This document shows positions 1 through 64,000 of a stretch of DNA of 64,000 bases, piece after piece; position 1 is the stretch's first letter; each line of letters begins with the position of its first letter. Source of the DNA: Candidatus Bathyarchaeota archaeon. Its GTDB lineage: Archaea; Thermoproteota; Bathyarchaeia; Bathyarchaeales; Bathycorpusculaceae. The stretch spans positions 448,001 to 512,000 of the forward strand of contig OY970176.1 of assembly GCA_963707955.1 (NCBI GenBank). The letters are read 5' to 3'. Below the pieces are notes generated by a model. That model ran no database searches and was not told the origin of the DNA. It saw only the letters and a list, made by a program, of their open reading frames with translations. Made by a program: the position numbers and the translations under genes.

Positions 1-2834
1 GGTTCCATCAGGGCACGTTTGTAGTGTTCAACGGTCATGTTAACCGCTTTCTCAACGCCCGTCTTGCTCAGCCCTGCCTTGGCCGACGTTTGCTTGAGCT
101 GGTCTACGAGGATCGGCGTGAGTCGCCCTTGAACCTCATCTAGTTTCTCTTTGATGAAGTCGGCGGACGCTGGTTTGCCCTTCTCCTTAGCAATTCTTAT
201 CTGGTCAACCAACCGGCTAACGTTCACTGCCTTTCCATGGTCGCTCTTGGCCGGGTCAACACCGTCTTCGCCGTACTGGAACTGGATTATGTCTCCGGCC
301 GAGTTTCTCACCGTGCTGTCGTACTCCAACCGTATGTGCTCAAGCGCGTTGATGAGTCTTCTCTGCATGTAGCCGCTCTGCTGTGTTCTGACGGCTGTGT
401 CGACGAGGCCTTCTCGGCCGCCCATGGCGTGGAAGAAGAACTCTATCACGTCGAGCCCTTTCTGATACGAGTTGTACACGAACCCTCTGGCTCTTGGCCG
501 TTGGTCTCCCGATTGGAAGTGGGGTAGAGCTCGGTCTACGTACCCACGGAGTATTCTCTTCCCACGGACTGATTGTTGTCCCACGCAGGCGCTTATCTGG
601 CCGATGTTCAGGCTTGAGCCTCTGGCGCCGGTTCGCGTCATGATTATTCCAGAGTTCTCCAGAGTGAAGTCTTCGTCAGCTATCTTGCCTGATTCGTCTC
701 TTGCCTTTGCCAGCTCGTTCATGACATATATCTCAAATGAATCTTCCAACGTTTGGCCTGGAAGCCTGGGCAACGTGCCCTTACGATAGCTTTCAATGAG
801 TTCCTCTATCTTCTTCTCGATTCTTTGCATGGTTTTTTCTATTCTGTCTTCAGCCTTGGGAGACAAGACCAGCTCGTTGTACGAGTAGGTGAAGCCTCGC
901 ATGGTTATGTAGAGCTTCAGCATCCTTGTGATCTTGTTGAGGAACTCCCGTCCCGCCTGAGTGCCATAATCCTTGATTATCCTGTGAAGAAGGCTTTCAG
1001 ACTGTTCGGCACCTATGGAACGTCTGTCAATCACGCCGCTTACAAGCTCGCCGTTCTTCACAACAACGTAGGCGTCATATTTGCATTCTTCTTCTAGACA
1101 TTTAACGCATCCTTGACAGATGTTGGCCTTCAAAACGTAGTTCATGTCCTTCGGTAAGAACAGGCTGAAGATCTGCTTTCCCGTCCACAATGGTTGCGGC
1201 TGTTTGACCTCTGGCGGAGGCAGTTGGCCCTCGTATTTGGCTGCCAAGAGCAGCTTGTTGACTTCGTTTCTTGTCAAGTAGTTTGCTTTTCTCGTGAACA
1301 GGTATGCTGAGGTTATGAAGTCTCTGATGGCCCCTATTATTGGACCTCCGAACCGTGGCGAAAGGATCTGGTCTTGGACCTGCATAAGCAGCAGGGCTTC
1401 CGTTCGAGCCTCTTCGCTCTGAGGAATGTGAAGGTTCATCTCGTCGCCGTCGAAGTCTGCGTTATACGGTGGACAAACGCACAGGTGCAGGCGGAACGTC
1501 TTGTACGGCAGAACGCGGACGTAGTGTGCCATAATCGACATGCGGTGAAGTGAGGGTTGACGGTTGAAGATGGCTATGTCCCCGTTCTTCAAGTGCCTCT
1601 CCACGATGAAACCCAGTTCGATGGCTTCAGCGATCTTTTCTCTGTCAACGACGAATTCGAGTCTTATGCGTTTGCCATCGGGCCTGATGATGTAAAGGGC
1701 TCCGGGGTACTCTTCAGGTCCATTTTTCACGAGGGTTCGCATCTCTTTGATGTTCCATTCTGTGATTTTTTCGGGTACTGAGAGGCGCATCGCAATTTCA
1801 AGCGGAACGCCTACCTCGTTTATGTCGATGTTCGGGTCAGGCGAAACAACGGTGCGTGCTGAGAAGTCTACCCTTTTTCCAGAAAGGTTGCTTCGGAACC
1901 TTCCCTCCTTTCCCTTCAATCTTTGTGAGAGTGTCTTGAGTGCTCTGCCGGAGCGGTGTCGAGCCGGGGGAATTCCTGAGGCCTCGTTGTTGAAGTAGGT
2001 CGTCACATGGTACTGAAGGAGTTCTGACAGGTCTTGAATTATGAGTGTGGGCGCCCCTGCGTCCATGTTTTCTTTGAGCCTCTGGTTAATTCGAATTATG
2101 TCCACTAGCTTGTGAGTCAAATCGTCCTCTGAACGAATGCCCGATTCCAAAGTTATTGATGGGCGAACATAGACGGGTGGTACAGGAAGAACCTGCAGAA
2201 CCATCCATTCGGGGCGAGCCGCTTTCGGGTTGAACCCCAACAGTTCAAGGTCCTCGTTAGTGATGCGTTCCAGTCTTTCTCGGACCATGCTGGGCGTCAA
2301 CGGTTCTGAGCCGCTTTCAGGGATCTGTTCGCTGAACTTTGTTGGCTTCTCAAAAGTCATCTTGTACTGCACGGCGGCACATTGAGGACACTGCCTTCTC
2401 TTCGTTTCCTGCATGATCGCCTTATAAACTTCGTCTGGAACCAGACCCAAGAGTTGGCGCGTCTTCTCCACTCTTGCCTTCGCCCTCTCAATTACGTCGT
2501 CTGGAAGCATTATCCGTCCACAGTTTCGACACGTCGCCCTCAAGAGGTCGTATATGATCTTCGTGAACTCAATGTGTATTATAGGAACTGCTAGTTCGAT
2601 GTGACCAAAATGCCCTGGACAGCGAATTGCCGTGTTGCCGCAGGTCTTGCACCTTTGTCTTGGTTCAAGGGTTCCAAGCCTCCCGTCCATCAGACCCGAA
2701 GAGATTGGAGCTCCATCTTCATCGTAAGTGTCTGGTGTCTGAATTTCCACCACTGAAAGCTTGCGCACGTCCTGCGGCGAGAACATGCCGAAGTTTATTT
2801 CATTCACAACTTTGCGGACAATTTCCTCGCTCAT
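1..2834 (-). CDS. rpoA1: DNA-directed RNA polymerase largest subunit, fused A'+A'' (partial, runs off left edge)
   Basis: ATG at 2834 directly after the rpoB stop. Catalytic YNADFDGDEMN motif at ~1435-1467. At the window edge the same frame reads ...GVEKAVNMTVEHYKRALMEP, which is the start of the A'' region. Confidence 0.95.
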   Translation of the reverse strand, partial: MSEEIVRKVVNEINFGMFSPQDVRKLSVVEIQTPDTYDEDGAPISSGLMDGRLGTLEPRQRCKTCGNTAIRCPGHFGHIELAVPIIHIEFTKIIYDLLRATCRNCGRIMLPDDVIERAKARVEKTRQLLGLVPDEVYKAIMQETKRRQCPQCAAVQYKMTFEKPTKFSEQIPESGSEPLTPSMVRERLERITNEDLELLGFNPKAARPEWMVLQVLPVPPVYVRPSITLESGIRSEDDLTHKLVDIIRINQRLKENMDAGAPTLIIQDLSELLQYHVTTYFNNEASGIPPARHRSGRALKTLSQRLKGKEGRFRSNLSGKRVDFSARTVVSPDPNIDINEVGVPLEIAMRLSVPEKITEWNIKEMRTLVKNGPEEYPGALYIIRPDGKRIRLEFVVDREKIAEAIELGFIVERHLKNGDIAIFNRQPSLHRMSIMAHYVRVLPYKTFRLHLCVCPPYNADFDGDEMNLHIPQSEEARTEALLLMQVQDQILSPRFGGPIIGAIRDFITSAYLFTRKANYLTRNEVNKLLLAAKYEGQLPPPEVKQPQPLWTGKQIFSLFLPKDMNYVLKANICQGCVKCLEEECKYDAYVVVKNGELVSGVIDRRSIGAEQSESLLHRIIKDYGTQAGREFLNKITRMLKLYITMRGFTYSYNELVLSPKAEDRIEKTMQRIEKKIEELIESYRKGTLPRLPGQTLEDSFEIYVMNELAKARDESGKIADEDFTLENSGIIMTRTGARGSSLNIGQISACVGQQSVRGKRILRGYVDRALPHFQSGDQRPRARGFVYNSYQKGLDVIEFFFHAMGGREGLVDTAVRTQQSGYMQRRLINALEHIRLEYDSTVRNSAGDIIQFQYGEDGVDPAKSDHGKAVNVSRLVDQIRIAKEKGKPASADFIKEKLDEVQGRLTPILVDQLKQTSAKAGLSKTGVEKAVNMTVEHYKRALME

Positions 2835-2835
2835 C

Positions 2836-5800
2836 TTATGCCCTCTCCTTAAGCGTTAATCTTGGCGAGACGCACAGGCTCATCAGTTCTTGCAGCAGAA
2901 GCTTGAACGCATAGGAAACTATAACTGGAGAGATTCTGGCCTTGTCCTCGCAGAGCTTGCAAACGTATTTTCTTTGCTTCATGTCATAGTAGGCTATGTG
3001 TCCACACGTTTCGCAGATGTAGAGCGTGTACTTGTCAGATTCTTCAAGCAGTCTGTCTCTTAGGAGCATAGCGGCGCCATGGCCAATCAGGCAGTCGCGC
3101 TCCATTTCGCCGAACCTGAGGCCGCCTCCTCTGGCTCTTCCCTCAGTCGGCTGCCTCGTCAGCATCTGAACCTGTCCACGGGCTCTGGCATGAATCTTGT
3201 CCGCAACCATGTGATGCAGCTTCTGGTAGTGCACAACGCCGACGTAGATGTCCGCGACGAATTTCTGACCTGTCACACCGCTGTAGAAGACTTCACTGCC
3301 GGTGCTGCTGAAACCCAGCTTGACCAGGGCAGACCTCAGCTCGTTGGGCCCTTCATTTGAGAAGGGCGTTCCATCAGCGGGCCGCCCGCGTGCAGAGGCA
3401 ACCTTTCCAGCTATTGATTCGATGAACTGGCCGACGGTCATCCTTGAGGGGATAGCATGCGGGTTGATTATCAAGTCTGGAACGATGCCATCTTCCGTGA
3501 AAGGCATATCTTCCTGAGGAACGATCAGGCCGATGACACCTTTTTGCCCGTGACGCGAAGCAAATTTGTCGCCTAGTTCTGGAACGCGTTGGTCGCGGAC
3601 TCTAACTTTCACAAGCTTGCTTCCTTCTCCCGACGCTGTGATGAAGATGGCGTCGACGACGCCTGTTTCTGATGGGCGCATATCCACTGAGGTGTCACGC
3701 ATCGAAGGTCCCTTGACTTCAAATTCCTTGTATTCTTCAAGGAACCTTGGCGGACTGATTCTGCCGATGAGGACGTCTCCGCCTGCAACGGCAGACTCCA
3801 GGCCTATTATTCCGTCTGGTTCAAGCAGCCTGTAGTACTGTTCGCCTCTGTATCCGCGTGTTCCTGCTTCGGGTAAGGTGAATTTGTCTTTCAGTCCTCC
3901 CAAGTACTGGCGACACTCAGCCTCGTAGATTCGGAAGAAGGTCGAGCGTCCCAAGCCTCTTTCTATCGAAGCCTTGTTGAAAACAAGGGCGTCTTCCATG
4001 TTGTAACCCTCAAAAGACAGCACCGCGACCACGTAGTTTTGACCTGATGGGCGCAGCTTATAGCCTATCGTATCCATGAGTGCTGTTTCAGCAAGCGGAG
4101 CCTGTGGGTAGTGTAAGATGTGTGATCTTGAGTCTACGCGTTGCTGGAAGTTTGTCGAGTAGATTCCTAGAGCTTGTTTGGCCATTGCGGCCTGATACGA
4201 GTTGCGGGGTGACTGGTTGTGCTCTGCGTAAGGAATAGTTGACGCGCAGATTCCTAGAATAGTGTACGTAGCAATTTCTAAGTGTGTGTGGTCGCTACTT
4301 AATTCTTCGGGGCTCAAGGCGACATAAGCGTTCTCCTCTTCTTCAGCGTCCAAGTATTCAACGATTCCGTTCTTTACGAGTTCTTCCCAGGACCAAACTC
4401 CAGTGGCGATCTTCTCAATCTGGTCAGGCTGAAGCTTCTGCAAACCGTTTTCAACGATTATAAGAGGGCGTCTGACTCTGCCCTCGTCGCAGTTGACGTA
4501 AACTTCTTCCCTCTCGCCCTGCGCCTTCGAGAAGTAGGCTATGTTGACTTCGGTGGAAACTTCGCCTCTTCTCCTTCTCTCCCTGAAGTCTCGGGCCAGC
4601 CGATCTGGAGAGTTGCAGTATCCTATTGTGTTGCCGTCTACGAAAACCTTTGCCCCAGAAAGCTTCAACGTGTCGTTGGCCTCAAGAATTGGAGTCACGC
4701 CGCTGGCGAACAAGAGCTGCTTCATCTTTTCTGGGTTCACGCCCACAGAGATGCAGGCAGACAGCGCCAAGTTCTTCACCAGTCCGCAGTTTGAGCCCTC
4801 TGGTGTTTCGTTTGGGCAAAGGCGGCCCCAGTGGGTTGCGTGTAAGTCCCTTGCCTCAAAGTTGGGTTGGCTTCTGCTAAGAGGCGATTGGAGTCGTCGC
4901 AGGTGACTCAGTGTTGATATGTGGTTTGTTCTGTCAAGAAGCTGGGTTATACCGACTCTGCCTCTTCCCCAGTTTCCGGTTGCGAGCGCATGTTGAAACC
5001 TTTCAGATATTATCCCCGGCCTCACGGCTGCTGAAACGGTTATTATCGGCCCCTTCACACCAATTCTTTCAAGTTGATATTTTATGTCGCGGGTGAGATT
5101 TCTAAACGCCACTCTGAAAAGGTCTGCAAGCAGAGGACCTGCCAGTCTCAACCGCTTGTTCTTGAAGTGGTCTTTGTCATCTTGCTTCCTCCTCTCAAGC
5201 TGCAGTTCTATTGCCCTACAGGCCATCTCGCCCAAGAACAGGGCCTTGTCCTTCCTCTTCTGTTCCGTTCTGCCTATGTGTGGAAGGAAGTTCTTGTCCA
5301 CTGCAGTTTCGGCTTTCTGCACGCGGTACTCTTCTACCTGTCCATGAGCAACACGGTTGCCAATGAACAGGATGGCGTCTTTTGCTGTGTCGACTCCGAG
5401 GGCTTTTTCGAAGGACGGCTCAAGTGGGGACTGGATTTCTTTGTCGAGAGAAATTGCCTCGGCAATTTCCTTGTCGGATTCAAGTCCCAAGGCACGCATC
5501 AGGACGACAAAAGGAACTTCGGAAGGAACGCCTGGCATTGAAACGTACAATGCACCGTCAGACTTGATCTTCAACTCGATTCTTGCCCTGAACCCCACAG
5601 TTGTTGAAAATATCTTTGACTGGTACACCGGAGTTGCTCCTTTCTCGTCAACGTCGACTATTATGCGGTTAGGAGCCAAGTCTTCCATGGCCACTACGAC
5701 GCGTTCTGAGCCGTTGACAACGAAGTAGCTGCCCGGGTCATCAGGGTCTTCTCCACATGCAATCAGTTCCTCTCTTGAGAGTTGTGAGAGGAAACACAGC

Positions 5801-6207
5801 TTTGACTTTAGCATTACAGGGATGTTTCCGATGTAGACAAGCTCCGTGTCCTGTTCTCTGCCGTCAATGACAGGCGTCATTTCGAGGGCTACCGGCGCCG
5901 CGTAGGTTAGGTTTCGAAGTCTAGCCTCCAAGGGGTAGATTTCGTGTTTTGTACCATCGACTTCAGTCACATACGGCCCAGTTATTCTGGTCTGCGGGTC
6001 TATTATCCAGATCTGACCCAGCTTGACCTTGTAGGGGCTTTCAGGCACCTCTATGGGGATTTCGCCTACTTCGTCTATGACTTCCTGCAATCCGCGGTCG
6101 ATGAACTCGTTGAAAGAGTCCAGATGCTGTCGAACCAACCCCTTGTCTTTAAAAAAGGCGTTCAACAGCAGATGCGTGTCTTCTTTTGATATCTCAGTCA
6201 ATTTCAA
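2836..6207 (-). CDS. rpoB: DNA-directed RNA polymerase subunit B (unsplit Rpo2)
   Basis: 1123 aa. Motifs GDKFASRHGQKG and GGLRFGEMERD, plus C-terminal zinc ribbon CETC...CKLC. Confidence 0.98.
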   Translation of the reverse strand: MKLTEISKEDTHLLLNAFFKDKGLVRQHLDSFNEFIDRGLQEVIDEVGEIPIEVPESPYKVKLGQIWIIDPQTRITGPYVTEVDGTKHEIYPLEARLRNLTYAAPVALEMTPVIDGREQDTELVYIGNIPVMLKSKLCFLSQLSREELIACGEDPDDPGSYFVVNGSERVVVAMEDLAPNRIIVDVDEKGATPVYQSKIFSTTVGFRARIELKIKSDGALYVSMPGVPSEVPFVVLMRALGLESDKEIAEAISLDKEIQSPLEPSFEKALGVDTAKDAILFIGNRVAHGQVEEYRVQKAETAVDKNFLPHIGRTEQKRKDKALFLGEMACRAIELQLERRKQDDKDHFKNKRLRLAGPLLADLFRVAFRNLTRDIKYQLERIGVKGPIITVSAAVRPGIISERFQHALATGNWGRGRVGITQLLDRTNHISTLSHLRRLQSPLSRSQPNFEARDLHATHWGRLCPNETPEGSNCGLVKNLALSACISVGVNPEKMKQLLFASGVTPILEANDTLKLSGAKVFVDGNTIGYCNSPDRLARDFRERRRRGEVSTEVNIAYFSKAQGEREEVYVNCDEGRVRRPLIIVENGLQKLQPDQIEKIATGVWSWEELVKNGIVEYLDAEEEENAYVALSPEELSSDHTHLEIATYTILGICASTIPYAEHNQSPRNSYQAAMAKQALGIYSTNFQQRVDSRSHILHYPQAPLAETALMDTIGYKLRPSGQNYVVAVLSFEGYNMEDALVFNKASIERGLGRSTFFRIYEAECRQYLGGLKDKFTLPEAGTRGYRGEQYYRLLEPDGIIGLESAVAGGDVLIGRISPPRFLEEYKEFEVKGPSMRDTSVDMRPSETGVVDAIFITASGEGSKLVKVRVRDQRVPELGDKFASRHGQKGVIGLIVPQEDMPFTEDGIVPDLIINPHAIPSRMTVGQFIESIAGKVASARGRPADGTPFSNEGPNELRSALVKLGFSSTGSEVFYSGVTGQKFVADIYVGVVHYQKLHHMVADKIHARARGQVQMLTRQPTEGRARGGGLRFGEMERDCLIGHGAAMLLRDRLLEESDKYTLYICETCGHIAYYDMKQRKYVCKLCEDKARISPVIVSYAFKLLLQELMSLCVSPRLTLKERA

Positions 6208-6613
6208 CCATCCCCCGCGACCTTAGGTTTAACCTTGTGCTAGCGAAACTTCTTGGTGCGGGTTTCCTCAAATTTTGAATTTCCTCCGTTTGTTGGGTCA
6301 TTCCAACTCGAAAAATGGTCACCAATGTTAAAGATCTAGAAAACGTAAACTGCACAGCTTTCTAATAAACTTTTTCATGTTCAAAATTCTTTTCGCTCGC
6401 GTTGGATTGTTCAAGGCGATCTCTGAGTACTCGAAGTCCATCGAGCGGCCGACTGGAAAAGAGGGATTAAGCGGAAACTCATGGAAACTGTCCCTGGTTC
6501 ATCCTTGAAAAAGACGTTGGACTACCGAGCTGCCAGTCCGAACACGTGGACCGCACGTTGGCAGAGGCTCGGGAAATAATTAATAAGAAAGTAACCGTAG
6601 TTCTGGAAGAGGT

Positions 6614-6722
6614 GCAGGGGTAGCAGAGCATGGCCAACCCCGCGTAAGTAGGGGCTTTATGCGCGGGACTCAAGATCCCGTCCCGAAGGGGTACGTGAGT
6701 TCAAATCTCACCCCCTGCACCA
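6614..6722 (+). tRNA. tRNA-Leu(CAA) with 21-nt intron at position 21/22 (6638-6658)
   Basis: Acceptor stem GCAGGGG/CCCCTGC with encoded CCA. Anticodon arm CGGGA-CTCAAGA-TCCCG (CAA at 6671-6673). Long variable arm and GTTCAAATC T-loop. A BHB motif flanks the intron. Confidence 0.93.
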
Positions 6723-6837
6723 TGTCTTTTTTGATGACAGAAGATTTCTTGGGCGATTGTATTTCTGTTGGGCGCGTTCGTAGATATGTTTATTAAGACT
6801 TGCGATACACTAGGCAAAATCTTGGGGTTAACAGATT

Positions 6838-6948
6838 ATGGCGAAGAAATTTAGAAAGGACTCAGATGGAAAGGATGAAAACTCTGCTGTATTGGTCATT
6901 GACGACTTTTTCTCTTATGAAAACCTAGTTCACAAGAGACTGACTTAG
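6838..6948 (+). CDS. Possible 36-aa small protein
   Basis: ORF MAKKFRKDSDG...HKRLT preceded by a TTTATTAA TATA-like box (~6789) and GGGGT. No recognised homology. Confidence 0.3.
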   Translation: MAKKFRKDSDGKDENSAVLVIDDFFSYENLVHKRLT

Positions 6949-7280
6949 GGATCTAGCCCTTCAGCATCCTCTCGAAAGTCACCTAAAAAAGAAAGAATAA
7001 AGACGAAACCGAGGCATGGCCGCGGAAATTGAAGAGAAATTCAAGCGTCCAAGATGTTGAAACCATCGTCCGTAAATTGTTATGATGGCCAAGCGTTGCC
7101 ACCGTCGAGCAGGCCTTTCCAGTGACGAGTGATCATGTTCTGGAGAAAGGCTGCGAGACCATTCTTGAGCGTCCCTTTCTGGTGCCTGCGGATCAAAACG
7201 GAAAATTCTGTTTTGCAGCTAAATGCATATATCTTTGCATACGCCTAGAAACCTCCACGCTTCGTGTCGAAGGCGGAACC

Positions 7281-8189
7281 ATGACTCTTGCCGACAACAT
7301 ACTCAAATTAAAAGCGGAGAAGAGCGCGTTAATTTTGGCTCACAATTATCAGAGACCTGAAATCCAAGACATCGCAGATTATGTCGGTGACAGCATAGAG
7401 CTGAGCAGAAGGGCCATGGAAGAGAAAGATGCAAGGATCATAGTTTTTTCTGCCGTCGACTTCATGGCAGAGTCTGCGGCTATATTGAACCCCAAAAAGA
7501 AAGTGTTGCTGCCTGTGCTTGGTGCACGTTGTCCAATGGCGCAGATGCTCACGGTCGAAGAAATCAAACGCAGCAAATCGCAGCATCCAAGGACGCCGGT
7601 AGTCCTTTACGTCAACACGCTGGCCGCAGCCAAAGCAGAGTGCGACATATGCTGCACTTCGGCCAACGCTGTAGAAGTCGTTTCGTCCGTAGACGCTGAC
7701 ACGGTGCTGTTGGGACCCGACCGCAACCTCGCGGAGTACGTTCAGAGAAAGACTGGGAAGACAGTGATCCCAATCCCTGAATGGGGTTTCTGCCCAACGC
7801 ACCTGCTATTTCAGCCCGAAGACGTTCAGGTACTCAAAGCGCAACATCCGGAAACTGCAGTTATGGTTCATCCAGAATGCACTTTTGAAATGAAGAAAGT
7901 AGGCGACTTCGTCGGAAGCACATCGCAAATGTGCAGATATGCAAAGGAAAGTAAGGCCACAACGTTCATTGTAGGAACTGAGGAAGGAGTTCTGCATCGA
8001 CTTAGGAAAGATAATCCAGCGAAGAAGTTTTTCCTAGCCTATGACGGTGCTGTGTGTCCAAACATGAAGCTGAACACCCTTGAGAGAATTTATGCCTCGC
8101 TCAAAGAAGAGAAAAATGTGGTAACCGTTCCAGAACCGATTGCAAAGCACGCAAGAAAAGCCTTGCAAAGGATGTTTGAGCTGAAGTAG
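7281..8189 (+). CDS. nadA: Quinolinate synthase A
   Basis: Motifs ILAHNYQ, GDS, DFMAESA, CPMA, CCTSANA, CPTH, HPEC and CPNMK. ATG 7281 is the more likely start than 7122. Confidence 0.95.
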   Translation: MTLADNILKLKAEKSALILAHNYQRPEIQDIADYVGDSIELSRRAMEEKDARIIVFSAVDFMAESAAILNPKKKVLLPVLGARCPMAQMLTVEEIKRSKSQHPRTPVVLYVNTLAAAKAECDICCTSANAVEVVSSVDADTVLLGPDRNLAEYVQRKTGKTVIPIPEWGFCPTHLLFQPEDVQVLKAQHPETAVMVHPECTFEMKKVGDFVGSTSQMCRYAKESKATTFIVGTEEGVLHRLRKDNPAKKFFLAYDGAVCPNMKLNTLERIYASLKEEKNVVTVPEPIAKHARKALQRMFELK

Positions 8190-8261
8190 ACCCACGTCCC
8201 ACGGGTCACGTTACCGATTTGCTGATCACGTGAACGCTCAAGAAAGCAAAGGTGAGGAAAC

Positions 8262-8738
8262 CTGAAAATAGCAGGTGAAGAGAAGGAACTTAAAGCAGCA
8301 ATAGTCAATGCTGTGAAGCTGCATGGGCATTTGGGCCCCTTTCTGGTTGTCGGGGTCAGGATGGGAGGCGTCGCCAAAAAATTCTTTAACCAAGATGCTG
8401 GGGACAGTGTTAGGTTTCAGGTAACGGCGAAGGTTCCTTTAGTCATTCCCTTTTCATGCACTATCGACGGAATACAGGCTGCAACCAGCTGCACACTCGG
8501 CAACCAGAGACTCAGGATAGAAAACACGCGCAAGCAAATATTTGCGAGTTTCAGGGCTGAAAACTCAGATCATGTAGTGCGAATATCTGTCAACCCGAGA
8601 GTGATCAGAGACCTGATGAGAAAAATGTCGGCGGGCATTGGTAACGATGAACTTTCCGGAGAAATCGCTGCTATGCCAGAGAGACAGCTCTTCACGATAG
8701 AGAAAGAATGTGCACTTTCAGCTGTTCGAGGTTGGTAA
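8262..8738 (+). CDS. FmdE-family protein (formylmethanofuran dehydrogenase subunit E-like)
   Basis: HGHLGPFLVVGVRMG and SCTIDGIQAATSCTLGN motifs. Start is uncertain: CTG 8262 after GGTGAGG, or GTG 8313. Confidence 0.8.
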   Translation: MKIAGEEKELKAAIVNAVKLHGHLGPFLVVGVRMGGVAKKFFNQDAGDSVRFQVTAKVPLVIPFSCTIDGIQAATSCTLGNQRLRIENTRKQIFASFRAENSDHVVRISVNPRVIRDLMRKMSAGIGNDELSGEIAAMPERQLFTIEKECALSAVRGW

Positions 8739-8751
8739 GGTTACAATAAAC

Positions 8752-9192
8752 ATGAAGGACCTAGAAACAGCCAAGAGAGGACTCAGTGAAAGGCACTTAA
8801 CCCTCTCTGTCGTAAAGGAAGGACACGTCATTTTTGAAGCAAAGACCCACGGAGTCTCGGGTTTTATGGAAGCTGTAGAAGAGTTCAAAGACAGGCTCGA
8901 TGGTGCTTCGGTTGCAGATCGAGTTGTCGGAAAAGCAATCGCACTGCTGTGTGTCTATGTTAACGCCAGAGCTGTCTACGCGGCAACTATCAGCAAGGCA
9001 GCGAAGGTACTGCTTGAAGGAAACTCGGTTTACCTTGAATGGGATAGCCTCGTCGAAAACATACTTGGCGCAGACAAGTCGAAGACTTGCCCCTTCGAGC
9101 AGCTAGTAGACAGAATTACAGATCCAGTTGATGCGTACAGGAAGCTCAAAAGCGCGTGCGGTTCAGCAACGCGCTTCATACCGCGTGGATGA
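8752..9192 (+). CDS. DUF1893 (TM1506-like) protein
   Basis: ADRVVGKAIA, ISKAA and CPFE motifs typical of the family. Confidence 0.75.
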   Translation: MKDLETAKRGLSERHLTLSVVKEGHVIFEAKTHGVSGFMEAVEEFKDRLDGASVADRVVGKAIALLCVYVNARAVYAATISKAAKVLLEGNSVYLEWDSLVENILGADKSKTCPFEQLVDRITDPVDAYRKLKSACGSATRFIPRG

Positions 9193-9198
9193 AAACGT

Positions 9199-9621
9199 AT
9201 GAGTGGCAAACACGAACGATTTATATCAGAGGAAGACGAAGAACTGAAGCGTATAAGGGAAAAGAAACTGGCTAAGTTCAAGGCGAGAAAGGAAATGGGC
9301 AATGAGCCTGTTCATGTGACTGACGTGGATTTCGAAGAGACGGTTAGGAAGCATTCGCTGGCGTTGATCGACTTCTGGGCTCCTTGGTGTGGTCCATGCT
9401 TGGCCTTGACACCGGCGATTGAGGAGCTGAACAAGGATTACGCTGGAAGGGTGTTCATCGGGAAGCTTAACGTTGATGAGAACCCGCAGACTGCTGAATG
9501 TTTCCAAGTCTTCAGCATACCGACCTTGCTAATAATGAAGAACGGACGAGAGGTCGATAGAATCGTAGGATGTGTTCCGAAGAAGCACATCGAAGCGGCA
9601 TTAAGAAAACACCTCGGATAG
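9199..9621 (+). CDS. trxA: Thioredoxin with charged N-terminal helix
   Basis: DFWAPWCGPC active site, KLNVDEN and SIPT cis-proline motif. Confidence 0.92.
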   Translation: MSGKHERFISEEDEELKRIREKKLAKFKARKEMGNEPVHVTDVDFEETVRKHSLALIDFWAPWCGPCLALTPAIEELNKDYAGRVFIGKLNVDENPQTAECFQVFSIPTLLIMKNGREVDRIVGCVPKKHIEAALRKHLG

Positions 9622-9628
9622 GTAAAAC

Positions 9629-9757
9629 ATGGACATACCTGAACGGAGATTAGTAGGAGCGCTCTTGCTCCTTTTGGGCGTTTCTTTCCTGGCCATCGCC
9701 GTCCACACGGGACAGCTCGAAGTCGTAAGGAGACTTTTGACAATAGGATTTCCTTAG
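9629..9757 (+). CDS. 42-aa single-pass membrane protein
   Basis: MDIPERRLVGALLLLLGVSFLAIAVHTG...; starts 7 nt after the trxA stop and has one hydrophobic helix. Confidence 0.55.
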   Translation: MDIPERRLVGALLLLLGVSFLAIAVHTGQLEVVRRLLTIGFP

Positions 9758-9836
9758 GCTGCTTGAAGGCAAACATTCTTGAGGCAAACAGGCATACCCT
9801 AACATCGTAAACTGCTTCGCTATACAAGTGGTCAGA

Positions 9837-10404
9837 ATGAGCCCACCAACGATAAAGAGCAAGGACGGCGAAAAAGAGGCCATTCAGGAAGCAGCCAGGT
9901 TCATGCTCATCGCTGCACGGACAGCTCCCAAGACGGTCTGGAGTGGACGATATCCTTACGTCGATCGTTTATGGACCAGAAAAGAATCTTATCGCGGACA
10001 AAATGGAAGAGATCGGCGTAGAACGAGGATTGAAAGGCTTCAAGCGAGACGCAGGGAACTTGAGGGATTCTGAGGCCGTGATCCTTATCGGCGTCAGAGG
10101 AAGCAAGAGCGCCGGCCTGAACTGCGGAAGTTGCGGCTTTGAGAACTGCAAAGAATTCGATGAACAGGAGAGAAAACTTGGCAGAGACTTCCGTGGCCCC
10201 ACGTGCGTCTTTAAGGCATTGGATCTCGGGATAGCCCTGAGCTCTGCAGTTAAGACTGCTAGCACCTTGAACGTGGACAACCGCATCATGTACCGCGTAG
10301 GTACGGCGGCTGTAAAACTGAGGATGCTGCCGGAAGCATCTGTTATCCTGGGCGTCCCAGTTTCAGCTCATGGCAAAAGCATCTACTTTGACCGATCCAC
10401 GTAG
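9837..10404 (+). CDS. DUF2148 ferredoxin-domain protein, split by a +1 frameshift at ~9935
   Basis: AARTAPKT in one frame continues as GVDDILT...NCGSCGFENC...GPTC...DLGIA...VDNRIMY...KSIYFDR in the next frame. Confidence 0.8.
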
Positions 10405-10415
10405 TTTTTCTGACT

Positions 10416-11018
10416 TTAGCCCTTCATCTTCTCAAGCATCTTCTCGAAAGTCCAGCGGATGCTTGACTTTAGCTCCCTTAAACGGTCTGAGTCGAAGTTT
10501 CTGATCACTATCTCGCGTATCACGTCGCCCTCTCGCACGATGTCGAAGCACAGAATCTTGTCAGGGGCCAGTTGACCAGATCTTGCAAGCTCGCTGTCCC
10601 TCTCCTGCATCTTCAGCAAAACCCTCTGGACGAAGAACTGGTTGAAAGGCGGTGTGTTGACGCTGAAGTCCTTGCCTTCGACAGGCACCACGTGCAGAGA
10701 ACCATCATCGACATAGAAGTCTGCGAGCACCTCTCCGTTGACGGACTTCAGCGTGCTGATGCTTTCAGGTTCCACTTCAGCCTCAATGGTGTCGTGCTCA
10801 ACCCCCACGGTTTCCTCCTTCTCTTCCGATAAAGAACCGGCGGCATCGGGCTTCGGCTCTATGTCTACGCGTCTGAACCCCTTTTCCAATAGTATCGAAT
10901 TTACGGTGTCAAGTATAGCTTTGGACTCTTTGAGCTCCGCTTCCAGTTCTTGAAGTCTCGTTTCGATTTTTTTCTTGAAATCGATAAGCCTCTTTACGTT
11001 TTCAGAATCTTGGGACAT
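10416..11018 (-). CDS. Hypothetical protein with N-terminal coiled coil
   Basis: 200-aa ORF with a heptad-rich N-terminus that fills the gap between genes. Confidence 0.75.
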   Translation of the reverse strand: MSQDSENVKRLIDFKKKIETRLQELEAELKESKAILDTVNSILLEKGFRRVDIEPKPDAAGSLSEEKEETVGVEHDTIEAEVEPESISTLKSVNGEVLADFYVDDGSLHVVPVEGKDFSVNTPPFNQFFVQRVLLKMQERDSELARSGQLAPDKILCFDIVREGDVIREIVIRNFDSDRLRELKSSIRWTFEKMLEKMKG

Positions 11019-11076
11019 CTGCCTTCACATGGATCATTGTGCAGGTTATCCCTTATCAAGTCTTTGAAACTTGAGT

Positions 11077-11574
11077 TCAAGCCACGGCTGCATCTTCGCA
11101 GCTACTCACGTTTACCGTTTGGCAAAAAAGGGGTGGAAGAGGTTCAACTCTGACCTTCAGCTCGCTTTGAAGAAACTTCTCAAATTCTTGAAACACTTGA
11201 CTGCCAGTGTTGTTCAATCTCACGCAGAGGTTCTTGCCCTTTGTCACTTGGCTCAAGTCATAGAGAGCTATGCTCTTGGATAGAGGTGGGTTTTCGCTGA
11301 TTGTTCTCACCAATTCTTCTGAGGGAGTCTGTGAGAACAGCCAAGCGGTGTAGGCGGCTTCAACAACGCGGTAGGACGTGCCTTCTCTAACCACGCATTT
11401 CCTGTCAAGTGCTATTCTCCTGAAGGAAGAAGGATGCACGTTTCTAGCCCATAGAAAATTATGATAGTTATCCTCCATTTCAACCCAGTCTTCGCTCTCA
11501 GAGGTTTTCCAGCCGAAGCGGACGCAGAAAAGTTTGAACTTGCCCAGTATTTCCCAAACTCTAGAGATCACCAT
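11077..11574 (-). CDS. Hypothetical protein
   Basis: Long ORF. ATG 11574 is preceded by GAGGAGGGT (the ORF track start is 11625). Confidence 0.7.
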   Translation of the reverse strand: MVISRVWEILGKFKLFCVRFGWKTSESEDWVEMEDNYHNFLWARNVHPSSFRRIALDRKCVVREGTSYRVVEAAYTAWLFSQTPSEELVRTISENPPLSKSIALYDLSQVTKGKNLCVRLNNTGSQVFQEFEKFLQSELKVRVEPLPPLFCQTVNVSSCEDAAVA

Positions 11575-11819
11575 ACTTTGCTGACCCTCCTCTTGAAGAA
11601 CGTTTTGGAACAATCTTCTATTCAACCGACCACAAATTTAAGCTTTTTGCCCCACCTATCCGCACAAATGAGCCTAGATTGCATGCATTTCCGAACATTT
11701 GTACCCCGATCGTTTCCTCAGCCCACAGATGTACGGCAAACGCTTTAGAAAGTTGACGGAGAAAAGTCTGAAAAACCTACAATTATCCGACGGCAAACGA
11801 TAAATTCACACGTGATCAC

Positions 11820-12347
11820 TTGGGTAGTGGAAGGAGCAGCGCGAAATTGAGGCACAAGAGCACCGCTTTATCCTTGGATGCCAAGGACTTGGAAATCTTG
11901 AAGGCTTTGCAGGAGGATTCGAGGCAGACTTACACTGCGATAGGTAAACGTGTGGGAATAGCCCATTCCACAGTGTATGACAGAGTGAGAAGAATGGAAC
12001 AGCAGAAAGTGATAAAGAATTACACGGCGCTCGTTGACCTTGAGAAGGCTGGAGTGAAAAAGATCATGGCGATCATGACTGTTTACACAGACCCTAAGGA
12101 GACAGAGAGAGTTGCGTCGAAACTGGCTCAGTCGCCCGAAGTTCTTGAGGTCTACACGTCGCTTTCAGATGAGCTGCTAATTATGGCAAAGGTTGTTGCT
12201 GCAAGTCAAGAGGGGCTTCACGCTTTCGTCGCCAATTCAGTTGCGCCTCTGAACGGCGTCTTGAGAATTCGCACGTCAATCATCACTAGGAAAGTCAAGG
12301 AAACTAGTCTTTTAATCAACGATTGTTTGGAAGGATTACACTTATAA
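11820..12347 (+). CDS. Lrp/AsnC family transcriptional regulator
   Basis: LDAKDLEILKALQEDSRQTYTAIGKRVGIAHSTVYDRVRRM helix-turn-helix plus RAM domain. Confidence 0.93.
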   Translation: MGSGRSSAKLRHKSTALSLDAKDLEILKALQEDSRQTYTAIGKRVGIAHSTVYDRVRRMEQQKVIKNYTALVDLEKAGVKKIMAIMTVYTDPKETERVASKLAQSPEVLEVYTSLSDELLIMAKVVAASQEGLHAFVANSVAPLNGVLRIRTSIITRKVKETSLLINDCLEGLHL

Positions 12348-12379
12348 ACTGAAACGCATGATATAAGTAAAGGAAGAAA

Positions 12380-12725
12380 ATGAGTTCAGAAACCAGTTCA
12401 AAGATTCTCAGAGCGGTCCCGAGGGAGAAGGCGTTCTACTTCTTCACTTCTATTGGCAACTACACTGGTACAAGTGCTGCGTCTTTGAAGGAATTCATGG
12501 AAAAAGTCAACGAGGTGAACGCCAAGGCATTGGAGTTTCACCTCTACCGAGCGGACTTTGAAAAGTGGATAGCTCAGGTCTTGGAGGACGCTTGGTTGGC
12601 GGGGGAGGTTAGAAGGGCTGCAGAAGTTCGGTCTGACGGGCGAACCCCTTAGGAACCAACTGTACCTCACTGTTTCGAGACGGTTCAAAAGATTAACGTC
12701 TCCACCAGGCTCAATTCAATTCTAG
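12380..12725 (+). CDS. DUF5752-like protein, +1 frameshift at ~12616
   Basis: KAFYFFTSIGNYTG..A.SLKEF...LEFHLYRADFEKWI. Removing one G from AGAAGGGCTG restores RRLQKFGLTGEPLRNQL...QF*. Confidence 0.7.
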
Positions 12726-12890
12726 AATCGGTTGCCCCTAGGATCTTCAACTTTCTCGGAAACCGGCACAATCATAAGTGCGCTGTTTGTGCTATCATTC
12801 TTCTTGTAATCAGGTATACGGTAGTTTCTGGCCCCGGCCGGGTCGTACTGCAGCTGAGCAATGCCGAATTCTGAGGGAAAATAGGGCAGT

Positions 12891-13188
12891 TTGCCCACTG
12901 CCACGCTAGCGCGCGCGCTAAACTATACGGGAGTAAGCGCGTCTTCTCTGAAAGAGTTCATGGAAAAAATAATGGAGGTTAACGTCAAATCCCTAGAGTT
13001 TCATCAGGGCCGTGGAGACTTCGAAAAATGGATAGCCAAGGTCTTGCAGGACGTCGACCTAAGCAGGTGAAATCAAGAGGCTGCAGAAACTAGGCTTGAC
13101 AGGCAACAGTCTTCGCGACGAACTGAGCTATACTGTCTCGAGGCGTTTCAAGCGACTGACGAGTCTATCTGCATCAAGCTGCTTCTAA
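12891..13188 (+). pseudogene. Second, 5'-truncated DUF5752-like paralog
   Basis: From 12921 it reads NYTGVSASSLKEFMEKIMEVNVKSLEFHQGRGDFEKWI, colinear with the 12380 gene. The N-terminal ~26 aa are missing and there is an extra A at ~13061. Confidence 0.7.
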
Positions 13189-14023
13189 GATACTTCAGTC
13201 TTTTGCTAACTGGATCAGGCTTGGCCTCAAGTGGACGAGTTAGTAACGTTGACTGCAGTTGAGAAGTTGTCGGAATGTTTGCAGCCAAGCTGGATATTGT
13301 TAGGTCTCCAGCGGCGCTAGGGTAGTATGCCATTTTGCTTCCATATGTTATGTCCCAAAGGCCCCCACCGCCATTGACAGCCTCATCAAGTGTTTCATTG
13401 TATGTGAGGAGGTTCGTCAATAGTTGTATGGTTTGACTGTCTGTGTCCGAATCTCCAACGTAACCATCCCAACCAATATATGCTTTAGCACCTTTATTGA
13501 TGAAGGCCTCCGCCAACTGCTCCTTTCCAAGAACCAAGGTGTTACAACCCATCGCGATGACGATGCTCTGTGGAAAGGTGCCCTCCAAACTGTCTATGAA
13601 CTTGGAAGTTATAGCAAAATAGTTCTTTACGCCATTTGAATAGTTAAGAAATCCCTCGACGAGAAGCTCATTTTGCTGGTCTTCGACGTAAGCTGAACTG
13701 TCGTACGGTTCTGATGTGAATAAATCTACAGTCGAGTTGTTGGGTTCTCTGAGCGCAGAATGGGCGCGCAGTATTATTATGCCGTAGTCGTTTTCGGCGA
13801 GTTTCCCGAAGAAATTAACATCTGTTTCGTTGTAGTACATGACTTTGAAGCCGTGATTTTCCAAGATTGTTTCAGCGTTGTTTACAAAAGTGGGGTTTGG
13901 AATTTCTTCTGCTAACTGGTCAACTATTGCGGCGTTAAGAGAAAAACGTGGTTGTGGCTTAGGGCGGAGGTATGAAACTGCGGAGGCTATGGATACTGCA
14001 AGAATCACAATCGTCAGGAGCAT
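13148..14023 (-). CDS. Secreted or membrane-anchored hypothetical protein
   Basis: N-terminal hydrophobic helix; IILRAHS, IAMGC and GAKAYIGW motifs with His/Cys spacing reminiscent of a caspase-hemoglobinase-type fold (inference). The start may lie further upstream. Confidence 0.7.
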   Translation of the reverse strand: MLLTIVILAVSIASAVSYLRPKPQPRFSLNAAIVDQLAEEIPNPTFVNNAETILENHGFKVMYYNETDVNFFGKLAENDYGIIILRAHSALREPNNSTVDLFTSEPYDSSAYVEDQQNELLVEGFLNYSNGVKNYFAITSKFIDSLEGTFPQSIVIAMGCNTLVLGKEQLAEAFINKGAKAYIGWDGYVGDSDTDSQTIQLLTNLLTYNETLDEAVNGGGGLWDITYGSKMAYYPSAAGDLTISSLAANIPTTSQLQSTLLTRPLEAKPDPVSKRLKYLRSSLMQIDSSVA

Positions 14024-14147
14024 GCCCAGTTGCTTCTTTGAAGGATTCCTTACTTGTTTCTCCTGGGGCTTTTTTCCAGTCTCAGTCGTTAATGAAAGAC
14101 CTCCTGTGGGAGTTGATCTGCGGTCTAAGAAAAATGAGGTGGCGAGC

Positions 14148-17100
14148 CTATTTTCTTTTGCGTTTTCTCATGCATAGCGCTGCACAGAATAATGCGACCA
14201 GTCCTATGTATGCTCCGAGATATGAGAGTGGTATCGGCTTCTTCATCGATATTGAGAGACCCCCTACCGAGACTGGTAGCACTACGATTTTTGCGGTTCC
14301 GCTTTGCATCGTTGAGTGGCCCTGGACTGCGTCGGTGACTTGTAGGTAGATGTAGTATGTCCCGCCTCTTGTGGGAATGAAGGTCCAGCTAGGTGATGTT
14401 GCGTTTGGAACGGGGTTGCCGTTCTCGTACCATTGATAGGTGTATGGCCCTGTTCCCCCACTGACAGTTGATGTGAATAATACTGGAGTGCCAACGGTTG
14501 TCGTGCAAGTCATGGGACTAATCGAAACTGTAAGCGGTTGGCCGGGTATCTGTGTGTAGTTTGCCGTTGCCGTGTGGGCTGCACTCATGCCGACCGTAAT
14601 GGGGTTTGTGTTACCCTGCGATGTTCCGTCGAGGTTCCAATTCGAGAAACTCCATCCCGAAACTGGGGGTGCGTTGAGGGTTACGTTTGTTGAAGCATCG
14701 TACCAGCCTTCCCCTGAAATCGCTGTTGTTCCCGGGGGATTTGACTCAACTATCAGGTAGTACTGCGTCTTCCAGTTCCATACAATTGTTGAAGCTTGAG
14801 TTATTGTGAAGGTAGTTGTGGCTCCTGATCCTGAGGTTGGAACGCTTCCAGTTCCGCTCCATCCTATGCACACGTGTTGCTTGCCAATGGATTCAGGTAC
14901 TGGTGAGGTCACATATTCCGTTATGCTCGCTCCTGCGTTGAACCATCTGCTTGCAGGTGTAGGCGAATCGTAGGGGGATCCGACAGTCAGGTAGTACTGA
15001 ATAACGTAATTGCCAACCATGCTGCCTGAAGCCGATATTGTTAACGTTCCACTTTGGGATGTTGAAAGGCCTGTTGTGTTGGTCCATGCATACGCTTTGC
15101 CGTTTGGAATGACTACCAACAGTGACTGGAAGGCGAATGTGTGTACTGTGTTGTTGTCCCACCAGAATGACTCTGGGAGAGTGTTAACCATGTAGTTCAC
15201 TCCGTCAATTACTGCGACGGTGTTCGTGAAGTCCGAGCCAACGCCTAACTGGCTGAAAGTCACGTTGTATTGCACTGCGTAAGTCGCTGTCACTGTCTTT
15301 GCTTCGTCAACAAACACTGTGGTGGGTGTTGCAAGGTAGTTGCTGATCTCAGTCATGTCGGCTGTTGTCCAGCCGTTGAACCTGTAGCGGGAGGAACCCA
15401 TCGTAATGGTCACGAAAGCATCAGTAGAGACGGTGGCGTTGCTTCCAGCGTCATACCAGCCTGCGCCTGAGGGAGAGGTCACTCCAGAAGGATTCGTAGC
15501 CATCGTCAGGTAATATTGAGTGTTGTAGTTGCCCGTTACGCTGCCCGATGTCGTAACCGTTATTGTGTCGTTCTGCAGTGTTGACAAGCCTGCCGTGCCT
15601 GTCCAAATATACTGTTTAGCGTTCGCAGTTACCACGAGCGGTGATTGGAAGGCAAAGGTGTGAGTTGAACCACTGTCCCACCAGAACGAAACTGGCAGAG
15701 TGTTCACGCCACCCAACCCATAGCTTGTTCCATCTATGATGACAACTGTGCCCGTAAAGTCAGGGCTGAGTCCGTTTTGGCTGAAGGTAACTTGGTATTT
15801 GATTCCCGTTGAATAGTTTCCCGTCACACTTCCAGAGGTTGTGACAGTCAAGGATCCGTTTTGAAGGACTGTCAACCCTGAAGTGGAGAACCAGTTGTAC
15901 TGCTCGCTTGCGCTTACGATCAGAGGTGAAGACAACGAGAAGGTGTGCACGGAGCCATTGTCCCACCAGAACGAAACTGGCAGAGCGCTTACGGCGTATG
16001 CGTTTGAATCAATTGTTACCACTGTTCCCGCGAAGTCGAAACCGACGCCTGACTGGCTAAAGGTTACTTGGTATTGAGTCTTGTAGTTGCCGACGACCGT
16101 CATTGGGTTCGTCACAGTTATTGGAGAAGACAGACCCGTGACGCCGATTAGAATGAATTGCTCTCCACTGTTTGAGCTGGAAACGTTGTTGTATGAATAG
16201 CTGATTGAGCTGCCGTTGTCAGCCCAGATTGAATAAGGCAGTTGCAGATAAGTTATGGGGTTACCGTTAACCGTGACGACCGCGCTAGAGGCCGAAGAGT
16301 CTAGACCCGTCTGATTAAACGTCACTTGATACTGAGTCTTCCAGCTCCACACTATGCTTGAGGGTGCGGTGATAGTGAAAGTCACGGATGACGCAGTGCC
16401 AGAAACAGGAACGCTTCCTGTCCCAGACCAGCCCTTACAAACGTACTGAACCCCAGAACCACCAGAAACTGGAGACGTGACAGACTCAGTGATGCCAGTA
16501 CCAGAATCAAACCAACCGCTCGAGGGAGAAGGTGAGTCGTGCAGAGAAGACACGGTCAAGTAGTACTGAGTCTTCCAGCTGGCCGTTTCTGTTATTGGGT
16601 TGTTCATTGTAACCGACTGGGATGCTGAGGAACCAGTGTATCCGCCAGTATCGCTGCTTGACCAAGCAGTGAAGACATACTGAGTTCCTGCGCCTCCTGA
16701 AACAGGAGTGGTCACGCTGAAGCTAGCCGTGAAGCCCGCATCGTACCAGCCTTGGCCGCTCGGAGAACCATAAGCAGAAGACACGGTCAAGTAGTACTGA
16801 GTCTTCCAAGTCCACGATATGGTTGAGGGTGCGGTGATAGCAAATGTCACGGATGTACCGCTGCCGGAGGCAGGGACGCTTCCCGTACCAGACCAACCTG
16901 TGCACACGTATTGAATGCCAGAACCACCAGAAACTGGCGAAGTGACCGAATCGGTTACGTTTGTGCCGGAGTCAAACCAGCCGCTCGCTGGAGTGGGCGA
17001 GTCGTACGGTGAAGAGACGGTCAAGTAGTACTGAGTCTTGTAGTTGCCAATTATGCTTCCGTAGGCTGCTACTGTTATAGAGCTGTTTTGCAGAGATGAT

Positions 17101-20100
17101 AGGCCAGTGGTGCTTGTCCAGACGTATTGTTCGGTGCTTGCACCTACGATGAGGGGGGATTGGAAAGAGAAGCTGTGGTTGGAACCTATGCCCCATAGGA
17201 ACGAAACTGGGAGTTGCGACTTGGAGTAGCTGGTGGAGTCGATGATGACCACTGTGCCCGTAAAGTCAGAGCTGACTCCCACTTGGTCAAACGTTATCTG
17301 ATTCTGTATCACGTAGTTTCCGACAACGCTTCCTGAAGAGGTTATTGTCAGTGTTCCGTTCTGCAGACTTGAGAGTCCGGACGTTGAATTCCAACTGTAC
17401 TGCCTGCTGCCCACCACCAAGGGTGAAGCAAAAGAGAAGCTGTGGTTGGAACCACTGTCCCACCAGTACGAAACGGTGAGACTGCTCACACTATAGTTAA
17501 CGTTGTCAACGCTTACCACTGTGCCCGAGAAGTCCGAGCCAACGCCACTTTCGCCAAACGTGACCTGATACTGAGTCTTCCAAGTCCACGATATGCTCGA
17601 TGGCGACCCGATAGTGAACGTAACAGAGGAAGCTGTTCCAGACGCTGGGGTACTTCCCGTACCAGACCAACCCGTGCACACGTGTTGAATGCCAGAACCA
17701 CCAGAAACGGGAGACGTAACCGATTCGGTTATACTCTTCCCAGAGTCAAACCAGCCACTCACAGGAGAGGGCGAATCGTACGGAGAAGACACCGTCAGGT
17801 AGTACTGAGTTTTCCAACTCCAAGTTATGGTTGAGGGTGCGGTGATAGCAAATGTCACGGATGTACCGCTGCCGGAGGCAGGGACGCTTCCCGTACCAGA
17901 CCACCCAGTGCAGACGTACTGAGTGCCAGAAGAACCAGGTGTGGGAGAGGTCACTGACTCGTTTATGCTCGTGCCAGAGTCAAACCAGCCACTCACAGGA
18001 GAGGGCGAATCGTACGGAGAGGTCACGGTCAGGTAGTACTGAGTCTTCCAAGTCCAAGCTATGGTTGAGGGTGCGGTGATAGTGAACGACGCAGATGAAC
18101 CAGTGCCAGACGCTGGAACGCTCCCAGAACCAGACCAGCCAGAACAGACGTACTGGGTGCCAGATGCGCCTGCCATGGGAGACGTAACCGAATCGGTCAC
18201 GTTTGTGCCGGAGTCAAACCAGCCGCTCGCTGGAGTGGGCGAGTCGTACGGTGAAGAGACGGTCAAGTAGTACTGAGTCTTGTAGTTGCCGGTTATGGTT
18301 GTGGGCCCTGTAACGGTGAGGGGTGAGGCTTGGCCGGTTATGCTTAAAAGCTTGAACTGCTTACCAGAGACGGAGCTTGTAATTGTGGAGCTGTAAACGT
18401 AGGTTACAGAGGTGCCGTTGTCGACCCACAAGGTGTAAGGCAGCGTTGAGAGTATCTGTGAGCTGCCGTTTACTGTTACGATGGTGCCGCTGGCTGTGGA
18501 ATCTAATCCTGTCTGTGCAAAGGTGACAGAGTATTGGACTATGTAGTTGCCTGTCACCGTCATGGGCCCTGAAACGGTGAAGGGCGAAGAATGGCCGCTG
18601 ACGGTGTTAAGCCTAAACTGCTTGCCGCCAGTCGAGCTTGAAACTGTGGAACTGTAAGAGTAGGTGACGGAACTGCCGCTGCTAATCCAGAGCGTGTATG
18701 GGAGACTGCTGAATGCCTGTGAGCTGCCGTTAACGGTCACCACGGTTCCCGTCGCAGATGAGTCTAGGCCTGTTTGAGCAAACGTGACTTGGTATTGTGT
18801 TACGTAATTGCCGTTAACGGTCACGGGTCCGGAAACGGTAATCGGCGAAGAGGGACCTGTGACGCCTGAAAGAGTGAACTGCTTACCAGAAACAGAGCTT
18901 GGGACGATGGAAGTGTAGGAGTAGGTAACTGAGGTGCCGCTGTCAACCCACAGTGTTAATGGCAATTGGGCGTAGGTTTCTGGACTGCTGTTCACTGTGG
19001 CGATGGTTCCAGTTGCGTCTGAGGACAATCCTGTTTGGTTAAATATTATTGAGTATTGCGTGACGTAGTGTGCTGTGGCCGTGTGGTTTGCGTTCATGGT
19101 CACTGTTATTGGGTTGTTTCCGCTGCCTTGTGAGGTTCCGTCGATGTCCCAGTAGGTAAACCTGTATCGGCTGGTAGTTGAAGCGTTCACGTATGTTGGA
19201 GCCGTCAAACTGACGTTTGTGCCACTTGAGTACTGACCTTGGCCAGGGATAGTTACGATACCGGTGGGGTTGGTTTTGACGCTTAGGTAGAATTGCTGAG
19301 TCGGTGGTGAACAGGGGATGGTTGCTATTATCGGTTGGCCTTCGTCGCTTTCGCCGGATTTGATGCCGTCTGCGTCTATCACGTAGGCTGATGCCGTGGG
19401 ATCCCAGTGCGGTTTTTGACCTTGTTCAAAATTGTAGGCCACAGTATATCCATTGATGTATCGACAGTACGTGTTTGTATTGTTTGGCCAGTATGCTACG
19501 TAAGATCCCCATTGTAACTTGAAGTAGACGTCCAAGCTGGACGGATGAATATCGAATTCTACGTTGGTTGCGTTGTTGAGGAGGATAGAGGCTGTGCTCC
19601 CTGGGTTTCGGTATTGTTCGGTTTCTTTTGGTTGTGTGCCACTGTCGTATTCTATCGTTACCCCTGGATTTCCTGACCTTGCAGGAATCGGGACCCATGC
19701 TGTGCCATTGTTATAGTAGACGGTTACTTGCACGTTTGGAATAGGGACTGTAAGTCCGCCAACAATGCCCTGGAAACATACTCTGAAGTTAACGTCTTCT
19801 TGTACTTGAACGACGGTTGCTGCAGTCGCTGTTTGACCTTCGTTGTCTGTGACAGTTAACTCTACTGTGTAGTTTCCGTCCACCGGATATGAATGTGTGA
19901 CTGTGGGACTTGTCACAGCAGTTACGTTTCCGTCTCCGAAGTCCCAAGTGTACTTTACTATTAAACCTGCTGGCGAATAGCTTGCAGACGCATCAAAAAC
20001 TATTGTATCGCCAGGATGAGGAATATCAGGTGTGTATGTAAAAATTGCCGCAGGCAGCGTCCCAGTTTGAGAAGGCCCATTAACGAGCGGGATCGCTAAA

Positions 20101-20192
20101 TTCTGGCTAATTTTCGATGCGAAAACGGATATTGACAATAAGAAAGCTAACACTAACATTAGCACTACGAAAACCTTGAGCATCCTCGCCAT
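14148..20192 (-). CDS. Giant Ser/Thr/Gly-rich surface protein: PKD domain, ~19 beta-sandwich repeats, C-terminal VGG motif + TM + basic tail
   Basis: Signal peptide; PKD core YTWDFGDG; recurrent YYLTVSSPYDSP..SGWFDSG and YQVTF.Q.G units; ends PVSVGG...TM-RKRKRK. Confidence 0.92.
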   Translation of the reverse strand: MARMLKVFVVLMLVLAFLLSISVFASKISQNLAIPLVNGPSQTGTLPAAIFTYTPDIPHPGDTIVFDASASYSPAGLIVKYTWDFGDGNVTAVTSPTVTHSYPVDGNYTVELTVTDNEGQTATAATVVQVQEDVNFRVCFQGIVGGLTVPIPNVQVTVYYNNGTAWVPIPARSGNPGVTIEYDSGTQPKETEQYRNPGSTASILLNNATNVEFDIHPSSLDVYFKLQWGSYVAYWPNNTNTYCRYINGYTVAYNFEQGQKPHWDPTASAYVIDADGIKSGESDEGQPIIATIPCSPPTQQFYLSVKTNPTGIVTIPGQGQYSSGTNVSLTAPTYVNASTTSRYRFTYWDIDGTSQGSGNNPITVTMNANHTATAHYVTQYSIIFNQTGLSSDATGTIATVNSSPETYAQLPLTLWVDSGTSVTYSYTSIVPSSVSGKQFTLSGVTGPSSPITVSGPVTVNGNYVTQYQVTFAQTGLDSSATGTVVTVNGSSQAFSSLPYTLWISSGSSVTYSYSSTVSSSTGGKQFRLNTVSGHSSPFTVSGPMTVTGNYIVQYSVTFAQTGLDSTASGTIVTVNGSSQILSTLPYTLWVDNGTSVTYVYSSTITSSVSGKQFKLLSITGQASPLTVTGPTTITGNYKTQYYLTVSSPYDSPTPASGWFDSGTNVTDSVTSPMAGASGTQYVCSGWSGSGSVPASGTGSSASFTITAPSTIAWTWKTQYYLTVTSPYDSPSPVSGWFDSGTSINESVTSPTPGSSGTQYVCTGWSGTGSVPASGSGTSVTFAITAPSTITWSWKTQYYLTVSSPYDSPSPVSGWFDSGKSITESVTSPVSGGSGIQHVCTGWSGTGSTPASGTASSVTFTIGSPSSISWTWKTQYQVTFGESGVGSDFSGTVVSVDNVNYSVSSLTVSYWWDSGSNHSFSFASPLVVGSRQYSWNSTSGLSSLQNGTLTITSSGSVVGNYVIQNQITFDQVGVSSDFTGTVVIIDSTSYSKSQLPVSFLWGIGSNHSFSFQSPLIVGASTEQYVWTSTTGLSSLQNSSITVAAYGSIIGNYKTQYYLTVSSPYDSPTPASGWFDSGTNVTDSVTSPVSGGSGIQYVCTGWSGTGSVPASGSGTSVTFAITAPSTISWTWKTQYYLTVSSAYGSPSGQGWYDAGFTASFSVTTPVSGGAGTQYVFTAWSSSDTGGYTGSSASQSVTMNNPITETASWKTQYYLTVSSLHDSPSPSSGWFDSGTGITESVTSPVSGGSGVQYVCKGWSGTGSVPVSGTASSVTFTITAPSSIVWSWKTQYQVTFNQTGLDSSASSAVVTVNGNPITYLQLPYSIWADNGSSISYSYNNVSSSNSGEQFILIGVTGLSSPITVTNPMTVVGNYKTQYQVTFSQSGVGFDFAGTVVTIDSNAYAVSALPVSFWWDNGSVHTFSLSSPLIVSASEQYNWFSTSGLTVLQNGSLTVTTSGSVTGNYSTGIKYQVTFSQNGLSPDFTGTVVIIDGTSYGLGGVNTLPVSFWWDSGSTHTFAFQSPLVVTANAKQYIWTGTAGLSTLQNDTITVTTSGSVTGNYNTQYYLTMATNPSGVTSPSGAGWYDAGSNATVSTDAFVTITMGSSRYRFNGWTTADMTEISNYLATPTTVFVDEAKTVTATYAVQYNVTFSQLGVGSDFTNTVAVIDGVNYMVNTLPESFWWDNNTVHTFAFQSLLVVIPNGKAYAWTNTTGLSTSQSGTLTISASGSMVGNYVIQYYLTVGSPYDSPTPASRWFNAGASITEYVTSPVPESIGKQHVCIGWSGTGSVPTSGSGATTTFTITQASTIVWNWKTQYYLIVESNPPGTTAISGEGWYDASTNVTLNAPPVSGWSFSNWNLDGTSQGNTNPITVGMSAAHTATANYTQIPGQPLTVSISPMTCTTTVGTPVLFTSTVSGGTGPYTYQWYENGNPVPNATSPSWTFIPTRGGTYYIYLQVTDAVQGHSTMQSGTAKIVVLPVSVGGLSISMKKPIPLSYLGAYIGLVALFCAALCMRKRKRK
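16818..16895 (+). repeat. 78-nt exact repeat, second copy at 17826-17903
   Basis: TATGGTTGAGGGTGCGG...CCGTACCAGACCA is identical in both copies. Confidence 0.9.
16957..17048 (+). repeat. 92-nt exact repeat, second copy at 18199-18290
   Basis: ACGTTTGTGCCGGAGTC...GTCTTGTAGTTGCC is identical in both copies. Confidence 0.9.
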
Positions 20193-20455
20193 GCTGCCCT
20201 TCTCCCTTCGGCACTGTATCTAACTACTGATTTCCATATAAGCCTTTAGGATCTTAGTTCTATATGGCGGAATAGTGTAGCAAACGATACAACGGCAGCG
20301 TCTAAAGCTTACTTTCATGAAAACCACGCGCTTTGCACTCGTCTTGTAGGGGAATACGATGGTGTTTTCAAGCATCGGGGCTGCTGTCGTTTGCAACTCA
20401 TAAGCTTGTTTTCTTGTGTGAGGCGTCGTAAGGCAAAATTTATTTACGTCAGCAA

Positions 20456-21931
20456 GTGTTAGCGTTCGAGGAGCTGTGGAGTGAAGGCTTGGCGGCAAGT
20501 TCAAAAGTTTTTTTGGTCGTTGGCTTCCTGCTAGTTGTCACTTTCTTGGCAATTTTCTCGGGTGCTTTTTGTAGCAGAGGCTCTTTCGTGGCGTTGGCCT
20601 CGGATGCCAACATCGTTGTTAACCCTGGCCAATCAATAAGTGCGGCCTTGAGCTCCGCTTCACAAGGGGACACGATACTGCTCATGACCGGGACTTATTC
20701 TCAATCACAAATATCTGTTAACAAGACTGTGACTATAACAGGCGAAGATCCTGAGCGAACCATCATTGACGGCGGGGGCACGGCATCTGACATTTTTATG
20801 ATTACTGCAGATAACGTTGTGATAGAGAATCTCACGGTGGAGAACACTGATTCAAGTTTTGCAATTTCTGCGCCAGCAGTTTACCTATTTAATGCTACAG
20901 GGGTCCATGTAGAGAACCTGATGATTAAGAAGGCATTCTTCGGTTTGCAATTCACGGATTCGAACTCTTCTATGATAACGTATTGCACGATATCTGAAAC
21001 CTTTGATTATGGAGTTTTCCTGCGTGACAGGAGTTGTAATAACACTTTTTTTGGTAATACTATTGAGAACAATTCGGATGGGATGGTTTTCTCTGATGCG
21101 ACGTGTCAGTTTAACAGGGTTTATAACAACAACTTCATCGGGAACTTAAAGCAGCTTCAATTTTTCGGGACTAACTACTTTGATGATGGATATCCTTCTG
21201 GTGGAAACTATTGGAGTGACGCCGTTGGAACAGATTTGAAGTCTGGCCCTGACCAGAACGAGGTTGGAGGCGATGGAATACTTGATCAAGGCTATCCTGA
21301 ATCTTCGGCTTGGGATAGGTATCCTTTGGATTGGCCCATCACGAACCTGCAGGTGACGGTGGGGGCAGAAAATTTCGTGCTGCAGGTTTCAACGAATTCA
21401 ACTTTGACTGGATGTTATCTTAATGGGACAGCGAAAACCGTCGGCCTTTTGCTCAATGCTTCAGAGAATCTTGTCGGTTCCTGCAGAATCACGATTCCTA
21501 AAGGATTTTTATCGACGGACAACATTAGCGAATGGAAAGTCGCAGAAGTTTATCTTAATGGAACTTCTTTGAACTTGCCGTACTGGGCTGCGGAGGACTC
21601 GGAGAACACGTACGCCTATTTCACTTACACGCAATCGGAAGTGAAGGAAATTGACGTTACTGGAACTTTATTGGTGGATGAGTTCTTTGATTTCATGATT
21701 CTAGCCTTCATGTTTGTCTCAGTCGGCGTTCTTGTGCTCTGGAAAAGCTTGAGAAAGCGAAAGTCGTCCGCCAACGTGTTTAAGCCGCTTTTTAAGGAGT
21801 TGTGCTGCCGCTTGACATCTGGCCCGTTCGACGACGGTGTCAGTAATCGTGCAGGTCTACGCTGTTCGCAACGTACCGCCAGAACTCTCTTTGAAATAGA
21901 GTCCAGTTCTCTTCGGACTTCATACGCTTGA
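20456..21931 (+). CDS. Secreted right-handed parallel beta-helix (NosD/CASH-like) protein with C-terminal TM
   Basis: GDTILL..GTY, TIIDGGG, Asn ladders and FDDGYPSGGNYWSD; VDEF + TM + RKRK. The tail overlaps the convergent gene, so the true stop may be earlier. Confidence 0.85.
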   Translation: MLAFEELWSEGLAASSKVFLVVGFLLVVTFLAIFSGAFCSRGSFVALASDANIVVNPGQSISAALSSASQGDTILLMTGTYSQSQISVNKTVTITGEDPERTIIDGGGTASDIFMITADNVVIENLTVENTDSSFAISAPAVYLFNATGVHVENLMIKKAFFGLQFTDSNSSMITYCTISETFDYGVFLRDRSCNNTFFGNTIENNSDGMVFSDATCQFNRVYNNNFIGNLKQLQFFGTNYFDDGYPSGGNYWSDAVGTDLKSGPDQNEVGGDGILDQGYPESSAWDRYPLDWPITNLQVTVGAENFVLQVSTNSTLTGCYLNGTAKTVGLLLNASENLVGSCRITIPKGFLSTDNISEWKVAEVYLNGTSLNLPYWAAEDSENTYAYFTYTQSEVKEIDVTGTLLVDEFFDFMILAFMFVSVGVLVLWKSLRKRKSSANVFKPLFKELCCRLTSGPFDDGVSNRAGLRCSQRTARTLFEIESSSLRTSYA

Positions 21932-22220
21932 GCAGGAAATATCCGCCTCCAAACGCGGCTGTGAGGAACATCGAATTGATACGACGTTTGTTCTCAATTC
22001 CAGACCGCTCCAACGTCACTTTCAAGTTGTTCGGGTCGCCTTCTATGGTGACGGTGACGAGACCTTCCATCTTGTATTTTGATGAATCTAGGGCCTCTAT
22101 TTTGAAGCCGTTTTCAAGTGTCTCCTTGTAGGCTTCAAAGTCGTTTTTCTTGAAGAATTCTCCGACATGTGTCGTGAAACGTGCCAGGTCGACGTTTTTG
22201 TCCGTCCATTTTCTTTCCAT
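21840..22220 (-). CDS. Hypothetical protein
   Basis: 126-aa ORF with ATG preceded by GAGGAG. Confidence 0.7.
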   Translation of the reverse strand: MERKWTDKNVDLARFTTHVGEFFKKNDFEAYKETLENGFKIEALDSSKYKMEGLVTVTIEGDPNNLKVTLERSGIENKRRINSMFLTAAFGGGYFLLKRMKSEENWTLFQREFWRYVANSVDLHDY

Positions 22221-22278
22221 GAATGTTCTCCTCGTCGTCTTATATTGGGCTTCATAATCTTCAAATGTTTGGTTTCAG

Positions 22279-22764
22279 TTAATCAATCTTTGATCTGATA
22301 TAAACAGCGAACACCGCCAAGACTATGACAACGCTGAATGCGAGGATTGCAAATTGTTGGTAGACGTGATTCGCCACAGCGGTATATGTAGGAACCAGTT
22401 CACCTACGTGCCCGTTCATGACCCATCTGTTCCCTAAGAATACGGTTTCCATGTCGGCGAAGCTGTAGAGTATTATGCCGATCGTTAAGAGAGCTATAAG
22501 CGAGGTTATTGAAAGTGCATAAGCTTTTTCCAGAGTTGTGCCTGAAAAGTAGCTCCTTGAATGAACCAAGAAGGCTAGAATCATCAGAACTCCGCCCATC
22601 AAGACCTCGATCGCTGCTTCCAATGAAAAACTCAGCGGGGGAATCGAAGTGGAACCAATTACAAACAAAAGGAACCCTGCAGCGCCTATTATAAGCGGCG
22701 ACTTTTCCATCAGGTAAGAAAGGGCAGATTGTTGAGCTGATTTTGGCCTGTCGACTTCTTCCAT
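22279..22764 (-). CDS. Hypothetical 4-TM membrane protein
   Basis: Four hydrophobic segments. Start uncertain (22764 or 22812). Confidence 0.7.
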   Translation of the reverse strand: MEEVDRPKSAQQSALSYLMEKSPLIIGAAGFLLFVIGSTSIPPLSFSLEAAIEVLMGGVLMILAFLVHSRSYFSGTTLEKAYALSITSLIALLTIGIILYSFADMETVFLGNRWVMNGHVGELVPTYTAVANHVYQQFAILAFSVVIVLAVFAVYIRSKID

Positions 22765-22884
22765 TTTATGACCTTTGTGCGGGAGCTTCAACTGTAAGTC
22801 TAGTTTAATCATTCAGATAAATCTGTCGTCACGAATAATCAGTTTCGTTTTGATATGGATAGACAAAAAAAAGGAGTGTTATAG

Positions 22885-23943
22885 TTATTTGGGGACAGTT
22901 CTTCTTTTTCTCGACAGTACGATAACGCCGGCTGCGAGCGAGAGTGCAGCAAATATGATGGGCAGCGTAAGGATCGGGAATTCTGGAACGACGGTGTATG
23001 CAAAGTTTAGCGTGTTATTGTCCTGCACGCCCTCGATTCCTACCTGGTTAAAAGCAGTTATGTTGTAGGTCACGGTGGTTCCATTTGCGAAGCCGGGTAT
23101 ATGTGTTTCGTAGAGACTGTTTGTAGAGTTGAAGGTCATAGGCAAATCGTACCATGTTGTATCGTTCGTGTAGGAAAGCGTGACGTTCTGGACGCCCGTT
23201 GGGTCGGTTACGTTTATTCCGACGTAGACTGGTTCACCGGGTTGAACAGTGTATTGGTCAGGTGTTTGAGTTGGCGTACCCATCGTTGGGGGTGCAGCTG
23301 TAAGGGTGAACAATCCTGTTTCTAATTGTGGTACATCACTTCCCGAGGGCCAGTAGTAGTCACCACTCCAGGCGGGGTCAAACGAGAAACCGAAATTTAC
23401 TTCCGGCGTTGTCGAGTTTAGCTGAGCTATTATTTTAAACTCTATTTGCATCAGTGTACCTGTTCCGTTGAAGGACCATTCGGGACTGCCCTGTGCGTAT
23501 CCGCAGCCGCACTCGAGGATTTGATAAGTGTCATTATGGATATCGATATTAAATGCCGGGATTAGTACGTCACTTGCAGCTGCGACAGCTCCACTGAAGA
23601 CGTTGTCTGATGGAAGCCAATGGTTGACATATTGGAGTGTGGTGTTATCGAACACTAAGCCTGCTCCCCAACCGTACAGGGATGCGGTGGCGTTGGTAGC
23701 TATTGTGAGGTTTACGAAGAATGTTGAGCCGATGTCATTCGAATTGAAGGTGAAGTTTGAAGTGCCGAGATCGGTTGCGTCTGAAGAAGCGTTCCATTTT
23801 GACGGATTAGAGCTGGGTCCTGGGTTGACTATTGACAAGATTGGGGGATAAGGGCCTGTTTGAGCGAAGGCAACGTGCGTAGTTATTGGTAGCGCCAGTA
23901 GAATGGCCGATAGAACTGCAATCATTATTATTTGCGTTTTCAT
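22885..23943 (-). CDS. Cohesin-like domain + Ig/FN3-like domain + PEF-CTERM-type anchor
   Basis: Signal peptide; TFFVNLTI...LYGWGAGLVFDNTTL...FNGTGTLMQIEFKI cohesin pattern; ends VVPEFP-TM-RKRR. Confidence 0.85.
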   Translation of the reverse strand: MKTQIIMIAVLSAILLALPITTHVAFAQTGPYPPILSIVNPGPSSNPSKWNASSDATDLGTSNFTFNSNDIGSTFFVNLTIATNATASLYGWGAGLVFDNTTLQYVNHWLPSDNVFSGAVAAASDVLIPAFNIDIHNDTYQILECGCGYAQGSPEWSFNGTGTLMQIEFKIIAQLNSTTPEVNFGFSFDPAWSGDYYWPSGSDVPQLETGLFTLTAAPPTMGTPTQTPDQYTVQPGEPVYVGINVTDPTGVQNVTLSYTNDTTWYDLPMTFNSTNSLYETHIPGFANGTTVTYNITAFNQVGIEGVQDNNTLNFAYTVVPEFPILTLPIIFAALSLAAGVIVLSRKRRTVPK

Positions 23944-24029
23944 TTTTTCGACTCCTTCTGCAGTTTTTATATGTATACCTATTTTAAGTTTACGTATTCC
24001 TTCCGTGCTACCAGATTCCAAAACGCAAT

Positions 24030-25220
24030 CTAGCGGATCTTGCCCCTGCGCATCTTCAACCTTTCCCGTGTAAAGAGAACGGAGAAGAAACATATTACAG
24101 CGACCACGTAGGCCATGAACATTATTCCGAGCGGCGACAGGAGCATTATTGAGATAAGTTGACCCATGTATTCGAGCGTGCTGATTCTTCTATCAATGTA
24201 GATTACTATCGAGAATGTGTTGTATTGTGTGTTGTTTTGGCCCTGCAGAGGCTGTATCTGAGCTTCTATCGTGTATGATCCTACTGTAAGGTTGCCAGGA
24301 ATCTTCCAAGTGTACACGTAATAGTCGGTTGCGTTAGGAAGGAGAGTCATGCTTCCTCTTAAGAGTTCAACACTATTAGAATGGAACGTTTCCGAAACGT
24401 TGAAGCTGAAGGTTTCTAAATCGGTCCCATTGTTCGCGAAGCTCGTTGTGATCGTCAAGTTGTCGCCCCGGTAAACATTCGCTTCGTCAAAGCTTATTCC
24501 CGTCACCGAAACGGCTACGATCGTCTGGGATATTGCCTGCGAACCAGAAATGCTCACCGTGGCTGGCTCAGTCAACACCTCAGTATAGCTTGTGGACGGA
24601 TAAATGAAGATGAAAGAAGTAAAGTAGCCCATCGGACTGTTCGGGGAGAGTTGCTTTAGGATATTCAAGTTCGTACTCAATGTCTCTGTTGCGTTGGGAG
24701 TAACAGCAATCGTGAAGTTTGCGTAGAACAAGAGTCCTTCAGTTTCCACGTTTACCGGATAAAAAGGAGGATAGCTTAATGTGTAAAGATCCGAGCAACC
24801 GATGGTTAAGTAGCCTGTGTTAGTTAAATTGTCATAATCCGTTTCTGGTGAAGTTGGAATGAGCGTTGCACCGTTGTCAGTGGCTGGTTTGAACACGTTG
24901 TCGGTGGGTATCCACGCTGTGGCAAAATTTATTATGTTGTTGTCCCAGGTCAGTTCAACCTGCCAACCTGTCAGGTTTGTGACGGTTCTTATGCAGATTG
25001 CCGCGGTGAATGTGGTGTTGATGGGGTAGTCGATCGAGTTGAACTTGAAGGTGCTTGCGTTGGTCGGAGAAAGCGGGTTGATAATCACCATGGTCGGATA
25101 TTGAGACTGTTGAGCTGCCGCTGAAACCCTTTCTGTTTGTGTGGTAACAATCATTAAGAGTATGATTAGCAGGAACAAGGTTTTCAGCGAGCGCGGCTTA
25201 GCATCACCCAAATTGACCAC
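24030..25220 (-). CDS. Cohesin-like + CARDB-like domain, C-terminal TM
   Basis: VTNLTGWQVELTWDNNII cohesin pattern; N.GTDLETF...YTW...GSYTIEA CARDB pattern; TM + basic tail. Confidence 0.82.
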   Translation of the reverse strand: MVNLGDAKPRSLKTLFLLIILLMIVTTQTERVSAAAQQSQYPTMVIINPLSPTNASTFKFNSIDYPINTTFTAAICIRTVTNLTGWQVELTWDNNIINFATAWIPTDNVFKPATDNGATLIPTSPETDYDNLTNTGYLTIGCSDLYTLSYPPFYPVNVETEGLLFYANFTIAVTPNATETLSTNLNILKQLSPNSPMGYFTSFIFIYPSTSYTEVLTEPATVSISGSQAISQTIVAVSVTGISFDEANVYRGDNLTITTSFANNGTDLETFSFNVSETFHSNSVELLRGSMTLLPNATDYYVYTWKIPGNLTVGSYTIEAQIQPLQGQNNTQYNTFSIVIYIDRRISTLEYMGQLISIMLLSPLGIMFMAYVVAVICFFSVLFTRERLKMRRGKIR

Positions 25221-25347
25221 GACTTGATATAACTTAAACCAATTTATAAGTTTGTTGAAAACGTTGGGAATACGTTAGCATGCGCGGAGTTCCCCTTTCG
25301 ACAATGTTTTCTGGAGTTCGCCGATGTTAAGAGGTTTCGCAATGTTT

Positions 25348-25365
25348 AGCGCGCATGCTTGTTCC
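25348..25365. promoter_or_regulatory. 18-nt element AGCGCGCATGCTTGTTCC, exact reverse complement at 39515-39532
   Basis: Both copies are intergenic and read GGAACAAGCATGCGCGCT in the sense of a downstream cohesin gene. Function is unknown. Confidence 0.5.
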
Positions 25366-25791
25366 CAAATTCCTAGATCCGTTCAAAAGGGAGGCATGAC
25401 GTTTCTCGATGGTTACCGTCGCGGTCCGGCCGGGTCTCTCGTGCTCACACCCTCCCCCCGGGTATCCTATATGATCCAAATACGGTTGAAGAGCAAAATT
25501 AGCAGCAGAAGCCACTTCCCAAAAGAATTCAGGAACAAGGCGGCGCGTGACTTTGACCAAACTGTCTGTCTAGTTGGTTGGTCCTTGATTTCGTTTGGCA
25601 TGATGCCGCCTTTGCAGGTTTTGAGGTAGGTGTTGCAAGGCTGCTTGCTGGCTGTGTCCGAAATCATGGTAACTGATCGGTTGGCCCTGCCTCGCAGGTA
25701 TGGAAAGCGGCTTTAATGAGTGCCAGCGCAATCTTTAGGGTAGAAAAAGAGTGGGTTATGTTTGTTTTCGAGTTCTCCAGCGTTGATGATG

Positions 25792-28764
25792 TCAGTATGT
25801 GGTGCTCTTGCCAAAGTTCGACAGTACCAGCGTGATATCTGCCATGTTCACGATTCCGTCTGCGTTCACGTCTGACGTTATGTTCCATCTAGGGTGAGTT
25901 GGGTATGATCCGAAGGCGTTTTCGACTACGATAACGTCTGAAATGTCCACTTTGCCGTCTCCGTTGACGTCGCCCACTATTCTGACCGTTACGTTGCTGA
26001 CGTTCAGAGCGTTGTTTGTCACGTTTATGTCGTAGGGTAGTATGCTGCACGAGCCTGTTATCGTGTAGTTGTGGGGCACTACTGCTGACGTGTTCCATGC
26101 AAAACTCACAGTGATGTGCGCTGACGGGGCTAGAAGGCTCACTTGTTGCACGCCGATGAGTTGAGTATTGTTGTAGTAGCTGCTGACGTTAAAGGTCTCT
26201 GCCAAACTTCCAAGGTTTGCAGCCGTGACGTTTACCTGCATCACACCGCCTTGATAAACCCAGTTTGAGGACCAGTATGAGGACGTGGTCACCATGGTTA
26301 CGGCTAGGTCCCTCATGGCAACGGTGATTGTACCGCTTACGAGTACGTTGTTGGCTGTGTTGTTCTCGTACGGCAGGACAGTGCATGCCCCAGTTATAGT
26401 GTAGTTGCCCAATGGGACTAGAGTAGTGTTCCAAATGAAGGTCAACGTAATGTCCGCTGATGGCGCAAGGGCCGTTACGTGCTGAGTGCCTATCAATCCG
26501 AGAACGGATGATGCGTTTACGTCGAAGCTTTCCGCCATGTTGCCGAGGTTTTCGGCTGTCACGCTTATGCTAAATAGTTGTCCTTCGTAGGCGATGCTGG
26601 ATGATGGAAGCACGTTGATTATAACCAAGTCTTGGATTAGTTTTATTATCTGTACGTTGCCGTCAACGCATATGTTATTCGTCAGGTTGTACTCGTACGG
26701 GACTGTTGATGCAATGCCCGTTATGGTATAGTTTCCTTCTGGTACTACTGTGGTGTTCCATGTGATTGTAGCCGTGTAGTAAGCGCCAGGGGGCAAGGCC
26801 ACGATTGGAGCGGTTCCGATTATTGAATAGTTGTAGTATGCATATGCGGTGAACGTTTCAGTTATGTTTCCCAAGTTGGCGACGGTCACGCTGATGTTGT
26901 TTGTAAATCCCTGAAACGTCAGGTTAGATGAAGGCCCGACGTCGGTGACTGCAACATCCCGTATTATGTTGGCGAAAAGCCCGTTGAACGTGTTATGAGG
27001 TGTTGGGTTTAAGAAATTGTCCAAAAGCTGCGTGTCGGTGAGGTTTAGCGGTGATATTCCGTAGGCGTTAACGTAGAAGTAGAACCTAGCTATCGGAGCA
27101 GGTGAAGATGTGCTGATCGGATTTGAGTAGTTGAAGGTTTCAGTGACCCATGCATAGCCTGCGTTACCGTCCATTGTTGTAGTGAGGATCGGATATTGGC
27201 CTTGAACCTGAAAAGTCTGGATGCCGTAGCTACTTATGATGGAGGGCACGTAGGTGAGGTTGAACACGCATGTTGTCAGGTTCGTGACGTTGGCTATTGT
27301 GATGTTAATGCTGAAGATTGATGATGGTCCTAACGTTAGGTCCATGATGTTGGAGGGGTCAACGTATATTGCGGCTCCTGTTGGCATCGTTGCCGTCAAG
27401 GAGGCAATCGCTGAGTTTACGTCAGTTCCGTTGCTGTCTGTAACGGACAGGAACACGGTGTCAGATTCAACCGCTGCAGCTGTGTAGTTCCAACTGTTTG
27501 ATGTTGCGCCTGGGACGAAGGTTCCGTTCAAGAACCATTGGAAACTGTACGGTGCCACTCCTCCGCTGACTGTTGAAGTGAACGGTGCCGTTTGGCCAAC
27601 GTTTATCGCCGTTGAAAGTGGGCTTATGGAAACTAGAAGTGGCGGAGGCGTGTAAGGTTGTACGTTGCTAAAGTAACCGTCGGTTTCCGTGCTGCTGATA
27701 GGAGCGCTCGAAGAAGTGTAGAGCCGTATTGCCCTCAACTCTATCGCAGTTGTACCGTTGGCTAAAACTTGGAACGTTACAGTGGCAAGCGAACCGTTTC
27801 CGAAAGCGCCAACATCTCCTCCGAGCAGTGTACAGGACAAGACCACCTGGCCGTCCGTAGCGTTGAAGCTCTGAGTGATGCTTGACGCGAAGCTTGTTGT
27901 CCCAACGCTATTTAGAAAGCTTCCTTCCGCCGCGTTGGTTGCGTTCAAGACTGTGTTGTTGTAATATATGTCTATGCTCCAGTTGAAAAGGTCGGTGGCG
28001 TTCATAATAGTGATGTTCAGGCTGAAACTGCTTGGCGGCCCCAGCGTGTAGTTAACTACGGTCGATGGGTTAAAAGCCAATCTGGCTGTTTGAAGAGTCA
28101 GTGGATAGTAGTAGACGAAGCTTCCGGTGTTCAGTCCCGGTACTTCCGACCCGCTTGGCCAAAAGTAAGCGGTTGTCCATACAGGGTCGAATGTGAAAAG
28201 GGAACTTGCTTGCGGACTGGTTGAGTTTACCTGCTTGATTATTTGGAACTCTATTTGAGCCATTGTGCCTGTGCCGTTGAAGCTCCAAGGAGGCGTAGGT
28301 TGCGTATATGCGGCGCCATACTGTATTTCTTGGTGAGTAGCATCGACGGGTGCAACTACTGGCGAAGGCGATATCAAACTTCCACCCGCGTCCACAGCGC
28401 CCGCAAACACGTTGTTGGTTGGAAGCCAGGCTCTGACAAACTGTAGGGTGGTGTTGTCGTAGATTATGCCTATGCCCCATCCGAACAGGCTTGTCACGTT
28501 GGTCACTGTGACGTTCATGAAGAACGTTGAGTCGAAGCTTGTTTCATTGCTGTAGAAGATGAAGTTTGAGGTGTTATAGTCGCGCACTGTTGAGGATGCG
28601 TTCCACCTTGACGGGTAACTGCTGGGCCCGGGGTTTATGATAGAAAACTGCTCTGGCGGCGGCTGAGCCTTGGCGACAAGCATGAACGAAGCTGCCTGAA
28701 CCAAAAGCGCGAACAAAATCAAACTCGCAAGCGCTACTTTCCCAAATTTCTTCCTATATATCAT
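25792..28764 (-). CDS. Scaffoldin-like protein: 3 cohesin-like + 1 PKD-like + 3 CARDB-like domains + C-terminal dockerin
   Basis: Three F.(M/L/I)N(V/I)T(V/I).N.T.L...Y cohesin units; three D(V/L)(A/V)..V...N(L)G...E.F CARDB units; dockerin GDVNGDGKVDISD...DVNADGIVNMAD...NFG; no TM anchor. Confidence 0.88.
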   Translation of the reverse strand: MIYRKKFGKVALASLILFALLVQAASFMLVAKAQPPPEQFSIINPGPSSYPSRWNASSTVRDYNTSNFIFYSNETSFDSTFFMNVTVTNVTSLFGWGIGIIYDNTTLQFVRAWLPTNNVFAGAVDAGGSLISPSPVVAPVDATHQEIQYGAAYTQPTPPWSFNGTGTMAQIEFQIIKQVNSTSPQASSLFTFDPVWTTAYFWPSGSEVPGLNTGSFVYYYPLTLQTARLAFNPSTVVNYTLGPPSSFSLNITIMNATDLFNWSIDIYYNNTVLNATNAAEGSFLNSVGTTSFASSITQSFNATDGQVVLSCTLLGGDVGAFGNGSLATVTFQVLANGTTAIELRAIRLYTSSSAPISSTETDGYFSNVQPYTPPPLLVSISPLSTAINVGQTAPFTSTVSGGVAPYSFQWFLNGTFVPGATSNSWNYTAAAVESDTVFLSVTDSNGTDVNSAIASLTATMPTGAAIYVDPSNIMDLTLGPSSIFSINITIANVTNLTTCVFNLTYVPSIISSYGIQTFQVQGQYPILTTTMDGNAGYAWVTETFNYSNPISTSSPAPIARFYFYVNAYGISPLNLTDTQLLDNFLNPTPHNTFNGLFANIIRDVAVTDVGPSSNLTFQGFTNNISVTVANLGNITETFTAYAYYNYSIIGTAPIVALPPGAYYTATITWNTTVVPEGNYTITGIASTVPYEYNLTNNICVDGNVQIIKLIQDLVIINVLPSSSIAYEGQLFSISVTAENLGNMAESFDVNASSVLGLIGTQHVTALAPSADITLTFIWNTTLVPLGNYTITGACTVLPYENNTANNVLVSGTITVAMRDLAVTMVTTSSYWSSNWVYQGGVMQVNVTAANLGSLAETFNVSSYYNNTQLIGVQQVSLLAPSAHITVSFAWNTSAVVPHNYTITGSCSILPYDINVTNNALNVSNVTVRIVGDVNGDGKVDISDVIVVENAFGSYPTHPRWNITSDVNADGIVNMADITLVLSNFGKSTTY

Positions 28765-28837
28765 ATCCTTCTCCCTTCGATGTTAAGATGAGTTTGGCGG
28801 TTCATTTAAGATTTTTGGTTTTTGTTCGATTTTTTTT

Positions 28838-30403
28838 CTAAATGTATTTTCCGAAGTTTACGAGAACGATGACGACGTCGCTCATGTCGACTTTTCCCTG
28901 TTGGGTTATGTCGCACGCTGGGTTCCAGTTTGGCTTGCTTGGTGTTGAGCCGAACGCTATTAGAACCAGCACCACGTCTGCCATGCTAACCCTTCCGTCA
29001 CCGTTCACGTCTGGGCTTAGTTGTTGCGGTTTAGTCAGAACGTATACTGTGTTCACTGCAGAGCTCTGTGAGCCTAGTGAGTCTGTGATTGTCAGCGTGA
29101 CCGTTGCGTTGATTGAATTTTGATAGATGTGGGTTATCGTTGGTTGAGACGTGTTCTGTACGGTTCCATCCCCGAAGTTCCACTGAAAGTTTACTATCGT
29201 CGTGTAGCCTGTTCCGTTCCATCCGGGTCGTGATGTTGTAGCGTTAAACGTCGCTGTCTGTAATACTATGGGGAACTGTGCGGTCCACGTGAAGGCGGCT
29301 GTCGGTGCTAGTGTGCTGTTGACCCGGATGGACTGTGATATCGTGTTCGAAAGGCTCTGGTTGTCTGTCACGTTCAGCGTCACCGTGTAGGTCATGTTCG
29401 AGTTGAAAGTGTGTGTTACTCTCGGGGTCGGCGGGTTATTGAATGTGCCTTTGTTTATCACCATTGGCGTTCCATCTCCAAAATTCCATGCATATTGAAT
29501 TATTGTGTTGTTGAACCCATGCGCAAGCGAGGGTGACCCGTCGAATGTTGTGGCAAGGTTCACGGCAGTTGGGTCTGGGCTATAAACGTAGCTTGCAACT
29601 GGAGGAAGTGCCTTGGCTGTTAAGCTGAAACTCAGGTTAACAGTGACTGGCCCGCCGTTCTGGTAATTCGTTGTGGCATAAACGGTCCACGTGCCCGGTT
29701 GGGCTAGCGACATGGATATCGGCAGGGTGAAGTTTGGTGGTGTTGGGTTCTGAGGAGCAGGTGTCGAGGGCGTCACAATCGTGAAGTTGGCTTGTGCTTC
29801 TGGGCAGAGAGGATACCCTCCGTCTTGAGGTGCCTGAGTGTACACATTTGCGTACACGTTCGTAAGGCCTGTTGGTGCGTTGACGGGTATGTAGATTGAT
29901 GATTGAAAGGTTTCGAGAGTAAATGCCTCCAGTTGAGTTACGCCGAATGGATAATAAGCTTCATAAGGAATGTTGTTTGAGAATTGAATGTACAGGGCTG
30001 GCATGACGTATATTGGACTGCTACCGTTGTCGATCATCAGAATTCTCACGTTTGCCGTAGAGCCCCTTTGGAAGAGCGTTTTAGGGTTTCCCAGCGAGTC
30101 GCAAGAGTATACTGCTGTTATGATGACTGGCCACCCTGAACTTGGTACTGTGCCGGTGCTTACGGTTCTGAGAACCATAGTATTGCCGCCTGGAGACACC
30201 ATCTGAACCGCGACTAAAGCATCACTTACCAGACCGGTGCCGTACGTGACGTTTCCGGTTATGTGCACGGTGTCTCCTGTCTGATAAGTCGTATGATCAG
30301 TAGACACGTTCACGAAAAGAAAAGTTGCCTGCGCCGAGTGAAGCAAGACCAAACCTGAAGCAAGCACAAGCAACAAGGGTATGATTTTCTTTTGAAACTT
30401 CAT
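28838..30403 (-). CDS. Secreted protein: N-terminal Ig-like module, 2 PKD domains, C-terminal dockerin
   Basis: VSTDHTTYQTGDTV start; two WNFGDG PKD cores; PDVNGDGRVSMAD...CDITQQGKVDMSD...NFG. Confidence 0.88.
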   Translation of the reverse strand: MKFQKKIIPLLLVLASGLVLLHSAQATFLFVNVSTDHTTYQTGDTVHITGNVTYGTGLVSDALVAVQMVSPGGNTMVLRTVSTGTVPSSGWPVIITAVYSCDSLGNPKTLFQRGSTANVRILMIDNGSSPIYVMPALYIQFSNNIPYEAYYPFGVTQLEAFTLETFQSSIYIPVNAPTGLTNVYANVYTQAPQDGGYPLCPEAQANFTIVTPSTPAPQNPTPPNFTLPISMSLAQPGTWTVYATTNYQNGGPVTVNLSFSLTAKALPPVASYVYSPDPTAVNLATTFDGSPSLAHGFNNTIIQYAWNFGDGTPMVINKGTFNNPPTPRVTHTFNSNMTYTVTLNVTDNQSLSNTISQSIRVNSTLAPTAAFTWTAQFPIVLQTATFNATTSRPGWNGTGYTTIVNFQWNFGDGTVQNTSQPTITHIYQNSINATVTLTITDSLGSQSSAVNTVYVLTKPQQLSPDVNGDGRVSMADVVLVLIAFGSTPSKPNWNPACDITQQGKVDMSDVVIVLVNFGKYI

Positions 30404-30516
30404 AATGCAATCCCACACTTTTTCGTGTGTGCTCAACAAGATAAGCATTATGGAATGTTATTCTATTCCTGGCTAAACAAAAATAAAAAGGGGGGAAATA
30501 TGTTTTTCTCAGTTTA

Positions 30517-32547
30517 CTATGGCGGTGCTACTATTGCGAAAGTCGTGTCTGCTTCTGGACAGTACGGCACTCCGCCGAAGATTGGATAGTTGCTGAAAGC
30601 GTCAGCGTAAGCCGTTCCTTGTCCAACAACCGCGTTTGTAGTCAAGGGTATTACGAATTCATCTGTCCACACGTTGGGTACGTTCCAGGTTCCTGTCACC
30701 GGTATCAGCTTAGATATCTCTGCATGGCCTATGAAGAATCCTAGATTATCAAAGGCGCTCACGGTTTCAAGCACTGTGATATTGTAGTATACGGTCACGT
30801 TGTATACTTCCAGGGGGCTCACGCCTTCGCCTCCGTAGGCGAGCGGCGGGTAGGTATTCTGCATCTGGTACGTCTCGTACGTCACCGTGAATTTCATAGC
30901 GGGCTCTGTACCTGGGCCGTACTTGCTCTGCACGTATGTATCGTTCGATACGATGCTCAGTATAGAGACTGGGTATTGTACCTCGAATTGCATTATGTCC
31001 ATGACTTCCCCTTGAGCTATTTCCGTAGTTGCATACGCGGTCCAGATGCCCAGAACTTGTTGTGGGTCAACGCATGGCCATGGAATTCTATAGCAAACCA
31101 TTGCTATACCGTTAGAATCCGAAAACGCGCTCAGGAAAATGGGCCCGTCTAATTCTGTTGCAGTTGCAGGTGGCACTATTTCGAAGCCCACCGGTTTCTG
31201 TTGCACAGGGAAGCCGTTGTAGGTCACGTTGGCGTAAAGACACACTTCTGCTTGTGGTGCGAACGCGTCGCTCGGTCTGGCCGGTCCTTGTCCACCGTAC
31301 GGCGATGGATACTGGTCGTACAGGTCTACCGCCCTGCCCGTTACTATCTGAGGAGCAGTGTACGAGCCGTCTATCTGTGGTGCGATGTTGATTGGTTGGT
31401 CAAAGGCGTTGTAACATTCCATGTCGTGAAGTGTGAGCGGTATGGTGAGTATTGCTGGGAATAGTGTGCCGATGGCTGCTTGGAACTCGAATGTGTAGAG
31501 TACGCCTCCTCCGCTTGGAAACGGTGCATACCATAGCCCACCAGTGCCGGGCACTATTGCCTCGAACGCCAACCACTTGTTGTAGCCAGGTCCAGGCAAT
31601 GAAAAGTCAGCTGGATAATAGAAGTCGTCTTCAGCAGCGTTGATGGCTGTTTCGCCGTTGGTTAAGAACCCGTTTATCCATGTTCCAGGGAAGGATGCTA
31701 TGGGCGTAATGACCGACTGGTTGAACCATAGGCTAAACTGGAAGCCGATGATCGACCATGCTGCACTTACATTGCCGACATACACGCTTATGTTAAAGAG
31801 TTGGCCAACCGTTAGAGCCGCGTACGTCGATGGTACAACGTAGAAGTACGGATAGGTTGTTGGTGCAATCCAGTCAAACTCGAAGTAGCCCGTTCCCATG
31901 TTGTTCGCTGGCCCTTCCGATCCCGATGGATAGAAGTATAGACTTGTCCAAGCTGGGTCGAACGAGAATGCTGCACTTATGTTGTTGTTCACGATGGTCG
32001 CTTGCGGTATTATGCTGAACTCTATTTGACCCAGTACGCCTGTACCGTTGAAGGTCCAAGCAGGCGTAGGTTGCGTGTACGAGGCACCCCACTGTACTTC
32101 CTGATGATTAGCATCTACAGGTGCAATTACTGGCGAAGGCGCTATGAGGCTTCCACCAGCGGCTACTGCACCAGCAAATACGTGGTCAGCTGGGAACCAG
32201 GCGTTTACGTACTGTAGGGTGGCGTTGTTGTATACGAGGCCGATGCCCCAACCGAAGAGGTTCGAAATGCCGCCTGCCTGCACAGGGTTTCCAACGGTAA
32301 TGTTCAGGAAGAACGTGTTGCCCGCGCTTGTGTCCGTAGTGGTGAAAATGAAGTTGCTAGTGCCCTGGTTTGCTACATCTGGCCCTGCATTCCATCTTGA
32401 AGGATATGATGCAGGTCCCGGGTTGACGATATCGATGTAATCGTTTGCCTCTGGCTGAGCCTTTACGAAGTGGACGCTTGCTAACATTGACATCATAAGT
32501 ATGGCAAGAACTGCTGTAGTTAACACTTTTAATGCTGCTTTATTCAT
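30517..32547 (-). CDS. Secreted protein: 2 cohesin-like domains + conserved C-terminal module; S-layer/scaffold candidate
   Basis: Signal peptide; LFGWGIGLVYNNATL and IIGFQFSLWFNQSVI cohesin patterns; C-terminal module shared with the 33307 gene; no anchor. Confidence 0.85.
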   Translation of the reverse strand: MNKAALKVLTTAVLAILMMSMLASVHFVKAQPEANDYIDIVNPGPASYPSRWNAGPDVANQGTSNFIFTTTDTSAGNTFFLNITVGNPVQAGGISNLFGWGIGLVYNNATLQYVNAWFPADHVFAGAVAAGGSLIAPSPVIAPVDANHQEVQWGASYTQPTPAWTFNGTGVLGQIEFSIIPQATIVNNNISAAFSFDPAWTSLYFYPSGSEGPANNMGTGYFEFDWIAPTTYPYFYVVPSTYAALTVGQLFNISVYVGNVSAAWSIIGFQFSLWFNQSVITPIASFPGTWINGFLTNGETAINAAEDDFYYPADFSLPGPGYNKWLAFEAIVPGTGGLWYAPFPSGGGVLYTFEFQAAIGTLFPAILTIPLTLHDMECYNAFDQPINIAPQIDGSYTAPQIVTGRAVDLYDQYPSPYGGQGPARPSDAFAPQAEVCLYANVTYNGFPVQQKPVGFEIVPPATATELDGPIFLSAFSDSNGIAMVCYRIPWPCVDPQQVLGIWTAYATTEIAQGEVMDIMQFEVQYPVSILSIVSNDTYVQSKYGPGTEPAMKFTVTYETYQMQNTYPPLAYGGEGVSPLEVYNVTVYYNITVLETVSAFDNLGFFIGHAEISKLIPVTGTWNVPNVWTDEFVIPLTTNAVVGQGTAYADAFSNYPIFGGVPYCPEADTTFAIVAPP

Positions 32548-32570
32548 TTTTCTTCTCCCTTCTCCTTTTA

Positions 32571-32614
32571 TCAGCAATACCTAGTTCTCGCCTTTGGATT
32601 TAAGTATTACGGAA
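32571..32614 (-). promoter_or_regulatory. Promoter/leader conserved with 48133-48177
   Basis: TTCCGTAA...TTAAAT...GGCGAGAACTAGGTATTGCTGA versus TTCCATAA...TTAAAT...GGCGTGAAGTAGTATTTGCTGA. Confidence 0.65.
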
Positions 32615-32757
32615 TTATCTTCTATCCACAAAAAGAACGCGAAAGAGGCGGATCTTCTTCGTCTCCATCGACGAAATTTAACGTTGAGAGTGCAGAAGGC
32701 GACATCTTCCAGCGTGTCAACTGTTTTTCATGATTCTTCTATAATCTCCGGTAGACT

Positions 32758-33102
32758 TTAAAATATGCACTTAGACGCAGTTTCTGCAGGATTCCATTCG
32801 GCTAAGCCGCAAATTAAAGCATCAATTATCATCAATTCAAGCCCATGAACTGACAACGGATAGATCAAGTCGCCGATCAACTGAGCTAATCCTTTGAGTA
32901 TTGCCTTAGGCGCTTCCTCTTTCCAGAAAGGATTACCAGAGTTTTCCGCAAAAAGAGGGGGGAACCCTGGTTCTCCGATATCAGCTATAGCAACATTGAG
33001 GGAGATAGCAAGGGCGCTGAAAACCGCAACATTATGTGCTCCAGATAGGCCCTTTGGGAAGGAGTAGTCGAACGCTGCACTTATGAAGGAACCCACGTCC
33101 AA
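32758..33102 (-). CDS. Doubtful hypothetical ORF
   Basis: The only sizeable ORF in a ~750-nt gap; no recognisable motif. Confidence 0.3.
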   Translation of the reverse strand: MDVGSFISAAFDYSFPKGLSGAHNVAVFSALAISLNVAIADIGEPGFPPLFAENSGNPFWKEEAPKAILKGLAQLIGDLIYPLSVHGLELMIIDALICGLAEWNPAETASKCIF

Positions 33103-33306
33103 TAGTTGGTCGGCAACATCGCGTGGTTAAAATGCCTCCGTGACTTGCAGGGTTAACACAGTGCTCCTTCATGTCTGATAGCCCGTGTTTCGTCTAATGC
33201 AACATGTCGATCATAGAAATATAGAAGAATTCTCCATACCGCCTAAATAAGCCGCAATTTCTCTTGTTTAAGGGGATAAGGAGAAAGCGCGCTACATTGA
33301 AGAGCG

Positions 33307-34683
33307 ATGGGAAGCGCGCTGATCCACCACGTGGTGAGGATGAGAATTAGGCTTCGATGGGCGGCTGCCCGAGCGCGGGCGCAAGCTACGATTTTGTTAG
33401 TCTTGGCAGTGTCAATCATTTTGATTTGCTCGCAGTTTCCAAGCTTGGTGCATGGTTCTGCCGCCGCAGAAACTGGCGCAGCCATTGATCTCTACACGAA
33501 TAAGACGCCCTTCAACGGCATGGGCGCAAACCAGTCTAGTGACGCTTTTGAACCTCAAGAACTGGTAGTTTTCTATGCACTTGCAACATACAACGGTTAT
33601 CCTGTGCAGCAGAAAGGCGTAGCCTTTGAGGTTAGTGGTCCACCAAATCCTTTCATAAACATCACGATCATAGGCACAGGAACGACTGACGAAAATGGAA
33701 CAGCAACATACTCATTCAGAATACCTTGGCCCTCTGAAATTCCCGAGGATGCAATCTTTGGGGAATGGAGTGCCATAGCCACTGTCAGCATCGGAGACCA
33801 AGTTGCAGTGGATAGTTTGACCTTTCGGGTCGGCTGGATAATCCAAATAACTGCGATTGCAACCTTGAACTCTCTGCTGCAGCCTCAATCAGTGTTCGCG
33901 CCGGAGAACCCGATAGTGTTTAACCTGACGGTAGAAAACATCGCAATGACACCAAAATATGCAACGATAACGATCGATGTGCAAGACGCGGGGCACCATC
34001 CAATAGTTCACATAGAAGTGGAAGACATGCTTTTCCAACCAGGAAGAAATAACTTGCGAGCAGCCTCACAGATTCCGATTTCTGCAGACATTGGTCTCGC
34101 AAACGTTTCAGCTGCCCCGTTCACGGCGCCCCCAGAAAGCGGAGGAGAGCTTTACAGTCCAGCCATATACACAACGTTTCAAATCGCCGCTGTAGACATT
34201 GCTGTAACAGACATCAAGTTGTCTAGCACGTCGGTTTTCGTCGGCGATACGCTTGGAATCGATGTCACTGTGGTCAACGAGAGCAACGAGTCGGCAGCAT
34301 TTGATCTGAGCACATATTACAATTCATCCGTCATTGAAACACGCCATGGTATTGAGGTAGAACCTTTCGCGCAAGAGACGTTCGCTTTCACTTGGAACAC
34401 GACCCAAGCTAACCCAGGCTTCTACCAGATAAGTGCCTCCGCGCCTCTTCCCAAAGACCCGACGCCTTGGGACAACACTCTCGTCGATGGAACAGTGCAA
34501 GTCAAGGCAGTGATGCCTCCGCCACATTTCCCAACATCTCAATGGCTGGTTTTCTCGATAATAGTCGGATTAGCAGTGGTTGCAGGTCTGATTATGCTGT
34601 TCCTCATCGTCTGCCTAGACAGGACCAGCAGAAGAAAGCGTCCGCGCCCAACCTACACTGTCATAGTGCGCCCCCACATTTAG
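33307..34683 (+). CDS. Membrane-anchored surface protein: module shared with 30517 gene + CARDB-like domain + C-terminal TM
   Basis: GAAIDLYT...SDAFEPQELV..YA..TYNGYPVQQK.VAFEV...RIPWP matches the 30517 protein; DIAVTDI CARDB start; TM + RRKR. Start may be 33340. Confidence 0.85.
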   Translation: MGSALIHHVVRMRIRLRWAAARARAQATILLVLAVSIILICSQFPSLVHGSAAAETGAAIDLYTNKTPFNGMGANQSSDAFEPQELVVFYALATYNGYPVQQKGVAFEVSGPPNPFINITIIGTGTTDENGTATYSFRIPWPSEIPEDAIFGEWSAIATVSIGDQVAVDSLTFRVGWIIQITAIATLNSLLQPQSVFAPENPIVFNLTVENIAMTPKYATITIDVQDAGHHPIVHIEVEDMLFQPGRNNLRAASQIPISADIGLANVSAAPFTAPPESGGELYSPAIYTTFQIAAVDIAVTDIKLSSTSVFVGDTLGIDVTVVNESNESAAFDLSTYYNSSVIETRHGIEVEPFAQETFAFTWNTTQANPGFYQISASAPLPKDPTPWDNTLVDGTVQVKAVMPPPHFPTSQWLVFSIIVGLAVVAGLIMLFLIVCLDRTSRRKRPRPTYTVIVRPHI

Positions 34684-34888
34684 ATGGTTTTGCCTGAAGG
34701 AGACCAAGCACAGATCTCATGATCTTTACAGATGAATTTTCAATCAGCGTAGCGAAATCTCAATTTGAAGAGTCGATAATCAAATGGCGGACTTCTTCAA
34801 ATTTGCATTAGAATATGAGTGTGCGTGTTTCCGCACTGTGTAAGCACGCTTGTCTTCGATTTTTCTAGCCGAAGTCGTGTGTAGAGAC

Positions 34889-35140
34889 TTATTCGATAAA
34901 CCTCATCGATACGATGTTGTTCCAGACGCCCGTCGTTTTCAAGTATTTTCCCACGTATTCCTGAATCTGATAATCCGTGACTCTTCTCCCAACGATTACC
35001 GAACTCAAGTCAGGTTTGGGTCGGCTTCTGAATTTGGGTTTTATCTCTTCGCTGGGCACGTTCGGCTTCTTGATTACTTTTATTCGAAACCTCTCGTAGC
35101 CATGCTGGGGGCAGTGCGTCTCTATAAGCAGGGATACCAT
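34889..35140 (-). CDS. Small basic CPxHG-motif protein, paralog of 49584-49838
   Basis: CPQHGYERFRIKVIKK.NV...I.PKFR...IVSMR aligns end to end with the paralog; GAGGGG RBS. Confidence 0.8.
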   Translation of the reverse strand: MVSLLIETHCPQHGYERFRIKVIKKPNVPSEEIKPKFRSRPKPDLSSVIVGRRVTDYQIQEYVGKYLKTTGVWNNIVSMRFIE

Positions 35141-35230
35141 CAGACTTCCTTCCCCCTCGTAGTATTTGTTAGATTGTGACCAAAATAAAAGGTTGTTGGT
35201 GGAAAAGTCTAAATATAAATTAGTCGAGAC

Positions 35231-35458
35231 TTGTGTTGGGTGGCTGAAATAAGCATCAGTTTGAAAACAATTCTGCTTATGGCAGTGGCGCTTTTCTTGA
35301 TAATCACTCTGCCCTTCTTAATCGTTTTGGGACTGTTTCTTCTGCCTGTTCCGGTTGCGATTTTGGCGGTGGTTATCATCGTGGTTGTCTGGTTTTATAG
35401 AATGAGAAAACGCGCTTCCACACCTGAAAAAGCAGATGACGAATTGCCCAACGCATAA
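35231..35458 (+). CDS. Small 2-TM membrane protein
   Basis: Long hydrophobic stretch followed by RMRKR. Confidence 0.6.
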   Translation: MCWVAEISISLKTILLMAVALFLIITLPFLIVLGLFLLPVPVAILAVVIIVVVWFYRMRKRASTPEKADDELPNA

Positions 35459-35516
35459 ACTGCTCAGCAGACAGAAAGGATAAGTGCAGGTTTACGTACG
35501 TACTTTTCAGGTGAAG

Positions 35517-36200
35517 ATGTTGAAAAAGACAGTAACCACCGCTGTCGTTGCCGTTGGTTTGATACTTATCATAGGTGCAATTGCCTTGCTCGCCGCTTCA
35601 CAGATTACCGTCTTGAAAAACACTCAAAGGAAATCCGTTTTCACGTGGGACATAAGTGAACCTTTCAAAGCGGGCGAAACGTTGATACTGGAAATCAAGG
35701 CTGGAGGTGACTGGGGAAGTTTTTTTGCACAAGGGGCAGGTGAAGTTTATCCTGTCCAGCTATATGCTACCCTTCAGGCGAGCAGCGGAGGAGAAGCGAC
35801 TTTCTCTTGTTGGTACTATTCTTCAACGCTAACTTCGACAGGAGCGTTGGGAAGTCCTATTTTATCTCCGATTAACGCAACCGTGACAGAAAATAACGCT
35901 TCAGAATCTCTGGAACCCGTGTCAAACGCCAATGGAGAAGTCACTTGTCTCGTGAAAACAGACGTGAATGTGACGGCAAGCTTGGACAAAACTTCAGTCT
36001 ACGATAATTTCGGTTCCTTAACCCAAAGGGGGTCCCCTATTTCCGCGCCACAATTGACATTGTTGACAGACGTTCCCGCGTATCCTTACCCTTACCTTTT
36101 TGTCCCTGGGCTTTTCTTGGTCTCGGCTGGTCTATTGGTGCTTGCCTATGGGGTTTATGCAACCTCCAGAGGCGGCAAAAGGAGAAAAGTCAGAAGATAG
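35517..36200 (+). CDS. Hypothetical protein with N- and C-terminal TM helices
   Basis: TM - extracellular beta-rich domain - TM - KRRKVRR. Confidence 0.75.
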   Translation: MLKKTVTTAVVAVGLILIIGAIALLAASQITVLKNTQRKSVFTWDISEPFKAGETLILEIKAGGDWGSFFAQGAGEVYPVQLYATLQASSGGEATFSCWYYSSTLTSTGALGSPILSPINATVTENNASESLEPVSNANGEVTCLVKTDVNVTASLDKTSVYDNFGSLTQRGSPISAPQLTLLTDVPAYPYPYLFVPGLFLVSAGLLVLAYGVYATSRGGKRRKVRR

Positions 36201-36580
36201 GCGCGCGCTACTGGCAAACATCTCAAAGACCTACAGGCGGTGACGCTGAAAGAGGTCCACAAGTTGATCCTTTAGTATCAAGCCGAGAAACCGTAAGAGC
36301 GCGCGTTAGAAAAGGCGATTAAGGATTTGCGAAGGCAGCAGACTAGTGTTCATTCTCTTTTTTTCTCTGAAACGTGGCGTGCGCAACTCTGTGTCTGAGA
36401 AACTGCTGGAGATTCGATTGACTCACGCGTGCAAACGGAACTTGTTCGTTTGCACACGAGGAACGTGAATCGACGTAAAAACGTGAACGCCAGATTATAT
36501 TGGACGCAACTGGGTTCATTTGTCGTCCACTCAAAAATCTTTGCGCAAGCGTTTTATCGTATACTAAAGTATTATGAACT

Positions 36581-39239
36581 GTGAGATGGAAATTGTTCAG
36601 GGATTTGCCTTCAGCAATCCTGCTGACGCTCCTGCTGACGCAGGGGATGATTTGGGCCTCTGCGGCTGGAACGTTCAATCTTCAGGGCCAAGGTCCTGTG
36701 TCCGTGCTGATGATTAACCCTCTATCTGGTGACGGCAATTTTGATTTTAGCTCTGCCGATTATCCTGTTAGCAGCAATTTCACAGTGGAGTTCTACATAA
36801 CAGAAGTCATGAACCTTTCCGCATGGCAGATCTACGTTTCATGGAATAACAGTATAATCCATTTTGGCGCGGCTTGGATACCGGAGCAGAACGTGTTCCA
36901 AGAAGCAATTAACAATGGGGCAACGCCGCTTGAGGCACAAGATCTTGAAATCAACAAGAGCTCCAACGTTGGATATTTTCTCTATGGTATGACCACGCTT
37001 TACATGCCGGACGTTTCCCACACGTACCCGGTGAACGTTACAGGTCAGGGATTGTTAGGCAGCATAAACTTCACAGTCGCCGTTGCTCCAGAAGAAGCCG
37101 AAGACCTAACGACGAACCTCGAAATGATAGAACAAACAACCGACGCCCCGCTTGGTTACTTCATGTCGTTCATACAGCTTTGCGAGGATGGAGCCGTCAC
37201 TTCGCCTATCGGAGTATCAGCTCAGCCAGCAGATATAACGATATATGGACCCGCCCCGACCATCCACATAAGAGACTGCAGGAAACGTTGACCCAGAGAC
37301 AGCGCCTATAACGCGCAACGGAGGTACTTACACCTTTACTGGAAACATCTCAAACATAATCACCGTGGAAAGAGATGACATCGTCCTTGACGGAGCGGGT
37401 CACACTCTTCAGGGCACAGGAAATGAAACAGGAATAAGCCTGACATCTAGAAGCAACGTTACTATCAATAACCTGCAAATCACGGGATTCAGCATTGGCA
37501 TACTTCTAAATTCTTCCAACACTGTCATAATTTCAGAAAACAACATAACAAACAACGATGGAGGAGTTAATCTTTTCAACTCTTCCGATAACAGTCTATC
37601 CTTGAACACTTTGTCAAACAACGAATATGGCGCTATGCTCGATTCCTCCTCATGTAATAACACCGTATGCGAGAACAACATAGCAAGAAACGGCCAGTGG
37701 GGCGTAGGCCTATGGTCCCAGTCCAACTGTAACAGCCTGCTTCAGAACACCATCGCAGACAACGGGTACGGCATCTGGCTGTGGAGCTCCTCCGACAATA
37801 ATACCATATCCGGAAACAGCATAACAGCAAACGGCGAAGGAGGCATCTGGCTGTGGATCTCGTCAAGCTACAACATCATCGTTGGAAACGACATAACAGC
37901 AAACAACTGGTACGGAATAGGCTTATGGTCCCAGTCCAACTGTAACAGCCTGCTTCAGAACACCATCGCAGACAACGCGTACGGCATAGAATTTTGGGAC
38001 CAGTCCTCAAGCAACGCGGTCTACCACAATAACTTTGTAGCAAACCAGAAACAGGTTCAGATTTTTAACTCCAGTAACCTGTTCGACAACGGGTATCCAT
38101 CAGGGGGAAACTACTGGAGCGATTATGTGGGCAACGACAGCCAGTATGGACCGGCACAAAACATTAGCGGTAGTGATGGAATAGGGGACACGCCACACCT
38201 GATGAGCGAAAGCAACGCTGATCATTATCCCTTAATGGCTGAATTCTTGGCCTTCAGCACTTCATCGGGATGCGACGTGGAAGCAATTTCCAACTCGACA
38301 ATACTGGATTTTCAGTATTTTAGCAGAAATAGCACCATCAGCATTCAAGTCTCAAACGCGACCAATGATCAAACTTACGGCTTTTGCAGACTTGGAATTC
38401 CGCGTTCAGTCCTGGTCCCACCTTACACAGTAACTGTCAGCGACAGCCCAGTGCAGTACGCCACCTTGTTGCAGAACGAGTCTTTCAGCCTAATTTACTT
38501 CACTTACCAACAGACGACACACGAGATCACAATACAAGGACAGGACATCACGCCGCCGACGATACTGATCTTACAACCCGAAAACAAGACGTACTCGGTG
38601 AACAGTACATCCTTAACCTTCACGGTTGACAAGCCGACTTCATGGATAGGCTACAGCTTCGACGGCCGAGCAAACGTGACCATCAACGGAAACGCCACTC
38701 TCGCGGACGTTAAAGATGGATTCCATGATATAATTCTCTACGCGAACAGCACAGCGGGCATCACGGGCTGGTCAAACATCACGTGGTTCGCAGTGGATAC
38801 GACCCCTCCAACAATCACTGACGTATACCAAGATCCACCTTCAAACGACGTGTCACCCAAAGACACCGTAAGGATCAACGTAACAGTCAACGACGGCGTA
38901 AGCGGCGTAAAGCAGGTCATTTTGAGCTACGCTACAAACAGCGGAACATGGGTTTCAGTCAACGCCACAAACCTGGGACAAAACATCTTCAACGCAGCCT
39001 TACCGCCATTCCCATCCGGCACGAATGTCACGTACATGGTGACAGCCATCGACAACGTCAACAACACAATCTCAACCCAGCAAATGGGTTACGAATATCA
39101 ATATCACGTAATCCCAGAACTTCCAACAATGCTGACTCTGTTCCTCCTCATGGCTTCAACCCTGTTTGCAACAATAGTCTACAAAAGAACAAGAATCAGA
39201 CAAATCAAAAAACACTGTCTCGTCCTCATCAGAGAGTGA
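36581..39239 (+). CDS. Cohesin-like + NosD-like beta-helix + Ig-like domains + PEF-CTERM-like anchor (IPEL); +1 frameshift at ~37271
   Basis: ORFs 36581-37291 and 37365-39239 join when one A is removed (TIHIETAGNVDPETAPITRNG...VERDDIVLDG); NLSAWQIYVSWNNSII cohesin pattern; GYPSGGNYWSDY; VIPELP-TM-KR. Confidence 0.82.
37711..37764 (+). repeat. 54-nt exact repeat, second copy at 37924-37977
   Basis: Encodes LWSQSNCNSLLQNTIADN twice within the beta-helix. Confidence 0.9.
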
Positions 39240-39588
39240 AAAGGGCCTCGCTCAGTTGCCAACAGCGTAAAGATGCGCTTTGTCCATAAATGACTCTGAA
39301 AAGCGCGCGCCTCTACGTCTTTAACCGCAATTTGCCATCCGAGCCTTGGAACCGATTCATCTAACCGCCAACAGCACAAACCATTTTAGGAATCGAGGTC
39401 AGAACCGAAAATTCGGTCCACTTTTCTTCCAGCATCTTCAAAGCAAAATGAGAGTTGAGTAAAACCAAAAAAGTTTTTCATGCACTTCCAAGAGCGCTTC
39501 ACGTCATAGCTTCAGGAACAAGCATGCGCGCTCTGGTTTCCGCAAGGGTTATTTTAGAGTAAGGCATCTACAATTGTGAGAGAGAAAA

Positions 39589-40362
39589 TTGCTTAAGAAG
39601 ACAAGCTTTGGATTGTCGTCGGTGATGCTGTTAGCGATCGTGTCAGCAATGGTGCTTTCGGCTGCTTTCCATGCTGTGCCGGTGGAGGCACAAACATCGG
39701 CTGTTACTGGAGAAATTGTGAATCCACTCCTTGAAACCAATGATTTTGCTTTCAATTCGAGTGTTTATCCTTTTAACAGCACTTTTACTGTGGATTTCTA
39801 CGTTGCCAACGTGAGCAACATGGTGGCTTGGCAGATTTACATATCTTGGAACAACACCATGATCAATTATGACACAATTTGGATACCGGGGGTAAACTCT
39901 CCTGGAACCAACGTGTTCACACAAGCGTTTAATAACGGTGCAACGCCCATTCCGGCAGGTCCCAACGTTGCATTTGACACCACTACGAACACTGGGTACC
40001 TGTTTTATGGCCTAGCGAACTACTACCAGCCAGCTAATAATCACATGGTTGCTGTGAACGTAGAGGGCTTAGGGTTGTTATGCAGCGTGAACTTCACGAT
40101 TCAAGTAAATGTTGCAAGGGCCAACATTTTGCATGGGACGATAAATAATTTGGACTCAAGTTCGGGGCTGTCGACCTATTCTGCAGTATTTAATGCGAGC
40201 GATTATGAAACACAGATTTCAGCGGAGCCAGCGACATTGGAAATCTACGGGTCGGAGGCCTTAATCCTTGAATTTACACCTTGGATGGTCATGCCCTTTT
40301 TCATTGTGGCAACGCTGTTGGCAGTGTTGCTTCACCGAAGAAAGAATAGGTGGCCAAAATAA
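39589..40362 (+). CDS. Single cohesin-like domain with PEF-CTERM-like anchor (ILEF)
   Basis: Signal peptide; STFTVDFYVANVSNMVAWQIYISWNNTMI; LILEFTP-TM-RRK. Confidence 0.82.
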   Translation: MLKKTSFGLSSVMLLAIVSAMVLSAAFHAVPVEAQTSAVTGEIVNPLLETNDFAFNSSVYPFNSTFTVDFYVANVSNMVAWQIYISWNNTMINYDTIWIPGVNSPGTNVFTQAFNNGATPIPAGPNVAFDTTTNTGYLFYGLANYYQPANNHMVAVNVEGLGLLCSVNFTIQVNVARANILHGTINNLDSSSGLSTYSAVFNASDYETQISAEPATLEIYGSEALILEFTPWMVMPFFIVATLLAVLLHRRKNRWPK

Positions 40363-40878
40363 AACCGTATGTGACCGCGCGGTCAGTTCCTACGTATTTT
40401 TTTCTTGTACGTGCCCAGTGCTTTTTCCAAGGCGTTCAGGGTATGCAAATTAGTCGCATTTGACTTTCCTACTCGGTTACTGGCGCACTGTACCTCCAAC
40501 TGTTTTGAGGAGAGGACTAGTTTTCCGAGAGTTTTTACGCAGTCTTCTTTCGTTTGCGTTTTGAATTTTGCAATGAATGCGTCTGCGATGGATTCTATCA
40601 ACCGTCAAGAAAAAGACGGTTTTGAAGCTTAAGAGCGCATCCCCGTTCCTAAATTCTTCTTTCTAGCTGCATCAGGTTCGAACACATCCTCAAAATGGCC
40701 CTGCCATCTCCAGACGCGCCCTCACTTTGGTGAAAACTTTTATACATTCACTCAACATGGCTTCCCGTATCCTGCATTGGTAATCATCCAAAACACCGCA
40801 GAGCTGGAGCGCAAACCAAGCGGAAACGAATTTAAGAACAAGCCAATGAGCTACAAGACTGTGGGTAGCTAGTAACCG

Positions 40879-41976
40879 TTAGGCCTTTCCAGTCACTGCA
40901 TAGCACGCCACGTAATGCCCTTTTCCGACGTCCACAAGCTGGGGCTCCTTGTGCGGGCACAGCCCGCTCATTGCACTCGGGCACCTCGGGTGGAAGCGGC
41001 ATCCGCTGGGGGGGTTTATTGGGCTTGGAACATCACCCTTCAAAGGAGCGCGTACTCTACGCTTCGTCGGGTCGGGCAGAGGTATTGAAGCCATCAAAGC
41101 CTGCGTGTACGGGTGTAAAGCGTTACGGAATATTTCATTGGTGTCCGCTAGCTCCACTATTTTTCCAAGGTACATGACGCCAACTCTGTTGCTTATTACC
41201 TCTACCACACTTAAATCGTGACTTACAAAAATGTAGGTGAGTCCTAGGTCTTTCTGCAATTTCACGAACATGTCAAGCAGTTGAGCTCTCACTGAAACAT
41301 CAACTGCCGACGTGGGCTCGTCCAGAACAACAAATTCTGGATGGGTCACAAGAGCCCTTGCCACAGCAACCCTCTGCCTCTGCCCGCCGCTGAATTCATG
41401 CGGGTAACGGAACAAGTGCCTCTCGCTCAGGCCCACTTCTTGCAACATTTCCAGCGTTCTGTTCCTGGCAAGTTGACCCTTCGCGACACCCTGCGCTATC
41501 AGCGGTTCAGAAACTATGTCTTTAATGAGCATTCTAGGGTCTAAAGAGGTGGTGGGGTCTTGATAGACTATCTGCATTTTTCTCCGCAACTGGCGCAACC
41601 TGTGACCCCTATACTTTGCCAAGTCTGTTTTAGACCGTAATATCCTCAAGCGATTCTTCATTCTTGAAAGTTCCTGTTTCTCTATGCCACTTGGGGGACC
41701 TGCGATTTTCTGCTCCAAATCGCCTATCTCTTTGAGCGTCGCCTGTGGGACATCAAGGTAGATTTGTCCAGAAGTTGCAGGGTAGAGCCTTATAATGGTC
41801 TTGCCCAACGTTGTCTTTCCGCAGCCCGATTCTCCCACGACCCCGAAGCATTCGCCCTTAAATATTTCAAGGTTCACGTCGTCCACGGCCCTCACATCCG
41901 CGACCCGTCTCCTAAAGACGCCGCCAAACACTGGAAAATATTTTTTAAGATGCCTAACTGTGAGCAGGGTGTCCAT
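40879..41976 (-). CDS. oppF: Oligopeptide/dipeptide ABC transporter ATP-binding protein
   Basis: GESGCGKT, YPHEFSGGQRQR, DEPTSA and C-terminal GCRFHPRC. Confidence 0.92.
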   Translation of the reverse strand: MDTLLTVRHLKKYFPVFGGVFRRRVADVRAVDDVNLEIFKGECFGVVGESGCGKTTLGKTIIRLYPATSGQIYLDVPQATLKEIGDLEQKIAGPPSGIEKQELSRMKNRLRILRSKTDLAKYRGHRLRQLRRKMQIVYQDPTTSLDPRMLIKDIVSEPLIAQGVAKGQLARNRTLEMLQEVGLSERHLFRYPHEFSGGQRQRVAVARALVTHPEFVVLDEPTSAVDVSVRAQLLDMFVKLQKDLGLTYIFVSHDLSVVEVISNRVGVMYLGKIVELADTNEIFRNALHPYTQALMASIPLPDPTKRRVRAPLKGDVPSPINPPSGCRFHPRCPSAMSGLCPHKEPQLVDVGKGHYVACYAVTGKA

Positions 41977-41977
41977 T

Positions 41978-43175
41978 CTAGCTCCTCCGGTCATGGGACG
42001 TATAGAGGAAGCACGATGCGTAATGGTTTTCCTTCACTTCCACGAACGGCGGCTTCACCTCTCTACACACGTCCATTGCGTACCTGCAACGGTCATGGAA
42101 CCTGCAACCTGGAATAGGATTAATCAAGCTGGGAACAGTTCCGGGTATAGATTTCAACGGTTTTCCAGGGCTCGGTATTGATTCAAGCAACGCCTGCGTG
42201 TACGGGTGGATGGGCTCCGCAAAGATCTTGTGGACTTCGGCCATCTCAACTGCGTTGCCCGCGTACATTACGACGACACGGTCGCAAAGTTGAGCCACCA
42301 CGCCGAGGTCGTGAGTTATGTACAGGATGGAGGATTTTCTTCTCTCTTTGAGCGCTGACACGAGTTCAAGTATTTGGGCTTGCACGGTCACATCCAAGTT
42401 TGTTGTGGGCTCGTCGCAGATCAGCACCCTAGGATCACACGCAAGAGCCATGGCTATTACCATGCGCTGAGCCATGCCGCCGCTGAGCTCGTGGGGATAC
42501 ATGTGTGCCACTCTTTCTGGATCTGCAATCTGCATATCTTCGAGTAGTCCTATAACTTCCTTGTGAACTTCTTTCTTCAACAGCTTCCCAAATCTACGGA
42601 CAATTGGCACTTTAGACAGAAATCTCACGTAGCGATCGTTAGGGTTCTTTGCCATCCTCTTGTAAACGCTGATGTTGAACTTAAGGATCCTGTTCAAGAA
42701 TGGATCAGCTTGATAAAGCAGGCTTTCCCCTCTTCTTGCGTATTCCTCGGTCAGCTGATCCAGTACTCTCCGAGCAAATTCTTGTTTCCTGTGAACCATG
42801 ATCACTTCGGTGATCTGGTATTCCACGTTGTACACTGGATTGAGATAGGCCCTTGGCTCCTGAAAAACCATTGATATTTCATGGCCTCGGATTGTCCTCA
42901 GAAAGTCCTGCTTTTGATTGAGCAGATTGAGTTGCTTTCCTTTATAATCAAATAGTATTTGCCCGCCCTCTATTTTTCCCGGTGGCATGACGATGCCCAT
43001 CAGTGCCAGGGCCGTGACGCTCTTGCCGGCAGCCGGTCTCACCAACGACTCCTAGAACCTCGTCTTCTTTGAGGTATAGGCTCACGCCGTCCAGTGCTTC
43101 GACAACACCTGCGTACGTGTAGAAACGCAAAACCAAACCGTCAAACCTTACCACTTGCCCGCTTTCCAATTTCAT
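41978..43175 (-). CDS. oppD: Oligopeptide/dipeptide ABC transporter ATP-binding protein; +1 frameshift in Walker A at ~43030
   Basis: GVVGETGC|GKSVT is restored by removing one C; YPHELSGGMAQR, DEPTTNLDVTVQAQ and GCRFHDRC. Confidence 0.88.
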
Positions 43176-44332
43176 CTCCTCCTCAGCGTCGGGTCCAAGA
43201 TGTCCCTTACTGCGTCTCCAAGCAGGTTCCATCCGAGGCAAAATATGAATATGAAGGCACCGGGGATTATCCAGATGTACCAGTATAGACCTAGCGCGCC
43301 CGCCTGTCCTATGTAGTCTTGTGATTTCTGAACTAGCTGTCCCCAGTCTGCATAGTTTGTGGGAGCGCCTATTCCCAGAAAGCTCAGTGCTGCTGCGGTT
43401 AAAACTACTCCTCCGATGTCGAGTGAAGCCAAGATCAGTATTGGGTATATAGCGTTTGGGACGATGTGTCTGACCATGATTCTAATGTCTGAAGAACCCG
43501 AAGCTTTTGCAGCTTCAATATAATCCTCGTTTTTTGTTCTCAACACTTCCCCGCGTATGACCCTCGTGTACCCGGGCCACCCTACCAGTGTGAGCGCTAT
43601 CAGCACTTTGTCAAGCTTCCCGAGACTAAGGCCAAAGCCTATGTTTGGCAGATAGCTCGCAAGCACGGCAACGCTCAGGAGGATTGCCACCACCGCGGAT
43701 ATCAGCCATGCCATTGATCTTAGGCTTGTGATTCGCGCCCTTGAAAATGCCAGATTTGATATCGTTATTAAACTCAAGACAACCGCGATTATCGGTAGAA
43801 TATAGGCCACTCCAAGAATCAGGTTGTCCGGCAAGACTGCAACGAACACGATTGCTAAGACGAGGCCTGGAAAGGCGAAGATTATGTCAGTGAACCTCAT
43901 TAGCACTTCATCAATCAACCCACCGTAATATCCTGCAAGTATTCCGATGGTCAACCCTATCAACAACGACAATCCTACAACGATTATTCCCACACGGAAC
44001 GCGGTTATGCTTCCCCACACGCACGCATAATATATGTCATAATTATCCACGGTAAGACCAAACGGGCTGGTTGCGCTCGGCGGCGTCGGCACAGAAAACC
44101 ATGAGGAGCGGGGAATTGTAAAGGGATCGCGAACCTTCGTAATGTCCCAAGAAGGCTTCGGTGCGAGTATAGGAGCGGATGCGGCCATTATGACAAAGAA
44201 GACGATTATGAACACACCTACTAATGACAAAGGACTCCTTCTTATTCGGTAAAGCATGAATTTTAGCTCTGCCATCGTAGGCGATGCTGCCTTCTCGATT
44301 TTCTCCGGCTTTTTCTCTGATGTTTTAGCCAT
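43172..44332 (-). CDS. oppC: Oligopeptide/dipeptide ABC transporter permease
   Basis: EDYIEAAKASG, HIVPNA, AALSFLGIG and NLLGDAVRDILDP. Confidence 0.92.
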   Translation of the reverse strand: MAKTSEKKPEKIEKAASPTMAELKFMLYRIRRSPLSLVGVFIIVFFVIMAASAPILAPKPSWDITKVRDPFTIPRSSWFSVPTPPSATSPFGLTVDNYDIYYACVWGSITAFRVGIIVVGLSLLIGLTIGILAGYYGGLIDEVLMRFTDIIFAFPGLVLAIVFVAVLPDNLILGVAYILPIIAVVLSLITISNLAFSRARITSLRSMAWLISAVVAILLSVAVLASYLPNIGFGLSLGKLDKVLIALTLVGWPGYTRVIRGEVLRTKNEDYIEAAKASGSSDIRIMVRHIVPNAIYPILILASLDIGGVVLTAAALSFLGIGAPTNYADWGQLVQKSQDYIGQAGALGLYWYIWIIPGAFIFIFCLGWNLLGDAVRDILDPTLRRR

Positions 44333-44335
44333 TTA

Positions 44336-45385
44336 TTATCCCAGTCTTATCCTTGGGTCGAGATATGCGTAGAGGACGTCAACTAGCAGGTTTGAGATGA
44401 TGTATATGAAGGCCGTAAACAGCGTAAATCCAACTACCATAGGTACGTCAGGAGCCATGCCTCCCCCTGCGCCTGCGGCCCGAGCGACCAAGTTACCTAC
44501 ACCGGGGATGTTAAAAACTGTCTCGGTGATAACTAATCCACCCATCATTCCTGCAACTATCAAGCCCGAGATGGTAACCACAGGTATGAGCGCGTTCCTC
44601 CTTGCATGCCTGTTTATCACCTCTCTTTCCTTCAAGCCTTTCGCCCTTGCAGTTATTACGTATGACTTATTCAACGCTTCAAGCATGCTTGACCGCGTAA
44701 TTCTGATTAAAGCAGCCACATTCACCACAACGAGGCATATCACTGGGAGCACCAAGTGTTCTAAAGCGTCCACTACTATGTCCCAGCTTCCGTTCAGTAT
44801 GCCGTCTATGACGTACATTCCAGTGTAACTGTGCCAGTTTGTGTTCGCCCACACCTGGATTTGATGAGGTAAACTTAATTGTCCATACGAAAAAAACCCG
44901 AAGAGACCGAACGCTAAAGCAATGAGAATTAGAGCTAACCAGAACAATGGAACGGAGTAACCGCTAATGCTTAGTAACCGCGTGAAATGGTCGATCGGTC
45001 CATCCTTGTGTACAGCAGAAACCACTCCCAAAAGAATCCCAAACAATATTATGAAAGGCGATGAAAAGAGAACGATTTCAATCGTGGCAGGCCATGCATG
45101 CAGCATCACTTGAAGCACCGGTCCCATTCCAACATAAGAATAACCCAAGTTTCCATGAATTAACGAGTTGAACCAATCTGCAAACTGCACCCAAACCGCG
45201 CTATTCAAATGGTGCTGCTCAATAATTAGAGGTAGATTTTGAAGCTGCTTTTCATTTCTCACGTAGAGCATTGCTCTTGCAGTTGGACTAAGAAGTTGAG
45301 TGGTGGCAAAAACAAGCAATACTGCGCCCAGAGCCACGGGAATCACAAGCAGCAACCTTCTAATGATGTATTCCCTCAGTCCCAT
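44336..45385 (-). CDS. oppB: Oligopeptide/dipeptide ABC transporter permease
   Basis: YIIRRLL, TRSSMLE, YVITARAKGL, HARRNALIP and YAYLDPRIR. Confidence 0.92.
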   Translation of the reverse strand: MGLREYIIRRLLLVIPVALGAVLLVFATTQLLSPTARAMLYVRNEKQLQNLPLIIEQHHLNSAVWVQFADWFNSLIHGNLGYSYVGMGPVLQVMLHAWPATIEIVLFSSPFIILFGILLGVVSAVHKDGPIDHFTRLLSISGYSVPLFWLALILIALAFGLFGFFSYGQLSLPHQIQVWANTNWHSYTGMYVIDGILNGSWDIVVDALEHLVLPVICLVVVNVAALIRITRSSMLEALNKSYVITARAKGLKEREVINRHARRNALIPVVTISGLIVAGMMGGLVITETVFNIPGVGNLVARAAGAGGGMAPDVPMVVGFTLFTAFIYIISNLLVDVLYAYLDPRIRLG

Positions 45386-45545
45386 CCAGATTCTTCCTTG
45401 GTTAGATGCTACTCAGGTTGAATTTATATTCTTGTCGAAAACAGCCTCGGAACAGACACCCATCACCGTCCCTGTTGAAGCCTCGAAGCCTTCTTCTACC
45501 CTCAACGCTAACGCTCAAACGACATCAGCACCCTCAAAATCTGCG

Positions 45546-45565
45546 AAAACAAAAAAAGGGGAAGT
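45546..45565 (-). terminator. Pyrimidine/oligo-T terminator after the binding-protein gene
   Basis: CTTCCCCTTTTTTTGTTTTC on the minus strand; a similar TTTCCCCCCTTTTTATTTTT follows the 30517 gene. Confidence 0.5.
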
Positions 45566-45607
45566 TGAGCTTTGCTGTTGTTCGTTTTGTCTGCTGTTTC
45601 TCGCGTG

Positions 45608-48103
45608 CTACGGAATACCGTACCACACGCCGTACTGCCAAGCACCGTTTCCGGTGCCGCTCACAGTGTCCACTTGGCCGAAGTGCGATAGGATCGTCAC
45701 TATGTCGCCCATGTTGATTACTCTGTCAGTCCATTCTAGACGTGGTGTGCCGATGATGTCACAGAAGAAGTTCCATCTTGCCTGCATGAGTGGCCAGAAA
45801 CCTCCTCCTGAGCCGAATTGGCCGTAGTAGGATCCGAAGGCTTTCAGTGCGTCGATTACGTCTGCCATGTTAACTGCGCCGCTGCGGTCCACGTCGCCCG
45901 GTATGCCGTTGTACTTCCACAGGTTGTAGGCGTAGAGTCCTGGGTAGAGTGGGTTGTAGTAGTGTCCCTGCACCCAGTCTCTATGGAAACCCGTGCCTAC
46001 CGGCGTCATCAGGGTGACGCTTGGCACGTCGTTGTAGTAGATTGATTCCACTTGGTAGTAGTCATTTTGTAACGTCGTCGGGTCGTTGGTGTACGCTGTT
46101 ACTTTCAAGAGCGCGTCCACTGTCGGGTTGCTGTATGATGTGAACGCGGCGTACTCGTTCCCGGTTTCCATGTATGGGACCAAGAAGTCTTGTAGACCAG
46201 AGTAGTCTGCGAGCCATCCAATCATGAATTCTGGTAGTTTTCCAAACGTCATGTCGGTGAGCTCAGTGCCCCAGACGCATCCTTGAGATGATGCGTGGAA
46301 GTTGGGGTTGAGACTGTTGATCATGACTGCCAAATTGTCCATCATGTTCTGCCTTGGACTGTTTCCAATGTTGTAGAGTAACTTTATTGTGAACCCGATT
46401 GAGGTCAGGTTAGTGTTCGCTAAAGCCATGTATGCTGCTGCCTGTGCAAGGTTGATGCTGTATGTTGCCTGCGCAGGGTTGATGTATGGAAAGCCGTTCG
46501 GTGCGCAGGTGATTGGCTCATAACCTCTGCCATAGAACTGGGTCTGTATGTAGTACGTCTCGTTTATGCAATAGGCGAACATCTTGCGGATGTTTACGTC
46601 GGCAAAGAAGTTGCTCGGAATACCGGTACCCGTCCAGACTCCCGCAGGATCTATCTCACCATACGCGCCAGTGACGTTCGTTTGTATGGCTTGGTTCATG
46701 AAGAACGATTCAGTCGCCACTGATGGAATCGGATAGTTGCATTGTATGCCGGGCTTTGTGGGGTCATTAACCACCCGCGGATCGCTTAGCGGGTACGGTG
46801 AACCTGTGAAAAGATTCTGCGAAGCAAGGGCCATCGGCGTGTAAGCAAAGTCAGCTGCTCCGGCGACTAAGGCGGCCAAGCCACCAGCTGTAGCGATCTG
46901 CGCGACTACAAATGTGTCCACCCAACCCTGTGGCTTAGTAGGTGGGCTGTTTGCGCTGTTTGGCGGCTGGTAAGGCGTGTTTGGCCATGATGCCGGCCAA
47001 CCTCCCCAGTAGCCTGGGTCGGCGCCGGTGAACCTCACCATGACGTATGCGCCGTCGAGTGCTGGGTTGTAGGATTGCAGTATGTAGGGGCCTGTTCCGC
47101 ATGTGACACCGCCCGCCACTTCGTCGTAGATTGCAATGCCTGGGCTATAATACATTGACCAGTTGTTCCAGTCGTCGAAGGTCCATTCAATCTCGTCGCC
47201 AGTCCCTCCAGTCAAAGCGTCGGTTACACCGTGTGCGTACAAGTATGGGATGAGGTAGCCGAGCGTCCATTGGTAGCTTACGATGCTTGCCCATTGTTGC
47301 GCCCACACTTGGAAGAACGTGTTCAACGGATAGTCTATGGGCAGAGCGCCTGTGGCAGTCCAGAAGTTGGGGTTAAAGCTTCCATCGGGCATGAACATGT
47401 TCACTGAATTAGAAAATGTTGCTGCCGCGACTGCGAAGCCTTGGTTTGGAATGTTGAACCAGCAGTCAGTGCTGTTGTACTGTACAGCTCCCATGAGATG
47501 CGTCTGGAAGGTGGAGTTTGTCAGGTCGGCCGTGGTTATTGAGTCTTGGAGCAGCAACGCGTCGTATATCAGCCAGTAACTGCCCTCGTTCGAGTAGGCG
47601 TGAACCAGGTTGCGGTCGAAGCTGTAGGCAACGTCCTCCGGCGTTAAGTAGTACTGAGCCCAGGTCAGGTTGCCCGCGTCAGCTCTGCTCCAGGTTTGGA
47701 ACGGAACGTTGGTGCGAATCTTGAAGTCAACCGTGAAGTTCGTGTATGCTGGAGATCCCGCGATTGGAGGTTGAACAGTCACCTGTGTAGCGAGCATTGC
47801 TAGGTACTCGTTGGAAACTCCACTGTTTGGTACGTTGCCGCTTTGTTCACCGTTGAAGAAGATGAGCGGATCGTACGCGTTCATTAACAGTTCTGCCGAG
47901 GCTGTGTCGTACTCCGCAGCGGGGTCAAGCGTAGCTGGGCCACCGCCTCGAAGCGTGTCTTCAACGAGCGTGTTCGGGTTCTGTACAGCGCCGCCTGCGC
48001 CTGTCGGTGCGGTCGGTACTGTAGCGATTACTGGGTACATGATCATCGGTAGTACCATTATGAAAGCCATAGCGATGCCTAACATCACATATATTTTATT
48101 CAT
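45608..48103 (-). CDS. oppA: ABC solute-binding protein (family 5, OppA/DppA-like) with C-terminal dockerin
   Basis: PATLDPAAEYDT, LTPEDVAYSFDR, GTGPYIL, FADVNIRKMFAY, GWLADY; then GDVDRSGAVNMAD...AFGS...RWN...CD...DRVINMGD...HFG. Confidence 0.88.
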   Translation of the reverse strand: MNKIYVMLGIAMAFIMVLPMIMYPVIATVPTAPTGAGGAVQNPNTLVEDTLRGGGPATLDPAAEYDTASAELLMNAYDPLIFFNGEQSGNVPNSGVSNEYLAMLATQVTVQPPIAGSPAYTNFTVDFKIRTNVPFQTWSRADAGNLTWAQYYLTPEDVAYSFDRNLVHAYSNEGSYWLIYDALLLQDSITTADLTNSTFQTHLMGAVQYNSTDCWFNIPNQGFAVAAATFSNSVNMFMPDGSFNPNFWTATGALPIDYPLNTFFQVWAQQWASIVSYQWTLGYLIPYLYAHGVTDALTGGTGDEIEWTFDDWNNWSMYYSPGIAIYDEVAGGVTCGTGPYILQSYNPALDGAYVMVRFTGADPGYWGGWPASWPNTPYQPPNSANSPPTKPQGWVDTFVVAQIATAGGLAALVAGAADFAYTPMALASQNLFTGSPYPLSDPRVVNDPTKPGIQCNYPIPSVATESFFMNQAIQTNVTGAYGEIDPAGVWTGTGIPSNFFADVNIRKMFAYCINETYYIQTQFYGRGYEPITCAPNGFPYINPAQATYSINLAQAAAYMALANTNLTSIGFTIKLLYNIGNSPRQNMMDNLAVMINSLNPNFHASSQGCVWGTELTDMTFGKLPEFMIGWLADYSGLQDFLVPYMETGNEYAAFTSYSNPTVDALLKVTAYTNDPTTLQNDYYQVESIYYNDVPSVTLMTPVGTGFHRDWVQGHYYNPLYPGLYAYNLWKYNGIPGDVDRSGAVNMADVIDALKAFGSYYGQFGSGGGFWPLMQARWNFFCDIIGTPRLEWTDRVINMGDIVTILSHFGQVDTVSGTGNGAWQYGVWYGIP

Positions 48104-48280
48104 TGTTTTCTCTCCTTTTCTCCTATAATTTTTCAGCAAATACTACTTCACGCCAGTGACATTTAACCTTTATGGAAGATTGTTTCATTGCAATAGTTCT
48201 GTCAAAACAGGCTTTTCGAAAGCTCTTAATAAACGAATATTTGACGAAAACAGAGTCCAGAATCGCCTGCTGTTTCACGC

Positions 48281-48976
48281 TCAGGCAGCGTAGGCGAAGA
48301 CGCTGCGAGAAAACCTGTTCTTCATCGCCCTAATCAGCAGAGTCAAGGCCGCGATGATCACTGTCCAGAGTATGGGCGTTGCGAACGGAGAAAAACCGAA
48401 AGCTGGGCCCGTTCGGAGCAGCGCCTCGCTCAGCCATGCGAAAGAGGTAAGGAACAAGGGAACCAGAGAGGACAACACTGAACCTAGAATCACGAACACA
48501 ACGGCCAAGCCAAAGTAGTAGTTGCTCAACCAGGACAGTGCGTTCTTCACTATTCGAAGCGCCTTCAAGTCGCCTTCGCCAAACCCTGTGTCTTTCGGAG
48601 TTTTCAAGAAAACGGTTGCGTTGTGATAGACCTCGAATGCACCGTCCACGAAAAGAAGGTTCAAGGAGATGACTGCCAGGACAGCGCTGAACAGTAAGCC
48701 ATTCACGAGGACCTCAACAAACACAAAAAAGGCCAAGCCCATACCGGCCAGCCCCATGAAAGGAACAGCCATCAGCAGACTATCGATCATCCTTCTACTC
48801 TCAGGAAAAGGATCGAAAATATTGAATGTGCGGTCGAACACGCTCACCGAAGGGTTTTCAACGACTCTTTTCAAACGTCGAAACCGACGACGGAAAAAAA
48901 CGGCCAAAACTACTGACAGGAAACCCGAACCAAACATGGTCAACGAAGAAGAGAAAAAGGCCGTTTCAGTTACCAT
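48281..48976 (-). CDS. Hypothetical multi-pass membrane protein
   Basis: 231 aa with about five hydrophobic segments. Confidence 0.7.
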   Translation of the reverse strand: MVTETAFFSSSLTMFGSGFLSVVLAVFFRRRFRRLKRVVENPSVSVFDRTFNIFDPFPESRRMIDSLLMAVPFMGLAGMGLAFFVFVEVLVNGLLFSAVLAVISLNLLFVDGAFEVYHNATVFLKTPKDTGFGEGDLKALRIVKNALSWLSNYYFGLAVVFVILGSVLSSLVPLFLTSFAWLSEALLRTGPAFGFSPFATPILWTVIIAALTLLIRAMKNRFSRSVFAYAA

Positions 48977-49356
48977 GCTCCAACGCCTTCAACCCGACTG
49001 GAACCTTCAACATCACAAAACGTTGTCAGCTCAACTAATATGCTTGTTGCCTGCACGCTCAAGGTTCACACAATAGAAAAAGAGGTCTTTAGCTTCTTCC
49101 GCGCTCGCCATGTTTGGCGCACCCAAGTTCATTAAATTCCCTTTTCTAAGCGTGATAGAGCCAAGCTGAAAGAGCCAGGTTGAAAAGACAGGCCACCTTT
49201 GTTAAATCATTCTAAATGTTCAGCAACACTGTCTGCTGATTCTTTTCAAAGAGTCACGAACCATTTGAACAGCTCAAGTTTGCTCGAACATCTGAGTTCG
49301 ACATAAGCCCACAGCATTCGCATGCCATAAAATAGGCAACAAAAAAGTGTCAGCAC

Positions 49357-49515
49357 CTAGCTTTCGCTAATCTTCTTCAACTGTTTTCTATAAATCTCTA
49401 CGATCTCGTTCACAGTAGTAGCATCCTCTGCGGCCTTGTCTAAACGGTAGTTTCCTGTGAAACGTGGAAACCGAATAGCGAGTCCGCTTCCCTTGGGAAT
49501 TACATCCATGGCACA
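49357..49515 (-). pseudogene. Remnant of a second DNA ligase 3' end (52 codons)
   Basis: [34 protein letters not shown]...QLKKISES*; 37/52 aa identical to the C-terminus of the intact ligase. Confidence 0.85.
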
Positions 49516-49583
49516 CCTTAGAAAAGCAAACAACAAGATTTTAAGTATAAAGTGCATCATCTATACTTACGGGGGAGGACAGG

Positions 49584-49838
49584 TTGCCGCCGGCTGTTTG
49601 GGTAGAGATGAATTGTCCCGACCACGGCTTGGAACGCTTCAAGATAAAAGTCATCAAGAAGTATAACGTCAAGAAAGAGTTGATCGAGCCGAAGTTCAGG
49701 ATGAAACTCAAGCATGAACTTGCCGGGGTAGTTGTTGGAAAAAACGTGAGCCACCTAGAAGTCAGGGATTACTTGGTGGAGTACTTCAGAGCAGCAGGAA
49801 TGACGGACAGAATCGTGAGCATGAGGTACCAGCTGTAA
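49584..49838 (+). CDS. Small basic CPxHG-motif protein, paralog of 34889-35140
   Basis: CPDHGLERFKIKVIKKYNV...PKFR...IVSMR; GGGGGAGG RBS before TTG and an upstream TTTAAGTATAA box. Confidence 0.8.
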   Translation: MPPAVWVEMNCPDHGLERFKIKVIKKYNVKKELIEPKFRMKLKHELAGVVVGKNVSHLEVRDYLVEYFRAAGMTDRIVSMRYQL

Positions 49839-50009
49839 GATGCGTGTTTTTCAGCCTTTCAATGGGCAACTGAAGCCACGATTAGCCGGGTAGACTTTGA
49901 GATCGTAGTTCTAGTCAGAATCGTAAAGGAACTAAACCCACATAGGGAAATAGGAACAACGTCAGAAGAAGACGCAGGTGGATATGGGAAAGACTTGCAG
50001 ATGTGTCAA

Positions 50010-51773
50010 TCAGACTTCAGTTATTTTCTTGAGTTGATTGTGGTACATCTCTAGCACCTCGGCAGATGTCGTTGCATCTTCCGGTGCCTTGTCAACCCTG
50101 TAATTTCCTGTAAACCTTGGAAAACGAATGGCAAGCCCGCTGCCCTTGCGCACAGAATCCAAAGCGCACGTGTGAATCGGGCTCAGAGTGATCTCCGCAC
50201 CCAAGACTTCGACAACGACAACAGGTTCAAACCACACGTCCGCTTCAAGCAGCGAATCAACCCTAGGATGCCTGTGCTGAACAACATGCTTCTGCAACAT
50301 ACTAGGAAGCTTCGCCAAATCCTGGTCCGTGAAACCTGTCCCACACTTCGTAACGGTCTCAAAAGTGTCATCTTCAGCATCGTACGTTGCCAAAAGGAGG
50401 GCACCGTACTTTCCAGCCCTCTTTCCCCTACCATGAAAAGCCCCAACAACAACCAGGTCAACAGTGTCCTTCATCTCGCTCTTGTAGTCACGCTTGTACT
50501 TTATCCACAGCCATCCCCTAGCTCCGGTTTGGTACACGGAATCCCTCGCGATCGACTTGCACACTAAGCCCTCGCAACCGTTCTGAATAGCCTCTAAAAA
50601 GAACTTTTCAAGCTCAGCCGCGTTATCGGTTATCGTGCGGTCCGCGAGCTTCGCATGGTCGCTTTCTCTTATGGTTTTTTCGAGGATCTTCCTCCTTAAA
50701 GGGTATGGTTCCAGAGTCAGGTCTTTTCCGTTGACATAGAGGGCTTCAAACATGAAGAGCGAAACAGGATAGTCCTCAATGGCCTTGTCAATCTCGTACT
50801 TGCGTCTGCGATGCATAAGCTCCTGGAACGGCCTCATTTCGCCAGTGTCAGGGTCAACCGCAACGCATTCACACTCAAGAATAGCCTCCTTGGCCTTAAC
50901 ATGCTGCTTAAACAGCTTAACAGCGTCTGGATACTGACTTGATATGTTCTCCAGACGACGAGAAAAAAGCGTCACATCGTCCCCCCGTTTATGAGCCTGG
51001 AGACGCTCACCGTCATACTTGTACTCGGCTACGCATTTTCCTCCGAGTTTCTCAAGGATCTCCTCAGGGGACGAAAGCCGTTCAGCCAGCATCGGCCTAA
51101 TAGGCTCGCCGATTGAAACCTGAAAACTCTTGATGCCTTCGAGGCCCTTTTCAACGAGGGTCTTAGCGACTCTTCCGAGGTCAGAACAGATATTATAAGC
51201 ACGTTCAACGTGTTCTCGGGCTTCCTTGCCACCGCCGTAGGCTATAGCCAGAGCATCGAGAACCGTCATGTCTGCTATGCCTAGGCGCAGGTTCCCAGTT
51301 ACGGTCCTCAAAATGTACTTTGCTTCACTGGGAGACGCCGCAGCCAACAAGCCAGCCAAGAGGGCCATCTTCGTGTCAACGGCACCCGTCCCAGATGCTT
51401 TAGCCATTTTGTCAAGAGTTTCGTAGACTTTTTCAACCGTTAATGCTTGTTGAAAAAAGGTCACTTGCTTCTTGTTGGCTAAAAACTTTCGGCCTGTTTC
51501 ACCGACATCTCCACTCTTCTTCATGTCCTCTTCGATCTGGCTTTCCCTGCTCCCGGTAGCTCTCGCCAGAGCCTTCACTGCGAGCTTTTCAGCCACTCCG
51601 ATCTCTGTTCCCACAAAATCAGGGTATATCCTGCCCTGAGTGAGGTATGCAACCTTGTCTATGACCTGTCTCGGAGTGTTTTTGAGAAGGTCAACAAGCA
51701 GATCTGTCATCTCTAACCGTTTCTTCGTCCCCTCAATCTGTTCATAAGCCTCAGCAATCATGCTGTACTTCAA
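50010..51773 (-). CDS. lig: ATP-dependent DNA ligase
   Basis: PMLA, EYKYDGER (motif I), EGLVCK, WIKYKRDY and RFPRF. Confidence 0.97.
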   Translation of the reverse strand: MKYSMIAEAYEQIEGTKKRLEMTDLLVDLLKNTPRQVIDKVAYLTQGRIYPDFVGTEIGVAEKLAVKALARATGSRESQIEEDMKKSGDVGETGRKFLANKKQVTFFQQALTVEKVYETLDKMAKASGTGAVDTKMALLAGLLAAASPSEAKYILRTVTGNLRLGIADMTVLDALAIAYGGGKEAREHVERAYNICSDLGRVAKTLVEKGLEGIKSFQVSIGEPIRPMLAERLSSPEEILEKLGGKCVAEYKYDGERLQAHKRGDDVTLFSRRLENISSQYPDAVKLFKQHVKAKEAILECECVAVDPDTGEMRPFQELMHRRRKYEIDKAIEDYPVSLFMFEALYVNGKDLTLEPYPLRRKILEKTIRESDHAKLADRTITDNAAELEKFFLEAIQNGCEGLVCKSIARDSVYQTGARGWLWIKYKRDYKSEMKDTVDLVVVGAFHGRGKRAGKYGALLLATYDAEDDTFETVTKCGTGFTDQDLAKLPSMLQKHVVQHRHPRVDSLLEADVWFEPVVVVEVLGAEITLSPIHTCALDSVRKGSGLAIRFPRFTGNYRVDKAPEDATTSAEVLEMYHNQLKKITEV

Positions 51774-51889
51774 TCTTGAAGCCCCACGTTAAGGTGCAAT
51801 CTGGAAGATATTAAGACTTCACCCAAACAGTTTAGTGGCAAATTTGCAGCATGTTTGACTGCGAGCTTGCAATTTAAAGGCTCTTTTCC

Positions 51890-52412
51890 CTAGAAGGTTT
51901 CTGGGTGAACGATCTGGTCCATCGGCCTCTTGCTTCTGGGTGAAGCGGACTCGGCGGCATAACCAACGGGGACTATGGCAACGGGCCTTATTCCTTGAGG
52001 AACGTTCAGTATCCTTCTCACCTCTTCTTCCCTGAACGCACCAACCCAGCACGTACCTAGACCGAGAGAGTAGGCGGCCAAGTGAATGTTCTGTACAGCC
52101 GCAGCCGTGTCTTGTATGCAATACAGCGATTTGCCCCGGTCACCGTAGCGTTGCGAAGAACGATTCTCGTTTGCACACACAACGATCACAACGGCAGCTT
52201 CCTTGATGAAAGACTGTTCCCAAGCTGCTTCCACAATTCCTCTTTTTAGCTCTGGCTTTCTGATGATCACGAATTCCCACGGTTGAATGTTTCCAGCAGA
52301 GGGGGCCCACATTGCCGCGTCAATGAGACTTCGCAACGTCCTCATCTGAAACGTCGCGTCTCTTGAACGCCCTTATGCTTCTCCTTCCTTTGATAGCTTC
52401 AAACACGTCCAT
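51890..52412 (-). CDS. Nitroreductase family protein; +1 frameshift at ~52332
   Basis: MDVFEAIKGRRSIRAFK in one frame continues as LIDAAMWAPSAGNIQPWEF...NIHLAAYSLGLGTCWVG. Confidence 0.88.
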
Positions 52413-52650
52413 GATTTCAACTCTCCCTTCAGCGCTTGCAAACGTTCTCACAGTGCAAAAGCCTTAAGTCTTTTCATGCGTCACTTGCTTTTGGATGATG
52501 AGTCTGAGAGTCAACAGAGCTCATGCTGTGATGTGACTCGACGGGCGAACTGACACTTTCTTATAGAGAAAACTTATGAACGGAAACCACTGTTGAAAAA
52601 AGGAAAATTACGATGCACCGATGTGAGTCGCAACAGGGAAAAGGGGAAAT

Positions 52651-54321
52651 TTGTCGAGAAAGAGAATCATCGAAGTTCTAGACGCCGCATCATCTAGAAG
52701 AACAGTAAAATATGCAGTGTACTTGATTGCGATAATCCTGTTTTTTGGGTTGATTCTGCTTCCCCCAATACTTGGAATAGCCCTCAAATGGGGCGCAATC
52801 GGAGTGGTTCTCAACGATGCACCTCTCATGAATCGCGCTTTGAACGCGATAGCAAACAGCTTCACGATAGCCTTGTTCGTTGCGTCAATCGATCTCATAG
52901 CGGGAATTCCTATGGCATGGCTCATAGCCCGGAAAAGATCAAGAGGGTCAAACGTTCTTGACACGTTGTCTGATATCCCGTTTATTGTTCCAACTGCAGT
53001 GCTTGGTTACTCACTTCTGCTTTTCTGGAATGGACCCACGGGAATATCCGCACTTTTCACTGGACCGCTCATTTCAGAGGGATGGCTCCTCATAATACTG
53101 CTCCACTTCACTTTTTCGTTTCCTGTTGTCGTCAGAGTCATGGTCGGAGCATTGCTTGACTACAAGCGAGAGTTCGAGAACGCATCCAGAACACTGGGTG
53201 CTCCACCGTTTACTGCGTCAAGAACCGTTACGTTTCCTATAATAAAACCATCATTAATAGCCGCCTTCATACTTGCCTTTTCAAGGTCAGTCTCAGAAAC
53301 AGGCGCAACTTTCATCGTCGCAGGAGCTTTCGAGAACGGTTCAATCTTCCTGCAGAACATAAAAAACACGTTCGGACCCAAAGATCCTACGTACTACGGG
53401 GCGACCGTTTTTGCAAGTTTTGTTCTCATTGCAGTTTCTGTAGCAATCTTCATAATAATTCGCGCGGTAGGTCCAAGGTTGAAACTGCCTGTCAGACGAA
53501 TTTGGCCGTCTTTTGAAAGAAAACTCAGCTATTCAAAAGCGGAATCCTCAAGGAACGCTGTTACACTGGCTGTCTTTTTGGTCATCGTCCTAGTCCCGTC
53601 TCTTTTCGTTGCGCTTCCAGCGTTCCAAGCGGTGTTCACTAATACGCTAAGCGAGTCCATACGGGGGGCAGGCATCTGGGGAGACTATTGGCAGGGCTTG
53701 CTTCTTTCCTACGGCCTCGCTGCAATAGTCACTGTGCTTAACGTAGTCATAGGATTGCCTATGGCTATTTTTATCGCAAGGAGAAAAGTAGGCAAGTTTC
53801 AATCAGCGATTTTGGACATTCTCGTCAACATTCCCCTTGTAGTGCCCTCGATAGCACTAGGCTTTTCGCTGGGCATTTTTTGGACACATATTTTCACGTC
53901 CATACCGGAGTTTCTGCTGCTGATCTTTGCTCACCTTGCGATCACGTACCCATACTTCGTAAGATCAATGTCTGCCGCTGTTGAAAGGATCAGCATGGAC
54001 ATGGAAGAGGCTTCAAGAACTCTCGGAGCCAAACCCTTAGGAGTCTTCAGGACCATCGTTCTGCCTTTGACTAAGTACTCTATACTTTCAGGTGCGATAC
54101 TCGTCTTCACGAGAAGCGTAAGCGAAACCGGTGCGACTTTGGCAGTGGCGACTTCTCTCAAAACTGTGCCGGTGGTGCTCGTGAACTGGATAAGGCCTCC
54201 AGCTGGTGCGCCGCACCCCACGGCGTTGCAGATAGGGTTAGGAAGCGGTTTTCTAATACTGTTCTCATTCATCATTCTTCTAGCGTTGAGGCTTGTCGTG
54301 AAAGAGAAAGGAAGATACTAG
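52651..54321 (+). CDS. ABC transporter permease, two fused BPD_transp domains (FbpB/ThiP/CysTW-like)
   Basis: Two EAA loops (FENASRTLGA, MEEASRTLGA) and two RSVSETGAT motifs. Confidence 0.88.
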   Translation: MSRKRIIEVLDAASSRRTVKYAVYLIAIILFFGLILLPPILGIALKWGAIGVVLNDAPLMNRALNAIANSFTIALFVASIDLIAGIPMAWLIARKRSRGSNVLDTLSDIPFIVPTAVLGYSLLLFWNGPTGISALFTGPLISEGWLLIILLHFTFSFPVVVRVMVGALLDYKREFENASRTLGAPPFTASRTVTFPIIKPSLIAAFILAFSRSVSETGATFIVAGAFENGSIFLQNIKNTFGPKDPTYYGATVFASFVLIAVSVAIFIIIRAVGPRLKLPVRRIWPSFERKLSYSKAESSRNAVTLAVFLVIVLVPSLFVALPAFQAVFTNTLSESIRGAGIWGDYWQGLLLSYGLAAIVTVLNVVIGLPMAIFIARRKVGKFQSAILDILVNIPLVVPSIALGFSLGIFWTHIFTSIPEFLLLIFAHLAITYPYFVRSMSAAVERISMDMEEASRTLGAKPLGVFRTIVLPLTKYSILSGAILVFTRSVSETGATLAVATSLKTVPVVLVNWIRPPAGAPHPTALQIGLGSGFLILFSFIILLALRLVVKEKGRY

Positions 54322-54397
54322 AATGCTTAATAGACAAACCTTAGCCTATCACGTTCACTCAGGCAATCGTACATCCAAAGGGGAGGTTACCTGACAA

Positions 54398-55501
54398 ATG
54401 CCGGATGTCCGCATAGAAAACGTCACTAAGAAATTTGGGAAACTCTTAGCGGTAGACGACGTGAGCCTTCACGTTCATGAAAAAGAATACTTCGCTCTGC
54501 TCGGACCAAGCGGATGTGGAAAAACAACGCTCCTAAGGCTTATTGCAGGACTGATTAAGCCGGACAGAGGAAAAATATACATCGGGGACAGACTCGTCAA
54601 CGATATCCCGCCGGAAGACCGAGACATAGGCTTCGTCTTTCAAACGTTCGCTCTGTTCCCCCATATGGACGCTTGGAACAACGTGACCTACGGCCCAAAA
54701 GTGAAGGGCTTCGACATGAAGAAAGCAAATACAATTGGACATGAAGTGCTTGAAATGGTCAGGCTGCATGAAAGACTAGATGCTTTCCCAAGCGAGCTGA
54801 GCGGAGGAATGATGCAGAGAATAGCCGTTGCGAGGGCGCTGGCAGCAGGCGCCAAACTGCTGCTTCTGGATGAACCGCTCGGGCAGTTGGATGCAAAGGT
54901 GAGGAACGACCTCAGATACGAGATCAGAAAGATGACCAAGGATTTGGGGTTGACGGCTATTCACGTGACGCATGATCAGTCTGAGGCCATGGCGATCTCC
55001 GACAGAATTGCCGTCATGAAGAAGGGAAGCATCAAACAGGTGGGAACGCCGAGTGAGCTCTACATGTCCCCGGAAAACCTGTTCGTGGCCAACTTCATAG
55101 GAGAATCAGACTTCCTGGAAGGATACGTGGCTGAGTCTGAAAACAAACAAACGTTAATAGAGCTTCGTGGCGGTATAAGGGTTCAAGCCGTCAACAACGA
55201 AGTGAAAAAGGGTGAGAGAGTGGTTCTGGCGATAAGACCTGAAGCCTTCAGCCTCGAAGAAGGAAGAAGAAACGACACAAACTCGATGATGGGCAAGGTT
55301 GACAGAGTGACTTTTGAGGGAACAAACATACGGTACGACATCATGCTTGAGAATGAGGACCACATAGTAATAGTCAAGCCTTCAATGATGGGACAATGGT
55401 TCAAGGTTGATGAAGAAGTGACCGTCAGCTTCCCCCCCGAGAAGTCTCACATGTTCCAGTACCCAGAAACGGGACTCAAGGAGGAATTGGCTGTTGAGTG
55501 A
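54398..55501 (+). CDS. ABC transporter ATP-binding protein (PotA/FbpC-like with TOBE domain)
   Basis: GPSGCGKTT, LSGGMMQR, LLDEP, HVTHDQSEA and FVANFIG. Confidence 0.92.
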   Translation: MPDVRIENVTKKFGKLLAVDDVSLHVHEKEYFALLGPSGCGKTTLLRLIAGLIKPDRGKIYIGDRLVNDIPPEDRDIGFVFQTFALFPHMDAWNNVTYGPKVKGFDMKKANTIGHEVLEMVRLHERLDAFPSELSGGMMQRIAVARALAAGAKLLLLDEPLGQLDAKVRNDLRYEIRKMTKDLGLTAIHVTHDQSEAMAISDRIAVMKKGSIKQVGTPSELYMSPENLFVANFIGESDFLEGYVAESENKQTLIELRGGIRVQAVNNEVKKGERVVLAIRPEAFSLEEGRRNDTNSMMGKVDRVTFEGTNIRYDIMLENEDHIVIVKPSMMGQWFKVDEEVTVSFPPEKSHMFQYPETGLKEELAVE

Positions 55502-56153
55502 CCTAATAAAGTGGTTCGCGAAGCGACAGGAAACAAAGGCTCTGTCCGCAGTTCAGCGTCATCTAGCGTTGACAACGGGCATAGTGGAAGACTTGGAGAA
55601 GGCGATAAGAGCGGCCATCAAGGCCGATTTGAAGGAGATGAAGACATGCATCGACAGAGTGGTGAGCAGTGAAAAAGAAGCGGACGCGCTGCGCAGAAAG
55701 ATTATGTCCGAAATATCAACGGGGGAGCTCTCACCCAATGATCGAGAGGACTTGATGGACCTCGTGAAGAGAGTGGACATGGTCGCCGACTGGAGCAGAG
55801 AATCAACGCGCATCCTCGGTGCTATACCGATGGAACATGTTCCAGCATCGATTAAAGATGAGTTAATAGAGATGGTTCTAAGCGTAGAACAGTGTGCTGT
55901 TTCCCTTCAGACATGCGTGAACAGGATGATGAAGAAAACAGAGGAAGCTCTTCAAGCTGCGGACGCGGTGGAAAGGGAAGAGGAAAAAGTCGACGACATA
56001 CACGAGAAAGCCCGAATCCTCCTTGGAAAAGAAGACTTGCCGAGGGCCGGCGTAGCCGTGCTAGTAAGCCAGCTTTTTGAAGCCTTGGAGATGATCGCCG
56101 ACTCATGCGAGGACGCATGTGACCAAGTCAGAGTGATAATAGTCAGAAAATAG
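55494..56153 (+). CDS. DUF47 / PhoU-like protein
   Basis: Two repeats E.EAD.LRR...REDL...D.VAD and EEKVDDI...LE.IADSCEDA.D. Confidence 0.85.
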   Translation: MSDLIKWFAKRQETKALSAVQRHLALTTGIVEDLEKAIRAAIKADLKEMKTCIDRVVSSEKEADALRRKIMSEISTGELSPNDREDLMDLVKRVDMVADWSRESTRILGAIPMEHVPASIKDELIEMVLSVEQCAVSLQTCVNRMMKKTEEALQAADAVEREEEKVDDIHEKARILLGKEDLPRAGVAVLVSQLFEALEMIADSCEDACDQVRVIIVRK

Positions 56154-56175
56154 TCAGAAAATGAGGTGAAAACAC

Positions 56176-56460
56176 ATGTCAGAAACAAGAATAAACATAA
56201 ATGAACTCAAAAGCGAAGGAAGCGACCTGATAAAAGAACTGACCACATTCCTGAAAGAAAAAACCAACGCTAAAGTTGAAGCCGAAACAGACGAACTCGT
56301 CGTCAAAGGGGAAGAAACAAACGTCTCAAGAACATACCTGCGAGTTCTACTGAAAAAGTTCCTACACAAGAAAGAGCTGAAAGACTCTTTCAGAGTGATA
56401 GGCGGCAAAGAAAACACGCTGATCGTCAAGGGCAAGAAGGCATATGAAGAGGAAGAGTAG
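56176..56460 (+). CDS. rpl22e: Ribosomal protein eL22 homolog
   Basis: FLKEK...SRTYLRVLLKKFLHKKELKDSFRVI resembles eukaryotic eL22 (SKRYLKYLTKKYLKK..LRDWLRVV); GAGGTGA RBS. Confidence 0.78.
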   Translation: MSETRININELKSEGSDLIKELTTFLKEKTNAKVEAETDELVVKGEETNVSRTYLRVLLKKFLHKKELKDSFRVIGGKENTLIVKGKKAYEEEE

Positions 56461-56613
56461 CTCCTCATCCCCTGAAAACCTCACCCTTTTCTTCGCACGT
56501 TCTTCTCAAGTAACCAAGCAGGAAACCGACAAGCCAACGTTAAAACAGGCCTCTAAGCATAATCTAAGCAGGACACACAAAAAACAGAAAACGGAGCGAA
56601 GACAGAAAACATT

Positions 56614-56830
56614 AAAAAGTCACGACCCTTGCCCAGACTCTCGGCCCAGCCCTCGATACGCACTTGGCCTCAAGCCCACACAAATCCAGTAGGGCCTTCA
56701 TCAGCGCCCACGTGCAGTGCTAGCACCCTAGGGGGGAGGGTAAAATAGACGAGGCCAAAACGCGAATACAGGGATGTAGCGTTTCCCGCATGGTTCTAAG
56801 GAGTGCACGTCAGTCATATTTCCCCGACCC
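56614..56830 (-). ncRNA. Candidate structured non-coding RNA with K-turn-like motif
   Basis: GC-rich intergenic stretch with several long complementary segments, GCT-GAT-GA-AGGCCC...GGGCTT-GA-GGC, ending in TTTTT. No family recognised. Confidence 0.4.
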
Positions 56831-56857
56831 TATCAACCTCTCTAGAACATACGCCGG

Positions 56858-57763
56858 CTAACGCTGGCTGTTCCTGATAACGAAGAATATGCCGGCCAGA
56901 ACCATGGCAGCACCTAATGCGAAAACTGGAGCAGGCACCTCCCGAAAAGCAGCTATACCTAGAAGCGTTGCACCCACGGGCTCCAATAAAGCAAGAGAGG
57001 CCGCCTCAAACGATTTAAGGTTCGACAAAGAAGAAAAATAAAGCGTATGAGCGATCGCCGTCGGAAGCAATCCAAGCCCGACCAGCAGAAGAGCGGTTTC
57101 TGCAACAAGCGGAAACGGTGAAATCAAGTTTCCAGCGGGCACGCTCAACACGGCCACGATAACCGCTGAAAAAGCGTAAATAGGCAGCATCGCCGACAAC
57201 AGACCCATCTCCTTCCTGACCCTCCCACCATAGTTGAGGTAGAAAGCCTCAAGCGCACCCGCAACCACGCCCTCCAAGTCGCCCTTCAACGTTGGAGAAA
57301 CACTCTGACCAACCGTCTTCACAGCCGCCGTCTCACCGAAGGCAATGACGCACACGCCTATGAAAGAGACCATTATGCCCACGAGCGCAAAGCGGGATGG
57401 TTTAACCCTGAAAACATAGCTCGAAACAAACATCGAAAAAATCGGCGCAGTGCTCACCAGAACGGTCGCGTTCAAGATCGTCGTATCCCGCACAGAAAAA
57501 GTGAAAAAAACGAAGTGAAGACCCAAGAAAAGACCAAGAACCAAGAGCTCTTTCAAGTTCTCCCTCACAAGCTTAAACTGAAACACTCGACGACACACCA
57601 CCAGCACCGCAACCAATGCAGCGCAGGCTATAACGAGACGCCAGAACACGATAGAGAAGGAATCCAGACCCTGCACAAACCTAATGAAGACAACCGCCGT
57701 TCCGAAGAAAACGCCGGCAGTCACCCCCTCTGCCAAAGCTTGCCTTCTCGTCCTGCCCTGCAA
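56858..57763 (-). CDS. EamA/DMT family transporter
   Basis: About 10 TM; FWRL, ATVLVSTAPIF, GDL, TAIAHTLY and LLEPVGATLLG. Confidence 0.9.
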   Translation of the reverse strand: MQGRTRRQALAEGVTAGVFFGTAVVFIRFVQGLDSFSIVFWRLVIACAALVAVLVVCRRVFQFKLVRENLKELLVLGLFLGLHFVFFTFSVRDTTILNATVLVSTAPIFSMFVSSYVFRVKPSRFALVGIMVSFIGVCVIAFGETAAVKTVGQSVSPTLKGDLEGVVAGALEAFYLNYGGRVRKEMGLLSAMLPIYAFSAVIVAVLSVPAGNLISPFPLVAETALLLVGLGLLPTAIAHTLYFSSLSNLKSFEAASLALLEPVGATLLGIAAFREVPAPVFALGAAMVLAGIFFVIRNSQR

Positions 57764-57910
57764 ACAGACACCCTCAAACAGTAGACTCGAACAAGCGTCT
57801 ACCCGACGAATCCACAAACCTCGCGAAGAACAAAAACGAACAAACAGGCGCTCTCATTTCTCAGCCACGATCAAATGTGTTTCAAGAAAAATGTTACGCT
57901 TGTTCCCGCG

Positions 57911-58219
57911 CTAGAGAAGCTCTATGGTCACATGAACTTCTTCGGGAACACGTATGCGCATGATTCGACGCATGACCCGTTCTTCTGCGTCTATGTCAAT
58001 GAGCCGCTTATGAATTCTCATTTCCCACTTGTCCCAAGTAGAGGTCCCCTCACCGCAGGGTGACTTGAGAACGGGAACTCTCAGTCGCTTAGTGGGCAAA
58101 GGAACGGGTCCATTGATCTTAACTCCTGTTTTCTGGGCGATGACCTTCAGCTCCTCACATACTTCTTCTAGTTTCCCGTAGTCCGTGCTTGTCAAGCGTA
58201 TGCGCGCTTTCCTAACCAT
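57911..58219 (-). CDS. rpsJ: 30S ribosomal protein uS10
   Basis: [38 protein letters not shown]. Confidence 0.97.
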
Positions 58220-58345
58220 TGCCCATCAATCCTGGAACTCTTCTACCAAACAGATTTATCGCGTATCTACCTTAGACAATTAGCCGCAAATAAAAACTTA
58301 TCGAAGCAAAAAAAGGTAGCAGAGCCAGCCTAAATCAGGTAGACC

Positions 58346-59005
58346 ATGAAAAACATGAAGCTTCACGTTAAAGGAATAATTTTAGATTTGGACGGCACGC
58401 TGGTAGATTCAAGACAAGCTTACTTAGAGGCGGCAAGAATAGCTTTTTCAGCAGTGGGACAGCAAACAGTCAGCATCAAAATGGTCATAGAAATCCCCAG
58501 AAGGTTTGAACAGGGCATTCCACTCGATGATTTGTTGCCGGGGGTTGACGTGAAGAAGTTCCGACGAATATACCTAAAGTCGTTTTACCAGGCAGTTGCC
58601 GTTATGGCGAAACCATTACCTGACATTGCAAACAGCCTCAAGAAGCTTTCAGAAAAGGCGAAACTTGCACTAACCACAAGACGCAAAGTCCCTAACAAAG
58701 TCGTTATTGAACAGCTAAAAGAATTTGGTTTAGAACGATATTTCCAAGCTGTGGTAACTGCATGCGATAAGTTCAGTCCAAAACCTTCTCCCGACGCCCT
58801 TATAGAATGTTCAAGAAAACTGGGCGTAAAAACAAGTGAATGTGCAGTCGTTGGAGACTCGATCGTTGACCTAGAGGCTGGAAGGCGTGCCGGAGCTAAG
58901 ACAGTCGCAGTCTTGTCTGGAATTTTCTCTTGCTACGAGCTGAAGAAAGAAAAACCAGACCTGATCCTGGCAAGTGTCAGAGAATTGCCAGATTTCCTGG
59001 AATAG
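58346..59005 (+). CDS. HAD-superfamily hydrolase (phosphoglycolate phosphatase-like)
   Basis: DLDGTLVDS, KPSPD and VGDSIVD motifs. Confidence 0.92.
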   Translation: MKNMKLHVKGIILDLDGTLVDSRQAYLEAARIAFSAVGQQTVSIKMVIEIPRRFEQGIPLDDLLPGVDVKKFRRIYLKSFYQAVAVMAKPLPDIANSLKKLSEKAKLALTTRRKVPNKVVIEQLKEFGLERYFQAVVTACDKFSPKPSPDALIECSRKLGVKTSECAVVGDSIVDLEAGRRAGAKTVAVLSGIFSCYELKKEKPDLILASVRELPDFLE

Positions 59006-59122
59006 TGCCAAAATGAACCTTTAGAATATTTCTAGAGAGGAAATATAGCTGAAAATTAGTGAACAGAGTTATAGAAGCGATCACGAATAAAGCTTATTAA
59101 AAGGCCAAAGGTCTAGTTTTAG

Positions 59123-59764
59123 ATGTGGAGAAGGCTTCGAGAAGGAGTACCTGTGAACTTCATCGAAACATTGTTATCAGAAAAACTGTTAGAGAAGAAC
59201 CCCCTCATCGACGTGTTAGTTGCGGATCGCAAGGTACTCCAAATAGCGTGCGAAGACCTGACGAACTTCCTCAAAGTCCATTGGGATCTCATTGGAAAGG
59301 AAGCAAGTCAATGTGACGTTGCAGAAGAGCTCGAGAGGACCTTCGAAGAGAACTCGAAAGAGCTGGAAGAATTCTTGAGTGTTTGGACGGGCATGTGGTT
59401 CAAGAAGTGGAAAGAACGAGTCAAACTTCTCATCGGCAATGACAACTCGAAGAGATGGAACAACGCCACAAGAATCCTCAACAACGCCGAACCAATATGG
59501 CAAGGGCTCTCTTGTCACCAAGAAATGGAAGATATCGTGATCTCCACGTTGATCAAGAACGGGGAGATATGTGGAACCTCAATCCTTGCAGAAAACCTCT
59601 TGAAGATGGAGTTAGGCAGTGAAAAGAAAACATACACGAACGACAAAGAGCAAGTGGTGAACGTTGTTAACAACGTTTTGACAAAGGCGAGGGAACTGAC
59701 ACAGAGCAAGGGCCCGTTGATCTTTGTCAAGGTCGATAAGGGGTACTATCAATCAACGCAGTAG
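59123..59764 (+). CDS. Hypothetical protein
   Basis: 213-aa ORF preceded by a CTTATTAA TATA-like box. Confidence 0.75.
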   Translation: MWRRLREGVPVNFIETLLSEKLLEKNPLIDVLVADRKVLQIACEDLTNFLKVHWDLIGKEASQCDVAEELERTFEENSKELEEFLSVWTGMWFKKWKERVKLLIGNDNSKRWNNATRILNNAEPIWQGLSCHQEMEDIVISTLIKNGEICGTSILAENLLKMELGSEKKTYTNDKEQVVNVVNNVLTKARELTQSKGPLIFVKVDKGYYQSTQ

Positions 59765-59777
59765 AACGAGACAATTC

Positions 59778-59975
59778 TTAGCGAGTCCTTTCTCTATGGA
59801 GGCTCTTAGTCCGCCACGAATACGTTTTCATGACCGCTGTTACTCCATAACCGCAGGCAGCACATCGTTTCTTAGTCACGTTGTATGACCTTCTTCCACA
59901 CCGTCTGCATTTTATGTGAACCGTTTTTCCTTGGCGCTTGCCAAATGAGGGTGTCCCCTTTCCCAAAGACGTCAC
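59778..59975 (-). CDS. rpl37e: 50S ribosomal protein eL37
   Basis: KGTPSFGKR, HIKCRRCGRRSY and CAACGYG. Confidence 0.95.
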   Translation of the reverse strand: MTSLGKGTPSFGKRQGKTVHIKCRRCGRRSYNVTKKRCAACGYGVTAVMKTYSWRTKSLHRERTR

Positions 59976-60199
59976 CTAGGAGGTGGAGATATCAGAACGA
60001 CGTTGTCTCCTCGGACGATTATGATCCCGAGTTTCCTGACGTTTTCTGAAGAGGTGGTGTCTTCTGTTTCCTCTAGAACCAAGTTCAGATGCTGGTCAAA
60101 CCCTTTGAGCCTTCCACGTAGGCTTTTTCCACCTTTCAACCTTACAAGCACGATTTTCCCAAGGTTTTGCTCAAGGATTTCAGTGGTCATTTCGCTCAT
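59972..60199 (-). CDS. Sm-like archaeal protein (Lsm/SmAP)
   Basis: VLVRLKGG...G.LKGFDQHLNLVL and IIVRGDNV; canonical linkage to eL37. Confidence 0.95.
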   Translation of the reverse strand: MSEMTTEILEQNLGKIVLVRLKGGKSLRGRLKGFDQHLNLVLEETEDTTSSENVRKLGIIIVRGDNVVLISPPPR

Positions 60200-60268
60200 T
60201 TTTGACCCTCGGACCCAAATTGTTATGCCTTTTATACTTAAGCTTACACATTTAAACCTATCTAAGAG

Positions 60269-60808
60269 ATGGGCAGAATGCCCGAAAAAAACAGGCGGTA
60301 TTTCTTAAAGACGAAAGAATCTAAAGCCCTTCTTGCAAAGGCTTCGGAAAAGCTCAAGACTGACCTGGGGCTACTCTTCAAAGACAAGGTTAACGTTGAG
60401 GTCTTTGAAACAGAATCAGCTGAAATCTTTCTCATCAACGCAAAGCCGCTGCTGGTCAAAGCTGACGAAAACATTTATCCAACGCTAAGGTTCGATGAAT
60501 ATCTCCAAACAGCTCCCAAAGTTGTCGTGGACATGGGGGCCGTTCCCTATGTATGCAATGGCGCGAACGTTATGGCACCAGGAATCAGACGCTTTGAGGG
60601 TCAATTCGACGAGAATGACATTGTCATTGTGGTTGATGAGAAGCATAACAGACCTATCGCCATAGGGGAAATCCTTTACGATGCTGAAAAGGCAAAGAGT
60701 GTCAGCCAGGGCACTGTTGTCAGAAACGTGTACTACGTCGGAGACAAAACGTGGAATCTCCTTAAAGAAATAGCCCCTAGCGGGGGGAAAATTCGATCTG
60801 AACTTTGA
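60269..60808 (+). CDS. PUA-domain RNA-binding protein (MCT-1/Tma20-like)
   Basis: YPTL, VVVDMGAVPYVCNGANVMAPGI and YYVGD. Confidence 0.9.
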   Translation: MGRMPEKNRRYFLKTKESKALLAKASEKLKTDLGLLFKDKVNVEVFETESAEIFLINAKPLLVKADENIYPTLRFDEYLQTAPKVVVDMGAVPYVCNGANVMAPGIRRFEGQFDENDIVIVVDEKHNRPIAIGEILYDAEKAKSVSQGTVVRNVYYVGDKTWNLLKEIAPSGGKIRSEL

Positions 60809-60914
60809 ATTCATAAAACCTTCCAAGCATGCAATTCATACCATGAATCCAAACGTGAAATTAAGAAAAACTTAAACTCTTGAAAAGCAAATAAACATGT
60901 AAGAGAGGACAAGT

Positions 60915-61262
60915 TTGCCGGGATTGGGTATACTCCGCAAATCAAAGAAGGAGGTTAAGATTAAAGGTGATTCTGGCAAGACCTATTTGAAAGCAATGCC
61001 TCTTCGGGACTTGTCTGATTTGGACTCTGTAAAGGCAGAAGTCAAATCTGGAAACATCCTGATTCTAAGGATAACGCCCCTTGCGAATAAGAGTGTTGAC
61101 GACGTTAAGCGTGCCGTGAACGAACTGTGCGAATTTGCTGAATCCGTCGGAGGAGATATCGCAAGGTTGGGTGAAGAGAGAGTGGTTGTATGCCCTCCGA
61201 ACGTGAAGATTTGGCGAGAGAAAGTTCCGGTTTCGAATGAGCCGATACCTACAGCAGCCTAA
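60915..61262 (+). CDS. sepF: Cell division protein SepF (archaeal type)
   Basis: EVKSGNILILRITPL...GGDIARLGEERVVVCPPNVKI. Confidence 0.85.
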   Translation: MPGLGILRKSKKEVKIKGDSGKTYLKAMPLRDLSDLDSVKAEVKSGNILILRITPLANKSVDDVKRAVNELCEFAESVGGDIARLGEERVVVCPPNVKIWREKVPVSNEPIPTAA

Positions 61263-63168
61263 AGGTCTCCATCAAAACTGGTGCGAAGGAGCGAACTTCA
61301 CATCTTCTTTCTATGAAGTTGGCCATGCTGAGACACTTTGCTCTTTCACCATGGCACACGACGACTCTTTCAGGCTTAGGCCTTAGGTGAGTTATGTAGT
61401 TGAATATCTGTCGTCTATCCGAATGCCCAGAGAAGCCCTCTATCGACTCCACGCGCATTCTAGCTTTAACGACATCCATTTTGCCTTCTGAAGTCATGAG
61501 TGTAACCTCGTTCAGACCTTTCTGGACTCTTCTTCCCATGGTGCCTTCGATCTGGTAGCTAACAAAAATAATCGTGTTGTTCTCGTTCTCCGCCAAGCTT
61601 TTGAAGTACTCTATTACTGGGCCACCTTCAAGCATTCCTGAAGTCGCCATGATAATGCACGGTTCGCCCTCAACTATTTCCTGGCGCACGCTTGGATGCT
61701 CAACAATCGTGAAGTAGTCTGACTGAAAGGGATTCACTCCATCATGAAGTATGCTGTTGCGGACTTCTCGGCCTAAGTACTCAGGATATGCGGTGTGAAT
61801 TGCCGTGGCCTCTGAAATCATTCCCTCGATGAAGACAGGAGCCTCCTTCATCATTCCGCGCCTCATGTAACCGTCCAGCACGAGCATTATCTCCTGAGCC
61901 CTGCCAACAGCTGGAACTGGAATCAGAACCTTGCCTTTACGTTCCAACGTTTCATTCACAACTGCTGTCAACCGTTCCTCAGCTTCCACACGCGAGGGCA
62001 TGACGTCATCCGGCCCTCCATACGTGCTTTCAGTTATGACGGTCTCAACCCTTGGAAACTCTGTCGTCGCTGCTTCCAGAAGCATCGTCCTTGAATACTT
62101 GTAGTCACCGGTGTAAACAATGTTGTGGAGACCCTCACCGATGTGAAGGTGAACCATTGAAGACCCTAGAATGTGCCCAGCGTTGTGGAGAGTCAAACGC
62201 ACGTCAGGAGCTATGTCAGTGACGACTCCATACCGTGAGGGAATCGTGTGCAAAACACATTCACGAACATCTTTCTGATCATAAAACGGAGTTGTGCCCT
62301 GCTTGCCAGCAACATCCAAATAGTCAAGCTGAAGCAACGTCATCATGTTTGAAGTAGGAGCGGAGCAGTAGACTGGCCCGTCGTATCCATACTTGTAAAG
62401 GAAAGGTACAAGACCACAATGGTCAAGATGAGCATGACTTATGATGACAGCGTCCAAAGATTCAAGCTCAAACGCTGGGTTGTCCAGCCTAGGAAAGGCC
62501 TCAAATGGCCTCGAGGAACCTGGGTTCACACCACAGTCCAGCAGTACGCTGCTTTCTCGGGTTTGAACGAGAAAAGCAGATCTTCCGACTTCCTGAACCC
62601 CTCCGAGCGCCGTGATCCTAACGTCCCCAACCTCGAAGGCTTTAGGTCTGAAGATCCTTTCCCCTATTGTGCGAAGTATTCGTTCTCTTTCTTTGCTCTC
62701 AGAATGAAGATAATGCCGCATGTGAGTTACTATCTTCGACCGCAATGGGGGGCTTCTTAAGACGTGTGGACGCCACTTTGTCTGTCTGATTATCTCTTGC
62801 AGGACTGTTCCGTTCTTTCCGATCACAAGCCCAGGCTTTTTTGCGTCAATTGTTATTTCGCCCAGACTTGGGTCGAAATTTATGTCTGTCACTTCTGCGT
62901 CAGCTGGAATTATGTCCCTCGCAATCTTCTCGGCCTCAACTTCGTGAAGCCTCACCGAAGGGTCAGAGCGAATAACGATTCGTTTTCTTATGACGTTGAC
63001 TATGTTGGCTATGACGCTGCTCTGGTCGACCAAGACTTCGGGTCTCTTGGTGTACACCGCCAGTGTTGAACCTTCATACTCTATCCTAGTTACTTCAGCT
63101 TCTTTCGGGACATGCTGTAGAATGTATTGACTGATTTCGACCTTTTCCTTGTCAGAATTTGAAGGCAC
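61249..63168 (-). CDS. fttA: KH-domain beta-CASP ribonuclease aCPSF1 (transcription termination factor FttA)
   Basis: N-terminal KH domains (KKPGLVIGK), LGGVQEVGRS, SHAHLDH, AGHILGS, ATSGML.GGP and GFSGHSD. Confidence 0.96.
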   Translation of the reverse strand: MPSNSDKEKVEISQYILQHVPKEAEVTRIEYEGSTLAVYTKRPEVLVDQSSVIANIVNVIRKRIVIRSDPSVRLHEVEAEKIARDIIPADAEVTDINFDPSLGEITIDAKKPGLVIGKNGTVLQEIIRQTKWRPHVLRSPPLRSKIVTHMRHYLHSESKERERILRTIGERIFRPKAFEVGDVRITALGGVQEVGRSAFLVQTRESSVLLDCGVNPGSSRPFEAFPRLDNPAFELESLDAVIISHAHLDHCGLVPFLYKYGYDGPVYCSAPTSNMMTLLQLDYLDVAGKQGTTPFYDQKDVRECVLHTIPSRYGVVTDIAPDVRLTLHNAGHILGSSMVHLHIGEGLHNIVYTGDYKYSRTMLLEAATTEFPRVETVITESTYGGPDDVMPSRVEAEERLTAVVNETLERKGKVLIPVPAVGRAQEIMLVLDGYMRRGMMKEAPVFIEGMISEATAIHTAYPEYLGREVRNSILHDGVNPFQSDYFTIVEHPSVRQEIVEGEPCIIMATSGMLEGGPVIEYFKSLAENENNTIIFVSYQIEGTMGRRVQKGLNEVTLMTSEGKMDVVKARMRVESIEGFSGHSDRRQIFNYITHLRPKPERVVVCHGERAKCLSMANFIERRCEVRSFAPVLMETFRLL

Positions 63169-63181
63169 TCTTTTAACTTCC

Positions 63182-63820
63182 TCAATCTGCCAAAAGTTGC
63201 TTTTTCTCTTTGTCGGTCAGGTCTCTGTAGCCCTTGACATCTATGACCGCAACGTTGAAACTGTCTCCACTTGCGGAGTCGCGTTTCATCGCAGCGTCAA
63301 CCGCTTTGACTATCACTGGTAGCATCTCTCTAACAGGAACATCGTCCTTGTACTTCTCCTCTAGAATGCCATACGCGACGGGTGAACCCGAACCTGTGGA
63401 CACGTATTTCTCCTCCGTCAGACTGCCAAACGGGTCTATTGAAAATATGTGAGGACCTGTATCATCTAAGCCGCCGACGAGAACCTGAGCCAGCAAAGGC
63501 ACGTATCTAGCTGAGAAAAGAAGGTTCGAAAGCAATCTTGCCGCTGAGCTGATTGGCAAAGGCCTGCCAAGTTCGATCTTATAAAGCTTGGCATTGGTCG
63601 TTAGTATGTCGACAGCTTTTTGAGCATCAGCTAAACTTCCGGCAATAGTCATCGCTAAGTGATCGTCTATCTGGTACACCTTCTTCCCATGCTTGTGTGC
63701 CACGTAAAATCCCATGGTGACACGTGTATCCGAGGCCATTATTACTCCGTCCTTACAGACAACGCCTACGGTCGTTGTTCCTTTTAGTGTTAGTCGATTT
63801 ACCTCATCGTTATTTGTCAT
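63182..63820 (-). CDS. psmB: Proteasome subunit beta
   Basis: Propeptide ending KG|TTTVG, ASDTR, IAGS.AD, STGSGS and RDSASG; canonical linkage to aCPSF1. Confidence 0.96.
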   Translation of the reverse strand: MTNNDEVNRLTLKGTTTVGVVCKDGVIMASDTRVTMGFYVAHKHGKKVYQIDDHLAMTIAGSLADAQKAVDILTTNAKLYKIELGRPLPISSAARLLSNLLFSARYVPLLAQVLVGGLDDTGPHIFSIDPFGSLTEEKYVSTGSGSPVAYGILEEKYKDDVPVREMLPVIVKAVDAAMKRDSASGDSFNVAVIDVKGYRDLTDKEKKQLLAD

Positions 63821-64000
63821 TTTGTTTCTCTCCTAAAACCCAATGATATCGGCAAATTACTTCGCGAGGAAGCAGCATCATGTTATCATTGCTAGGGTGT
63901 TTATTAACATTGCGCCTCGAAATTTCGGGAAAGGGGTGTGCAATTGCCCCCTAATTCATAAGTCAAATGGAAGGAATAGTAGTCTTAATCAACGGAAGAA

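Follow-up and report, generated by a model that had tools for sequence, protein, structure and literature searches.

A candidate non-cellulolytic cohesin-dockerin surface-tethering system around an Opp-type peptide importer in the Bathyarchaeia

Organization of the island

A gene island from a member of the Bathyarchaeia probably encodes, judging from its sequence, a non-cellulolytic cohesin-dockerin system which tethers proteins to the cell surface around an Opp-type peptide importer. Within the window, i.e. the whole stretch of 64,000 nucleotides that was analyzed, the island comprises nine cohesin modules, which fall into three classes, as well as three dockerins, and four of its proteins each carry a single cohesin along with a C-terminal membrane helix (Table 1). 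A preliminary description of this DNA had listed anchors, an adaptor and cargo, a parts list which proved right, and all of the about nine cohesin-like domains that it had counted in six genes are supported, although the strength of the evidence varies between them. It had also seen no glycoside hydrolase, and none of the glycoside hydrolase families was identified in the 37 scanned ORFs of the window or in 15 dockerin or cohesin ORFs elsewhere in the genome; the island is therefore not a cellulosome. No Pfam CBM above the cut-off occurs in the window proteins, the sole match of this type being CBM_56 at E 6.4. The runs listed as holding the locus included no RNA run. The island has giant surface proteins at its flanks (o14148, with 2014 aa).

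Table 1. Features of the island and its flank, with the modules or matches by which they were recognized.
Feature	Position	Strand	Modules and evidence
o20456, NosD/beta-helix membrane protein flanking the island	20456..21931	+	Pfam NosD 1.5e-16
o22885, anchor protein	22885..24093	-	signal peptide, A-class cohesin 23284-23871, Ig-like domain, C-terminal tail
o22885 C-terminus			VVPEFP, then helix, then RKRR tail; TM scan, PEF-like tail survey
o24030, anchor protein	24030..25220	-	signal, B-class cohesin 24531-25115, CARDB-like region, C-terminal TM helix
o25792, adaptor	25792..28764	-	signal, three cohesins, Ig/PKD-like module, 3 CARDB, C-terminal dockerin
o25792 modules			A-class cohesin 28099-28659; compact Pfam cohesin 27655-28098; compact cohesin 26950-27411; dockerin 25795-25998
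o28838, cargo	28838..30448	-	signal, beta-sandwich region, 2 PKD domains, C-terminal dockerin 28841-29041
o30517, secreted two-cohesin protein	30517..32577	-	A-class cohesin 31864-32454, divergent compact cohesin 31318-31863
o33307, membrane-anchored beta-sandwich/CARDB-like protein	33307..34683	+	BLAST, TM 408-442, weak CARDB
o35484, 238 aa	35484..36200	+	hydrophobic helices at N- and C-termini; TM scan
o36581+o37365, 885 aa	36581..39239	+	signal, B-class cohesin 36668-37255, NosD/beta-helix, Ig-like, IPELP + helix + basic tail
o39589, anchor protein	39589..40362	+	signal, B-class cohesin 39691-40263, C-terminal TM 224-251
OppF, OppD, OppC, OppB	40879..45385	-	Pfam ABC_tran, oligo_HPY, BPD_transp_1, OppC_N
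Two Opp ATPases	40879-41994, 41978-43045	-	Opp/Dpp-type ABC importer
Two Opp permeases	43172-44332, 44336-45385	-	Opp/Dpp-type ABC importer
o45608, family-5 solute-binding protein, OppA-like	45608..48139	-	Pfam SBP_bac_5 1.1e-18

Anchors and C-terminal tails

The claim of four membrane-anchored single cohesins holds directly for o22885, o24030 (residues 352-386) and o39589, in all of which TM scans located a C-terminal hydrophobic helix. o36581, as written in the window, has no such helix by TM scan and counts as an anchor only when joined with o37365. Frame analysis identified a frameshift at position 37275 of the window sequence, and the contigs of three public runs (X1, X2 and X3, which come from one study, possibly of the source sample, and are not fully independent support) lack one base at this position. 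Removal of that base results in an open frame of 885 aa which ends in a C-terminal helix. o36581 and o37365 are thus a single gene (Pfam NosD 2.8e-40), and the window contains an extra base at 37275. The probable true start of o22885 is Met51 (position 23943), giving a protein of 352 aa, the length found in its homologs; the CARDB match of o24030 is weak (E 0.052).

In a regular-expression survey, 15 ORF tails, among them those of o22885 and o37365, fitted a PEF-like pattern, compared to 0 of 1166 internal control windows. The genome has one match to the Exosortase_EpsH family (31.4 bits; cut-off 25.7), and NCBIfam returned no sorting-domain match on 13 proteins. PEF-CTERM sorting, named in Table 2 of PMC5244752 (InterPro IPR017474), involves a PEF motif, a hydrophobic helix and a basic cluster at the C-terminus, along with a cognate archaeosortase encoded in the genome.

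Enlarged cohesins

Six N-terminal domains form an A class (residues 75-270 of o22885, 36-222 of o25792 and 42-238 of o30517) and a B class (residues 36-230 of o24030, 30-225 of o36581 and 35-225 of o39589). BLAST shows them to be homologous to one another, with o24030 matching o25792 at E 3e-12 and o36581 at E 1e-42, and o39589 matching o24030 at E 4e-35; a local cohesin profile recovered o24030 (i-E 5e-43) and o39589 (i-E 1.7e-39). They are enlarged by about 50 residues, among which is a conserved NPGPSSxPSxWNAS lead-in. As isolated slices, none of the six gave any Pfam match at E <= 10, and a profile of the domains found no match among PDB sequences.

An AF2 model of the o22885 domain (pLDDT 87.5, pTM 0.85) matched cohesins or cohesin-like structures at ranks 1-24 of the Foldseek matches listed (best E 1.7e-8). 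VIA, which is independent of Foldseek, placed cohesins at ranks 1-19 (Z 13.6-10.2, rmsd 2.6-3.4, 129-149 residues aligned) before the first non-cohesin at Z 10.0, and aligned 143 of 144 residues with 6kgc_A. The enlarged-domain profile also matches Pfam cohesins secondarily (i-E 6.2e-7 and 2.8e-4), and homologs of the enlarged class reach the Pfam Cohesin model themselves: P0020 with 25.7 bits on the enlarged domain, L024 with 39.6 bits and L030 with 35.2 bits. Against a library of 1.84 billion proteins the enlarged-class profile gave 425 matches at E <= 1e-3; among 60 sampled matches to the core only, 30 had Pfam Cohesin (best 9.9e-27) and 14 had Dockerin_1. Sequence and model together argue that the A and B domains form a single lineage-restricted subfamily of enlarged cohesins, the fold evidence covering o22885, to which the other five are tied by homology.

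Compact cohesins

The Pfam Cohesin model (PF00963, gathering cut-off 24.1 bits) is passed by one of the nine modules, residues ~245-358 of o25792 (31.1 bits as an isolated slice, 30.6 bits in the genome search), while the other eight slices gave no match at E <= 10. Whole-protein Pfam scans missed this cohesin. The module at residues 452-605 of o25792 likewise has no Pfam match; phmmer, run against a local database of about 20,000 sequences, matched it over almost its whole length to cohesins, validated by Pfam, in a paralog and in homologs (i-E 2.9e-11 to 5.4e-10). Taken together, the Pfam slice, the phmmer matches, homology to the modeled o22885 domain and the Dockerin_1 match bear out the description of o25792 as an adaptor with three cohesins and a dockerin of its own. 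A TM anchor was not found in this protein.

The second module of o30517 (residues 239-420) is more divergent, sequence searches having retrieved its own orthologs only and no link to recognized cohesins. Its AF2 model is of moderate quality (pLDDT 72.1, with three of the five models not exceeding 67.2); all Foldseek matches listed were cohesins (best 2xdh, E 2.2e-7, target TM 0.76), and VIA ranked cohesins at positions 1-19 (Z 13.6-10.0). Structure models cover this module and the o22885 A-class domain, i.e. two of the nine cohesins. On both, Foldseek and VIA favor cohesins over generic Ig/CBM sandwiches, the distinction that had been set beforehand as a check. As had been proposed, o30517 is a free two-cohesin protein in which Pfam and TM scans detected neither dockerin nor anchor. 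Its C-terminal region is Ig/macroglobulin-like and common to o33307 (BLAST E 3e-24; an Atlas lead only), and neither cohesin nor dockerin was found in the latter.

Dockerins and calcium loops

In a type I dockerin, a 12-residue Ca-binding loop with a helix after it occurs twice in tandem. Three C-terminal dockerins with duplicated loops had been proposed for the island. Pfam Dockerin_1 (PF00404, gathering cut-off 22.9 bits) recognizes those of o25792 (39.9 bits) and o28838 (26.2 bits, E 9e-6; the same protein matches PKD_4 at 5.9e-23), whereas the tail of o45608 had no match as whole protein or slice and stands, by alignment, as a variant missed by Pfam. Duplicated canonical loops are present in o25792 (DVNGDGKVDISD and DVNADGIVNMAD in the alignment), the dockerin of which also matches 2y3n_B (E 1.7e-8). 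The other two deviate in the second loop: that of o28838 reads DITQQG (DITQQGKVDMSD), and in o45608 a first loop, DVDRSGAVNMAD, is followed by a second loop interrupted by a 7-residue insertion.

The o45608 tail aligns with the dockerins of o25792 (BLAST E 1.6e-7, 40% identity) and o28838 (E 3e-6). All seven of its matches among PDB sequences were dockerins, but weak ones (best E 0.015, first repeat only); the i-E of 4.4e-22 from a local dockerin profile is circular, as that profile included o45608 itself. Both insertions in the tail are kept at 68-100% identity across 10 clusters of binding proteins, pointing to a conserved dockerin variant with two insertions. Since the second loop is disrupted and Ca-ligand positions of the first loop are lost in some homologs, this tail may bind neither cohesin nor Ca2+.

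Genome-wide, 15 Pfam dockerins scored above the cut-off, and nearly all of them lie some 60 residues before the C-terminal end; the proteins that carry them are of the PKD, NosD/beta-helix, PQQ-propeller, C39-like peptidase and CARDB types.

The binding protein and the importer in a second genus

o45608, with an ATG start at position 48103 and its variant dockerin at 45611-45937, has a signal-like N-terminal helix and no C-terminal TM segment. A C-terminal helix is absent in 10 of 10 clusters of binding proteins with such a tail (maximal hydropathy 0.91 or less), and in the other SBP_bac_5 protein of the genome a strong N-terminal helix takes the place of the tail. Should the N-terminal hydrophobic segment of o45608 remain uncleaved, it might itself serve as an anchor, and tethering by a dockerin would then be unnecessary.

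G018, a relative from a different genus, keeps the order SBP-OppBCDF-o30517-o28838-o25792-o24030-o22885. OppBCDF and six proteins of the island make up ten gene pairs in the same order, at 37-68% identity overall and 58-68% for OppBCDF, and a full-length ortholog of o28838 (46%) lies inside the island. Two further island genes have counterparts elsewhere in the G018 island. The 238-aa counterpart of o35484 adjoins an SBP gene (L038:14007-14720, 31% identity, E 9e-14), and an ortholog of o20456 also lies within the G018 island (L038:12718-13986, 41% identity). A C-terminal helix is present in four of four G018 cohesin proteins (380, 265, 353 and 775 aa). G018 further encodes three dockerin-bearing SBP_bac_5 proteins and, in its island, an S8 subtilase with cohesin and dockerin. 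A dockerin was not detected in the only subtilase of the window genome, so that the link to a protease holds for G018 and not for the window. As kin of G000, neither G010 nor G018 constitutes fully independent support. The suggestion in the preliminary description that the assembly might be an uptake platform gains from three of these findings, namely the gene order shared with another genus, the dockerin-like tail on anchor-less binding proteins in all 10 clusters and the dockerin-bearing subtilase in the island of the relative.

Discussion

We propose that the island proteins would be exported and that the anchors would present their cohesins at the cell surface, some perhaps after processing at the PEF-type tail by an archaeosortase-like enzyme. 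Into these anchored cohesins o45608, o28838, o25792 and about a dozen dockerin proteins encoded elsewhere could plug, probably with Ca2+, and the putative adaptor o25792 would multiply the docking sites. The dockerin of o45608 would replace the lipid or membrane helix of other archaeal binding proteins, keeping the receptor near OppBCDF, and a dockerin-bearing protease, where present as in G018, would also adjoin the tethered receptor.

The system might instead serve adhesion or a matrix, the cohesin-dockerin pairs mainly linking cells to cells, partner organisms or particles, with PKD, CARDB, beta-helix and propeller modules acting as adhesins and the proximity of Opp being incidental or secondary. 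We regard this as rather unlikely as the main role. Most dockerin cargo genome-wide is indeed adhesin-like and without recognizable enzyme (PKD, CARDB, NosD/beta-helix, PQQ propellers), giant surface proteins such as o14148 lie beside the island, and cell-to-cell contact was proposed for dockerin/cohesin proteins of ANME (Timmers 2017, PMC5244752). However, the Opp operon and a dockerin-tailed SBP are ordered alike with the cohesin genes in two genera, and in all 10 clusters the tail is found specifically on binding proteins that lack an anchor. Adhesion and uptake tethering are mutually compatible.

It is less probable again, and in our view quite doubtful, that the A and B domains are a cohesin fold re-used for structural or self-associating envelope units, leaving dockerin binding to the compact cohesins. 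Fold likeness alone is no proof of function, the extra residues with their lead-in and the failure of all six domains in Pfam and in the PDB-sequence profile search would fit such a re-use, and so would a tree in which the A-class copies cluster by genome and not by position. Against this, all anchored proteins in both genomes bear only A- or B-class cohesins, so that roughly 15 dockerin proteins would be left without a route to the cell surface if these did not bind dockerins; moreover, the A class co-occurs with dockerins within single proteins across relatives. That the island is a decaying or non-functional remnant, with the o45608 tail and the split o36581/o37365 as relics, is very improbable: the frameshift in the window and the failure of the tail in Pfam might suggest decay, but the frameshift is missing from the contigs of three runs and the mended frame is open throughout, the tail and its insertions are conserved in 10 clusters, and the remaining genes are all intact and syntenic.

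Comparison with known systems

The principle of cohesin-dockerin tethering in our preferred reading, a surface-tethering system around the importer, is already in print for ANME archaea (PMC9012536). These are described as having 'scaffoldin-like' proteins with one dockerin and several cohesins, up to 5, and dockerins also on NikA/OppA and TroA binding proteins, the function of the networks being deduced from domain annotation only (Chadwick et al. 2022, PMC9012536). Both systems are archaeal and non-cellulolytic and combine a dockerin-bearing multi-cohesin protein (o25792, with three cohesins) with a dockerin on an OppA-type binding protein (o45608, SBP_bac_5 with the variant dockerin); 'ANME-type network' is thereby used as a descriptive grouping, not as a curated family. 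They differ in lineage, Bathyarchaeia versus Halobacterota, and, as far as the ANME description goes, in that the anchors of the island carry enlarged cohesins invisible to Pfam, as is the SBP dockerin variant. Annotation of the ANME style would consequently see one of nine cohesins and two of three dockerins. For the island we also show that the order of its genes with OppBCDF is conserved; the ANME S4 Data may hold comparable operons.

A cellulosome-like complex for the degradation of polypeptides and polysaccharides, in which S8 and C25 peptidases bear dockerins and a scaffoldin provides cohesins, was proposed for Ca. Stygibacter of the Cloacimonadota (PMC8542988). It resembles the G018 island as a cohesin-dockerin assembly with proteolytic cargo, including an S8 subtilase; unlike the island it is bacterial and includes glycoside hydrolases as well as CBMs, the latter on a giant scaffoldin of 3,755 aa, and the parts of that report at hand do not describe a dockerin-bearing transporter binding protein.

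The Archaeoglobus fulgidus structure 2xdh is that of a non-cellulosomal cohesin from an archaeon, a compact module of 138 residues, and matches the models of o22885 and of the second o30517 cohesin with Z 12.7 and 13.6, respectively. To our knowledge, A. fulgidus has only a few modules of this kind and lacks a multi-gene island of them around a transporter. Bacterial cellulosomes are anchored by SLH domains or sortase, while the anchors of the island rely on predicted C-terminal membrane helices. The island further differs from them in lacking glycoside hydrolases and, in the window proteins, a Pfam CBM above the cut-off, in an adaptor of at most three cohesins and in cargo that includes a transporter binding protein. 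In common are the two module families and the tiers of anchor, adaptor with dockerin and cargo (PMC9012536), and the similarity extends to structure, the island models matching solved cellulosomal cohesins (Z up to 13.6) and the o25792 dockerin the Cel48 dockerin 2y3n_B. By its predicted modules, the island is thus cellulosome-like in its assembly logic, yet no cellulosome.

Cohesin domains of an enlarged type

The preliminary description had proposed a surface assembly of about nine cohesins in six genes and three dockerins. This set was confirmed overall, except that two of the reading frames, o36581 and o37365 (window ORFs are named by their start positions), are best regarded as one gene, and that the third dockerin, on o45608, is a variant. 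One N-terminal domain is common to the six proteins (BLAST, e.g. o24030 against o25792, E 3e-12); it spans ~190 residues and is ~50 residues longer than a typical cohesin. It occurs in an A class (o22885, o25792 and o30517), which shares an invariant NPGP..P..WNA lead-in, and a B class (o24030, o36581 and o39589). Whole-protein Pfam scans of the six proteins reported no cohesin at E <= 0.01 and none at E <= 10, which, taken on its own, would have refuted the cohesin assignment; this refutation was, however, overturned by the scores of isolated slices, by fold models and by sequence links. A genome-level search yielded a Cohesin match above the cut-off within the 990-aa o25792 (30.6 bits), and the isolated slice of this module gave 31.1 bits, the only module recovered by slicing.

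The AlphaFold2 model of the o22885 domain (pLDDT 87.5, pTM 0.85, from an alignment of 26 sequences) was compared to the PDB using Foldseek, where the listed ranks 1-24 were cohesins or cohesin-like (best 6kgf_C, E 1.7e-8), an integrin at rank 26 being the first of a different fold. A Foldseek-independent search of 48,161 chains similarly placed cohesins at ranks 1-19 (Z 13.6-10.2), followed by pilin and adhesin domains at Z <= 10.0; with 6kgc_A, 143 of 144 residues were aligned at an rmsd of 2.8. By structural modeling, the A-class domain is predicted to have the cohesin fold. It is also tied to Pfam cohesins by sequence. Among the secondary matches of a local profile of the domain were Pfam-validated cohesins (i-E 6.2e-7 and 2.8e-4), and one homolog, P0020, scored 25.7 bits with Pfam Cohesin on the A-class domain itself (8 of 21 homologs were scanned). 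Against 1.84 billion representatives the A-class profile matched 425 proteins at E <= 1e-3; half of a sample of 60 core-only matches (30) were Pfam Cohesin (best 9.9e-27), 14 also with a dockerin. Searched against PDB sequences, a domain-only profile gave no match at E <= 1. A profile built from full-length homologs of the o22885 cohesin matched only dockerins there; the dockerin columns were brought in by these homologs, and the result has no bearing on the cohesin.

The third module of o25792 (residues 452-605) resembles Pfam-validated cohesins over almost its full length (local search, i-E 2.9e-11). For the second module of o30517 (residues 239-420) no sequence link to cohesins was detected; its model is of moderate confidence (pLDDT 72.1, 11 sequences), every listed Foldseek row was a cohesin (best the Archaeoglobus fulgidus cohesin 2xdh, E 2.2e-7), and VIA ranks 1-19 were cohesins (Z 13.6-10.0). 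Protein Atlas provided leads only: for this module, the top cluster that has a family shows Cohesin in 13% of its members (score 0.87), and for the C-terminal region of o30517 the lead was to archaeal surface proteins of an Ig/macroglobulin-like type. When 22 modules were placed in a tree, compact, B-class and A-class cohesins separated (support 100/99, 99/99 and 81/92) and A-class copies clustered by genome, with long branches flagged and only the three-class split dependable. The enlarged cohesin is present on nine ORFs of the window's own genome (G000), six of them inside the window. Elsewhere in G000, a PKD and dockerin protein (L003) contains a compact cohesin-like stretch.

Setting of the island

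G000 is a single contig of 2.35 Mb, and the window is part of an archaeal chromosome. The region is flanked by genes for RNA polymerase subunits, FttA, a proteasome subunit and an ATP-dependent DNA ligase, and it harbors an island whose products are secreted or membrane proteins. In a species-representative genome collection, 15 of 16 loci with the A-class domain came from Bathyarchaeia or Bathyarchaeota MAGs, the remaining one being a 5-kb contig in a bacterial bin. That contig (L016) carries the nearest A-class cohesin beyond the genus; it has probably been misbinned, and is unlikely to be a copy from a bacterium.

Positions of features discussed in the text (G018, a genome of another genus of the same family; L numbers, loci from searches)
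Feature	Location	Description
Island of secreted and membrane proteins	window, ~14.1-48.1 kb	
2014-aa surface protein	window, 14148-20192 (-)	N-terminal signal, one PKD, InlB B-repeat-like domains near C-terminus, C-terminal helix; no Pfam match over about 1,600 residues
Tail of o22885	window, 22885-22990	PE[FL] type
Extra block relative to G018	window, 33307-40362 (+)	between OppF and o30517
238-aa protein	window, 35484-36200 (+); L038:14007-14720	helices at both ends, without known domain; same length and adjoining importer genes in both genera
o36581 as written	window, 36581-37291	
Single-base difference	window, 37275	
o37365 as written	window, 37365-39239	
Tail of o37365	window, 39140-39239	PE[FL] type
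Exosortase/archaeosortase-family match	G000:C1:1889899-1890663	31.4 bits
L003 protein	G000:C1:2132124-2134679	four PKD and dockerin; residues 462-594 cohesin-like (against the o25792 Pfam cohesin, i-E 1.8e-5), not reported by Pfam
L016 cohesin	DASPPK010000073.1	5-kb contig in 'Candidatus Acidiferrales bacterium' MAG; 52% identity
L041 receptor	L041:853-3975 (G018:C1, about 949.9-953 kb)	SBP_bac_5, dockerin, B-class cohesin, dockerin
G018 island, S8 subtilase	L038:1490-8059 (G018:C1, about 59.5-66 kb)	2190 aa; five CARDB, A-class cohesin, C-terminal dockerin
G018 island, beta-helix protein		with cohesin and dockerin
G018 island, NosD protein		
G018 island, 238-aa protein	L038:14007-14720	
G018 island, SBP_bac_5		with dockerin tail
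G018 island, OppB, OppC, OppD, OppF		
G018 island, counterparts of o30517, o28838, o25792, o24030		
G018 island, 265-aa cohesin protein		
G018 island, counterpart of o22885		
G018 island, 775-aa cohesin protein		

Anchors and their C-terminal tails

The anchor proteins o22885, o24030 and o39589 each have a signal-like N-terminus and a C-terminal helix. As written, o36581 lacks a C-terminal helix and o37365 lacks a signal peptide; the frame offset by +1 runs on into the usual lead-in of the beta-helix domain. One base at 37275 is absent from contigs of three public sediment-metagenome runs, where the depth with the change over total depth was 32.9/32.9, 3.7/3.7 and 6.91/6.91; in a fourth run the position was not covered, and all runs belong to one study, possibly the source of the assembly. 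No RNA run was listed among the public runs carrying the locus. Without this base an 885-aa frame is open to the end of o37365, and cohesin, beta-helix, Ig-like region and membrane helix therefore reside in a single protein. An assembly indel is the most likely cause of the split, and other such frameshifts may thus exist in the single-contig G000. In five relatives, no clear fused cohesin-NosD ortholog stood out from the excess of NosD/beta-helix paralogs, of which each genome gave 4-30 matches.

In 15 ORFs of G000, o22885 and o37365 among them, the C-terminus shows a PE[FL] motif with a hydrophobic stretch and a cluster of basic residues; the pattern was absent from all 1,166 internal control windows. 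A single exosortase/archaeosortase-family match was found in G000, and a PEF-CTERM-type sorting system may be present in Bathyarchaeia. Since NCBIfam recognized neither PEF-CTERM nor any other sorting signal, archaeosortase processing remains a lead.

Dockerins and the binding protein

Pfam Dockerin_1 was passed by the adaptor o25792 (39.9 bits), whose dockerin also matched the dockerin chain 2y3n_B (E 1.7e-8), and by the PKD protein o28838 (26.2 bits). The third candidate, o45608, is a family-5 solute-binding protein (SBP_bac_5, 1.1e-18) with a tail that fails Dockerin_1. Its last 109 residues are 40% identical to o25792 in an alignment spanning the entire dockerin; the first loop is canonical, 12 residues are inserted in the linker and 7 in the second loop, and the C-terminus is extended. 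Because o45608 itself went into the local dockerin profile, its i-E of 4.4e-22 there is circular. Tails of this type, with both insertions, are kept in 10 protein clusters (68-100% identity); precomputed annotation assigns SBP_bac_5 to nine of the ten and Dockerin_1 to none, and none has a C-terminal hydrophobic helix. The second SBP_bac_5 protein of G000 has no tail and a strong N-terminal helix. The dockerin-like tail would appear to be the only visible means by which o45608 stays at the cell.

Of 18 Dockerin_1 matches in G000, 15 exceed the cut-off; nearly all lie ~60 residues from the C-terminus of the ORF. The carriers comprise PKD, NosD/beta-helix, PQQ-propeller, C39-like peptidase, CARDB and Ig domains; no glycoside hydrolase is among them. 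Most of the dockerins have AFGST.GQ.RY.PNCD and end in FGQHYP; a smaller group, to which those of the window belong, displays AFGSYP.HPRWNP or AFGSTP..PNWNPACD..QQG. These flavours may match different cohesin classes.

Conservation of the island

Matches to the A-class profile occur in 22 of 41 genomes (G000 and 40 relatives), and a full-length enlarged cohesin only in G000, in G010 of the same genus and in G018. The G018 island lies entirely on one strand, and its proteins are 31-68% identical to those of the window. The order SBP-OppBCDF-o30517-o28838-o25792-o24030-o22885 is identical in both, with an extra block in the window. All four small cohesin proteins of G018 possess a C-terminal helix, and its dockerin-bearing binding proteins have an N-terminal signal-like segment only. 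Two more SBP_bac_5 proteins of G018 carry dockerins, one of them also a cohesin. The receptor at L041, with two plugs and one socket, could link up with further copies of itself or connect other components, and the G018 subtilase could dock onto the scaffold as well as lengthen it. On the single subtilase of G000 no dockerin is detectable; the link to proteolysis is seen in G018. Adaptor-type proteins with cohesins, CARDB and dockerin are present in other Bathyarchaeia, too.

A putative surface-tethering system

The best-supported reading is a surface-tethering system, in which we infer each binding step. Anchored cohesins would display docking sites into which dockerin-bearing proteins plug, the adaptor o25792 would provide more such sites, and the binding protein of the importer would be kept by its dockerin-like tail in place of a membrane anchor. 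Within the reach of sequence and models, the non-cellulolytic hierarchy of the preliminary description is supported. Bathyarchaeia are abundant in sediments. More tentatively, and as a possibility we would not yet call probable, a dockerin might replace the membrane anchor of the binding protein, holding the receptor non-covalently on anchored stalks that carry a previously unrecognized class of enlarged cohesins, and together with dockerin-bearing peptidases, as in G018, might make up a modular platform with which Bathyarchaeia 'capture and import' detrital protein. If this is true, the archaeal cohesin-dockerin pairs, long unexplained, would gain a defined physiological role, testable with few recombinant domains. 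With four anchors, one adaptor and a binding protein with a dockerin-like tail, the island is a compact and conserved test case.

Comparison with known systems

Standard domain annotation detects one of the nine cohesins and two of the three dockerins, and surveys relying on Pfam or InterPro therefore under-count such systems in Bathyarchaeia. In the titles and abstracts of the literature searched, this system was not described for Bathyarchaeia. The system differs from, and is not, a cellulosome. According to Chadwick et al. 2022 (PMC9012536), ANME archaea possess proteins with one dockerin and up to five cohesins, as well as dockerins on NikA/OppA and TroA binding proteins; Timmers et al. 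2017 (PMC5244752) describe cohesin and dockerin domains as abundant in ANME-1 and ANME-2a and suggest adhesion. Both papers term the role of cohesin-dockerin pairs outside cellulosomes unknown. The principle is not a new one, having already been inferred for ANME archaea, and the system is a known archaeal arrangement in the form it takes in a new lineage, of interest for the enlarged cohesin subfamily and the variant dockerin, both invisible to Pfam, and for conserved linkage to an Opp importer.
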